The translations under genes were made by a program, and so were the position numbers. From positions 76,525 through 140,524 of the forward strand of contig RDEW01000012.1 in the NCBI GenBank assembly GCA_011109175.1: a DNA stretch of 64,000 nucleotides, in the 5' to 3' direction. The notes below the pieces were generated by a model. That model was not told the DNA's origin. It saw nothing but the letters and a program-made list of their open reading frames with translations, and searched no databases. Positions 1 through 64,000 of this stretch are shown here, one piece after another. The stretch comes from Dicyema japonicum (taxonomy: Eukaryota > Animalia > Dicyemida). Position 1 is the stretch's first letter. Every line of letters starts with the position of its first letter.

Positions 1-344
1 CCTTAGCCTATCGAAGAGAAAGTCACTTTACTTCTCTTCAATTGAATATCAAAGAGATTAAAGGAAAGATCAGGGAACTCCACATACTCCTGGAAAGTCA
101 GAAGATCAACGTGGTTATGATTCAAAAGACCAAACTCACTTTTTTTATTCCCTGGATCAAGGCTATTAGGATGGACCGTAAAAAAGAAAAGGTGAAGGCC
201 TGCTCACTTTATTCAAAAAAAAACTTTAAATGCAGAAACATCTCCTCAGAAATGAGGAAACTTGTTGTGAATGATGATGTAACCGAAACAGTTGGAATCT
301 CGCTCGGGACAACGAAAGGGAGATCGCCTACTTTAACCATATAA
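1..344 (+). mobile_element. Non-LTR retrotransposon fragment, APE endonuclease N-terminus (degenerate)
   Basis: LQLNIKEIKGKIRELHILLESQKINVVMIQKTKL matches the NxxG..K..EL...L.....D...(I)QETKL start of LINE APE domains and the other I/Ingi-like copies in the window. Confidence 0.7.
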
Positions 345-457
345 TCCTAAAAGCAAGATCAATGGCTACCCAACTTCGATTTAATTTGTCGATTGGTGGT
401 TCTCAACGCGGTCATGTCAAATTTATTATCAGATTAAAAAAATTATTATTTGAAAAC

Positions 458-1830
458 CCACTTTATTTAACCAACAATAAAAAGTTAATATTTAACCTTC
501 CTCGCCTGCCTGTTCGCCAGCCTCCTCAGGCAGGTTCGATTCTGGTTGCTGAAACAACTCCGAGAGCGCTTGTCGAATTGAACCCTTTGCCCATATGGCA
601 TTTCCGGGCTCTGCCTCCTATACTCCAGTTTCAGGCTTTCTAGGGTCCGCTTTAATACAATGGACTGTAGATAGGCCTGGAGCTCCTATCTACATCCAAC
701 TGCTTCAGATAACCCTTGTGGTACTTTGTTGCAATTCCTTCCCACGTCATTACTATAGGAATAATGAGGACCTTGCAACCAAGCATCTGCCCCATCTCGT
801 TTGCAGGCAAGTCATACTTCCTTTTTTCTTCACCTACAGTCTGCAAACGGTCTTGAGACGTGATGCCAACCTCTATGATAAGGACTTGGCCAGACTCCTT
901 ATCGTGTACCACAATGTCCGGTTTATTGTGCTTGACTAGCACCGAGGTACGGATAACACTGTCTACCCTAATTTGGACCCTGGTGTTTTCTACTACAGAT
1001 TGCATTTTATGAGTCCGCAACTTTCTGGTGTAGCGAATACCATACTTATTGCATAGTAGAAGATGAAGACTCTTTACTACCTCGTTGCCTCCACACATAG
1101 TCGTGGCAGAGCATGGATCCACATCGAGTGGCTAAATGATCAACCGACATGCTCCTTGACTTACAGTGGGGACATGTATTTGTTGATCGATCCCAAAAAA
1201 TATTGCGATCTTGCATATACGTGTACAGCGCCTCCGGTCGAGATGAGTTGTCACCGTATTTTAGCCATATTGTCGACGACTTAAGGTCGACATGTGGGTT
1301 GTCCAATGCTCTGAAGAGGATCTTATGAAGGCTTTTTAAGTTGATCTTTTCCATCAAATTATTATATTGTAATTCGATCAACGCCTTCACATTGACTAGC
1401 CCACCATCATCAACACCATACTCAGCAGACAAAAAAGGTTGATAGTGCCTAGGTGGGTTGCCCGTGTTTTCTCGGTCGTTATTATGGCGTGCTTCCTAGC
1501 AGACACACTTGACCCAGATATCAGGGTGTCGTGCATTTGCTTTAGAATACGCTCACTTAGTTGGACTACTCCACACAGTCCACGGCCGAATTTATCATGG
1601 GGTAAATATAGTCTCTCCTTATTGGCTGTCAGCACATGGACATTGTTCTCTCTGAGTACTCCACGGATCATAACATCCATCTCATCATACTCTTTGGGCT
1701 CAAACTCCACAACACCTATGTAGTAGTTTAGCAGCGAGACAGCATCTCATTTAATGCTAGGAAGAAATTCTTTGCATTTAGAGACGTCTTACACAATAAC
1801 GCTGCTCTTTTACGGATATCTTCAGTAATT
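458..1830 (-). mobile_element. R4/Dong-like RLE non-LTR retrotransposon, 3' part (RT C-terminus, CCHC finger, restriction-like endonuclease), frameshifted
   Basis: KERLYLPHDKFGRGL, CPHCKSRSMSVDHLATRC and HNKPDIVV..IIEVGIT..KRKYD (PD-(D/E)xK) in consecutive frameshifted ORFs; the 3' end recurs at 29475-29760. Confidence 0.75.
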
Positions 1831-2179
1831 TGTCGCTTTGTCTCAGGCATTATTTATTTATTGCTTTGTCTCAGTCTCAGGCATTATAAGGGACTTGGAG
1901 TTTCGGTAACAGCCAGATATTAATATCCTTCGAATAAAATTGTTTATATTTTTTAATTAATTTTTTTTCAATGCTAGTATTTTTATATGATCTACTTTGT
2001 GGTTAACTTTTATATATACTCGTGTAATTTTTATAATTAGGTTTTAAAATTATTGAACCAAAAAACACCGTCATAGCAAGAATGAAGAAATTCAAGTGAT
2101 CCGGCATCCCACATCAGTCTTCGCAAGCTGGACTTGAAGGAAGTGCCGTCCAGGTGGAACTCCTCTGGATGGTTGACTA

Positions 2180-2248
2180 ATGGCTTTTTTTAAATATAAT
2201 TTAGGATTATATCTGGCGCCACCAGAGATGGTGAACCACATAACCCAC
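2180..2248 (-). ncRNA. Nested-pseudoknot RNA motif, copy 1 (HDV-ribozyme-like topology, decayed)
   Basis: GUGG-GUU AU GUGGUUC ACC AUCUCU GGU GGCGCC AG [AUAUAA/UUAUAU hairpin] UUAAAAA AAGCCAU; same stem order as four other copies. Confidence 0.55.
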
Positions 2249-2529
2249 GCTAACAATTCAAACTTCCTGGAGCCAAAAGGGAAGAGGTGAAACAGAAGAA
2301 TCAAATAATCATCAATTCATGTAGCCAAATAGCACTACACTCACTTTGGAGCCACTCGGCATAGGTAAATAAAATAAAAATCTTTATAATTATGATTAAT
2401 TATTTTAGAAAAAAAACTGGATATGAGTAATATTACTAAAAAACAGCGACAATTTACTAAAGATTATTATCATATGATTTAGTGCATAATATGATAATCT
2501 AGATACACCATTTTGTTTAATATGCCACC

Positions 2530-2930
2530 GTACATTAACGAATGAAAGCAAAACGCCAAACAAACTCACAAATCATTTGGACAGTGCACAAAAATAAAAT
2601 GGATAAACCTTTGGAGTTTTTTTTAATAAACTGAAAGATAATTATATACGAATGCAAAGACTTTATCCAATGTTATTAAAATTCGATGAAAACAAATTTA
2701 GGTAATAAATTTCACATTCTATTTGTTTTAATTAAATCATACAAAAGTAAACTTATTGCCAAGTCGGGGAATTATCATAATATTGGAGAAACACTAATTA
2801 TGCCTGCTGCAGAAATAATTTTATCGCAAATTCAAATGTGGAATCAGATGAAATATTATATTCAATTCCGTTAAGTAGATCTACTGTTACCGGAAGGATC
2901 GATAATATGGCACAGGATGAATTAAAGGCC
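2530..2930 (+). mobile_element. hAT (Buster/Charlie, ZBED5-like) transposase N-terminal fragment
   Basis: Pieces NESKTPNKLTNHL..VHKNKMDKPLEFF, LIAKSG..HNIGETLIMPAAEII and SIPLSRSTVTGRIDNMAQD, with frameshifts. Confidence 0.7.
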
Positions 2931-3059
2931 AAGTAGCTCAAGGGTCAGAGGTTGAAATTGAATCGTGTTCTTACGACAGTAAATCGTTGTACGGGTTAGC
3001 TAGTTAAAATCACTTCGCGTAGCCCTAAAAAGGTTTCGCTTGAGCCATGCTTTACAGGC

Positions 3060-4700
3060 ATCCTCCTCGCCATCCTCGCACTATGATCGAAAATGTCTTC
3101 CTGATAGTTGACAGTAGAATAATAGGCCTTAATCCATCCAGCGATCCCTCTTTTTCCCCAGGTTTGTATATCGGAATTAAGACTCCATGTCCAATAAAAG
3201 TGAACAGTTAAGTTCCATCGACTCGTTTAATATATCCGTGATTATATTCCCAACAATAACAGGAGTATGTTTTGTCACCTGTTGTTAAGGGAACCCGGTT
3301 TATAAAGGAACCCCGAACATATTTTTAAATTGAAATTATCAATAAATATTAATTTCCATTATAAAATCAAAAAACATTTAAAATTTTAATATATAAGTGT
3401 AAAAATTAATTAATTAAATCTAGCGTGTAAAATACGTTTTGTGACACTTTATAAGGAGGAGTTATCAAAAATTAAATCTTTTAAAGAATCTGATGTGTTA
3501 CTACAAGCCAGTAACAAAAAGAAAGATTTATTGAATTTCTGCATGGACTAAAATTTGGTCACGTAGGCTTTTCTGGTCAGTACATACAAAGTCTACATCA
3601 TCCGTTTATAACAATTCAATTATATCTTCGTATTTATAACCTATTTCCTTTCTCAGTTCCCTGAGAGCAGCTTCGAGGTATATGATGAATAGAACTGGGG
3701 ATATGGAATCCCCTTGTGTGGTGCCCATGTTGGTACTGAAACTCTTTGAGTGCTTAGTTCCTATTTTCACGGATAGAACAGTTTCAGAAAGTAATAGACT
3801 TATTAGTCTCAGGCAGTCCTTGTCATGCAGTTCCTGTAGAATATCCATGAGTTTTTCTCTGTTGATGCTGTCAAAAGCCTTCGTTAGGTCAATTCCTAAG
3901 ATGTAGATGACTTTTTGTAGTTTTGACATATTGATGTAAGCCATCGATGACTCCACATGATATCTGAGGTAGGCCTTCCACTTCTAAACCCACTTTGAAT
4001 TTGGGAAAGGTATTTTTCTACTGACTCTCGTATACAGATAAGAACTATGATCAATAATGTCTTCCTGATAGTTGAAAGTAGAATAATAGGCCTTAATCCA
4101 TCTAGCGATCCCTCTTTCCCCAGGTTTGTATATCGGAATTAAGACTCCATGTCCAATGGAAGTGAACAGTTAAGTTCCATCGATTCGTTTAATATATCCG
4201 TGATTATATTCCCAACAATAACCGGAGCATGTTTTAGTAACTCCCCGGGATGCTATCATGCCATCATAGCGAGCTTAGGTGTATGAATGCATTTGTTACT
4301 TTATTATTGTAATTTTGTTTGTAAGAGGTCTTGGATTTCCAATAAACTTAGGTATATTCACTCCAACTTAATTAAACTGTGCCTCGAAGTGTTTGGCAAT
4401 ATGGTTTATTTTATCCTCTGGGTTTTGTAAATAATAACCCACGTTGTCGCAGATTTTCAGCGACTTTTTCGCAGTTCCTCGTGTAATAATGTAACAGCAG
4501 AAAACATTCGTTTTCTATAGTTTTCAATTTCAATCACCTTATCGTCCAAATATTTGTGCCAGAGGTCATTCGATCGTTTTTTTATCAAATGTGATATTCA
4601 ATTACGTTTTCTCTTTAATGCACTTTATTCGAATTTGAACTTCCCAGTTTCGAACGTAATTCCATTTGCTGTTCTGACAATTCTCTTATTACGGGGTCAT
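3060..4700 (-). mobile_element. RTE-like LINE RT fragments (about 190 bp segment present twice, 3080-3265 and 4035-4225)
   Basis: GIDLTKAFDSINR..GTTQGDSISPVLFIIYLEAALRELR, homologous to the intact element at 22505-25557. Confidence 0.75.
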
Positions 4701-4999
4701 GAATAATACGTATATTCCGGTCTTTTTCATGGTATCCAACTGACGTTTGAGATAAAAACTTTTGCCTTTAATATATTTTGAAAATCTGTTGAAAATAATT
4801 TTCCCATGATTTTTGAGATACTACATATAAGGCTAATCTGCCTATACTTTTTAGATTTAAACTAACTTTCCCTTCTTATGGATCATCGGACAAAGTTACA
4901 AAATGGATTATTACGATGGAGTTTAGAACATAGCAGTCGTTAATAGACTTTGTAAAAGTTTGTTGAAATTTTCTAGGCTTTCAGGAAAGAGGTAACAAG

Positions 5000-5800
5000 G
5001 ATATCTTCAGGATAAAAAAACGCAATGTGGAAAATCAAACTCGTGCAATTTAGAGATGGCTCTACTAATCTCCAATAGTTTTTTATTCACATATGGGGTT
5101 AAATCCCCGTGGAAATGAGTGAGCTCAATATCATAAGATGTTCCACGTCGGTAATAGCAGCGTCGGGGAGAATAGACATGATCCTTCATCGCCATTTGAG
5201 AATTCATTTTTTGAGAGTCTCAGATTACAAATTTCGGATTTATGTGGATTAATCTCGAGGCCATAAATGCTAAGAGTGGCAAGAAGTATTTCTAGACTTT
5301 TCATAACCGACTCAGCTGAGCCACCGATCGTAGCATTGTCTAAATACAGATAATGAAAACTGTCACACACAAATAGCCTCTTCAACAAACAAATCAAAAA
5401 ATCACATGTTTGATCCCAGTCAATAATTTAATGAGTCCATCACCAATAACGAGATGGGTTGGAGTACCGTTTGCGAGGTTCGTAATGTGAATAATTTTTT
5501 GGGTTCTCCTAAAAACGGTTTCAAGAAGATGATCCCTTCTCGTCGAATTAAAGGAGTTGGAACCGTCTAGCTTCACAATAATTCCAGAGTTATCCACTTT
5601 ACAATAGACGAGTGGCATGATTGGCCAATTCGCAGTCACCACGGACGCCAACTCTGAGTTGTACTGGTTTCAGTTCGAATAACAGATCATCGATGACACG
5701 CCAACACGAAAGCTAGCTATAGTTTTAACCATGCGGTGTTATAAACTATCAACTAAACGGTTCCACCTTCCGCGGTCATGCCAATCTTTCTTAAGTAGTC
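5000..5800 (-). mobile_element. CRE-like non-LTR retrotransposon RT fragment
   Basis: PVQLRVGVRGDCELANHATR, KLDGSNSFNSTRRDHLL and YLYLDNATIGG correspond to CRE-type QLGVG..GCE..H, KLDF.NAFNS.RRD and YLDD.T.GG. Confidence 0.7.
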
Positions 5801-6099
5801 CAAATGTTCTCAACATTTTTTTTGACGTATTTGAGATCAGCATCAAGTATCAAAGAAAGTGTGATTCGGGGGAGCCCACAGAAACGTGATCCAGTCTCAA
5901 AGAAGTACTCCCCTATTGCTATTTAGCTGGGGTATCAATTTCCAGTCTCAATATATGTCGAAGAGCCTCCATCTCAAATTAGTGATCTCGAAACTCAAAG
6001 AACCAGTGGAGCTAACATTATATAAAGCATTCTTGTCTATTTACGAAAATTTTCCTGAACTGCTTTCAATGAAACGAATCTATTCCCTGTTACTTGACC

Positions 6100-6720
6100 T
6101 TTGAAATTTTCCATGTTGATAATAGGAGTGGTTTAACAAAGCCGTTTATAGCCTTATCTAGATGGTATACTTTATCGTCTTCCATCAATCCAGTTCTTTA
6201 TAACTTTGTTCAGCTGTAGCAAGGGTCTTTCTTCGAACGATATCCTCACTGATATCCAAGTAATTCTCCGCTAGGTTCCAGTTCTTAAATTTATTAGGAG
6301 CTACTTCCAATAGGCGAATAAGGGAGAAAAGTCCCCTTTAGGAAAACACACATTATATGTGAATTCTCTTGCCATTGTCAATTCGAACTCTTAGCTTCTT
6401 GTTGTATAAAAGAATTATTATCATTTTCACAGAGTCCATAAATCCTGGCCTTCAGTAGTTGACCTCGACGGACTATGTGAAAGCCCTCGTAAAGTCTATA
6501 AAAAGGATTGTTGTTGCGTTTTGATATCTTTGGTTACAGCGTAGCGCCACTTGTGGCTCCAATCTGTATCCGTAGTTGATTTTCAAGTACTATGTGAATA
6601 TTAGTCATAAATCATATTCAAAAGACTTACATGTCATTCAGGCCATGGTCGAAGGAATAAATGTCTAAGCATGACTTTCTTCGACCCGTCAATGGTGCAT
6701 ACATGTAATCAGGAAAATGA
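6100..6720 (-). mobile_element. Degenerate RTE-like LINE fragment
   Basis: STTDTDWSHKWRYAV..RYQNATTILFIDFTRAF resembles STADVVWCHRWQCAIQQRF..ILGIDLTRAF of the intact element. Confidence 0.55.
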
Positions 6721-6889
6721 ATAACTCGTCGTCCCGTCAAAAAAGACTTCCACATCGTTACTACGGAGAAAACTAAACGTCCCCAATCATGGAATACCTC
6801 ATAAAATAAAAATTTCCCAGTCCTTAATCAACTGTGATTTGTGCAATAATTATTTTTCTTAGTTTTGAAAATAAAAACTGAAAATTAAT

Positions 6890-7590
6890 TAAATCGGAAT
6901 AGAAGCGCTCCGAAACATCTTTAACTGTTCAATAAACCATAACCAAATTCAAGACATTTGGAAACAGTCCAACATACGCCCAATTCTCAAGCCGGAAAAT
7001 CGAAGAACAACCCCTATTCGTACAGACCCATTGCACTATTATGCTCATCTTCGAAGCTCCTGGAAAAACTCGTTCTACACATCATTTATCCCACCCTTCC
7101 CTTTGCACATCTCCAAAATGGTTTCAGGAGAGACCGATCTACTTCAACACACCTCACCTCATTGAACCAGTTATTATTGAAGCTTTTCTGCAAAACCACA
7201 TCTAAAATCGGTTTTATGCTGTATCGACCTACAAAAAGCCTTCGATCTGTATCAGAAAAATCCTCACTCGAAAAATATTTAGACTATCCATCAACCCGAA
7301 CACAAAATTATGGCTTTTATTTCCTCAGCGGAAGGAAAGAGCGTGTATGCTTGGATGGTATTCGATCAGTCTCAAGAATACTTCCAAAAGAAGTTCCCAA
7401 AGGCTCCCCTGTCTCCTGCCCTATTCAACTTATACCTTTCCGACATTCCCAACCCAGTTATGGAAGACTCGATAATTCTCGCTTATGATGATGACCTACT
7501 CATTATTTCACGTGATCACCTCACGAATGCTTCAAAGAAGTACAAGAACTCTTGCTTCAAATTCAAACTTGGCTACACCAAAACCGGATG
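6890..7590 (+). mobile_element. I/Ingi-like LINE RT fragment, interrupted by the 45-bp array
   Basis: SYRPIALLCSSSKLLEKLVL..QNGFRRDRST, LSPALFNLYLSDIP..LAYDDDLLI; close paralog at 42659-43975. Confidence 0.8.
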
Positions 7591-10500
7591 AACATATCTC
7601 CATAAAAATCTCCACCACTCTATTATACCTGATGAACATAACTCCAGGAAAATCCTCCACGACTCTATTATACCTGATGAACATATCTCCAGGAAAATCC
7701 TCCACCACTCTATTATACCTGATGAACATATCTCCAGGAAAATCCTCCACCACTCTATTATACCTGATGAACATATCTCCAGGAAAATCCTCCACCACTC
7801 TATTATACCTGATGAACATATCTCCAGGAAAATCCTCCACCACTCTATTATACCTGATGAACATAACTCCAGAAAATCCTCCACCACTCTATTATACCTG
7901 ATGAACATATCTCCAGGAAAATCCTCCACCACTCTATTATACCTGATGAACATATCTCCAGGAAAATCCTCCACCACTCTATTATACCTGATGAACATAA
8001 CTCCAGAAAATCCTCCACCACTCTATTATACCTGATGAACATAACTCCAGAAAATCCTCCACACTCTATTATACCTGATGAACATATCTCCAGGAAAATC
8101 CTCCACCACTCTATTATACCTGATGAACATATCTCCAGGAAAATCCTCCACCACTCTATTATACCTGATGAACATAACTCCAGGAAAATCCTCCACACTC
8201 TATTATACCTGATGAACATAACTCCAGGAAAATCCTCCACCACTCTATTATACCTGATGAACATAACTCCAGGAAAATCCTCCACCACTCTATTATACCT
8301 GATGAACATATCTCCAGGAAAATCCTCCACCACTCTATTATACCTGATGAACATAACTCCAGGAAAATCCTCCACCACTCTATTATACCTGATGAACATA
8401 ACTCCAGGAAAATCCTCCACCACTCTATTATACCTGATGAACATAACTCCATGAAAATCCTCCACCACTCTATTATACCTGATGAACATATCTCCAGGAA
8501 AATCCTCCACCACTCTATTATACCTGATGAACATATCTCCAGGAAAATCCTCCACCACTCTATTATACCTGATGAACATAACTCCAGGAAAATCCTCCAC
8601 CACTCTATTATACCTGATGAACATAACTCCAGGAAAATCCTCCAACCACTCTATTATACCTGATGAACATAACTCCAGGAAAATCCTCCACCACTCTATT
8701 ATACCTGATGAACATAACTCCATGAAAATCCTCCACCACTCTATTATACCTGATGAACATAACTCCAGGAAAATCCTCCACCACTCTATTATACCTGATG
8801 AACATAACTCCATGAAAATCCTCCACCACTCTATTATACCTGATGAACATAACTCCATGAAAATCCTCCACCACTCTATTATACCTGATGAACATAACTC
8901 CAGGAAAATCCTCCACACTCTATTATACCTGATGAACATATCTTCCAGGAAATCCTCCACCACTCTATTATACCTGATGAACATATCTCCAGGAAAATCC
9001 TCCACCACTCTATTATACCTGATGAACATAACTCCAGGAAAATCCTCCAACACTCTATTATACCTGATGAACATAACTCCAGGAAAATCCTCCACCACTA
9101 TATTATACCTGATGAACATAACTCCAGGAAAATCCTCCAACTCTATTATACTGCTTGATGAACATAACTCCATGAAAATCCTCCACCACTCTTTATACCT
9201 GAATGAACATATCTCCAGGAAAATCCTCCACCACTCTATTATACCTGATGAACATAACTCCAAGAAAATCCTTCCATCCTCCTCCACACTCTATTATACC
9301 TGATGAACATAACTCCAGGAAAATCCTCCACCACTCTATTATACCTGATGAACATATCTCCATGAAAATCCTCATCCACCACTCTATTATACCTGATGAA
9401 CATAACTCCAGGTAAAATCCTCCAACACTCTATTATACCTGATGAACATAACTCCAGGAAAATCCTCCACCACTCTATTATACCTGATGAACATATCTCC
9501 ATGAAAATCCTCCACCACTCTATTATACCTGATGAACATATCTCCAGGAAAATCCTCCACCACATCTATTATACCTGATGAACATATCTCCAGGAAAATC
9601 CTCCACCACTCTATTATACCTGATGAACATATCTCCAGGAAAATCCTCCACCACTCTATTATACCTTGATGAACATAACTCCAGAAAATCCTCCAACCAC
9701 TCTATTATACCTGATGAACATAACTCCAGGAAAATCCTCCACCACTCTATTATACCTGATGAACATATCTCCAGGAAAATCCTCCACCACTCTATTATAC
9801 CTGATGAACATATCTCCAGGAAAATCCTCACCACTCTATTATACCTGATGAACATAATCTCCAGGAAAATCCTCCACCACTCTATTATACCTGATGAACA
9901 TAACTCTCAGGAAAATCCTCCACCACTCTATTATACCTGATGAACATATCTCCATGAAAATCCTCCACCACTCTATTATACCTGATGAACATATCTCCAG
10001 GAAAATCCTCCACCACTCTATTATACCTGATGAACATATCTCCAGGAAAATCCTCCACCACTCTATTATACCTGATGAACATAACTCCAGGAAAATCCTC
10101 CACCACTCTATTATACCTGATGAACATAACTCCAGGAAAATCCTCCACCACTCTATTATACCTGATGAACATAACTCCAGGAAAATCCTCCACCACTCTA
10201 TTATACCTGATGAACATAACTCCAGTAAAATCCTCCAACCACTCTATTATACCTGATGAACATAACTCCAGGAAAATCCTCCACCACTCTATTATACCTG
10301 ATGAACATATCTCCAGGAAAATCCTCCACCACTCTATTATACCTGATGAACATATCTCCAGGAAAATCCTCCACCACTCTATTATACCTGATGAACATAT
10401 CTCCAGGAAAATCCTCCACCACTCTATTATACCTGATGAACATAACTCCAGTAAAATCCTCCACACTCTATTATACCTGATGAACATAACTCCAGGAAAA

Positions 10501-11697
10501 TCCTCCACCACTCTATTATACCTGATGAACATATCTCCATGAAAATCCTCCACCACTCTATTATACCTGATGAACATAACTCCAGTAAAATCCTCCAACA
10601 CTCTATTATACCTGATGAACATAACTCCAGGAAAATCCTCCACCACTCTATTATACCTGATGAACATATCTCCATGAAAATCCTCCACCACTCTATTATA
10701 CCTGATGAACATATCTCCAGGAAAATCCTCCACCACTCTATTATACCTGATGAACATATCTCCATGAAAATCCTCCACCACTCTATTATACCTGATGAAC
10801 ATATCTCCAGGAAAATCCTCCACCACTCTATTATACCTGTGAACATATAACTCCAGAAAATCCTCCACCACTCTATTATACCTGATGAACATATCTCCAT
10901 GAAAATCCTCCACCACTCTATTATACCTGATGAACATATCTCCAGGAAAATCCTCCACCACTCTATTATACCTGATGAACATAACTCCAGAAAATCCTCC
11001 AACACTCTATTATACCTGATGAACATACTCCAGGAAAATCCTCCACCACTCTATTATACCTGATGAACATATCTCCAGGAAAATCCTCCACCACTCTATT
11101 ATACCTGATGAACATATCTCCATGAAAATCCTCCACCACTCTATTATACCTGATGAACATATCTCCAGGAAAATCCTCCACCACTCTATTATACCTGATG
11201 AACATAACTCCAGTAAAATCCTCCACCACTCTATTATACCTGATGAACATATCTCCAGGAAAATCCTCCACCACTCTATTATACCTGATGAACATAACTC
11301 CAGGAAAATCCTCCACCACTCTATTATACCTGATGAACATATCTCCAGGAAAATCCTCCACCACTCTATTATACCTGATGAACATAACTCCATAAAATCC
11401 TCCACCACTCTATTATACCTGATGAACATACTCCAGGAAAATCCTCCACCACTCTATTATACCTGATGAACATATCTCCAGGAAAATCCTCCACCACTCT
11501 ATTATACCTGATGAACATAACTCCAGGAAAATCCTCCACCACTCTATTATACCTGATGAACATATCTCCAGGAAAATCCTCCACCACTCTATTATACCTG
11601 ATGAACATATCTCCAGGAAAATCCTCCACCACTCTATTATACCTGATGAACATATCTCCAGGAAAATCCTCCACTTTATTATACCGGATGAACATAT
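7584..11697. repeat. Tandem array of a 45-bp unit, about 91 copies (CCTGATGAACATATCTCCAGGAAAATCCTCCACCACTCTATTATA)
   Basis: Head-to-tail repeat with variants ATATCT/ATAACT and CAGG/CATG/CAGT/CAG-; 4114 bp divided by 45; unit matches single-copy LINE sequence at about 43363-43410. Confidence 0.98.
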
Positions 11698-12079
11698 GGA
11701 TGCTATTTTCTTCAAAGTAGCTAAAAGACCTCTTACCTTCTTTACAGTGCTTCCAAACTGGCGCTAGTGCGCTTCTGAAAGTCACTATTTCTGTCCAGAG
11801 ACCTGAAATAAAACCCGAATTTATTTTGGGCCTTAATATCCTACAACTGAATACCAAGAAAAACTTAAGCTGTTTCTGACTACCCATAACATAGTCATTG
11901 GTCTTTTTAAAGAAACGACGTGCTAGCAATTGTGTTAGACACCATTTTCTTTATCAACACGACGGACACTACACGAGTAATATTTCATCAATTTATACAT
12001 TCTCCCTCCATTCAGTTGTCCCAAAGGATACAAAATGAATCTTTCATGGCTTTGATAAATAAGGAATTTAATTGTCTGC

Positions 12080-13170
12080 ACAGACTTTAGGTATATGTCA
12101 TACGTGGCTTTCTTGCAATAGCTCCGATAAAAAGAGACATCAACGGAATTGAAGGAGCTCGTTGTCCTGAATGATCCACATTAATACTCCATATTTCACT
12201 TTATGTTTTTGAACTTTCATCTAATCTTTAAGAATGTCATATATGGTCTCCAATAAGATCAAAACCTTCTCCTCTTGTCAGTCAAAATAATCTATTCGAG
12301 ACAATACATGAGGAAGGCAAGAGGAAGAGGGGACAAGAAGCGTTTAAAAATTTCTTAGTAGCAAATGGATTCGATACTTGCAAATTCTTAATGATTTAAC
12401 GATGCAGTCAGTTATCCGTCTTAACTCAACATGTATGATAGAAAACGGCCGGATGGAATGTCCATCTTTACGTTTGAATCAAAGAAGCCTCTGGCCTGGG
12501 ACGTCATTCAACTCGAAAAAGTCCACCGTGAGGAGGAATATGATCAATGATTTCGTATCAACAGTAGGCATTTGTCGAAAAGAGCTGTGGAACGACAATT
12601 AACGGACGATTTTGAAGCTACTTTTGATATGTTTTATAAGTATCTATCGAAAATTATAGGATGGATTTGAATTTCCTCATCTGATCAGTTCTGTGAAATT
12701 ATCAATCAAATCTTTTCCAGACCAGGACCTCCCTATGAGTATAAGGGACTTGTGTTAGTGCATGCATTTTCAGATAAATGTTTGATAGCCGACCTCCTAT
12801 ATGTTAGTGAGGTATAATTGTAGTCAACTTTCAATGCTCAGCTCGGCGCAGTCTGCTGGATCGGCAGCCGATATGGCCGAAAAAATCAAGATTAAAAAAT
12901 ATGGCGAAATTGGAGACCGCTACCGTTTTGTACCGATAGCAATCGAGACGTCTGGTGCGGCTGGAAGTATTACAGCCTCTTTCCTAAAGGAAATCGGGGG
13001 GAAAATTGGCCCACCGCAAGAAAGACGGGAAGCGGTCTGGCTGAGGCAAAGAATTGGTATCGCTGTTATTCGCGGAAACGCTTACTCCGTGATGTCAGCA
13101 GCCGCTCTCCCCCATAGTTAATAAATAATATTTTATTGTTAATAAATTTTTGTTTTAAAAAAAAAAAAAA
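12080..13170 (+). mobile_element. CRE-like retrotransposon 3' end (RLE endonuclease) with poly(A), containing an about 330 bp unexplained insert
   Basis: DRKRPDGMSIF..LAWDV, then AEKIKIKKY..FVPIAIETSG..WLRQRIGIAVIRGNA, stop at 13121, A-run at 13157-13170. Confidence 0.8.
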
Positions 13171-13252
13171 CTTTCAATCCTAATAGTGGATAATTGATGA
13201 GTAAAGATAACCTTTATTAAAAGCCGAATAATAAAATAATAGGAAAAAAATA

Positions 13253-16200
13253 TTAAAAACTAATAAGTCTGAGAAGAAAAGCCTTATCAACTTGTGAGAG
13301 TGAGCGTACACAAGCCGCATAAAGTGGTTCATTTTTCTATTAATAATAATAATAAATACATTAATTTGTTTAAGTATTGTAAGGCAACGTAAACAAACAT
13401 TGGAAGACAAATCATCAAAGACATTTTGTTTAAAAGCTTCCATTATTATATATACGATTTTTGGAAGATTAATACAATTGTTACCCAAAACTCTTTCATC
13501 ATTTCTACAATATCATAAAATAGTACTGTTCGATAGAGGAACAAAAGAAATCATAAATTAACTCACACTCTTCTGTATCCTCATAAACTGGAAGCCAGTC
13601 GATAATATTAGAAAAAATCAATTCAGAACTGTATATTTCTGGATTATTACAAAATTTATAAATTTTGATAACAGCAGCTATTGCATTTTCAGTAGAGAAT
13701 TGATTGTCCTCTGAATGTGCATCAGGTAGATAAATTGCATTAAAAATTAGATCCTTAACATCTAGCATTAAAATATAGAATACCCATAATATCTTTGTGA
13801 AATAGTGAACTTGACTTGGCCATTAGTCCAAAACCATAAAATGAAATTTGTCTTATCTTAGAAAATTGATCAGAGCATCCATTCTTCATAGCATAAATAA
13901 AGTCATCTCTATAATTATATGAGGACTAAATATAATTAATATTACAACCTCTCCACTATATTTAATCATATTATCCCAAATACAAAATCCATAATATCTT
14001 TCCAAATGTGATCTATCAGGTTCCTTTGAATAAATAATTAAATAAAACAATTAATTTAATAAAATGATGTTTCATATTATTGAAATATGGAAGGAAGGAT
14101 TGACCATATATTATGAACAGAGACTCAATAATTTCATCAACTCCATCCAACACATTAGAAGCATCGTCATTCTTAGTAATAACAAATACTAACCATATTT
14201 TGTATTTCATCCTCTACATATTCGTCATAATCTTCGTCAACACGTTTAACTACAATTAATTATATTATTACGTCTAAGTTTGTCCACTGATACAAAATGT
14301 CTGTCATAAATATAATTAAGGTTATCAATCAATTGAATAAATACTTTTTCTGTGGGTATTGACATTTTCCCAAGACAATTAATGCACTATAATTTATTTT
14401 ACTAAAAAACTTGAGAAATAGAAACAAGTATGGAGGATAAAACAAAATCATCATTCTCTTTTCTAATTCTGTCAAACAAATCCGGCCAAATAGAATTCCA
14501 TAGAGTATTTGTATATTCAGGATAATTCTTTTGCATTGAGCATTCAAGAATGGAATGAAAACATTCAGCAGAAGCAGACCTTACATCTATTATAATTACA
14601 ATATAAAACCATCTGTGTAAAAGAATGATAAATTCTTTAATAGAATAGGAATGAGTTGGTCAATATAATGAATAAATCCATCTTTAGACTGTTTTGCATA
14701 AACACAAATCATTCGACAGGCTGTCGCCTTGTCTTCCAATCCTGTCATTTTAAATCCTATCGTCTTTCCATTAGCGTACTGAACAAGAGTCCAATCAGGG
14801 TCATCCTTCAAAGATTCACTTTCTAATAAATTTGAAAACAGAAATACCATCAAAAAGTTGTACCTGAGGTTGGAAAGAAGCAGCATTTATGACAGGCTGA
14901 ATAATATTGTGAATAAAACCAGAAAACTCAGAACCAAATATTTCAGAAAATCTTCCCCAAGCAGGCATAATATAGGAAAGCTATAAATAATTATAAACCT
15001 AACTAATGGATCATCTGCCTGAATACTAATATTTGTTGTACTGTGTCTTACAAACAATGCCATAACATCAGCCAAATCTGGACGAAACTAAGGTTAAGCA
15101 TTGTACATTACTTTATCAACCCCTACAGCAACTGCAATCAAACTTAAACACTCAATTGCTTTGCATCGTAAAAGAGAGAAATTATTTCCACTAGCATTTT
15201 CAAGAATAAATTTGAGGAATTGTACAACACTATAATAAATATACACAATACTCATAATAATCACAAAATTTATCTTTGGAAGCACATGCCACAGCTGCAA
15301 TGGTAGTTATCATTTGTTGAAGTACGCCTGTCTTTGATGGATCATTATTTAACTATACATAAATACACAATATACCTCATTTGCTTTTATTTTCATTACT
15401 TCAACTATTGTAGGAGCAATGTAGGGAAGATATGCTTGAAACACATGTTCTTTAGCACCCTGTGCAAAATTAACAATGGTAATTCCAGCAGCCACCTGAA
15501 CCACTGGACAGTAAAAATCCTTCAATAAAGGAATCAATGTTTGAATAATCTATAATTAATTATTATGTGACCTGAATAGCATAATTCTGTTGAACATCAG
15601 GTTCATAGGTAATACAGAGGATAGAAAGCGTATTACAACAGAAAGCTCTAACACGTGGGTGCTAATGTATATTAAAATATAATACATTATCACTGCATAG
15701 TGGAATCAAATAATTAATAGCATTTTGCAAACATGGTTTAAGTAAAGCAGAACAAGTGTTTGCTAATACTCCAATACATATAACACTAGCATATCTCTCC
15801 TTCCAATTGTCTACAATTACATATAATTAATACTGCTAATGACATTCTGACTTATTATGTCAGATAATATAGGAAAACCAATTTTAGGACTAATTGATGT
15901 GAGAATCCTCTCAAGAGAATAAACAACAGATTGAAAATTACTAAAATATGAAAACCAACTGACCAATCATCTTCATTACCAGAATCATCCATCACCCAAC
16001 TCTCGTCAAACTCAATCTCTGAAATACATGAGAATATCGACGTGACTTTATTTAAAGTGAACAAATACACATATTAGTAATCAAAGAAGAAGCTCTCTTT
16101 CTGATCATAGAAGCACATGATTCTACAAAAGTAGCCATCATCTCTAATGGTAATTCTCTAAGATGCATTGGTGAATCTTCAGAAATTACCTGAAAGTTAA

Positions 16201-17082
16201 TGATAATAATACCTCTATTAAAAATTTAAGTAAGTCGAATGTAATATAACGTAAAAATTCAGGATTTGATTCAATAAGAAGTATTAAAGCTTCCAGTGAT
16301 GTTTGGTTAGAATCAGCACCAGTTTGAATAATTTTAGAAATCAAATTTAGCAATGGATGTGCAAAATCTCTGTAATAATTGCATACAGATTGACATGAGG
16401 ACAAATATTTAGAAAGAGATTTAATCCCTTGAAGTCTAACCTATAACTAAAAATCACTAACATTGTTACGTAATTATCAAGTGAGTCATCCATTAGACAA
16501 CGATTAAATAATGACTTTATTTGAGGACGCATAGACTCCTCACAACATACAAAAACTAGAGGAAAAGAACTATTAATAAATATACATAAATACTCAATAA
16601 TGAGAAGAGAACAATAAAACAATTCTTGGTTTTGAGAATTTAATATAAAAAAAACGAGTTCAGTCCAAATAGAACGTTCGTGATCTTAAAATATATATTT
16701 AATTGATAACCATATAACTGACTGCCAAGTTGTGAAATTAATTGACAAATATGTCTATGTTCTGCAGTGCTTGTTTGTTGTAAATAATTAAGTAATTTAG
16801 TCTTAATTTCTTGTTTTAGTTGGTTAGAACATTGAGACCATATCTCGTTAAAATTAGTAGATAGTAATGATCGACAGATTACTGCAGAAAATTGTTTGAC
16901 TGAAAGTTCTGCCTCACTACCCACAATTAGTCTCATAAGCATTCCGAATTTATTATAACTTGTAATACTGTCATATATTTTCTTCGTTTAAAATATATAA
17001 TTACTTGTGCATTCATACGAATATCACTGTCAGGAGAATTTAAGCTTTCAATTAGACTAATATACTGACTAACTTCTTCCAT
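13253..17082 (-). CDS. IPO5: Importin-5 / karyopherin beta-3 (many tiny introns)
   Basis: MEEVSQYISLIESLNSPDSDIRMNAQ, LLRCKAIECLSLIAVAVG, TGLEDKATACRMICVYAK..GF, TENAIAAVIKI and WLPVYEDTEE match IPO5/Kap121 motifs; 23-nt introns at 16982-17004 and 13337-13359; spliced C-terminus ends LRLISF* at 13253. Confidence 0.9.
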
Positions 17083-17215
17083 CACAAAAAATGATGAACG
17101 TTCTATTTTTAAATTAATTTTAGTAAAAAATTTAACAAAATAATGATAATTTTAAATTATTTTCATTAATTTTGTATGTATGATTGTTAAAAATTTATTA
17201 TACAATGAGCTTTAT

Positions 17216-19210
17216 TTGGTTGAGCTGGTGACGTGGCTCTATTGCACACATGTCTTTTTCGTGCTTTTCTTCGGGATCCTGATTCTGCACCCTTCGAATT
17301 GCCCACACTACGGCATGGGATTTGCAATACAAAAAGAACTGAACAATCGAATCCACAAGACGTGGTGGGTGAGCGATAGAATATGTGTTTTACAATTAAA
17401 ATACGGTGAAAGGAACAATTCCATAATCTCCATTATTAATGTATATGCACCAACTTCGGTGAGAGTATCAATCAATGGAAATGAACTAGACGACTCCTAT
17501 TCCTCCTTGTCGCAAGTATATGCATCTTTGGAAACATCGTTCATGATATACATTGCCGGAGATTGGAACGCAAAGGCAGGACGTGGGAGTAGTCACGAAA
17601 AATTCATGGGAAGCCATGGAAGAGGGAGCAGGAACCAGTCAGACTATTTCTATGCAATACTGCTTTCAAGCACTCAGCAAGACATAAGACGACATGGAGC
17701 TGCTATCGAAAGGACAAATCTGGGACTATCAAGCCTATATATAACCAAATAGATTACATTATCTGCAAACAAGCCTACAAGGCATTTACTAACAGATTCT
17801 CGGAGCTACAGTGGGACACTAGTAGATAGTGATCACAGATTGGTTGTGGCACGTTTCCTTTTCAAACGATATTTTGGGGTTTCCAAAGCGGCTGGCATAA
17901 GGATATCTGAAGGGAGGTTCGCAGTGGAGCAACTCTGCATGGTGGGACCGACTCGGGAAAGCTATCAAAAAATATTGAGAGAAAAGATCAGACAGTGGAA
18001 TAAAGAAAAAATGCCTGGGGAGCTGTGGCAAGACACCATCGATGCAATAAAGTGCGCGGGCTATTCAACAACTTGAGTAAAACCGAAGCATTTCAACGGA
18101 CAATATGACCACGAGTTTGAAGAATTATCCAAATTGCAGAGGAACCTACGTTTGCAGGTCGAAACCTGTTAGGACCAGGCAAAGGAACAGACTCTAAGAG
18201 TCATGCGGAACCAAACCTGTATAAAATAAAGAAAAGAACGAGGGAAATAAAGGAAAATAAACTTGTTGGAATGGCTAAAGAAGTAGAAAGGCTCAAAAAC
18301 GGAGTGCAGATGTTCAAAGTTGTTCATTTACTACATAGAGACACGCAGTCATCAAAAATCACAATAAATGATCAGTTTGGAAAGACTATGTTAAACAAAA
18401 ATGAAATTTTATCGGCCATATCCAGCCATTATCAGCAGGCCATCAATCAAAACCACGAGGAAAACATCAAACAATTCGATGGTGAAGCACGAGAACTAAA
18501 TATTCCGAAAACGAATCTGGAAACAAAAAAAGCCCTGGATAAATTAAACAACAATAGAGCTGCTGACCCTGACAACATAAATGCAGAACTTCTCAAATAT
18601 GCACCGACCGAGATCTCTGAGCTATTAACTGAAATATACAACAAAATATTCAAATACAACTCACCCCTGGAAATAGGTAATGGCACACTAATTGCACTAC
18701 AAAAACCGGGCAAAGCTACGGATTAAGACCCATCGTACTATTGACGACTCTACGCAAGACACTATCACTTATAGTGTTGAATAGGACTGGACCTGACATT
18801 GAGAACTTTCTCTCTCACGGTCAAAGCGGATTCAGGCCAGAGAGATCTACAGCTGATGTGGTCTGGGGACATCGATGGCTTTGTGCAACACATTAAATAA
18901 AACAATTTACTGGGAATGGCCTCTAAGAGAAGAGTGAGGAAGTTAGGGTATTTAATAGGAGACTGGGAAGAGATTAAAAAGATGAAAGCTTTAGCAACAA
19001 TGGCACTAAAGAAATACAGTCCATATGGGTGAGTAGTTCTTATGTAACATTCAAAATAAAATTGTGACTCTACAACGCGTTTGTTCTCCCTTTGCTTCTG
19101 TATAATTATGGAGCATGGGGGTCAATCATTCACACTGAGGAAAAAAAACTCTCACCACAGAAATGAACTACTAATTACCGATATGATCTACCTATATCGA
19201 CATATATTGA
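17216..19210 (+). mobile_element. Defective RTE-like LINE (intact 5' end, deletions in APE N-terminus and RT core)
   Basis: HYGMGFAI..SDRICVLQ..INVYAPT..IAGDWNAKAG; near-identical to 57519-58560; C-terminal LYNAFVLPLLLYN. Confidence 0.85.
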
Positions 19211-19989
19211 AGAAGGGTCTCTTAACGACAATCCACGTGCAAATGATATACTACAGTCATCCAGAACAATATAATCAATGTCTATGCCCCACATTGTTGA
19301 TACGTGGACGGGTTATACTTATTCTACCACATACTATTAATTACATAAGTGAGTATAAAAATATCTTTTTATATTATTTGCATGGGATTGGAATTCAAAA
19401 GTTTTTACGGAAAAAAAACACTCCTGGCAACGTTCTAGTAAACTTTTTTGCAAATTCTTAATATGCAATATCACTCATCTTGTACGTTCATAAAAACCAC
19501 TTACATAAAGAAAAAACAAAAAATGAATTGTGACCGGTTCAGAATGAGATACGGTTGAATACGAGCCGTTAAATATCGATTTTAAATGTACCGATTTAAA
19601 CAGCCAATCAAACAAAATGGCAAACGTCCCAGATAACATGATTTATTCGCAAAACCCCAACTAACTAAACAAGGTAAGAGCCATTAACTAAAGAGGAAAG
19701 CCAAGATTTGGGGTCGTCTATATCGGGGCACTCTAATGAGACACCGTATGTCTCTTCTCCGTAAAAAACCCCAATTACAATGTGAGTTTCCACAAGCAAT
19801 GTAATAAATCACCGATTCTTCTTGTTTTTTTTCGTATTCGTCATCAATTTCAGATGCTAAAATCCAATCCATTTAGTTTCGTTTATAATTAGAACTTCCA
19901 TCTGGATCGTGCTGGCTATAGCAACCAGCACTGAGGCCCGTTTCCGAAGAGAACGGGCATTAATCAGGGTTATCCTGACTACTTCTGGT

Positions 19990-20400
19990 TTTTTCGGTGG
20001 CTGCCCTCTCTTCTTAAGAGCACTACTCTCTTCTCTGTGTTGAAGCTTCTACTGTTTCTTTTTTAGAAGGTTTCTTATTATATGTCGTATTCCAGCCAGT
20101 TTTAATTTCTTATTCGTTCCAGTATTGGAATCTTCACTTTCTCCATTATGGGCATTTTCTCGTTTTAGAAATAATTTTCCATTCGATTCTTTCCTTTTGT
20201 TTTTCTTCGCTATGTTAGCTTCAACAGCCTTGGGACATCTTCCATAATTGGCAAAGTGGATGGATGAACCACAATTCAAACGACTTATTATTGTTTATAA
20301 CCGGACACTGCGATCTTCTATGTGAATCAGAACAAACAAAGCATTTTTCAACACATCTCCATTAGGCCTGAAGTATGTTTCTCAAACTCGTAGTATATTT
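19990..20400 (-). pseudogene. Gag/ORF1-like zinc-knuckle fragment
   Basis: KCFVCSDSHRRSQC followed by (L)NCGSSIHFANYGRCP, the knuckle pattern of I/Jockey-group ORF1; frameshifted. Confidence 0.5.
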
Positions 20401-21130
20401 CTTCGTCTTGTAGCACCAGTGGCACCACCTATTCACTAGTGGGACCACGGTTGCCGCTATTCACTAGTTTTTTTTAAACGTCCCAAGACAAGACGTCCCG
20501 TATTAATGATTGAACCTTAAATTTTTGAAAAAATGAAGTTTTATATCTGAACAAAGTTTGCTTTAAACTAGTCAAATTATCCACAACATTAAAAAATATA
20601 ATTTACATCATTTTAATTATTGATAATATAAATTTTATTGAATTAAAATTTCTACTAAACAGAAAAACGTCACTAAATGACTTTTCCTGATGATTTTCGG
20701 GACGCATTAAATAACATGCTATCTTCTCAAAGAAACTTTGTGAAGGTCCTCCTTGGACATTACAGAAGATCTTACAACTCGGCATTGGATCATCTCTACA
20801 ACCAGTATATCGAGCCGACTATCAGCTTGTCAATGCGGCCTTCAAAGGGAAATGAGTTCGACACCCCTGATTTAATGGATACTTTTTCTCTTAGTTACAT
20901 TGGTGATTTTGCAACTTCAATTCAAATTGTGTGTTTCAGCTGTGTCTCGTCAAATTGTTAGTTTTCTTACGTTCTGTTCGTTGTATAACTCTAATATATA
21001 TCCTTAAGTTTTCCTATCTCTGATGCAAAGCTGAAAGCTTAAGAACTCCTAACTCTAATAATATTATAAATGATCAAAAATAATAATAACTGTTTTTATT
21101 AGAAAAAATTGAGAAATTTATATTGTAAAA

Positions 21131-22478
21131 TTATTCTAGCTTTGCTAAGTCTCTGCTATTTTCTTGAATCACACTTACATCTTCTCCTAAATCAATCATT
21201 CCTGTATCAGATATTCCTTTAACATGATATATGAATGTATCAATGTGTTCGTTTAAGCCACTTTTTTGTGTTTTTTTAATATTATCAAGATAGACCCTTC
21301 TAACAACGCGATCACCGATGTTAAAGATAGAAATATCATTATTCCACCTTCTTTTAGTTAACATTTTTCTTTCAGCAATGTTTGAATTTAAAATTGCTTT
21401 TGTTCTCAAAGTTTCATTTGATGACCAAAACCATGCAAGATATTCAGTTGCTTCTGTATGTGTTTCTTCATTCCACGAATCAATTTGGTGGAATATTGCA
21501 TTTATTTCGTTTTCGGAGTAATGATTGTTAATAGTGTCATCCGCAGAGACTCCAAACACCAATTTGAATGGTGCGTGCAAGGTGGTTGAATGTTGCACCG
21601 AATTATATGAACTTGTGATTTCTTCAATGATGTCAATCCATTTAAAATTCAGATTCTCTGAAAAGCACGTTGAAGAAATCATAAATTTTAATGTCTAATT
21701 CAGACATTCTACCTGTCCCTGCACCCAACGACACCTAGGACGCCCTCTGACGTGTTTTATGCAATACGTACAGGATAACTCAAACATTTTTTGATTTACA
21801 AACTCCTTGCCATTATCGGTGTGCAAAATAGTTGGTTTTCCAAACATTAGAATTATACTCTTTATTGCATTTGACACCTCCATGGCCGATTTACTCTTTA
21901 GAGGTCTTGTCCAACAAAATTTGGAAAAAGAATCCATCCCAACCAAAAGCCAGCAAAAATTTTCATCGAAATTTGAATAGTGTCGTAGATCAACCAAATC
22001 AAAAATATACCTGAAATTAGAATATTTAACTAGTATTTTTCTCTCACTGTATATGCTCTGATAGGTGTTATAGTTGGTCGAGTGTTCATGAGCCGTCTTG
22101 CCAGACATTGTGAACAAGACCTGAGAACAACCATAACTTCATCTCTGCAAGATCCATAGACTAGATTCTTTAGAAGAGAAAGAATCACGACCAGGATGTC
22201 CATTTTTGAGGTGAACATTTTCAATAAATATCCTCTTCTGTTCATCTTCTTCCACAGCGAACACGTGCAAAAAAATTCCACTTGTTTTGAAAAAAAATAG
22301 TTGAGCCGGCAATGACTCTTTTAGTCTGAATAATGACGCAGTTCTTATGAAATTTCGTTTCTCCTTCAGCAAATTGGATGGTAAAATTTGGTATCTCAGA
22401 TAGGTTATTATTTCTTGCTTTTGTAGCAGAGTAAAGTAGACAACCTTCATAACAAAAAACAATAACAAGCGTGAGCAA
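21131..22478 (-). pseudogene. Integrase-type transposase (H2C2 zinc finger plus rve core), frameshifted
   Basis: HLKNGHPGRD..CSQC; DLVDL..MDSFSKFCWTRPLKSKSA..FGKPTILHTDNGKEF..GRPR..QGQVE; YNSVQHSTT..PFKLVFG. Confidence 0.85.
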
Positions 22479-22504
22479 AAATCTATTACTATTCTATCTG
22501 ATGT

Positions 22505-25500
22505 ATTATTATTATTATTATTATAAGCAACTACATAGAATCATATAAACTATAATTCTATTCGTGCCGCGTCGAACAATCCTCTTAATTAGCCTTTCCC
22601 ATCCCCTCCTGTCCGATGCCAAGTTCCGCAGACTACTAAGGTCTTCACCGTCCTTTAGTTGTCTGGTTACTGATCTCAGGTCACCATTAAGGACTTCCGG
22701 AAGAGTTATTCTTGGACGACCTCTGAACTTCTCCCCTGACGTATCGAAGTATTCTTCCATGACGACGTTTGCTGGCGTGTCTTGTTCCAATCTGAGAATA
22801 TGGCCAAACAATCTCCAGCGAGCCTTCATGATCATGGTGCTCAGAGGTCCGGAACCGCATCTTCTATATAAATTTTCACTCCCTACACGCATTGGCCACT
22901 TTAGTCCCAAGAGAGACCGAAGTTGCCTTCTGTGAAAGGAGTCAAGGTTTTGTTCGTCCGTTTTCGAAATTCCCCACGTCCCAGAGTTGTATGTTAGTAT
23001 GGGCCTCACGAACGCCTCATACAACCTGAGTCGGAGTGATGGCCCGACCGAGCATTTTCTTATCCAACATTTCATAAGTTTTTGCATAGTAACCGTAGAT
23101 AACAATTTTCTTCTTGCAATGTCTTCGGAGTCTCCGAGAAGAGAGCCAAGCTTTACGGTCTTCCTCCAACATTCACTATTGCGTAGTTCCATCCGCTTAA
23201 TTTCAACAATATCCGTTTTCTGAACATTCAGTGATAGACACCATTTGGCCAAACAGCCTGATGCAACCTCCAAGAGACGTAAGAGTGCTTCTTTGTCAGT
23301 CGAGATAAAGTCAACATCATCGGCATACACGATCTCCATAATATCATTGTTGTAATACTTCCGGAGGTCTTGCAGAGCCGATTCAAGGTATATAGCAAAC
23401 AATACTGGGGAAAGGGAATCTCCTTGGGGTGTGCCCACTGTTGAAATAATTTCCCGTGACAAACATTTTCCAATACGCACTCGTAACCTCGTGTTTGATA
23501 AGAGTATCCGTATCAGAATAACCGAGTCCTTATCCAGGAAACTTTCAAGCACTTCAATGAGTTTTCCCCGACGGACAGTGTCGAAAGCTCTGGTCAGATC
23601 AATTCCAAGGATAGTCTTTGAGCTCCGGAATCTTTGTTGAATAGCACATTGCCATCTATGGCACCATACTACATCAGCCGTTGATCTCCCTGTCCTAAAA
23701 CCACTCTGGCTCTGGGCCAAGTACCCGTCCACCGGCTCTTGGATCCGATTAAGAGTAATTAGGGCAAGGATCTTCCTTAAGGTGTTTAGAAGGATGACAG
23801 GGCGCAGGTTTTCAACTGGCCCAGGGGGTTTATTACCTTTTTGAACTGGTACTAGTATCCCCTTTCCAATTTCTGAAAAGTCCTTGTTTTCTATCATGTC
23901 ATTCAGCAATTTTGAGAGTTTATCTGCAAGTTCTGGAGGGCCAAATTTTAGCAATTCAGATGGTATATTATCTGGTCCTGGAGAGCGCCCAGATTTAAGT
24001 TTCCTTATCGCCATGCAAACCTCCTCCGGTGAAATGATCCGTTCAAGTGTTGTGTTCTTAGGCGTGAAATCTGATTTTTCTCCTTTTACAAAGAACAGTT
24101 GTTCAATATGCGATGCTATGAACTCTGTCTGTTCTGCAACATTTCCTATTGTTTTTCCATTTCTGTCATGCAAAATAAGTTTCACTGATTGGCTCTTCCT
24201 CCGTATTAGTCGTATAGCCATGAATGTCGCAGCATTGTCTTTAAGGTTTTCTACCTCTCTGATCTTGCTTTCCAACTGACTAGTGTGATGTAGTCTGTTT
24301 AGGAGTTTGATTTTTCTCTCAATTTGCCTTCGTTCTTGTTTCAGTTTGCAAACAGTCTGAGGATCGACAGTATTTTCGGATCTAAGCCTTAAGTTCTTCT
24401 GCAAATTCAATAGGGCTGACACTTCCGGGTGACGCTGACTGCTATGGGGTTTAAGTTCCCCCAAATGTTTGTCAGCAGCGGAAATGATCCCTCTCCTAGT
24501 TTCGAGCCATGCCTTTCCTGGTGAAAGATCCGATGCCGTATTATTAATTGAATCCGATACACATTCTTTATAGTCTGCTTGTACTTTTGGTGAAGAGCCC
24601 AAGAGTTCAGTCATATACCTTCTTGATCGCGTGGAATCTCCACCACGATGTGTTTGGAAGAAGCATCTTCTATTAGTTATCCCGTAGAGGAACTCCTCCG
24701 CAGTTGGACCAAGTCTTAAGCTGAATCTTGCTGACACAATTTTGTGATCACTGTTAACAGTTAGTCCTCCATAAGATCTCGAGTCCCGTAAGAGAGATTT
24801 GTCTTTTACTCGACACAGAATATAATCGATCTGATTATAAATCCTTATCAGATTTCCGGTGGTCGATAGTCTAGTGCCCATCCACGTTGTCTTGTGGCGT
24901 GCGGAATGTTGGAATTGAGTATTGCACAGGAATAAATCAAAGGATTCGCAGAAATATGCCAGAGCAGTACCAGAATAGTTCCTGATCCCCCTTCCATGTG
25001 GTCCAATAAAACGTTCGTGTCCTTGATGTACCCCAGCTTTAGCATTCCAATCACCAGCGATAAAGAGGAACGATGAAAACTTCAGAGAAGATACGACCTC
25101 GACAAGTTCTTCGTAGAAAACGTCCAATTCCTCTGGGTTTTTGGCAACACGGCCACTATGTGGGGCGTACACGTTCACAATGGAAATTAGTTGCCTGGAC
25201 TTCCCTTTGGGTCCAATAAGAAATTGAATAACACATATCCTGTCATCAATTTTCCAATATCGATGTAATCTGGGGAGCAAATTCTTGTGAACAGCGAAAC
25301 CCTGTCCATAGTGTTTACAGTACGATGGAAGGAGGATTAGTCTGTAGTCTCCAAGGTTTTCATCGAGTCCTTTTCTGAGCTTCGTCTCTTGGAGACAGCA
25401 AACAGAGCATCCATATTTTGCAAGGTCCAGACATAGTTGGTGCCTCTTCGACCAGTCATTAAGGCCCCTGGCATTGAAGGTAAGGGTAGAAAACCAAGGA

Positions 25501-25557
25501 TTATTCAATTGCGTATTAGACATGTGTGCCATAGAGGGACGTCACCACCTCAACCAA
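22505..25557 (-). mobile_element. Intact RTE-like LINE with (TAA)n tail and 15-bp TSD
   Basis: TATTCTATCTGATGT at 22490-22504 and 25558-25572; single ORF; 25-nt 5' leader. Confidence 0.95.
22521..25532 (-). CDS. APE endonuclease-reverse transcriptase, 1003 aa, uninterrupted
   Basis: TFNARGL..QETK, GDWNAK, NQIDYIL..SDH (APE); QSGFR, DLTRAFD, GTPQGDSLSP, YADD (RT); ARWRLFGHILR (RTE-like C-terminus). Confidence 0.95.
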   Translation of the reverse strand: MAHMSNTQLNNPWFSTLTFNARGLNDWSKRHQLCLDLAKYGCSVCCLQETKLRKGLDENLGDYRLILLPSYCKHYGQGFAVHKNLLPRLHRYWKIDDRICVIQFLIGPKGKSRQLISIVNVYAPHSGRVAKNPEELDVFYEELVEVVSSLKFSSFLFIAGDWNAKAGVHQGHERFIGPHGRGIRNYSGTALAYFCESFDLFLCNTQFQHSARHKTTWMGTRLSTTGNLIRIYNQIDYILCRVKDKSLLRDSRSYGGLTVNSDHKIVSARFSLRLGPTAEEFLYGITNRRCFFQTHRGGDSTRSRRYMTELLGSSPKVQADYKECVSDSINNTASDLSPGKAWLETRRGIISAADKHLGELKPHSSQRHPEVSALLNLQKNLRLRSENTVDPQTVCKLKQERRQIERKIKLLNRLHHTSQLESKIREVENLKDNAATFMAIRLIRRKSQSVKLILHDRNGKTIGNVAEQTEFIASHIEQLFFVKGEKSDFTPKNTTLERIISPEEVCMAIRKLKSGRSPGPDNIPSELLKFGPPELADKLSKLLNDMIENKDFSEIGKGILVPVQKGNKPPGPVENLRPVILLNTLRKILALITLNRIQEPVDGYLAQSQSGFRTGRSTADVVWCHRWQCAIQQRFRSSKTILGIDLTRAFDTVRRGKLIEVLESFLDKDSVILIRILLSNTRLRVRIGKCLSREIISTVGTPQGDSLSPVLFAIYLESALQDLRKYYNNDIMEIVYADDVDFISTDKEALLRLLEVASGCLAKWCLSLNVQKTDIVEIKRMELRNSECWRKTVKLGSLLGDSEDIARRKLLSTVTMQKLMKCWIRKCSVGPSLRLRLYEAFVRPILTYNSGTWGISKTDEQNLDSFHRRQLRSLLGLKWPMRVGSENLYRRCGSGPLSTMIMKARWRLFGHILRLEQDTPANVVMEEYFDTSGEKFRGRPRITLPEVLNGDLRSVTRQLKDGEDLSSLRNLASDRRGWERLIKRIVRRGTNRIIVYMILCSCL

Positions 25558-25869
25558 TATTCTATCTGATGTTAGCCGTTAAAAAATGAAAATTTGTGAG
25601 AAATTTAAATTATTAAAATTACTAATCATTATAAAGATAGGAATTAATTAATTTATTGATTTATTTTTCATTAAAAAAAATTATTGATTTCTAACGGCTT
25701 TAACGCCACGTATAACGCCTTTAACGGCTCGTATTCAACCTGGGCTCGTATTCAACCGGTCACATGAATTAATTACAGTCAAATCGATTTACTCTCATCT
25801 GACTAAATTAAAATTCGACTGATTGGTTCTATATAATTTTTTGGCTGATGGGCATCAAAAAGATAGGTG

Positions 25870-26330
25870 AGTCTGTATAGTGGTGGCCTCCATATTGGAC
25901 ATTATACGGTACGAAGAGATAATGAAAATTCTTAAGACTATTCTAAACTACGATTCTATTGTGACAATAATGTGTTTGTCGACACAGAATTGACTGTAAA
26001 GAACGGATCTACGTAACCCAGGACTTTCAGAACGACTATTGGACGACCTCACGGCGATTCAACATCTCATTGTCAATCTTAATACAGAACTAGGAGATTT
26101 AAAGAAACTAGTCAAAACAGATTTGATAATCTATGTTGATGACATAAATGTCATTTTTGGTTATTAATAGATTCTCAAAGAACTGCTTAGAATGACACCT
26201 TCTGTCCTTCAAAAATAATTTCTAAATTTTATCCAGGTAAAAACTGATTATGTAACAATTGGTCAAGTAGTGGAGAACAGATAAGAAATCATTTGTGAGA
26301 AGATGGTGCAATCAATAAACTGTTTACGAC
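25870..26330 (+). mobile_element. Highly degenerate RTE-like RT fragment
   Basis: Remnant YVDDI and KTDYV-like motifs. Confidence 0.4.
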
Positions 26331-26450
26331 CTAGTTACATGACCAAAAAATCGAACGAATTTATATGCCAACTATACCTATAATTTAATTTTTAAACAAA
26401 AGATTAGTTAAAGGAGTGTTGAAAATTAAATAGTTGATGTTAACTAAAAG

Positions 26451-29028
26451 GGTTCTAGGTAAATTCATCGCCGGTAATTCATCGCTGGTAATTTCATCGC
26501 GACCACGTGGGTTCTTGAAAGAAGAGGTCGAAATTTTGATTTTTTATATTATCATTAAAATGTAATTTTGGAGATTAATTTGACGATATGAGTCACGTGC
26601 CCAGATCCCCAAGATAGAAGAAATTTGAAAACCTCAATTCTCCAAATAGTGTTAAACTTACTCAACGATGTGCACCACACGTGTGTGTATTGGTTAAAGT
26701 GATATAAAAATTATTGATTATCTTACTGATTATTGATTAATAACAAAGGTCAAACTTTAAGTTAATATTTATGATAATATAATTTTTAGAAAACAAGTTT
26801 ATGACAATTATTAACAAAAACATTGTGTTAATTTCTAAAATGCTAAATTATAGGCAATGCCTTTTAAATAGTCAAGAATTTCGCGATTATCGAAGTCATT
26901 TACAATGCGTTGAATTCTTAAAGCATTATCTCTGTATTTTTTCTTTTGTGTAGGACCTTCCCCACCAGCAATATACTGTTCAATTTTAATTTCATTTTTT
27001 GCTTGTTCTTTCTTCAAAACATCAATAAACTTCCAAATCGTAGGATGACACGCTCCAATTAAAGAATTAAAAGAATGATGCCATCCTTCGCAAGAGTTAT
27101 TCGTTTTAGGCCCAGCAACTCTCGCTGNCATTTTTTGCTTGTTCTTTCTTCAAAACATCAATAAACTTCCAAATCGTAGGATGACACGCTCCAATTAAAG
27201 AATTAAAAGAATGATGCCATCCTTCGCAAGAGTTATTTGTTATAGACCCAGCAACTCTCGCTGCTTCAAAACAATTCCACAATTCATGGGAAAAACGTGG
27301 ACAACGACGTACTTGACGGCGGTCGGGACGTCCTATCCAAATATCTTCTACATAATCCAGTACAGGTTGAGCTTCTTCTGGGAAACTGTTGTAATCGCAC
27401 AAATGTTCAAAATAATGAACAACGTGTAATGTTGGGACAAATGCCAGCGCCGCAATCATGTGCATTTTCAGAGCGAATTCTGAATCTCTTTGATATAATA
27501 ATTGTAGTCCCTATGATTGGATGCATCTAAATATGGATTGGGACAAATGAAAGAAACAGCCCTTCGTAGTAGCATCAGGAAATATAATATTAAATCCATT
27601 TATAGCTGCTTTTTCGAAATCAGTGATAATTGTCCTCGGTGATAACGATGGCTCCAATGATTTTAATTCCGAAAAAACTTTTTTATAGCTTTCTTCCGTT
27701 CTTTTACACATTAAAATGTATATAAGTGGTAATACATCATTATTCTCTAGTCCATGAATCGTATATAATTGATTAAACAAATATGGGACAGTCTTAAAAG
27801 TACCATCCGCATACCAAAAGTTTGTAGTGGAAAGCAAATTTAGATTTTTTCTCGTTGTAAAAATTATTGTTCTGTTAACACTGTCTTCACTATCAAACAA
27901 TAGAAAAGGTTCATTGGCATAAGAGTATCTGTATTCTGGAGGTATTCTTAACTGGTCTATGTTAAGTGGATTAGGAGGAGCTTGATCTTTTGTATTTCTT
28001 GAATTTCTAATGTTTCTTTTAATTAAAGAAGCTATGGGTAGTCGGGCAGACACCTCCAATGGCAAACCCACACACACTTCAGTCGTAATAATATGTAGAT
28101 TATCTTGTGATGCAAGAGCTCTTCTTTTTATTTTTTGAGTAATTCTCTTTGATTCGACATATGCAGCATCACCAGCATGATTGTGTTCGTTGACTCTTTT
28201 AATAATGATGTCTCCCTTGGTGTGTACTCTCGCTTTACATTTAATTTTGTAGTAGGATTCACATTTCCATAACGTGACTTCGCAATTAAATTTTTCAAAA
28301 CAGTAAATGTATTTATCTTCAAAAAGTTTTCTCTTATTTCTATCACTCATTACAAATTGCAAAGCCATGCTGTCAAGATATAAGAAATTAGCGAAAAAAT
28401 ATCACTTTATAGTAATCAATTATGATAATGACGATTAAGTACAAAAGAATTCAAGGGCATTATCACCACATTACAAAAGAATTCAAGGACATTATCACCA
28501 GATTATAAGCTACTTTATCAGTTAAAAGAAACACAATTACATGCAACCATTACTCGTGTGTTAAAGATAGAGATGAATACTGTCCTCAGCACTAAAGAAA
28601 AAAGGCCAATTTTATAGTTCAATTGTCGTATATAGATGAATACTGACAGAGTTATTTATTTTATTATTTGTTCGCCACAGGCGTACAATCTTTGGTAAGC
28701 CTAGCAAAAACAGTCATTGGTAATTAATCCAAGGAGGGAACGCAAAAGAGAACGTCTGCTTGTGACAACTAAATTGATCCCGCCAATAATACATGGCAGG
28801 CATACGTCAACTTCTGAAGAGAGGTGAAAAAATAGGTCCTCTCTCTTCAGTTTTCATAGTTCCTACCGTCACGGATACGTGATTCCTATCGCCGAATAAT
28901 CTCCAAAATCGCAATTTAACTATAATATATAAAATCAAAATTTCGACCTCTTCTATCTAGAAACCAGCCCACGTGGTTCTTTGATTTAACTGGAATGAAT
29001 TTACCTCGCGATGAATTTACCGGTTACC
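26451..29028 (-). mobile_element. Mutator-like (MULE) DNA transposon with about 100 bp imperfect TIRs and 9-bp TSD
   Basis: Left GGTTCTAGGTAAATTCATCGC versus right reverse complement GGTAACCGGTAAATTCATCGC; AACTAAAAG at 26442-26450 and 29029-29037. Confidence 0.92.
26835..28368 (-). pseudogene. FLYWCH-MULE transposase with one in-frame TAG (27511-27513) and an N-joined duplication
   Basis: WKCE..CKARVH..HNH; WYADGTFK, IITDFE, GCFFHLSQ, TNNSCEGWH; the frame continues across the TAG as IQS*GLQ..FALKMHMIAALAFVP. Confidence 0.88.
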
Positions 29029-29169
29029 AACTAAAAGAATTATCATGTATTGATTTTGTGAAGGAAAGTGTCATTGACAAGAACCCAGAAAGTTTATGGT
29101 TGTAATTTAATTACCTATAAACATATTGAAAAATATAAAAATTACATGAGAATATAGAAATAAAAATAA

Positions 29170-29435
29170 TCAAAAATTAAGAAAATCCAACTCGAAATCA
29201 TCATTACATTCATGGACTAATAAATTTGGGTTACTAGATTGACTTTCGTTATTAGATGATTTGTTATTCATTTGATTTCTTTTCAGTTCCAACGCTTCAG
29301 CCTACAAAAATATAAACAAAACCTTATTACCTGTAGTTTATTTAGAGATTCCTTTAAAATGTTTTTCATTTTAATTAGACATTCTTTCTGTTGTTGTACT
29401 TCATCACTTATTATAGATGACAATCTCGGGTCCAT
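29170..29435 (-). CDS. Small coiled-coil protein, 78 aa, SNAPC5 (SNAP19)-like; one 29-nt intron
   Basis: Spliced MDPRLSSIISDEVQQQKECLIKMKNILKESLNKLQ/AEALELKRN..DFLNF*; intron 29302-29330 GT-AG gives 237 nt; pattern E.L..MK..L...LN.L..E.L.L recalls SNAPC5. Not in the ORF track. Confidence 0.55.
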
Positions 29436-29474
29436 CACAAACACAATTTAAAATTTTATTAAATAATTTTATTT

Positions 29475-29760
29475 TTTAGAACGCCACTTTATTTAACCAA
29501 CAATAAAAAATTAATATTTAATAATCAACAACCATCCTCTCCTGCCTGTTCGCCAGCCTCCTCAGGCAGGTTCGATTCTGGTTGCTGAAACAACTCCGAG
29601 AGCGCCTTGTCCAATTGAACCCTCTGCCCATATGGCATCTCCGAGCTCTGCCTCTTATACTTCAGTTTCATGCTCTCTAGAGTCCGCTTTAATACAGTTG
29701 ACTGTAGATAGGCCTAGAGCTTCCTATCTACCCCTAACTGCTTCAGTTTCCGGGTTATTG
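29475..29760 (-). mobile_element. 5'-truncated 3' end of the R4-like element
   Basis: Aligns with 458-730 and ends at the same point. Confidence 0.8.
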
Positions 29761-29843
29761 ATGCTTTTCTGTAATAAACGAAACATAGACTCGTGCAATG
29801 AAGTGCATCTTTGATAAAGAAATTATAAACTACATCGACCCCG

Positions 29844-30169
29844 AGTGGCGTAGTGGTTAGGTGTCGGGCTTAAGTGGCTTAGGCTACGGGTTCGAATCTC
29901 GCTGCTGTTCACCTGGTGGAAGGTTCCACGCATCTACGATGCAGAAATGGTTTGACGAGTGACGCCGTCATCAGTGAATACTCACTGCGGAACTGGATTT
30001 GTCTAGAAAGGACACTAACACAAGAAAAATAAAAAAAAGAAGTGAAGATCATTCCTTGGTTCTACGATTAGTTAAAATTAACTGTTCTTTACTTAAATAA
30101 AGTGTGTGTCCTGCCTATGCGGAGCTATAAAATACTATGGCTCTCGTGAAAAGGCTTTATTATTATTAT
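29844..30169 (+). mobile_element. tRNA-derived SINE, near full length, (TTA)n tail
   Basis: A box TGGCGTAGTGG, B box GGTTCGAATC, ATCGACCCCG direct repeats at 29834-29843 and 30170-30179; three more copies in the window. Confidence 0.85.
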
Positions 30170-30419
30170 ATCGACCCCGGTCGTTTTCTAATCAGGGAGA
30201 TGTCTCACTACCGCCTCAAATTTCTTGATGAAATCGAAAATTTCGCAAGGTTCCGCCAAGAAAGGAGCGACGCTGTACGGGACATTCCACGCATTTCCTC
30301 TTCGTGGTTTAGTCTCCCACATACTACCCCATGTAGAAAGTATTTCTGCATCCTGTTGGAAACATGCACTATGGCCATTTTATTGTAGGTGACGGTAAAA
30401 CAATCTGCGATTAAACTCA

Positions 30420-31104
30420 AATAGATTATTTTCTCTCCTTCTCTTACACAGACTTTCATGTGGATAGAGTTCCCTCTTATACATTATTATTCCCCCCTCT
30501 AACTCCATTCCCCCCCCCCTCAACTCTTTGAGGTCCCATTTGGGAACATGAAGTTAACTAATTATCCCCTTTACTATAGGCTGTGCTTTTCCTTTAACCC
30601 CTCTCGCCACACTACTTATGTGCCCTTCCAGTGCTTCCAGCTCTGTCTGTCTCAAGCAATCTTAGCACAGATCTGCTCCCTCCATTTACTGGGTGGTCTA
30701 GGCTTGTCCGTCAATTCCTCATAGGTGATCTGTGCTGCATACAGCACTAGGGAGATGTCACTCAGTGATTCTACTGGTTTAGCCTCCACCGCATAAGCCA
30801 CAATCTTATTGATACAGGTTAACACTACTCCGTTAACCTTACTATGAGGACGGTCCTCAAGTGGGACATCTGCCGCTGCAGCAAGATTCCGCGCGAAGAC
30901 CTCATAAACATGCTTGAGCTGCAACGTATCATAACTCTGGTGTTCGTGTTCTCCTGGACAGTTGTGGTCATCTGGTCCCCGCCCCTTTATTAGTAAAACT
31001 TTCACTATCCGGATGGTCTGGTCTTCGTCGACGTGCATTCCTAATTCAGAGTCCTCATTGGTTTTAAATTCAGCTTTTTCCTTAAATACATTTGTTAATA
31101 TCAT
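30420..31104 (-). mobile_element. Probable N-terminal fragment of an R4-like retrotransposon ORF
   Basis: LYAAQITYEE....KWREQICAKI resembles the pre-RT region of this group; stops follow. Confidence 0.45.
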
Positions 31105-32999
31105 TCGTTTGTTTATTATAAAGTAATTCTATTATTTTTTGTTATTTTTTAATTTGAAAGCTTTATTAGATAATAAAAACAAATCGGACTCTATCTGCCA
31201 TGAAATAGTAAACATTTCCCAGTACGATGGTGATTCCAAGGTGCTGAGAAAATCATCACTGTTTACGTGAGTCTTTTGAATCACGTCCCAATTGCATTCT
31301 CAAATTTATTGATGAGTACTTTACCAATTTTTTCCAACATCTCTAAAGGTTTCGAAAGCGATTGGGATGATAAGGAGGCTATTTCCGAGGCCTGAGTACT
31401 TCAATTTCATCAGTTATCAAAATCTGTATTTGAGCTTTCAGAATAAACAGAAAATGGAAAACGTAAAGTGGTGAATGAGTTGACGCACATTTTGTGAAAT
31501 GGGGAAATAGTCACACGCGAGATCTTCCGCGTGAAACTAAAAAACTTTGTATCACTTTTGATGATTTTGTTGTGAGAACCTCCAAGTGCATCCTCTTTTA
31601 TATTCATGATGAATCCCCTTCATGGAATCATAGTCCTACTGATCTGAGGCTCTTATTGTCAAAAAACTTTACGACGCCCCCAAGTTAGTAAAGGTTTAGC
31701 AAAAATGACTGTTCTAAATGCACACTGCCCTCGAATAAGATAATTTGTGTATACAATCTGGCCACAATAACCAATCTAAAAAACCGTAATCTTATTGAAG
31801 TACATTTAACAATTTGCAAGACTACTACAACGACTATATTTCGATAACGCTCCACACCAACAATATAACAATTTAATCATTTTTAAATATCATCAAATCA
31901 CTCTTTAGTCTTTGTTTTGTCCTGAGGGAAGCAAGATTAGTTTACTCTATTTTTTGAAACATGACAGTCGCTGTGTCAACTTAGCCTTCAATTCTGGAGT
32001 CTTGTTAATTTCCTCGTATTTATCAAGATCGATGGTTAGTTTATAATGCCTCTTAAGTTGTACTCTTTTTGTGTGGCAATGCCGTTCAAACAAACAATGC
32101 ATCTTTGCATTAACCATTCTACAAAACCTCTTTAGTTCACAATTTTATTGAAATACTCGATTTCTCCTTTAATTTCCTTTTCTTAGCTGAAGATGTCAAT
32201 GGGGTCAGTTTGCCCAATGCTTTATAAATATAACAACCGATCCAAAAGATACAATGTATTGTTGTTTCAAATTTTTCTAAAATTGCAAGTATCAGGAAAC
32301 AATTTTAGTATCATGTTATAAGCCCCCAGTGCTCCGCCAAATACGTAGCTCCGCCACTACTTTGTATACAGTATCGTTGTTCTGGGAACGTTTGTATATA
32401 ATGACGAGCGTATAATTTAAGCGTATGAACATTTTCTGACCATAGCCGCGGCCTGTCAATTGACAGAAATCCACTGTTTTTCTCTCGTGGTCTCATTTTA
32501 ATGATATGGTTCTCCTATTGTCGTTGGACATAGAACCAAGATCCTTTTCCTTTATGTAAATACCATTCCATAGTTTACCATCAGCGAAGAGAACACCAAG
32601 AAAGATCAGATCCGACAAGTAAATCAACTTCATTCACTAATTTATCAAATTTTTAAGCAGAGGCTTTTAACTATCAAAATATTTATTAGTTTAGATTTTG
32701 GTAGATGTAATTCATAATTTTTTATGGAAATGTAATTGGATGCATTCTTAACCTCCGGATAAATTAACCATTAACTCATATTCTTTAAGGTGTTTTATCA
32801 ACAGCGACATATATTATTATTACCCCCAGGATCACTGGGTCAAAGAGAAAGAAATCAAAGTTCTCATCTAACAAAATGATCCCAGACCGACAAAGGAGAG
32901 GACGAGTCCGGCGGGGTCGAGAATCCTAAACAGCTCTTCTCATTGGACATGACATCGGCTCAAAATTTCTGTATGATTTAAGATATTTCGATAGTGTAT

Positions 33000-33760
33000 G
33001 CAATAGAGGGCAACTCGGTAAACTAGCTTCCTTTAAGAGTTTCCGTTGTAGTTCGATTCATAAATTTTCAATGGGCTGGATTTGTGTTCTGGTCCAATTA
33101 TCCTTATTGCAGTCTCCTCGATTGCGGATAGTTTCAATGAAGAGGATCGTGAAATCAGCATTGCCCACGAAGGACTTTTATAAGTCATCGTTGGTCGGAT
33201 AAATTGTTCATAAATCGTGGCATGGCCACCAGTTTGGTCTCTAAATGTTTTTGAGAGCACTTTCAAAATTCTCATTTTATTCAGAGCAGAAGTTACTTTG
33301 TTTTCAACATGTCGGATAAAGGTGAGTTCCTGATCAAAGGTTACTCCCAGAATCTTCGGTGTTTTGTTTTGTAAGTGGTAAACAGTGTGACAGAGACTTT
33401 GTTCCTGATTTGTCGAGTCTCCGGTACGAGTGCAATAGTTCCAACTTGTCAAACATTTGTTGTGCAGACTGAGTCGCTGATTGAATGCTTCTGTCCTTGA
33501 AAGCAAGAATGATGTCGTTGGCTTAGGAGTAGATTAGACAGTTTTTATTAAAGGTTTGTGGCAGGTGGTATATGTAGAGATTGAAGAGTCGGGGTGATAG
33601 TGGGGAGCCTTGAAGGATTCAAGAAATAGCGAGATCTTGATTTGATATTGTCTCTAGAGTACTTGTGCTCGTCTTCCATTTAAGAAGTATCCAAGCAAAA
33701 GTTTCAGGTTCGGATGTTGGTTTCAAATATTATCTTTGTTAGGAGTCTCCTAGGGACTGA
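33000..33760 (-). mobile_element. I/Ingi-like LINE RT C-terminal fragment
   Basis: PKILGVTFDQELTF..H..IYEQFIRPTMTY.SPSW; PQGSPLSP.LFNLY. Confidence 0.75.
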
Positions 33761-33934
33761 GTCGAACGCATTTGTGATGTCCACGGATATAAGTACTGTC
33801 TTCTGATGGAGTTTGGGGGATTAAATAAAGAATTGAAGAGATAAACTTTGATTATATTAAAAATCTATGGGACAATATTTTTTATTTGCGACATATAAAG
33901 AATTGAAGAGATAAACTTTGATTATATTAAAAAT

Positions 33935-34734
33935 CTAAGTGACAATCTTTTTTCTTTGCGGAACAGCTTTAAGTATAGCACTTCTCCAATCTCCTCCATT
34001 ATTAACAAATTCCACCAATATTTGATACACTAAATAAGTAATAACATACTAACCATGATTAACAGCTAATATTCTACACATTCCCTTACTGATAGTATCC
34101 TCACCAATAGGAAGTCGAGCATGTTTTATTTGCTTGTCATGAGCAAGTCTCAATGTAAGTTCCTAATCAAATAAAAAAGAGGAAATCCTTATGAAAGTTG
34201 TGGTCAATGAGGGCCCCGATTACATACACACAGTGTTCATTCACCTCCTCTAACGTGTTTGGAGAATCTCCCGTTAAGTAGACAATGTCATTTTGATCGA
34301 ATATGTCAAAATAGTTTTCTTTGTGGAAGAATACGTCCCATCTAGAGTGGTCAATATTCATGAATGCAATAACGTTTTCGTCAAAACTAGTAAAATGCAG
34401 TTGCAATGGGTTTAACGACTTTCGATTAGAGCTATAGCAGTGAGCCAATTGTGTGCAGAGTTTTGCTCGGTCCAGCTATAAATCAGCAATTTAACTTTTT
34501 CTAGCATATATTCATGGAATGAACAGTCGATAACCACGTGGACTCTACTTTTGGAATCAATCATCAGATTCACTGTTTTCGGATTACGTTTCTGTACTCT
34601 TTTTTCACGTTTGAGTTTTCTAGAGTGACTTCATTGAATTACTTTTTTATTTTATAATTTTCAATTCTCCTACGACGCTTTTCTTCTTTCTTTGATTGCT
34701 TTTTAGATTTTGTCGACATCACGTTGTCTTCCAT
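33935..34734 (-). CDS. TRMT10: tRNA m1G9 methyltransferase Trm10 family
   Basis: VVIDCSFHEYM, IVYLTGDSPNTL..VYVIGALIDHN, HARLPIG, AVNH, WRSAILKAVPQRK*; 23-nt and 20-nt GT-AG introns restore the frame. Confidence 0.88.
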
Positions 34735-34843
34735 TTGGTTAAAATTAAGAATTTTAATTTAAAATAATTATTTATAATTTAATTTTATATATTTATGATT
34801 CCGGAATCATTATTAACCTATTATTAATTCCACCAGGAGACAA

Positions 34844-34915
34844 TTTTCGATGTGGTTCACCTTCACGTGGAGAAAATTGGATACCAGTATCAATCTGGCA
34901 ACTAAAAGAACCACA
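34844..34915 (+). ncRNA. Nested-pseudoknot RNA motif, copy 2 (at LINE 5' end)
   Basis: UUUUCG AU GUGGUUC ACC UUCAC GU GGAGAA..[GAUA/UAUC hairpin]..CUAAAA GAACCAC; 8-bp UGUGGUUC/GAACCACA stem. Confidence 0.6.
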
Positions 34916-37900
34916 ACTATTCCTCTGTCACCTTTTCAACGACCTCTGGGATGTCGGACAGAATGATGGCGGCTATCGAGCGGGCGCGTAGCTTTCGCTC
35001 CCAAAGATCGGATTGGCTACTCCTAATCCTTGCTGGGGACATCAAACAGAACCCCGGGCCCAATAAGAACGGGAAATTCCTCAACATCATGTCAAAATAA
35101 ACGGGCTCACACGCAAATCAAATGAACTTTTTTCATTTCTAACTTCCCACAAAGTTGATATTGCCATGCTACAGGAAACGAAACTATCAAAAAGTCAGCG
35201 CTTCCACACTACAAAGATTACTCAATTATCCGCCGTGGTCGACCGAATTCAAACAGAGGAGGTGGTGTTTTCATACACAAATCTATTCCATTCTTCAATA
35301 CTTCCGCTCAGACACAAGCTCTGTTTGAAGATGAACATCACATCGAACTTACTTCCGTCTTGTTGAAAATAAACCACACAAGGTATACATTTGTAAAAAT
35401 TTACATCCCGCCACCAAGTCCCAGTGTGAAACATTACTCCCCAAAACTAACCGAATTGCAAAAGATTGAAAATATGATAATCTGCGGAGACCTAAATGCA
35501 AAAGATCCTCTCTGGCTAATCGGCCAAAAGAGTAATGAGAGGGGGTTTCAGGTCCTCTCTCAACTAGAACAATTAGTTATCCTCAATGACAGGAAATCAC
35601 ACACTCGAACAGCTTCCAGACCTGGACACTCTAATACATCACCCGACCTCACACTATGTTCTCCATCACTATCTTCGGCGATATCTTGGAGAATTGTATA
35701 TGACCTACACTCGGACCATAATCCAATTCTACTGTCAATCGAACTACTCTCGCCTATTGTTAGGCATCGGAAAACTATAACGAATTACAAACGTGCAAAA
35801 TGGGATTCATTCAGAAAAGAAACAGAAAAATTTCTATCCGACTTTTCCGTTGAGAATTTCATACCGCAATGAAATTTTTTAATGAGGTCATCCTCAGTGC
35901 CGACAAGAAATACATTCAAGAGGACTCATTGCAGACTATAATCCCAATTTCACTAAGGAAATTATTGAAAAGATTCATACAAGACGTCGACTCAAAAAAT
36001 AAAGAATTTATACAACCGAACAACCTTAATAGCGAAATTACAGAATTAATCAACAAGAGGAAAACAATTTCATCACAAAAATTAACCACCAAACAAAACT
36101 AAAGGAATTTTAGGGTATTTTACGTGGAATTCAGTCGAAACAAAATAGAATGAAGATAACCCACGCCACCAGTATTGACAAGAATCAAACACCACGTGAT
36201 TACACTCATCAGGCAGATGTCATAATGGACCACTACGCAAAAGTGAGTCACATAGATATGAACAAATGCTCCCGTTTATGCAAATTGAATAACGTTCAAA
36301 CTCCTCAAGGAAATCCGATTGAGATCAGTACGTCGGATGTCGAAAAACTCATCAAAACGCCAAAAATTCTCCTGCCAAAGGGCTTGATGAAATCTGCATT
36401 TAAAGCACCTGGGAATGCAAAAACTCAAAGCAATAACAGACATAATTTCTGTGTCCATCAACACCTGCAGAATTCCTGCACTATGGAAAAAATCCAAAAT
36501 AATCCCAATCCTGAAGCCCAAGAAAGATCCTTCGGATCCGGGATCTTTCAGACCAATTTCACTACTATCTGTAGTATCGAAAATTGTTGAACGTGTTGTA
36601 CTGAAACTAATATCGAAGTATCTTCCCTGATTTTCAACATGGATTTCGTCCACAATACTCAACATTTGCACATCTCTCTATCCTAACTCAACATATCGCT
36701 GATGGTTTTAACAATTATAATCCTCCCAAACGGAATATCCTCGCATCGATCGACCTAACCAAAGCTTTCAATCGAATATCAGGGCGCGTGCTAAGTAACA
36801 AAATTATTGTATCTGGAATTCCTCCACGTCTTCAGAATGGTTAACAAATTTCCTCTCTGGAAGAATTGGTCGAGCTGAAATTTTGTCATGTCTATCTCAT
36901 TACAGACTCCTTCCAAATGGAGTTCCCCAAGGCTCCGTTTTATCACCTACCTTATTCAACTTACACCTAAACGACATTCCAATCAATTCCACTTCATTGC
37001 ATGCGGATGACATGATTGTTGCCTCTAAAGACATAGACATTAACGAAGCAACAAAAGATGTTCAGATCCACTTGAACACTCTTAAAGAGTGGCTTGGAGC
37101 AAACCACCTATCCCCCCTTACATTGAAATCCACCGTCACTGTATTCACGTCCAACCGCCGCCAACTAAATTTTTAACCAATTTTAACAATTCATGGACAA
37201 CCACTCACCGCTACGAAACATCTCAAAATACTCGGAGTTATTTATGACCAACTACTAACTTTCTCTAAACGTGTGAAGGAACAATGTACAAAGGCCTCTC
37301 ACAAGATCAACATACTTAAAACTGTGTCAGGCCATTCCTTTGACCAAAGCAAAGAAGCCCTAACCATCATAAACAATTCATTCTAACAACTATTAACTAT
37401 GCAAGCCCTTGCTGGTCAACCTCTGCCTCTCTTACTTCTATTGACAAATCACAAAAAGTACAAAACATCACGCTCAGGATAATTACTGGATGTCTCAGAT
37501 CAACCCCTGTCGATCATTTACATTGGGAGTCAAAGATCCTTCCAATTGGAGACCATCTGGAAATGAGAGCCCTGCAGTTCCTCTCCCAAGCCTAAAGTCT
37601 AGAACATCCCTGCCACTCCCTATGCAAGCCGCAGAACAAAATGAAAATTTTAATGACAACCAGTGACCTGTCTCGAATGTTATCATCCATTCCTTCCATC
37701 CCCAATGACAGGAGTAGTCTGAAACAGAAACACGTTTTTGTTTCTACGAGAAGCATCCGAAGACTCAGAGACAATAAAATATAACATCGACCCCCTCTTC
37801 CAATAGACCAATCAGAATCCTCTCTTTCAAAGGACGTGCGAGTAAACCTGGCTCATCTACGATGTGGGCACCACCCATATCTACCAACATATGATATACT

Positions 37901-38075
37901 CTGCCTTTTTTGCAACCTCCACGTGCTGACAACAAATCACCTATTTCAATGTCATGAATTGGCACAACGTTTCTCCACAATGCCGGAACTTACCGATCTA
38001 TGGGAGCGACCAACATGTGCTGCTGACTAATTAATAGCTGCTGTCCTCCTACAAGTTAGTGAGGCTGGGGTTACT
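34844..38075 (+). mobile_element. Near full-length degenerate Ingi/Vingi-like LINE: pseudoknot, 2A-like peptide, APE, RT, C-terminal CCHC, (TAAC)n tail
   Basis: GDIKQNPGP; LQETKL, GDLNAK, SDHNPI; FRPISLLS, PQGSVLSP, HADD; LAHLRCGH..CLFC..TTNHLFQC; TAACTAACTAAC at the end. Confidence 0.8.
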
Positions 38076-38499
38076 TAACTAACTAACATATTAGTATTCT
38101 TATTAGGTCAGATAAGTAATACGGAGAGACCCGTTCAAAAAAGACATTCATTTTGGAGTGGGGAGAGCAAATAATCATTTTTACTGTGTGACTAATTCCA
38201 CAGTTGATGACACCAGGAACGGCTAACCAGGCTAACACTTATTGATAGGGTGATTTTTTTAACCTAAAAAATTAACTTTATTAACCTAAAAAAATTAACC
38301 AAAAAATTTAACTTTATAACTAAACACTAAAACTTTTTGTTACACATACAAATTACATAATTTTCTAAATTTTCTGGTAGAAAATTTCGGTTGGATCTTA
38401 GAAAACTCTTTATCTCAGAGAAACATCGTTCAACCGAGCACGAAGTTGGCTGACAATTCAGGAGTAATGAATACTCGGCAGGAAAAATATGTGAATTAT

Positions 38500-39330
38500 T
38501 CATTTTAGTTATGTTTGAAATATCATTTTTTGAAGCCTTTTATTTATGTATTTTTTAATAAATTTGTTGTCACTTTCAAATTCCAACGATTCTAAATTAT
38601 CATAGGCTTGTTCAATTGTGAAGCCTGTAGTTTCAAAATTCTTAATAATATCTGCAATAGCGACATTATTCGGAAACCTGGAATGTTCGAATAGCTTCGG
38701 ATAAGGCCACATAGACTGCTAACTAACACGTGGTTTTTGAGACTTTCTTTAGCTGTTCGAACTAGATATCCATCATCCGCGAATGATTCGAAAATATTTT
38801 GAACTCCGATCAGATTTTATGAATAGTATGTAGCGGCCTTAAGCCAGGTCCCCCATCTTGTCAAATGCACACGAGGTGGAATGGCGATGTTTATGTCTTT
38901 GAATATTAGTTTTCTTCTATTGTTCTTGTTAATTGCTGCTTGTACAGTAGCTATCATCAAATCAATTTCCGGATAAGAGTCTCCTATTTTCTCACAACAG
39001 ATAATTTGAAGCATCCGAAATTAACAAAAGGAAATTTTCATTTTGAACCAAATTATTTCCAAGTGCAACGTCGACTATCTGAGTAATGATGTTATTGTTA
39101 GGAGCAGATTCTATCGCCTTAAACGATATCAGATATGTTGTTTCAGGAGAATTTAACGATCCAATAATCACAGCAACGTATCTTTGGCCCCGGATTTTTG
39201 TTTCATCCGTATTAGAAAAAACTTTTGATTGCTACAAAATAAAGTAAATTTTTATACACAAGTTTTTGTTGAATTAACAATTTTTGACCCATTATGATTT
39301 GATCCACACAGCTTCTAGCTTTTGATGGTG
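38500..39330 (-). mobile_element. hAT-like (DUF659-type) transposase fragment
   Basis: TDETKIRGQRYVAVIIGSL, CCEKI..Y..I..MIA.V.AAI.KN..R..F..I..PP...TRWGTWLKAA.YY; 26-nt intron-like segment at 39232-39257. Confidence 0.55.
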
Positions 39331-39426
39331 AGGGAACTCGTACAGAGCCTCTGTAAAACAATTCTCTAAGTCACGGCATAGATAGTTTGTTTAGTTAAAA
39401 TAATTTTAACCTTATAATTTAAACCT

Positions 39427-39478
39427 AATAATAATAGCCTTTTTCACGGAGCCGTGGTATTAGCTTTGCATAGGCAGT
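39427..39478 (-). mobile_element. SINE 3' fragment
   Basis: AATAATAATAGCCTTTTTCACGGAGCCGTGGTATTAGCT..GCATAGGCAG matches the copy at 51020. Confidence 0.8.
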
Positions 39479-39738
39479 CATTTTACTTATTTTTTTATTT
39501 ACTATTATTAAATTTTAACTTTTTAGCTTAGTTCGCCCTAATTATTGATATCGAAAATGTGTCAGTTCCGGAAAGCAACACCGGGAAAAGATGAGAATAT
39601 TGTTGAGAGAAGCAGAGATTACCTGATGATAATTTCCTTTTAATTACAGCTAATAGAATCCAGGAGAACAAACAACATCTCGAGTTTCCAGTTGAGGCAT
39701 AACATCCAGGCATAAGGAGTCTGGATGGGAAAAAGCAA

Positions 39739-39801
39739 ATGGTTCTTTTTGGTGTTTTTCTACACTGAGCGCCCCACAAAAGGTGAACCACATGACGCCA
39801 C
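39739..39801 (-). ncRNA. Nested-pseudoknot RNA motif, copy 3
   Basis: GUGGCGUC AU GUGGUUC ACC UUUUGU GG GGCGCU CA GUGU AGAAAA ACAC CAAAAA GAACCAU. Confidence 0.6.
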
Positions 39802-39899
39802 CTTAAAATTTCAATGGAATGGGTCAGGAATCAGTTAGTTTATTTTAACCCGTGGTCTTTTTTTTATAATTATTATTACCCTATATTTTCCGGATAAAT

Positions 39900-40100
39900 T
39901 TGATGAATTATCACTTCAAATCACGGAAAATAGTATCCGGGAGTACTCCGAGGACCACATCATCCAGATACCATATGTTTAAGGGCAAGCGCGGAAGTTT
40001 GGTGATTTTCTCTGTTGCAAAACAAAACAATAGGGGTCCAAGGGGATCTCCCTGTTGCACTTCAGAATATATTGCAGGACAAGCGTAATTATATTGTTTC
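39900..40100 (-). mobile_element. CRE-like RT core fragment
   Basis: VQQGDPLGPLLFC..NIWYLDDVVLG. Confidence 0.8.
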
Positions 40101-42224
40101 TTGCAAGACAAACCTAATTATATTTAAAGAGGTAGCAATTAAAAATTAATACAAATTTAATATTCGATATTTTTCGTATTAAAATATTGAAAAAAAAATC
40201 ATCGGAAATATAAAAGCGCCATGAGCGGATTGAACATGCTCGGATGTCCCCAACAAATATCAAATCTGTCAATTTTCCCACTGTAACACCACGACCATAA
40301 TTTGGTTTAACATTTTTTAAATAAAAAATGTTTATTAAGTCTATAATCAATGATGGACTATTTTTACTTAGTGAAATTCGAAAGATTTAAATCTCTCAAT
40401 TCGGCTCTGACCATTTATTGTATATTAGTTTTTGTTGGTACACAATGTTTATGATCAAATTTGATCCTGTCCGAAGCTTAGAATAATCTATACAAGTAAC
40501 AAAAAATTATTATTTCCTTATTTATGTTTTATTTAAAATGTTTTAATTTTATTAATTTTTATAATAATTGTTAAAATATTAAAATACATTTATAAAATCA
40601 ATTATTAAATTAATCCCTGAATATTAAATTATTAGAATGAAAGCTTATTGTTGGCAAATGATTGACGGAAAAATAGTTTTCAACCACAAACTAGCGCGAG
40701 AATTAGAAAAACTGAGAGTCCAATCCATTCAAACATTGACCCTTAAAATGAATCAAATCGCTTTCAAAAACCAATTTAAAAAAGATAAACTTCAAAAGTG
40801 TCACAAAGGCTAAATTTAAATTTAAATTTTAGGATTCTACAAAAAATTTGGGGCAGTGGGAAGTTTCTATGGCATCGGAGATTCCTGCACGTATTAGAAC
40901 TAACAAGAATTTGATATAATAAATTGTTAATGATTATAAATAAAATATGAATGANGGCATCGGAGATTCCTGCACGTATTAGAACTAACAAGAATTTGAT
41001 ATAATAAATTGTTAATGATTATCAATAAAATATGAATGATTATTTTGTTAATATTAACAACCCAAAATATCGTCATTGCACTTTAAAGGTTATTATCATG
41101 TTATGTGTGCCCTTATAATATTAACCCTGGACACGTACTATTTTTGTAAACCAATCAACCTCTTTCGTTTATATAATAATTTTGTTTTTTATGCTAATTC
41201 TATCATTTATGGTTTATTAAATTATATTCTTTATTCTATTACTTCTATGACTACCAACAAATAAATTAATAAAACTTATCAATGTTAGAACCACTCACAG
41301 GAAAAGTACCAACAATGCCCCAAGTCACAAAACTTTAAACAAACTCCCTTTATACTCAAATCAATTGGTACTCGTAGACGCAATGGACAAACGATGACTA
41401 TCTTTCCTTTCGTCGATTGGAAACCCATTTTCTCCTATCACGGATACAAAAATTTTCGCTTCGAACATTTCTTGTTTTTCATGCAAATAAAAAAGGATCT
41501 AAATTTAAATATCGATTTAATTAAAAATTGATTTTTTCAGATATCAACAAAGCATGGGTTTGGCCGCCAGAGAGACATCTGTACATAAATTCGAGAAACT
41601 ACTGGAGTTCGAATCAACATTACCGCTTCTGTCTAGTTGCTTGAATATGTGGTGGGAGAGTCTCTTGAAACAATGCTTTCTTGATTAAGTGTTGAGACCA
41701 CCTTCGACAATGATAAGGTCCGAAATGAATCTCTATTTAGCTTGTAGTAAAAAAATTTCAAACAAATCAGTGGATGTGTAATGGAGCAGTATATACCTAT
41801 TGACATCATACTTTTTTTTGCCAAATTAACCAAATGATGTTTTAGAACTGGGATAAATACCAAGGTCCCTTCGAACGGTACACGTTCAGTGCTGTTGAGA
41901 CAAGTGATAAGTCTTTGTTTTTCCTCAAAAGGTTGTATCGTCCAGTTACGCTTAAAAACCGTGAAATCTAGAGGTTCATTTGGTTTACCTCTATTGCTAT
42001 AGACAACGTGAGATAGAATAATTAGTAATTTTTTTTGTCTAAATAAAAATAATTTTTGACCCTTTAAAGCTCAAGATAACTACAACAAATATAATGGGGT
42101 CAATAATAGACAATGTTAAGATAAGGAAATTGTATAAAGCAGGCCCTACTTAACAATCAATATTAACAGTACTAATATTCTAGATTGAATGATTATAAAA
42201 AACCAAAAATGATAAAGTTATGAT

Positions 42225-42515
42225 CTAAATTGTAGGATTGGGTCTATTAGCAGTATTCCTTCGATGACTCGACTAAATATGAATAAAAAACTTCACTTCA
42301 TTCTCTCTCATCATTTCACGGAGAAAGGTTCGTTCTTCAATACTTAAACTATGATGATCAATGACAGTTAACTTGTGAATATATGTTCTAGGATCCTCCA
42401 TTGGGCCCTCAATAGCCGATTCGGTCAATTGATCATTATTGTAAGATAATCCCATAACTCTGAGTCTTTCAGCTCGCTCTAGACGCTCTTTCAGGCCAGG
42501 TGGAGGCTTAACCAT
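42225..42515 (-). CDS. Hypothetical 88-aa protein with one 24-nt intron
   Basis: MVKPPPGLKERLERAERLR..EMMRENE/SSHRRNTANRPNPTI*; GT-AG intron at 42273-42296 gives 267 nt in frame; no family recognised. Confidence 0.5.
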
Positions 42516-42658
42516 GAAAAGTACAAGATAGAACACAATTTAGTATATTGATTGAATATTCAAATTAAATTGATTTTAATAATCTAAAATAAAATTAATA
42601 AAATAATATTGTGACATAAAAATTATATTTCGCTTTTAGGCCAAATAAATTCTTATTT

Positions 42659-43975
42659 ATGAAGTTTTATGTCGGAATCAGCCACAAGAAATTCCTGAAA
42701 ACCAGCCCTTCCTCTACGACCACGAAGCCAAAAAGGTCTGCTTCAATATATTGCTTATCACATTCCGATATTTGGACTGAAATCAAAAATACAAAATCTT
42801 CCCTCTCCTGCGGTCCTGATTTTATTCCGGCTATTCTGCTCAACATCTTAGCCCAATTGGAATAGAAGCACTCTGAAACATCTTTAACTTTTCAATAAAC
42901 CATAACCAAATTCCAGACATTTGGAAACAGTCCCCACCTCACCTAATTGAACCAGTTCATTATTGAAGGCTTTTCTGCAAAACCACATCTAAAATCTGTT
43001 TTATGCTGTTTCGACTTACAAAAAGCCTTCGATCTGTATCCAGGAAAATTTTCACTTAAAAAATATTTAGACTATCCATCAACTCGAACATAAAATTATG
43101 GCTTTCAAATTTCCTCAGCGGAAGGGCGTGTTTGCTTGGATGGGATTCGATCAGTCTCAAGAATACTTCCAAATGGAGTTCCCCCTGTCTCCTGCCCTAT
43201 TCAACTTATACCTTTCCGACATTCCCAACCCAGTTATGGAAGACTCGATAATTCTCGCCTATGCTGATGACCAACTCATTATTTCACGTGATCAAGACTT
43301 CACGAATGCTTTAAAGAAGTACAAGAACTCTTGCTTCAAATTCAAACTTGGCTACATCAAAACCGGATAAACATATCTCCCGGAAAATCCTCCACCACTC
43401 TATTTACCTCGGACAAAAGGCTCGGAAGATGTACCGTGGATCTATTCCTGGACAACGAAAAAATCCCTTTTACGAAGAACCCTAAAATTCTGGGGGTCAC
43501 TTTTGATACCCACATGTGTTTTTCTGCCCATATTGAGAAGACCATTGGAACTTGTCAGAGGAAAATTGGTTTAATCAAAACCATATTTGTTTGAATAAAA
43601 AAGCCATTCCCTGCTCTCGGTATTCTCTATAAGCAATTCATCGAGCCGACTATCTGTTATGCCTGTGCAGCATGGGAATTAATCTCTCGTGGACCAACCG
43701 TCTTAAAGTTGATAACACCCTATGTCGAGCTGCGACTACCATAATGCACATCGCAAAGCTGAACAATATTCTATCCAGTCCCTTTGACCACCTTATCAAG
43801 CAAAACGGCAAGAGTTTTTTAACCTTAACCCTCCAGCAGGACCTGTCGTCGACAAACCGTCTGTGTCAAGCAGTTTCCAGAAGCACATTACCCCCAGTTG
43901 GTCTTCTCACAAATACAGTCCCCCGCCCGTACCGTTACTGTGTTGGGTCAAAAGTCCAACATCGGAGAAACTGAG
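42659..43975 (+). mobile_element. I/Ingi-like LINE RT fragment (paralog of 6890-7590 without the array)
   Basis: SCGPDFIP, LSPALFNLYLSDIP..AYADD, NRINISPGKSSTTLFTSDK..PKILGVTFD, LYKQFIEPT. Confidence 0.82.
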
Positions 43976-44746
43976 AAAGCTCATCAGGATTGTCGGGATC
44001 ACCTAATTAATTTCAAGAGATTAAATATTGGTGTTTTTGGGTTAATAATAATCATTAATAGGAACGCGACTACAGAGAACCAGTTATAAAGACGATGCGA
44101 ACTTGCGTGGGCTTTAGGGAGGAACATCGTGCCCATCTGAAGTCCTTCTTGGAGCGTAAGGGAATTAGTTCTGTGTTACTGTGGTCTTTGGATTTTTTCA
44201 TTATATTTGATTTCCAAATGGGATTACTCACTGTGTGTTACAAACAATAATAAACAAGGTGTCACCTGGTTCCCATATTTTCATCAAAATCAAATTGACT
44301 AACCTTTTTTCACTTTTCCTTCCGTAATGGATATAGATAGCCATGAGGTTTTTTATAATCTCTCTGGTTTTTTTTGTTTGCAACATTATATGTAATTTCA
44401 TTCCTACTTGTTTTTCTACAAATATAAATGGAATTCCAAACTAAGTATTGATAATCTTCCACGTATTAAAACTATCTCCTCATAAACGGATGTGCTTCCT
44501 GAGCTGTGATATTTTATGTTTTAGATGGTACTTAAATAATAAATTATAATGTAACCTCTCACAATCAAACTAGATAACTTTGTTATAATGTTCTCATAAA
44601 TATTACGACTCGTGGTCACTAAACGCAAAAGTAGATTATACAAAACAAGTTCTTTAGAGTTTCGTCGCGTGGCCCATGTGGTGCTTCGCGGCTAATTGGT
44701 GATATTTCTGTTTGTTCGTCTGTTCCTTCTCTTTTTTCCTATTAGA

Positions 44747-44811
44747 GTGGCGTCATGTGATCCACTTGTCTAGGTGGTGCCCAGTGCCAGGCCGGCATGA
44801 AAAAAAATCAT
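44747..44811 (+). ncRNA. Nested-pseudoknot RNA motif, copy 4 (orphan)
   Basis: GUGGCGUC AU GUGAUCC ACU UGUCUA GGU GGUGCC CA GUGCC AGGCC GGCA UGAAAAAA AAUCAU. Confidence 0.55.
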
Positions 44812-44989
44812 TTGCTCTCCCCCACTTTACTGGAGGGGTTTCCACAACTGCAAGTATGGACGTCTTACCCTTTATGCTGATTCCGGATGGACTCTGTAGA
44901 AGTGGAAACTGGATAAACTTAATTAGTTATTTACTTTAACTTCTTTCTCGGTGTAATTAATTTAGAGTTTCGTAAAGAACATATTTTAA

Positions 44990-45180
44990 CGTTCATCAAA
45001 ATTAACATTAAATGCTTTGCCGTTCTGCAAGAGTATCTTGAGAATCAGAATGCGCATTGGATGATACAGTACTTCAGGATATCAAAGATCACATGGTAAT
45101 TTTGGATGATGACATTGCGAAATATTTTCCGGATAAATTTGATGACGATTGGGTTCAAAATCCGTTCAAAGTTTAAGTAA
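44990..45180 (+). mobile_element. hAT (Buster/Charlie-like) transposase C-terminal fragment
   Basis: IKDHMVILDDDIAKYFPDKFDDDWVQNPF matches I..HL..L...F..YFP....W..NPF. Confidence 0.55.
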
Positions 45181-45970
45181 TACCAGCAAATCTAATCAAC
45201 TTCAAATCAGATATATAATAAATCCCTCGGATATAATTATAATCCAGAAAGAGAGGCATATGAAATTCTCTTCTTCCAAATGTCATACATAAAAGGTCGC
45301 TTAGTGTCACTTTATCTATACGTAGAACATGCCAAAACATTCAAGAGATTTATAACTTTCTTGTTTATCGATCCCGTTTGTCTAACTTGCAAATATTCTT
45401 TGGTTAGCGAATGCCTTCTATTTTTCTCAACTGATATCTGAGTATGCATCAAGTTTTGTCTACATTCTCCACATTTATTAGTTATAAAATAGAATTGGTT
45501 GTGCAAGCACATTATATAAATGCATCTGGTGATTCAAAGTGACTTTCTTCCAAATGCTACATCTTTTTATGTGCATGATAACATTTATTCGAGTGAAGGA
45601 AACCAGTGGCTAACAAGAACGTCACAACCTAGAGCAGACGCTCCCGGAGATCCGACAGGTGTATTTGGTTTTGTGCAGAATTCGGAGACGGAACAGGACA
45701 AAATAGGTTTCACTTGGTCACCAAGTCGTGGAGAAAACTGTCTACTTGTATAGCGAACAGTCCCAACTTACTACCAAACAAATACAATAGTTTTTTGGTA
45801 GTGGCTACCTGACGTTCCCAGATTTCTGTAAGATGGTAGTATAAGAAGCCATAAGGAAGTGTCAATTGTATCGACTATTATGTAGTCCAAGTTGATTGTC
45901 GATTTTTGTTTTGATGGTAAGTTTGAGGAACCTCATTAAATACTAACTAATTGTTTAGAAATATTTTTAA

Positions 45971-47171
<1,201 letters not shown>

Positions 47172-47619
47172 TATGCAAATATACAGATTATGAAAAAAGA
47201 GCTACGTGTAACTTTTAACACTTTTGATTATCTAATTTTTTATTTTTATTTAATCATTTTTTTTATTTTATTTTTTTAATTAATTAATATATATACAAAA
47301 TATTTTTGTTATTTCATTCTTTTGAAATAGTTTTTCAATTTTTCTTACGATTGAAAGAATTCTTACTGATTTATGGACCTTAGAAATGACATTGTTTTTT
47401 ATATGTAATAGAAATTGTTAATGATATTCATGACCTAATTAAAATTCAGTTCTTGGTATAATTTTAGGTTTTTTTCATATCTAAAAATTAAAGATTAAAT
47501 CATTATATGGGAGAAGTAATTGATTTGCAGTAACGGCCAAAAGTTTTATTCATTTTTAAATTAATAAAGGATTCTTTTTACTGTCTCTATTGTCTTATTC
47601 CTATTCTTTACCGACTTCT

Positions 47620-48430
47620 CCGTTCACTCTGGTAACTTTTAACTGCAAAAGACTTAACCTCACAAAAAACATCAACTGGCATGTGATTTAACGAAATACA
47701 ACATCTCTGTCTGCTGTCCACAAGAGACAAAAACAACTATACAATGTACAGAACTGTTTGGCAAATTCCACTTTTTTACTCTCTCATCGGCCAGCTGACA
47801 TTATGGTCTCGGATTTACAGTCCATCAGGACCTGATTCACTGTGCTACAAGAGTGTAGGCAGCATCTGATCGTGTTGCAGTGCTGCAAATCAAATGCGAA
47901 ATAAAATCAACTCAGTCATTTCCAATATAAATGTATATACCCCAACCGGAGCGCAAGTCTCCACAAATATCGAAGATCTGGAGGCATTTTACTCTACTCT
48001 CATGAGGGTATACAACTCGCTTTTGTCCTCTTATATTCTTCTTGTCGCCGGGGACTGGAACGCCAGGGCTGGGGAAACATGCATTAGAGCACAAAGAAGA
48101 AATCGTCTCAACCTTCCTGGAGAGTCACTGAAACAATTTTGCACGGCGTTCAATCTACTATTATGCAACACTTGTTTCAAGTACTCAGCAAGAAACAAGA
48201 CCACTTGAGTTGGCACCAGGAAAGACAAATCAGGCAACACAATCCGAATATACAGCCAGATTCACTATATTATCTGCAAAGAACATCAGAAAGCCCTCAT
48301 GCAAAATTCGAGGTCATTTGGTAGACTTGAAATTAGCAGCGATCACAAACTTGTCGCTCGGCTAATACTAAACAGAGTTCATGGAATACATGGAAAACGC
48401 AAAGGTATGCCTCAGTACGATACGACACGG
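47620..48430 (+). mobile_element. RTE-like LINE APE fragment
   Basis: TFNCKRLN..HQLACDLTKY..CCPQETK, HYGLGF, INVYTPT, GDWNAR, KYSARNKTT. Confidence 0.78.
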
Positions 48431-48689
48431 AGAGGCTACGTTACAAAGAATCTAATGTGTTCCTCATTTCTGACGTAGGCGTCATTCTGTCACATTTAAG
48501 AAGGATCCGGAGGCAATGGTTTTGTATGACCTCTAATTTGTTCTGCGTGGACAAGGGTGTAATCCACGCGACGCAATTGACATGAAAAAGATTATAATTT
48601 AAAAAAAATTTTCCCAGCTAAATCATAAATGAATTATAACAATACCGGTGTAATACAGCATCAGAAATAAGAAGCATAAAATTATCCCG

Positions 48690-49130
48690 TTCAACCATTA
48701 TCTTTCGGATCATCAACAATCTGTGCTATAATATTTTTCTTAGGTGAAGACTCAATTGGCTTGAATGAGATAAAATACGTAATTTTAGTTTGATTGATCC
48801 CATCAAAACCGCGACATATCGTTTGTTTCGGATTTGAGTTTCATCGGTTATCGCAAAATTTTTGTTCTCTAGAAAATAAAATTTGATGAAATACTTGAAT
48901 ATGCCCCTGAACGAAGCTATGTATTCATTTGTAATATATTTGGCACAGTTCTTTGCTTGCGATTGCGAAGAAAGGGAAATTTGGTTGCTTTTTAAAAGAT
49001 CAATGAACAAACGCAGTGATAATTTGTTAAATGGTATGGCACATTTCAGAATAGCCTTAGTCACCTTCAAATCCAAGTTTCCAACTTCAGATTCATTTAA
49101 TTTTTGTTGGCTAAATGTTGTCAAACGATC
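48690..49130 (-). mobile_element. Second hAT-like (DUF659-type) transposase fragment
   Basis: KVTKAILKCAIPFNKL..TDETQIRNKRYVAVLMGSI; 26-nt intron-like segment at 48869-48894. Confidence 0.55.
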
Positions 49131-49568
49131 TATCTATATCATCGAAAAATCCTTATCAACGGAAATTTTATGTTTATTGGACGACCTGTGAAGGTTAACA
49201 AATTGCTTTTTGAGCACTTTACTGTCGTTAAGCATAGTTTACAAAATAACTCATGGTTATCATTTAATTGAAATTCTTTTGGAAATTCGTTAACAATTAA
49301 TGTTGATTTAGTCAGAGAAGACTTAGAAATACAAAAAAACGTGTAAACTACATGTTGTTTAATATTTATTTAATAAAAAAATAATAATTTGTTGAAATAA
49401 TTTAAAAAAAGTAAAGTTAAAAAAATTTTATGCAGATGACATAGATTTTGTGTCAGAAAATGATCTGGAACTTGGACTTGCTTTAGAGAAAATCCCTAGA
49501 GAATTTATGAATTGGTCTCTGCGAGTTAATCAGGAAAAGATTGAACACATAAGAATCACAAGGGAATT

Positions 49569-51464
49569 AAGTCCGACCCCGAAAACAGGGGTTTAATAAA
49601 ACAGAGATTTTAAACATCAAAATCAATTTTAGAAAAATAATCAGTTAATTTATCCCCAGTTATCCTTTTGCTTCTTACATTTTTCATAAAATTAAGTCGA
49701 AAATCGTAAAATTCTTTGAGCATTTCAGGAGATATGTAAAAAAATTTTTTCTCTAACTGATCAAGAGAATCTTGCGTTTCTCTTAGAATTGTTTCCATGT
49801 CATTGTTTTCTAAACATTCGTCGTAAATATTATCAACGAATTCCTCACTTTCCCCATTCAATGTTTCGTTTAAGGCATTGTTGATCATTTCTTCTGTAAT
49901 GGTATCTTCAATTTTTACGGAATCACGAATCTTTTCAATTTGATTCCAACAATTAAATATTAAACTTGGATCAAGTTTTTCCCAGCTTTTAGAAATTAGC
50001 AGAATTACATGACGAAGGTTTATTTTGTTTATCAACCGTTTGAATTCATCATCATCCTCCTCAAAACACAAATACTGAATCTGATAATCTTTAAAAGTCT
50101 TGATAATTCCCATATCCAATGGTTGCAAATACGGTGTTTTGACAAAAATAAAAACTCAATATTTGAGCATTCTATAGTTTTATGACATCCCGAATTATCA
50201 AGTATTATTAATATTTTTCTGTTGATTGTATAAAATTTTTCGTTCACTCAAGTCAACCAGATCATGAAAATATTTCCAGTCATCCATGGATTTTTAGAGA
50301 GATGAATATGAAGTTTAAAAATCTTTCACATTGAAATTTTTGAGACATCGAGGGTTTTTAAATTTTGTAATAATCTATGGCTCAAGTTTTTCTCCCATAG
50401 AATTGCAACAAAGAAGTACAGTGACTCTTTCTTTTCCCTGTTTAAAGCCAAAAGTATCGTCATTTGATCCGACAAACGACTTTCATGGAGTCATTTTTAT
50501 ATAAAGAGCAGTTTCATCACAATTAAAAACATTTTGTCTTCCATATTGAATAATTTTCTAGTCAAGAATTTTAAAAAACTCATTGATGTAAGTCAAGTCA
50601 CATGAATTTTTTTCTCCACAAATTGATTTAAATTTCAGTTCATGTCGTTTTTTAAATCTGTCAAGCAAGCAGTTTGAAGCTTTGAAAGTATCAAATCCAA
50701 TTTTTGAAGCCGTATATAAGGCAATTTTCTTTATGAAAAGACCTGATATTGGAACCTTATCTTCGCGTAGTTTCTGAAATATTTCAAAAACTTGATCATC
50801 GAATTTAGATTTCTCACAATAAGGCATAGGATCCTCATCCGTGTTTACAGTTCCTTGTTCAAGAAAAGGTACAATTGTTTTTTTTATTCGCGAAATCATG
50901 CCTTTACTAGTTTTGTACTTTTTAATTATCTGTCTTTCAGATAATTTGTTCTTCAATATCAATTTAGATATCGTTAATTTTGTTTCGTAGTTGATAACCA
51001 TTCACAACAAAAAATGTAATAATAATAATAATAATAACAGCCTTTTTCACGGAGCCGTGGTATTAGCTCCGCATAGGCAGGACACACACTTTATTTAAGT
51101 AAAGAACAGTTAATTTTAACTAATCGTAGAACCAAGGAATGATCTTCACTTCTTTTTTTTTCTTTTTCTTGTGTGAGTGTCCTTTCTAGACAATCCAGTT
51201 CCGCAGTGAGTATTCACTGATGACGGCGTCACTCGTCAAACCACAAAAAAATGTAAATAAACGTGTAAATTAAAATTATATATTTATTAATAAAATATAA
51301 TTTTATTTACTTATAATTTCATTCCCCACAATTTTATAGTGCCCCAAAATTTCCATATTTTTTATCGATTTTCCATTTTACTCTGCCAAAATATTGGCCA
51401 AAAAAATGCCCCAAAATGCGGGGTGCCCCACCCCTGGGGTCTGCCCCAATTCGGGGTCGGACTG
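49569..51464 (-). mobile_element. pogo/Tigger-like DNA transposon (CENP-B HTH plus DDE_1 pseudogene, 49610-51001)
   Basis: TIR CAGTCCGACCCCGAA (right, reverse complement) versus AAGTCCGACCCCGAA (left), flanked by TA; FKASN..LDRFKKRH, FNCDET, LILDN..CH, QPLDMGII..FK. Confidence 0.85.
51020..51243 (-). mobile_element. 5'-truncated SINE copy inside the pogo
   Basis: Matches 29948-30165; flanked by AAAAAATGTAA on both sides. Confidence 0.88.
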
Positions 51465-52419
51465 TATATTGTGAAAATTGGAGGAAAAAATAAATTGGGA
51501 TCCTTACTTGGTGATAGTGAGGACATAATGTATAGAAGAGTTCTAGCCATTGCCATGTATAAGAAAATGCAGAAGATATGGAGTCGACAAAAACTAATAA
51601 AAACAAATTTAAGAATAAGACTATACAACGCATATATAAAGCCGATGCTTATGTACAACTCAGGTACATGGAGGTCACAGAGCTCACGAAAATGGATATA
51701 TTTCATCGAAAACAATTACGCAATTTAATGGGCCTAGGTTGGCACAAGAAGATTTCAAATAAGAAATTATAATCTGTGGCACAATCGAGGCCAATAAGCA
51801 TCGACATTATTGAATCAAGATGAGACTGTTTAAGCACGTGCTTAGAATAGACATAAACGCCCCTGTAAATATAATAATGGACAATTACTTTAACAATGAG
51901 AACAAACCATCGTTCAGAGGAAAACCCAGAGTCACTCTACCCGTGACTCTGAACAAGGATCTTAATGGAAGAAAACTTAAATCTGCAGAAGACCTAGAAG
52001 ATCTAAGGACAGATGCGCAAAGCATAGGGCGATGGAGATGCCTAGTGAAGCAGATTTTGAGACGTGTGGCACAAACGGGACCTTAGTTAATATAACGTTT
52101 TTTTTTTTTTTTAACCCCAAGAGCACCAAGAGAGAAAGAATTAACTTGCTAAATTAAGTAATCCCAGCCTCCAACATCTCCGCCAGTGAACCAACAGCGT
52201 TCTGAAGTGTCTAACGTTCTTTGGTTCTGTGAAATGCTTTTAATAATAATAATAAAATTTAACCTTACGATTTATTTTTTTAACTTTTTAATGTTTTTAA
52301 ATGTAAAGGGAGAACGTTTAAAAATAATGAAAAAACAGAATTTGTTTAATTTTAATATAAAATAAACAAATTAACTTTATCACCCCTACTCATGACTGAC
52401 GATGAAGCTTCCAATATTA

Positions 52420-52700
52420 GTAGTCCTGGCAGACTGTTTCTAATAATGCTGAACATTCAATTTTAATATTTTTTGAGTTTTTCCACAGCAAGTTTTCTTG
52501 CATCGCCAATTGGATATTTTCTTGAAAAATCAACATGCTTTGAATTAAAGTGTCTTTCCAGATTTGACTTTTTGTTCTGGTAGAATGTTTTTGGAAGGTG
52601 ATCTGAAATGATGGCAAAAGACTCAGTCCATTGAGGTTGAAAAAGACGTTTTCTATCCGTTTTTTACTTTTCTTCTTATTTATAGACATAATTGAAGAGC
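52420..52700 (-). mobile_element. hAT (SPIN/GTF2IRD2-like) transposase N-terminal fragment
   Basis: RKRLFQPQWTESFAII..NKKSNLERHFNSKHVDF across frameshifts. Confidence 0.55.
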
Positions 52701-52799
52701 CGCAAACAGAATTTGTGATTAAACGAGTAAGATTTTTAAAATTGCAAAAAATATGTAATAATTTTTTTGTTATAGACAATTATTTAACAAAGAAATCAA

Positions 52800-52930
52800 A
52801 TGTTAATTGAGGAAGCCTGCAGCGTGGATCGCGAACGAGTTTCCTCGGAGTTTGGCCATTCCAATCTTTTGTCTCAGCCAGAACCCTTCTTTTTGATCCC
52901 TTTTTTTCTAACAAGCATTCTTCCGAGTTC
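52800..52930 (-). mobile_element. CRE-like element extreme C-terminus
   Basis: DQKEGFWLRQKIGMAKLRGNSFAIHAA* parallels REAVWLRQRIGIAVIRGNAYSV at 13020-13100. Confidence 0.6.
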
Positions 52931-53214
52931 GCGCAAGAACCATTATGTAATAATAAAAATAACAATAACAATTAGGTTGTTACGAGCAATAATGTTTTCC
53001 ACAACAGCTGTTTGTCGAGAACAATAGGTTGCCTCGGTTATTGAAAGCACGCACTCCAGACTCGGTCGTGTCCACAGAGGTGGATGGGCTATTCTCTTGG
53101 AAGGGTTCAGGTCTAATTTTGGAGAAAAAATAAAAATGCCTGAGTTCAGAAAACTGATAACGCCCAAAAACGGCAACAATTACCAAATGAACATGATTCG
53201 AAGGGAGGCCTGAT

Positions 53215-53520
53215 ATGTCTTCGACATCTATTGAGGCCAAGTTATATGCTTGTTGTGAACGTACTTTTATTGAGGATTTACGGACGAATCAGTCAATTGA
53301 TAATTCTTCAAGACCAAGACTACCTACTAAAAGGACCCGCCTATTACTACCCGAAAGTCATAGAGGGTTCAGAAAAGGAAGATCAACAGCTGATGCAGTA
53401 TGGAGTCACAGATGGAGATGTGCAACACATCAAAGATATTGCAATGCCACCCACATTCTGGGAATAGATCTATCAAAAGCATTTGACTCGATTAACAGGA
53501 ACAAATTGATTTATTTTTAT
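53215..53520 (+). mobile_element. RTE-like RT fragment
   Basis: GFRKGRSTADAVWSHRW..ILGIDLSKAFDSINR. Confidence 0.8.
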
Positions 53521-53574
53521 TTTAATAACCCCGGGAACACTGAGAAAGAAAGACAAAAGAGTCAGACAGTTAGG

Positions 53575-56510
53575 TGATCCCAGTCCTCGCAATCACTTGT
53601 GCCATTCGACGTCTGTGATCTTCCATCGTCCCCACTACTTTCCGGAAGAGCCTTCTCTCGGTCTTCAGAGGAATCCGATCGGGGAGGGGAATTTCTTATC
53701 CAATCGGTTTTCTCTTGCCATGGGGAGGATCAGGCAAAGCGGATTTCCATCTTCCTCACAGAAGCGAAGAAATCCGGAGCCACGACTACGGATCTTAGCT
53801 TCCATGAGTAGTGGGTCGACTGTTGATCCATTACGTGGGGAAAGCATACTGATTGTTTTCCTGTATATCGAGTTGATTCTTTGGACCAAAGACTCCGATA
53901 GCCCGAATCTCCATGCAACGGAGGCATACTCAATGGCAGGCGCGATTGTTTGTTGGTAGAGTGTAGAAACGGAAAAGTCCATGTTCCTCGTGGTCCTCCG
54001 AACAAGGGCGCGTATAACGTTAACTTTCTGGAGGCCCCTGGTGATCATGTCTGTTGCGTGGGAGTTGAATTTGAGAAGGCTGTCGTACTTGACTCCAAGG
54101 ACAGTGGGGGACCTTGTCACTGGAATCCTAGTGGGACCAATGAAAAGACTCGGTTCATCCTTGGAACGACGGTCCGACGTGAATGTGGAACAGATAGACC
54201 TTGGTTGCAGAAATCGTTAGTCGATTGCCAACAATCCAATCATGGAGAATGTCCAATTTTGTCTGAGTTTTAAGGGATGCGACTTGCGTCGAGCGGTTCC
54301 GTATTGCAATGACTACATCGACTGCGTAGGATAATAGCAGGGAATCTTCGTCTCCATCATTAGGTAGGTCGTGTAGGAAAGGTTGAATAGAATTGGTGAA
54401 AGTGGAGACCCCTGGGGTACCCCGTTCGGTAGTAATCGTGATCTAGATCTGAGATCACCACTGACTACTCTTCCACGTCTTCCAGACAAAAAGTTGGCCA
54501 GCCATAATTTCACATTCGGACGAATATTAGTAGAAAATATTTTTCCAACCAGATTTTCCTCGAAACAGTGTCAAAGGCTTTGTTGATGTCAATAGAAACC
54601 AAGATTGTGCGTTTGTGAGGCGGAGGATGGGTGTTAAAACCGTCGGCAATGAACTGCGATAAAGTTGCCAAGTATGTAGCGGTGGACCTACCGCGGAGGA
54701 AACCATGTTGAAATATAGGACGCGGAAGATACGGAATAATGACTGATAATACAAGTTTCTCCATAATTTTTGACAGTGTGCTGGTAACGGAAATAGGCCT
54801 GTAGGATGCAGGTTCTGGTCTCTAGTTCCCGCCTTCAATATCGGTCTGATGATAGAATTCTTCCAAATCTTGGAATAATATTATAGTTAATGGACAGGTT
54901 GTATATATGCGTGAGGTAGCCAATTGCGTAGTGGCTTAGGTGTTTTAGGTGAATAGAAGATACTTTGTCAGGCCCGCACGCCCGTGAGCTCTTTAATCTG
55001 GTGATCACATCCAAGACTTGGTCATCTGTGAATAGTTCGTGGTAAGGTTCCTTCTTCGGTTTATGGGCACGCACCTTAATGTCCAGGTGTTTCGAGAATG
55101 GTTTGAAGCTAATTCCAGCGTAATGTTTCATAAGGGTGTTAGGATGTAGGTGGCATAAGTGTTCAGGAGAAGACTTTCCGGTTCCGTCTGCATCATCCAG
55201 CTCCGACTTGACTTGTTTAAGAGTTTTCCAGAAATGTCGGGATGTACTTTTCCTGTCGAGGTGGTTAACTAGATGCTGCCATTTCTTGTCCTTGTGTTCT
55301 TTTATGCTCTGACAGATCTTTTATTCAGCTGTCTGAGGACTGTCAAAGACTTCATGTCCAACAGATGGCATCTCTTCAGCCGGTCTCTTTGTTTTATAAG
55401 ACTTATTGTATAAGAGCTGAGGGTAGGAATATATGACGAATAAAAATATGGTCAGCTTTCTGAATGGCAGCGCTGATAATTTCTGCGGCCTCGTCAATAG
55501 AGCGCATTGGGAGGATAATCTCCGGCCAAGAATTTATCCACAAGGTTACTGAAACCAGACCAGTCAACCTTCGTATAATCCTTGAATTTTTTTGATTCCG
55601 CCGGCCGTCTCCTGTATCGTCGAAGACCTCTCAATTTTAGAAGGATTGGATTGTGATCACTGGAGAAGCCGTAAAAGACGTTCCAGGAAATGAGTCCAGC
55701 CAGAGAAGGTGAGCATAGTGTTAAGTCGGGGGATGTGCAGCTATCAGTCATCCTTAATGGGGTCCTCGTATGTGAGTTAGGGTTGTTCAGTATAATCAGG
55801 TCAGGAAGATAATTTGCAATGAGTTCCCCTCGGTTATTAGAGGATTGGGAAGTGAGCCAAACTGGATGTCGTGCATTAAGATCCCCACATAACAGTAGAT
55901 TTTTCAATGTTGAAATGCGTGATAAATCAGGGGTGTAAGATGACGGACACGATCCTTGTGGAGGAATATATAAATTAGCCAAATGGATCCAAAAGGACGG
56001 GAATAACTCGATTTTGACAGTAATCTGCTCCAAAGTCTTGTCGGAGCCAAGAAGCTCTGAGGTTCGTTGAGTTGTATCCATAAAAGGAATATCGTTCTTT
56101 ATAATAGTAAGTAGTCCTCCTCCGCGTCCTCCCTGACGATCTTTACGGATCACTGTGTATCCGGGAAAAGAGGGTGTTGGTATGGAGGGAGATAGCTTGG
56201 ACTCCTGTATTAAAGCGAGGTCAGCCTCATTTTCGCGGAGGCTGGCCCGGAGTTCAAAGATTTTCTTCCTGTTCCCATTCGTATTCAGTTGTATAATTGT
56301 AAAACCTCTCCATGGAACAGAATTGGTTTCGACGTCCCCACATAGAAGAATCAAAAGTCTGGATAAATGGGGACACCAGACAGAGTCGAAACACAGGAGA
56401 TGAGAGGACCACCGGACGGTGGGGAGAAGCTGTTGGCTCTTTTCGTTCCATTTTGGAATGGGTGACACCGTTTCTGGTGAGCCACACGACATCACGCTAA
56501 CATTCAAAAT
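53575..56510 (-). mobile_element. Near full-length degenerate Ingi/Vingi-like LINE with 5' pseudoknot and 2A-like peptide
   Basis: LLILLCGDVETNSVP, QESKL, GDLNARH, SDHNPI, CGPD, QHGF..ST, DINKAFD, PQGSPLSP, VLGVKYD; C-terminus EDHRRRMAQVIARTGIT*. Confidence 0.82.
56432..56495 (-). ncRNA. Nested-pseudoknot RNA motif, copy 5 (at LINE 5' end; J4/2 = CGAAAA)
   Basis: GUGAUGUC GU GUGGCUC ACC AGAAAC GGUGUCAC CCA UUCCA AAA UGGAA CGAAAA GAGCCA. Confidence 0.65.
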
Positions 56511-56519
56511 TTTTAAACA

Positions 56520-57040
56520 AATTGATGATATTGCTGGAAGGGTTTATTGACGAATCGAGAATAAGAATAATCCAAATCCTTCTATCTAACACAGAGTTAG
56601 GAAAAACCTACTCAAGAAAATTTGAAACAAATACAGGCACTCCTCAAGGAGACTCCCTCTTTCCGCTACTATTCACAATATACTTGGAGGCCGCTATGAG
56701 GGAACTGAGAACATTATAACAAAGAAAAATAGATGTGATTTTCTGATGATGTCGACCTCATTTCTGAAGACAAAGAATTCCTGGAACATGTACTAGAAAA
56801 AGCACCAGATATACTTGGTTTTCTCACCGTAAACAGGGAAAAACAGAACGGACAGTCTCGAGATCATATCCTCTCGTTGGAGACTTTTTGGACACGTCCT
56901 GAGGTTGGATCCGAAGCCTTGATACGAATAAACTATGGAAGTCCAGTCACTCGACCAATACGTGTTTCTGTGAGGTCGAGGGAGGAGCATCGGGCCAAGA
57001 TGAGGTCCCTGCTAGAGCGTGCTGGGATCACGTGATTAGT
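56520..57040 (+). mobile_element. Mosaic of an RTE-like RT fragment and an Ingi-like 3' end
   Basis: GTPQGDSLFPLLFTIYLEAAMRELR; REEHRAKMRSLLERAGIT* followed by TTAGTTAG. Confidence 0.65.
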
Positions 57041-57089
57041 TAGTTTGTGTAACCGTGGTCTCTGGTGTCAATATTATTATTAAATGTTC

Positions 57090-57335
57090 ACTAATGACGG
57101 CGTCACTCGTCTAGCCAAAGCATCGTACATGCGTGGAACCTCAACCTTTATGTAGAGCTGCAGGATTTTAATTAGTGGCCATCAGGCCTCTTGTCGGCAC
57201 CCGCCCTGACATACACCCAACAAAAAGAAAAAAAGAAGTGAAGATCACGATTTGTTATAATAAGTGTTCTTTACTTTAATAAAGTATGTGTCTTGCCTGA
57301 GCGAAGCTATAGCTAATATGGCTCTCATAAAAGTG
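57090..57335. mobile_element. Diverged SINE copy with inverted 5' part and forward 3' part
   Basis: 57090-57150 is the reverse complement of SINE 29915-29976; 57210-57335 matches SINE 30020-30160 forward. Confidence 0.65.
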
Positions 57336-57518
57336 CTGTTTTTTAATTAATTTTACGATTTCCTAAATAGTTCCACTTCAAAGAGACGATCACTCTCTAA
57401 GAAACTCCAAGTTTAGGCGGAGAAACAAAATCTTCCAAGCACTAAAATTCTTTGGGAACTGAAGTCGCGAGAAACCCTCTAAGCTGTTTCCATTCAACAT
57501 TAAATCACCTTTACGATT

Positions 57519-59620
57519 TTGGTTGAGCTGGTGACGTGGCTCTATTGCACACATGTCTTTTTCGTGCTTTTCTTCGGGATCCTGATTCTGCACCCTTCGA
57601 ATTGCCCACACTACGGCATGGGATTTGCAATACAAAAAGAACTGAACAATCGAATCCACAAGACGTGGTTGGTGAGCGATAGAATATGTGTTTTACAATT
57701 AAAATACGGTGAAAGGAACAATTCCATAATCTCCATTATTAATGTATATGCACCAACTTCGGTGAGAGTATCAATCAATGGAAATGAACTAGACGACTCC
57801 TATTCCTCCTTGTCGCAAGTATATGCATCTTTGGAAACATCGTTCATGATATACATTGCCGGAGATTGGAACGCAAAGGCAGGACGTGGGAGTAGTCACG
57901 AAAAATTCATGGGAAGCCATGGAAGAGGGAGCAGGAAGCAGTCAGACTATTTCTATGCAATACTGCTTTCAGGCACTCAGCAAGACATAAGACGACATGG
58001 AGCTGCTACGAAAGGACAAATTTGGGACTATCAAGCCTATATATAACCAAATAGATTACATTATCTGCAAACAAGCCTACAAGGCATTTACTAACAGATT
58101 CTCGGAGCTACAGTGGGACACTAGTAGATAGTGATCACAGATTGGTTGTGGCACGTTTCCTTTTCAAACGATATTTTGGGGTTTCCAAAGCGGCTGGCAT
58201 AAGGATATCTGAAGGGAGGTTCGCAGTGGAGCAACTCTGCATGGTGGGACCGACTCGGGAAAGCTATCAAAAATATTGAGAGAAAAGATCAGACAGTGGA
58301 ATAAAGAAAAAATGCCTGGGGAGCTGTGGCAAGACACCATCGATGCAATAAAGTGCACGGCCCATTCAACAACTTGAGTAAAACCGAAGCATTTCAACGG
58401 ACAATATGACCACGAGTTTGAAGAATTATCCAAATTGCAGAGGAACCTACGTTTGCAGGTCGAAACCTGTTAGGACCAGGCAAAGGAACAGACTCTAAGA
58501 GTCATGCGGAATTAAACCTGTACAAAATAAAGAAAAGAAGAGGGAAATAAAGGAAAATAAACTTGTTGAAATGGCTAAAGAAGTAGAAACGCTTAAAAAC
58601 GGAGCGCATATGTTCAAGTGTTCATACTACATAGAGACACGCAGTTATCAAATATCATAATAGAGATCAGTTTGGGAAGACTATGTAAAACAAAAATGAA
58701 ATTTTATAGACCATATATAGCCATTATCTGCTGCCCTCAATAAAAACCTCGGGGAAAACATCAAACAATTCAATAGTGAAGCAAGAGATCTAAATATTCC
58801 GATAACGAATCTAAAAGCAAAAAAAACTTTAGACAAATTAAACAACAATAGAGCTGCTGGCTCTGACAACATAATTACAGAACCTCTCAAATATTCAACG
58901 GCCCAGATCTCTGAGCTATTAACTGAAATATACAACTAAATATTCAAATACAACTCACCCCTGGAGATAGGTAATGGCACACTAATTGCACTACAAAAAC
59001 CGGGGAAACCTACGGATTAAGACCCATCGTACTACTGACGACTCTCCGCAAGACATATCACTTATAGTGTTAAACAGGATTGGACCTGACATTGAGAACT
59101 TTCTCTCTCACGGTCAAAGTAGATTCAGGTCAGGGAGATCTACAGCTGATGTGGTCTGGGGACATCGATGGCTTTGTGCAATACATCAAAAGTACAAGGG
59201 GGCTACTGACATCCTTGGCATGAATATGTCCAAGGCTTTCGACTCTATACACAGAGGGAGACTTTTCGATATCTCGGAGAATTTGGTTGACGAGGACAGT
59301 GTCAGAATGATCCGTCTATTATTTGTAACAACGCAGCTAAGTGTACGTTTTGGAAATTTGGAGTCTGTCCCATTCGAGACAACGTTCGGGGTACCGCAGG
59401 GAGATTCCTTGTCACCGGTACTTTTTGTGACATATCTGGAGGAGGCACTCAGAGACTTCAGACTATTAATTGGCGATCTACCTCAAACTGAAGTGATTTA
59501 TGCAGATGATATCGACTATATATCCAGCGACGAGAAAACATTAAACTATATACGGACAAGGATGCCAGATGTCCTAGAAAAATGGTTCATCAAAATCAAT
59601 ACGGAAAAGACGGGCCACGT
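57519..59620 (+). mobile_element. Defective RTE-like LINE, sister of 17216-19210, retains RT core
   Basis: Same 5' start TTGGTTGAGCTGG and same lesions; GVPQGDSLSP, YADDI. Confidence 0.88.
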
Positions 59621-60560
59621 TTTGTACCTAAGCCTATTAATTTCTGTGATTACAAAAATGCAAATTGGACTGGCTTTACAAATTTTGTTGATTCAAAACT
59701 GCAATTCCACCCTGAAAATTTCTACTCCATAGACAGAGCTGTATACTATTTCAACAAAACAATCATTGACGGGAGAAAAATTTTTGTCAGAAAAGCATAT
59801 ATAAAATACGAAAAATTAAAAACAAAGAAAATAATTATGAAAAGAAACACCCTTAAGAGAATGACACATTCATCACGAGAGGTCATTAATCGAATCAGGG
59901 CATTAAACATTCTGATACGAAAAATACGACACCGAAGGAAGAAACTCAGCGAATCTCTGTTGCCATAAATAATCAGACCTCAATTTCCAACATGTGGAAG
60001 ATGTTGAGGCGTCTGAAGAACCCAGAATACGAAGATAACAAAGAACAATGCCAGCTCAATCTGAATAAATTTATGAAACATTGTATTCGAATCAGTAACA
60101 TTCCTTGTAAAAAGATTAACACACTACCGAAAATAATGAGAAAACCATCCAAAATGTCCCCGCTGATTTATTTTCTTCCTAAAGATGTATCCAAAGCAAT
60201 ATCAAATCAGAAAAAAAACAAACTCATGTGGCCCAGACGGAATTCCTCTTATTCTGCTGAAACACTTAGACCCAGCATCAATAAATGCATTAACAATCAT
60301 CTACAACACATCGCTAAACATAAATACCATACCGACTTTATGGAAACTAAACAAGTTCATAACTGAAAAACACAAGAACAAGCCAAAACAGGGAAAATCA
60401 GTCATATGTACAATCGACATTCAAAAAGCATTCGACTCTGTCCCAAGGAAGATACTCATACAAAAATTATTTTTGACAAAAATTGCTGCACCACTATAGT
60501 TATGGATAGCAAATTTCTTAAGTGGAGCCGAGGGAAAGTGTGCGTCGGAAACAAGAGCTA
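59620..60560 (+). mobile_element. I/Ingi-like LINE linker and RT fragment
   Basis: DYKNANWTGF, SCGPDGIP..LLKHL, IDIQKAFDSVPR. Confidence 0.7.
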
Positions 60561-60569
60561 GAAATGTGA

Positions 60570-61172
60570 TGCCTTGTAAGGAATCCTAGTGTGCTTCCTG
60601 GGGTTGTTGAGGATAGTCAGAGAGGTAAGTTGGTTTAATAAGGATAATCCTCTTGAGTCTACTGAATGTGATTTTAACCAGGCTGGATGTTTAGCATAAA
60701 AATCTCCACACAATATCAGGTTTCCAATCTTTTTTAACTTGGTTAGGTTTAGAGAGAATCCTTTTAAGCAAGATGGAAGGAGACGTAGATGTTTGTGATG
60801 TTGAGACTCCTGAATCCACTTGTAATTGATATCCCAGATATTTCCGTGGTCCCATCGTTTATTGGTGATTGTAATTTCGCTGAGATGTCCGTAAATCGAA
60901 TATTATCTCTTATAATGATGCGGAGACCCCCACCACGACGTTTTGAGAAGTCCAGGCGGATGCAGTGGTATCCTGGAAAATTCTGGGTAGGTGATGATGG
61001 AGTAAGTCTGCTTTCTTTAAGTAAAATCAATGTTATGTTCATGTTATGTTCTTTAATGAAAGACCGTAGTTCGAGAATTTTGCTTTTTGATTCCGTTGAT
61101 GTTTATCTGCAGAATTGAGAGTGGAGAGTCTGGATTAAGTTCAATGTCACTGACGAGAATTATCAGAAACCC
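60570..61172 (-). mobile_element. I/Ingi-like LINE 5' fragment: 2A-like peptide plus APE
   Basis: FLIILVSDIELNPDS then ILQININGI, KESRL..FPGY..RLD..RGGGL, ICGDFYAKHP.W. Confidence 0.7.
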
Positions 61173-61303
61173 ATTCGGTCGAGGGGGATTAAGAAAGGAA
61201 GAGGCCGTCATCCAAAGAGTCCTTCTTCGGATGGGATATACTTATTATCATTATTTATTATTATTTAAGCCAAAGAAACACCGTCTTAACCAATAACTAA
61301 TAT

Positions 61304-62150
61304 TCAGGTGATCCCGGCATCTCTCAATAATCGGGCCATTTTTTCTCGATGCTCCGACCGTGATCCCACACATTTTCTATACGGAGGGTGGTCTTTTTCC
61401 CCTCCTCTTCTGAAATTGCCTCCAGTTGCCTCTATGATAGACTCGAGTGCTCTGGGGGCAATTTCTTTATCTGTATATTTTTCCAGTAATTTTATTGCTC
61501 TTGACTGGATCTCTTGAGTTTTTGTTAGGTTCGTTGCCGACAGGTTAGATCCCCATGCAGCACATGCATAGCCTATTGTTGGCTCGACATACTGCTTGTA
61601 GAGGGTCCCGATACCTGGCGGATAAATTCCTCCACAGTTCCAAAAGAAGGCTTTGACAAAATTGATATTCTTTGCACAGGTTGATATGATGGATTCCACA
61701 TGGACTGAGAAGCAGAGGAAAGTATCAAAAGTTACTCCAGTATCTTCTGCGATTTCTTTTGTGGTATAGGTACTCCATTTAATGTGACATCAATTGTTTG
61801 CGTTCCCATCTTTCTATTCTTAGTAAATAGAGTGACTGCTGACTTTCCGGGACATGCATTTAATCGATTTTCGCACAACCATCCATATATGTTATTTAGT
61901 ATTCCTTGTAGTCTTTCTTTAGCATGACATTTACGTCCATAGATGTGACAACTATGTCATCGGCATAGGAAATTAGCATGTCATTATTATTCATAGGTAC
62001 GGGAAGATCATTCAAAAACAAATTAAAGAGTATTGGTGACAAAAGAGATCCCTGTGGTACACCATTGGGTAATAATCCCGATCTGGAACTCTTGTTTTCT
62101 ACGGACACTTTCCCTCGGCGTCCACTTAAGAAGAACATTTGATTTTCATT
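61304..62150 (-). mobile_element. I/Ingi-like LINE RT 3' fragment
   Basis: PQGSLLSPILFNLFL..SYADDIV, LGVTFD, LYKQYVEPT, HREKMARLLRDAGIT*. Confidence 0.8.
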
Positions 62151-62252
62151 AATAATCATAGAAACAAAAGACTATTCAATCATAAATAAAATTAAATAAA
62201 ATTAAATAAAAATTTGTATAATTTTGTGGTTATTTACTGATAGTCGTGGAAT

Positions 62253-63289
62253 ATGCCCAAACCTGATAATCGTTTATCATTTATTCAGAATTTCATTTGT
62301 GGAGGGAATGCGGGGGTTATTTGCCGAACAGTTTGTTCTCCTTTAGACGTCGTGAAAACTCTCCAACAGGTGGGAACAGCTGATGCAAGTTCTGGAATGG
62401 TCAAAACGTTTGTGAATCAGTACAGAAACGAAGGAGTCAGAGCATTTTACAAGGGAAATCTAATCGCCTGTCTTAGAGGATTCCCTTATTATGCTATACA
62501 ATTTGCCGTCTATGAACGATCTAAGCAAATATACAGCGGTCAAGGTTCTAAAGTGAGTGCTTTGGGGACCTCTATCTGTGGAGCAGTGGCAGGGATCTTT
62601 GCAGTCATTACAACTTACCCACTTGATATGGTCAAGACTAGACTTACTGCTCAACATGCCGATTTGTCTAAGGCCAAATATAAGGGAATAATCGATGCCT
62701 TCAGAGTAATAACCCGGGAAGAGGGTGTTCTGGCTATATATAAGGGAATGGGCACTTCTATTATTGGTAAATTATTTTTATACTTTAGGGGTCATTCCTT
62801 TCACGGCTGCTACTTTTTTCGCCTATGAGAATATTCAGAACTTTTATGGGTCAACCAAAAACAGGAGTCCAATTTATAATTTCACTGATGGATGCTTAGC
62901 GGGGGCGTTTGCACAGACTGTTAGTTTTCCATTCGACACCATTAGAAAGAAATTACAAGTAAATCACTAAATTATAATTCGAGGCACAAAGTTCCTTTAT
63001 TTCTGGGGGTGGGACTGATGTTGAATTTACAGGAATGATTGACGGTTTTAGACAAACTGTTCGGAAGTATGGCATCCTTGGTCTTTGGAGGGGGACTTTG
63101 GCAAACCTTGTGAAAGTACAATGTTTGTGGCAATTTTAGGTGGTACCATATGCTGGAGTAATGTTCTTATCATTTGAAGCCACGAAACGAGTATTCTTAT
63201 ACTCAAATGGATACACAATGAGTCCCCTTTGGCCTGATCCTATCCCTGGTGTGGACCAGTCTCAGTCTATTTATGACAAGAGGAAGTAA
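62253..63289 (+). CDS. SLC25A43: Mitochondrial carrier SLC25A43
   Basis: PLDVVK, YPLDMVKTRL and FPFDTIRKKLQ carrier repeats; KGNLIACLR and LYSNGYTMSP..PGVDQS match SLC25A43; introns at 62767-62788 (22 nt), 62959-62983 (25 nt), 63116-63139 (24 nt). Confidence 0.88.
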
Positions 63290-63344
63290 TTACATTTAAC
63301 TTTTAATATTTGTTGGGTTTAAATAAAGTTACTAAGCAACATAA

Positions 63345-64000
63345 ATGAGTGAAATTGGTAGTATTGCTGAAAAGGCTCCTGTTAGTTCGTATGAGGTGTA
63401 CAGATCAGAGGCTGAGGACTTGTATAGAAAGTCAATGTATCAGAAAGCCATTGACTCTTTTACAATGGTTTTCACTCTCATTAAATTGATGTAATAGGCC
63501 TTGGAACTTAAATCTGACGATCCCTACTGTTTAGTATCTCGAGCTCAATGTTATTTGATGAATGGACAAAACGAAAATGCTCTAAAAGATACAAATGCAG
63601 TTTTGGAAACAAACTCTGATTTTTACAAGGTCTACTATAACCGATAATTAAGGCCATATACATGAAGGCTGAGTGCTATTATCAGATTGGAAATTTCGAA
63701 ATGGCTTTGGTGTACTACCACAGAGGCCACAACATGCGTCCTGAAATTGAGGAGTTCTCTTTGGGAATAAAGAAGGCTTCGGAAGCAATTGAAAATAGTG
63801 TTGGAGGTTAATAACTTTAAACAAAACAGTCCCTGACGCAATTAGACTGAAAACAATTTCAAAGGGTGGATATTATTCCCAGGATAAATTCAGTGTAGAA
63901 TTTGTTGTATTACGTAGAAATTACCAAATATAATGGACACAGTTGGATGCTCTAAAACTAAATATGATGATCCCAGATTATCAAAACAGCTATTAGAAGA
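63345..64000 (+). CDS. TTC25: TPR protein TTC25/ODAD4 (outer dynein arm docking complex), 5' part
   Basis: CLVSRAQCYL..G..ENALKD, KAECYYQIGNFEMALVYYHRG..RPE..EF.LGIKKA.EAIENSVG; introns of 30, 23 and 23 nt; runs off the window. Confidence 0.85.

Follow-up and report, generated by a model that had tools for sequence, protein, structure and literature searches.

HDV-like ribozymes occupying LINE 5′ ends are already known, and they have been documented in six LINE clades (PMC5786205). Their P1 is ~6-7 bp long, with its 3′ strand placed right after P3′ (PMC3774820). Much variation of the core is tolerated by these ribozymes, a single-pair P1.1 and C1 are found in L1TcRz (PMC3774820, PMC3185411, PMC4035085), and in R2 ribozymes loss of the L3 guanine accompanied inactivity (PMC3774820). 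Also known is the L1Tc hallmark of a ribozyme and promoter combined with a 2A peptide and non-autonomous partners. In this L1Tc/ingi-type design, a ribozyme-type fold occupies the first ~80 nt, the 2A lies 40-80 aa from the N-terminus, and a single ORF encodes APE and RT (PMC3708506, PMC3383444).

The window analysed here, the whole 64-kb stretch of DNA, carries five copies of a module (in families c1 to c5) that is a variant of this LINE 5′ HDV-like ribozyme or L1Tc Pr77-2A design. Compared by fold and layout, the likeness to Pr77-L1TcRz of Trypanosoma lies in the ~77-nt HDV-like double pseudoknot with which a single-ORF APE LINE opens at its extreme 5′ end (PMC3185411, PMC3383444, PMC4035085), in the N-terminal 2A followed by the endonuclease, and in non-autonomous partners (NARTc, RIME and SIDER) that share the 5′ module. 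The two signatures of SIDER2 resemble the partial head copy and full internal copy of the short elements described below, and in both systems some derived copies are inactive. However, the elements studied here sit in an animal-like genome, L1TcRz cuts at +1 whereas most families here have a templated leader of about 7-15 nt before P1, and the full module of the short elements lies 87-120 nt inside. With the LINE 5′ HDV-like ribozymes described in PMC5786205 and PMC3774820, the module agrees in helix order, P1′ directly after P3′, a P1 placed to set the cleavage site, a variable P4, the C of J4/2, and a position at the element start with the ORF running through. It differs in that the element starts at P1 in c2 only, the L3 guanine important in the R2 work is missing from c1, c4 and c5, J4/2 is A-rich and longer, a clear P1.1 is absent outside c2, and no copy reaches the Rfam HDV threshold.

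Five copies of a covarying double pseudoknot

Family-typical copies from other parts of the genome served to build a covariance model that used P2, P3 and P4 only and left P1 out. At E<=1 it matches the five sites named in the preliminary description and nothing else in the 64 kb, with E-values from 1.3e-11 to 2.1e-9. The matched modules and their parts are as follows.

2180-2262, minus strand: c1 module with c5-like leader (covariance model match)
c1 parts: leader 2249-2262, P1 2242-2248 (broken in the window copy), P2 2233-2239, P3 2230-2232, L3 AUCUCU 2224-2229, P3′ 2221-2223, P1′ 2215-2220, P4 2193-2214, J4/2 2186-2192, P2′ 2180-2185
2146-2172, minus strand: c1 downstream hairpin
34842-34915, plus strand: c2 module (covariance model match); the element starts at 34842
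c2 parts: P1 34842-34848, J1/2 GA, P2 34851-34858, P3 34859-34861, L3 UUCACGU 34862-34868, P3′ 34869-34871, P1′ 34872-34878, GG 34879-34880, P4 region 34881-34901, J4/2 CUAAAA 34902-34907, P2′ 34908-34915
39739-39812, minus strand: c3 module with leader (covariance model match)
c3 parts: leader 39802-39812, P1 39794-39801, P2 39785-39791, P3 39782-39784, L3 39776-39781, P3′ 39774-39775 (one U lost in the window copy), P1′ 39768-39773, P4 39752-39765, J4/2 CAAAAA 39746-39751, P2′ 39739-39745
39703-39728, minus strand: c3 downstream hairpin
44747-44811, plus strand: c4 module (covariance model match)
c4 parts: P1 44747-44754, P2 44757-44763, P3 44764-44766 (C>T in the window copy), L3 44767-44772, P3′ 44773-44775, P1′ 44776-44781, P4 44784-44798, J4/2 44799-44805, P2′ 44806-44811
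44819-44838, plus strand: c4 downstream hairpin
56432-56509, minus strand: c5 module with leader (covariance model match)
c5 parts: leader 56496-56509, ATG 56503-56501, P1 56488-56495, P2 56479-56485, P3 56476-56478, L3 AGAAAC 56470-56475, P3′ 56467-56469, P1′ 56461-56466, P4 56446-56460, J4/2 CGAAAA 56440-56445, P2′ 56433-56439
56409-56422, minus strand: c5 downstream hairpin

The copies share the order P1, AU, P2, ACC, 6-7 nt, GG(U), P1′, a hairpin, a C/A-rich joiner and P2′. This makes a nested double pseudoknot of 65-75 nt, followed by one more hairpin. With P1 scored as a pseudoknot, 85.5% of the cells hold a pair. Sliding the partners by 1-3 columns lowers this to 31-56%, and none of 500 shuffles reached the observed level. 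Double changes are seen in 15 of the 20 pairs. P1, although absent from the model, is paired in 87% of its cells and shows compensatory change in 4 of 6 pairs. The picture is the same in an unfitted MAFFT alignment of two copies from each family (85.6% paired against 33-55% slid), and across both alignments compensatory changes fall in 3-4 P1 pairs and 3-6 P2 pairs. P1 and P2 thus cross and both covary, in the HDV-like helix order P1-P2-P3-P3′-P1′-P4-P2′. P3 is invariant across families and therefore without covariation support. P4, which had been described as five unrelated hairpins, is indeed a different hairpin in each family, but these do not share one register. Folding energies for nested structures only are not significant (z 0 to -2), as is to be expected of a pseudoknot, and they are not counted as support. 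The RNA double pseudoknot of HDV-ribozyme type is confirmed as real and covarying, in agreement with the topology and the survival of pairing through sequence change first proposed for this locus.

All window copies are decayed relative to their families. The five are worn members of five separate families, three of them LINEs and two short non-autonomous repeats. Judged from the sequences, selection acts on the RNA and not on the peptide: the frame in which the same conserved letters are translated changes between families, giving V-M-W-F-T in c2 and c3 and C-H-V-A-H in c5, and short elements that do not code still have the fold.

Host elements and their 5′ ends

The proposal that the copies head retroelements holds for c2, c3 and c5, each of which forms the 5′ end of a LINE whose single ORF encodes APE and RT and has a 2A peptide at its N-terminus, whereas c1 and c4 lie inside elements of ~330 nt. 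The LINEs of the c2, c3 and c5 types carry the 2A motifs GDIEQNPGP and GDVETNPGP. From AUG to 2A there are 50 codons in c3, 62 in c2 and 55-57 in c5, and APE follows directly, so that fold, 2A and APE have the L1Tc/ingi-type 5′ layout.

34842-35638, plus strand: c2-family LINE, 5′ part
34850-34852, plus strand: c2 AUG inside the fold; the leader peptide is read from here
~35035-35060, plus strand: c2 2A motif
35360-35872, plus strand: c2 endonuclease ORF
39652-39812, minus strand: c3-family LINE, 160-nt 5′ fragment; family homology ends at 39652
39793-39791, minus strand: c3 AUG inside the fold, in J1/2-P2
54888-56509, minus strand: c5-family LINE, 5′ 1.6 kb; reading frame uninterrupted from the 5′ end across the fold
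~56314-56339, minus strand: c5 2A motif, degenerate in the window copy; APE endonuclease next

An intact LINE ORF of 1003 aa at 22521-25532 was considered as a partner and rejected, since there is no module upstream of it and the endonuclease it encodes is not related to the c5 enzyme.

In c5, the start codon is 9 nt upstream of the fold and in frame, and the leader is kept in 27 of 30 copies. A 3-nt leader variant, ATGTTGTTAGC, is accompanied by the internal change AGAAAC>AGAAAT in all 6 of its copies, compared with 3 among the remaining 24 (hypergeometric chance 1.4e-4), and it preserves the reading frame (171 nt vs 168). These patterns indicate that the c5 leader is templated and heritable. 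P1 of c5 had been read as GUGAU/GUCAC, a register that rests on a private G>A of the window copy; the family helix is GGUGUC/GUCACC with one U-U. In c3, the AUG is in frame with the 2A and the frame is stop-free in 8 of 10 copies. Copies of this family are up to 99.76% identical to each other, and at least 5 nt of the 10-nt leader is kept in 13 of 24 copies with an exact core match. By eye, no partner for the c3 and c5 leaders was found, either as an extended or as an alternative P1. In c2, all 12 copies start at (A)AATTTTC, that is, at P1 as nucleotide 1 of the element.

The short non-autonomous elements are arranged differently.

2043-2363, minus strand: c1-family non-autonomous element, ~335 nt; module ~120 nt inside
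44666-44955, plus strand: non-autonomous element of family c4, full copies ~330 nt long; module ~87 nt inside
44669-44684, plus strand: c4 head, second partial copy of P1-J1/2-P2

Here P1 is preceded by 87-120 nt, and the module is also internal in c6, a further short-element family. Ten short-element copies were found without any query containing head sequence; 9 of them have a 5′ head upstream of P1, the tenth is ambiguous in this respect, and none begins at P1. At their extreme 5′ end the short elements repeat the first ~20 nt of the module (P1, AU and the 5′ strand of P2) by themselves. A tRNA, 5S or 7SL head was sought in them and none was found. The 5′-terminal GGCGCC of the short elements, a perfect complement of P1′, was considered as a distal P1 and discarded: it is invariant and thus offers no covariation, and 5-8 nt still further upstream are retained in the copies. 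The leader of c1 resembles that of c5, and the sequence TTTGAAT(T)GTTAGC earlier noticed before both copies is present at 2249-2262 and 56496-56509. P1 of the window c1 copy is a broken GTGGGTT, the family form being GTGCGTC.

The HDV-like core across families

The length of P1 is 7 bp in c2, 6 bp in each of c3, c4 and c6, and 5 bp in c1 and c5, with a U-U in addition in c5. In c2, the helix first given as UUUUC/GAGAA is present but longer; it is AAUUUUC/GAAAAUU from 34842, with 7 Watson-Crick pairs, and P1′ is a perfect 7-nt complement directly after P3′. One A stands between GG and P1′ in c2 and c6. The L3 of these two families (UUCACGU and UUACUGA) is ~7 nt long with an initial U and a conserved G, which in c2 lie at positions 1 and 6, and the 7-nt L3 of c2 resembles that of HDV. 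The 6-nt L3 of c3, UUUUGU, nearly fits the same U/G pattern. The conserved guanine is missing from L3 of c1 (AUCUCU), c4 (UGUCUA) and c5 (AGAAAC); in c1 the whole L3 is without G, and in c4 and c5 G is absent near its 3′ end. The core had been called atypical; in c2 and c6 it is less so than was supposed. By eye, L3 U2-C3 of c2 can pair as P1.1 with the GG after P1′. In c3, c4 and c6, again by eye, a CA after P1′ matches UG at varying places in L3, and c5 has no P1.1 partner; a consistent P1.1 is absent outside c2.

The family-typical J4/2 always has the C: C-AAAAA in c1 and c3, C-UAAAA in c2, C-GAAAA(A) in c4 and c5, and C-AAGA in c6. Most copies of c2, c3 and c5 have this C, and in c1 and c4 it is found more often than any other letter; in c4 it doubles as the base closing P4. 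The catalytic position had been reported as C in three copies and U in two. The C of c2, c3 and c5 is as described, while the U of c1 and c4 is decay. After this C, J4/2 is 1-2 nt longer here than in HDV.

A scan of the whole window at Rfam gathering scores gave no matches, and no HDV family came up in E-value scans covering c5, c6, both the window copy and a family copy of c3, and the two short elements. The only Rfam HDV match is on a sister copy of c2, to RF02682 (HDV ribozyme, F. prausnitzii), at chance level (11.8 bits and E 4.8, the gathering score being 44); c6 yields chance matches with comparable E, whereas c3 yields none. The match runs end-to-end over the c2 module from element nucleotide 1, lining up P1, the CC...GG of P3, L3 (UCUaCGU/UUCACGU) and J4/2 (GGCUAAGA/CUAAAAGA), and at this score it is a resemblance, not membership.

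Putative cleaving and non-cleaving folds

A family-wide start at P1 is found in c2 only, and not in c3, c5, c1, c4 or c6. Because sequence upstream of P1 has been copied into new insertions of the latter five families, their template RNA was evidently uncut at P1. A search of sequencing runs for the sequence gave four, all from one study and stored as contigs, none of which is recorded as RNA. The choice first posed, a new HDV-like ribozyme variant or a non-cleaving pseudoknot, is in fact split by family: c2 fits cleaving, and c3, c5 and the short elements fit an uncut RNA. With its J4/2 of C-U-A-A, the L3 positions and the P1 given above, c2 is a plausible candidate for a self-cleaving HDV-like ribozyme, which would probably trim read-through transcripts to the exact element start. 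We consider it probable that the module as a whole is best explained in this way, as a 5′ RNA module of LINEs and short elements with a cutter in c2 and a non-cleaving fold in the other families. It would belong to a group of LINEs with one ORF for APE and RT, and to short non-autonomous elements that stem from these LINEs; it would lie over the ORF start, and its most likely ancestors are the HDV-like ribozymes already found at the start of LINEs. In c3, c5, c1, c4 and c6, the fold would be retained under pairing selection for a role without cleavage. This role is most likely that of a structured, cap-independent or start-codon-positioning 5′ end, with the AUG 7-18 nt from the mRNA 5′ end; the position of the AUG suggests a part in translation start. 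The 2A would free the endonuclease-RT from a peptide incidentally encoded by structured RNA, and the fold may possibly be a handle common to short elements and their LINE partners.

A more tentative extension, which we hold as possible but doubtful, is that in most families the HDV fold became a non-cleaving module for unconventional initiation at an AUG 7-18 nt from the RNA end, with 2A discarding the structure-dictated peptide. Short elements would then keep the fold, and not a 3′ tail only, as their coupling to the LINE machinery or the ribosome, and P1 of c2 would have been rebuilt from a former leader and a new complementary insert.

Every family might instead have an active HDV-like ribozyme whose cutting at P1 is partial or regulated, the cleaved RNA being translated or lost and only the uncut, leader-bearing fraction giving new copies. 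The J4/2 C kept in every family-typical form, the L3 U and G kept in c3 and c6, the compensatory maintenance of P1, the tolerance of HDV-like ribozymes for core variation and the single-pair P1.1 and C1 of L1TcRz (PMC3774820, PMC3185411, PMC4035085) are in line with it. Indeed, c3 with its L3 U and G could cut part of its RNA, and its leader-bearing copies could come from uncut molecules alone. However, a cut at P1 in c5 would lose the only in-frame AUG, and in the short elements it would sever the head; truncation is expected in that case (PMC5786205), yet none of the copies examined starts at P1. The L3 G is missing in c1, and near the 3′ end in c4 and c5, and such loss went with inactivity in R2 (PMC3774820). 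P1.1 is also inconsistent outside c2. Activity in all families is thus rather unlikely.

Quite improbable is the opposite, that no family cleaves and the fold is a structural 5′ element, for ribosome recruitment, exonuclease block or protein binding, with an HDV likeness that is no more than topological, by convergence or very old descent. The Rfam scores below threshold everywhere, the leader retained in most families and the start codon in or adjoining the fold in all three LINE families agree with it, and the start of c2 at P1 is equally explicable as a transcription start. Against it, c2 combines a 7-bp P1 at nucleotide 1, L3 of U-N4-G-N, possible GG/UC pairing and C-U-A-A, all at the positions of a working ribozyme, and HDV-like ribozymes are on record at LINE 5′ ends (PMC5786205). 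Hardly credible is conservation of a DNA-level internal promoter or an N-terminal peptide with incidental helices: the ~20-nt module start alone at the short-element 5′ end fits a promoter or initiator, cf. Pr77 of L1Tc (PMC3383444), and a promoter role is compatible with the fold, but it does not account for the covariation, in which both P1 and P2 show double changes that compensate each other and slid partners pair far less often. The covariation largely refutes this view, and a peptide frame that differs among families and a fold retained in non-coding elements also speak against it.

Under the favoured reading of a c2 cutter among non-cleaving relatives, one genome holds related, recently active families that share this fold and span a range, from what looks like a canonical cutter to forms that leave the copied RNA uncut. 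To the known systems are added a start codon embedded in, or just before, an HDV-type fold, and abundant short elements with an internal fold, where Kojima (PMC5786205) expects 5′ truncation by a working ribozyme. The families would form a natural series for non-cutting uses of the HDV-type fold, such as translation start or 5′ end protection, and would offer an example of P1 helix replacement. If true, the rebuilding of P1 in c2 shows that the cleavage site can move.

A repeat module with a double-pseudoknot fold

The five copies of the double pseudoknot (c1 to c5, names also used for the repeat families to which they belong) are present in the window as first described from sequence, and the observation of a covarying module is confirmed. 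A covariance model was built on ten family-typical copies from elsewhere in the genome and included only P2, P3 and four P4 pairs. In the 64-kb window, this model found the same five sites (E 1.3e-11 to 2.1e-9) and no other match up to E 1. In the 67.5-Mb assembly, its rough candidates number in the tens of thousands, and the 150 that were scored all gave E < 1e-7. Thus, the motif is a very abundant repeat module rather than five isolated genes. When each copy was used as a genome query, five separate repeat families were obtained, and a sixth family, c6, also of short elements, was found in the flanks of loci fetched from the same assembly. All window copies are somewhat decayed relative to their family forms.

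Copies of the module in the window and their repeat families
2180-2248, minus strand: c1, within a non-autonomous element of ~335 nt; about 375 candidates
34844-34915, plus strand: c2, LINE 5′ end; 110 candidates; homology for at least 0.8 kb onward
39739-39801, minus strand: c3, LINE 5′ end; 114 candidates; homology for more than 1.6 kb onward
44747-44811, plus strand: c4, within a non-autonomous element of ~330 nt; about 1,631 candidates
56432-56495, minus strand: c5, LINE 5′ end; at least 152 candidates; homology for more than 1.6 kb onward

Downstream of the LINE copies of the module, an APE endonuclease is encoded in the reading frame. Two c3 copies on different contigs (L047 and L048) are 99.76% identical over 1.65 kb, the highest value among c3 copies, and the c3 LINE family was thus mobile very recently. 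The short elements are flanked by target-site duplications (23 nt in the example of L061), and no tRNA-, 5S- or 7SL-like head was found in them. Their 5′ end lies 87 nt from the module in c4 and about 120 nt in c1. At their 5′ ends, the c1, c4 and c6 elements all repeat P1-AU-P2 in part (..CGYGTGGCGCC ATGTGGTGC..), seen at L063:1448-1500, L075:1417-1470, L056:1790-1840 and window 44669-44684, and carry the full fold further in. This arrangement is reminiscent of Leishmania SIDER2, which has two Pr77 signatures (PMC4035085). The GGCGCC of the head is perfectly complementary to the internal P1′ GGCGCC, and a long-range alternative P1 between them is possible. In addition, AGCCGCG/CGTGGCT in the c4 head can pair as a hairpin of 7 bp.

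Other features of the window
7583-11696: 45-bp tandem satellite, 91 copies, 95% matches; it accounts for the strong C-over-G skew and for the long ORFs without Pfam domains at 7848-9287 and 9885-10982
22521-25532, minus strand: intact ORF of 1003 aa with APE endonuclease and reverse transcriptase
27511-28368, minus strand: DNA transposon remnant, an ORF encoding a FLYWCH zinc finger plus a MULE transposase domain
58986-59732, plus strand: separate reverse-transcriptase fragment
62253-62828, plus strand: mitochondrial-carrier exon (Mito_carrier, E 1.6e-46)

Since the endonuclease of the ORF at 22521-25532 is unrelated to that of the c5 LINE and no pseudoknot module is present upstream of it, this ORF belongs to a different LINE clade, and it is possibly still coding.

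The double-pseudoknot fold, in which P1 and P2 cross, is real. Pairing was counted in 87 hits of the model with P1 added as a pseudoknot; because P1 is absent from the covariance model, the alignment had not been fitted to it. Standard pairs occupy 85.5% of the cells, compared with 31-56% after the 3′ partners had been shifted by 1-3 columns, and none of 500 shuffles matched the observed pairing or covariation score. Both sides have changed in 15 of the 20 pairs. For P1, 87% of cells are paired and four of six pairs are compensatory; for P2, the figures are 92% and six of seven. As many of the 87 rows are closely related, a second count was made on a plain MAFFT alignment with two copies per family. 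It gave 85.6% of cells paired against 33-55% when shifted, and double changes in eight pairs (P1, three; P2, three; P4, two), a number equalled by 8 of 500 shuffles.

The base of this covariation is six families, sampled through 78 loci fetched from the genome, and its independent events can be placed at family level. In P2, G-C has become A-U at position 4 in c4 and c6, U-A has become C-G at position 5 in c5 and at position 6 in c4 and c6, and U-A has become G-C at position 2 in c6. In P1, C-G has become U-A at position 3 in c5, and the entire helix is replaced in c2. P3 gains no support from covariation because its ACC/GGU is invariant, and the P4 hairpin differs from family to family and has no common register. 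Folding energies computed for nested structures only are unremarkable (z 0 to -2). The minimum-energy fold consists of P2, P3 and P4 in some families and of P1 and P4 in others, as expected of two helices that cross.

Element starts and the possible cleavage site

HDV-like ribozymes are known to cleave immediately 5′ of P1, after which the template lacks all upstream RNA (PMC3774820). The start of an element relative to P1 is thus the nearest genomic proxy for a cleavage test, and 5′ ends were tallied for 10-30 copies per family, together with two exact-pattern counts. In c2, unrelated flank abuts (A)AATTTTC in 12/12 copies. AAUUUUC forms seven Watson-Crick pairs with GAAAAUU, located one base past the GG of P3′. 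From this flank boundary and the perfect 7-bp complement, P1 of c2 begins at element nucleotide 1, as in L1Tc and Drosophila R2.

The other families carry nucleotides ahead of P1, referred to here as the leader. Full-length c3 copies read GAATTTTCTC, then GT, then GGCGTC, and the 5′ ends of other c3 copies are scattered within the leader; genome-wide, at least TTCTC precedes the core in 13 of 24 exact-core copies. Nearly all c5 copies have a leader of 8-15 nt ((ATTTTGA)ATGTTAGC) ahead of P1. Six of them share a variant with a 3-nt duplication (ATGTTGTTAGC), which keeps the reading frame. A change in L3, AGAAAC to AGAAAT, is found in 6/6 of these copies and in 3/24 of the others (hypergeometric chance 1.4e-4). 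The linked L3 change and the frame-keeping duplication indicate that the c5 leader is inherited via retrotransposition and is coding. For the short elements, ten copies were found without a head-containing query, two of them in the window and the other eight flanking fetched loci. The 5′ head lies upstream in nine, that of the tenth (L069) is ambiguous, and none of the ten starts at P1. Evidently, the RNA that was reverse-transcribed was uncut at P1 in every family except c2, as judged from these genomic 5′ ends.

Odd 5′ junctions were seen at several c5 LINE copies. At L012:1470-1510, the leader and adjoining bases (AATTATAATGTTAGCG) occur twice in tandem; at L005:1480-1515, an inverted leader copy lies just upstream; and in L027 (minus strand), ~30 nt upstream of the LINE copy, a stray GTTAGCGTG occurs about 20 nt upstream. 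Such junctions may have been left by template jumps as reverse transcription ended.

The exceptional start of c2 appears to have arisen by a helix swap. Its first seven bases (AATTTTC) match the c3 leader (GAATTTTC), and the c3-type P1 strand is absent. In the place of P1′, c2 carries an additional GAAAATT followed by GGATACC, and MAFFT aligns the latter with the P1′ GGCGCC of other families. It is therefore inferred that the original P1 strand was probably lost in c2 and that a newly acquired P1′ came to pair with what had been the leader. Such a swap would shift P1 to the extreme end of the element, along with any cleavage site, and it argues strongly for the need for a P1 helix.

The core of c2 shares several features with HDV. 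The genomic HDV ribozyme has the L3 loop UCCUCGC, and c2 L3 UUCACGU has U1, C3, C5 and G6 in common with it. Besides its 7-bp P1, c2 has a J4/2 of C-U-A-A-A-A, and a candidate P1.1 can form between its GG after P1′ and U2-C3 of L3; no consistent P1.1 was found across families outside c2. The c6 core has L3 UUACUGA and J4/2 C-A-A-G-A. In c3, L3 UUUUGU keeps the first U and the penultimate G and is one base shorter, and L3 of c1 (AUCUCU), c4 (UGUCUA) and c5 (AGAAAC) all lack a G of the penultimate type. In R2 elements, loss of the L3 G accompanied inactivity (PMC3774820). The preliminary description reported U at the position of the catalytic C in c1 and c4; this holds for the window copies but reflects decay, since in each of the families a C five to six bases ahead of P2′ is most common.

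Rfam at gathering thresholds gave no match in the whole window. Whatever the threshold, the sole HDV-type match is that of c2 to RF02682, which runs full-length from element nucleotide 1 but scores 11.8 bits (E 4.8) and is no more than a weak pointer. For c3, c5 and c6, the scans gave nothing or unrelated chance matches. R2 ribozymes share the catalytic C and four fixed positions, L1TcRz has a single-pair P1.1 and C1, and search descriptors have proved too strict (PMC3774820, PMC3185411, PMC4035085). With such tolerance of core variation, activity is not decided by sequence alone.

Start codons and a possible role of the fold

In c3, J1/2 together with the opening base of P2 makes up an AUG (GUC AUG UGG UUC ACC), which is in frame with the 2A motif LLLSGDIEQNPGP 50 codons downstream. 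This frame is stop-free in 8/10 copies and is followed by the endonuclease. The same arrangement is found in c2, with the AUG 62 codons upstream of LILAGDIEQNPGP, and is in frame and stop-free in two of the five copies with a located 2A motif. In c5, the AUG at J1/2-P2 is out of frame, and a leader ATG 9 nt upstream of P1 is in frame with GDVETNPGP; 27/30 copies have this ATG, and 14 of the 27 are in frame with 2A and stop-free. Because the frames differ, the same conserved letters encode V-M-W-F-T in c3 and c2 and C-H-V-A-H in c5. Apart from this, the peptides ahead of 2A show no relationship from one family to another, and the fold is maintained in the non-coding short elements too. This pattern argues that selection is on the RNA and not on the peptide. 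A 2A peptide 40-80 residues from the N-terminus is a known design of single-ORF APE LINEs (PMC3708506), and here it would detach the enzyme from a peptide with a sequence dictated by RNA structure.

HDV-like ribozymes at LINE 5′ ends are known from six LINE clades (PMC5786205), and in L1Tc such a ribozyme occurs together with promoter activity, 2A and non-autonomous partners that carry the same module (PMC3383444). The module studied here most likely descends from ribozymes of this type. The preliminary description offered either a ribozyme variant or a non-cleaving pseudoknot used in translation, which is partly supported, and the evidence splits by family: the former fits c2, with P1 at nucleotide 1 in 12/12 copies, and a fold kept without cutting of the copied RNA fits the others, in which upstream nucleotides are copied. 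In c2, read-through transcripts are probably still trimmed to the first base of the element. In the other families, the leader is evidently transcribed; its first bases, (G)AATTTT, are similar among them and may mark their own transcription start. In these families, the fold would be retained for a role other than cutting. Since no more than 7-18 nt separate the AUG from the RNA end, and a stable pseudoknot encloses it or follows closely, the preferred reading is that the structured 5′ end would position or recruit the ribosome and perhaps shield an uncapped end.
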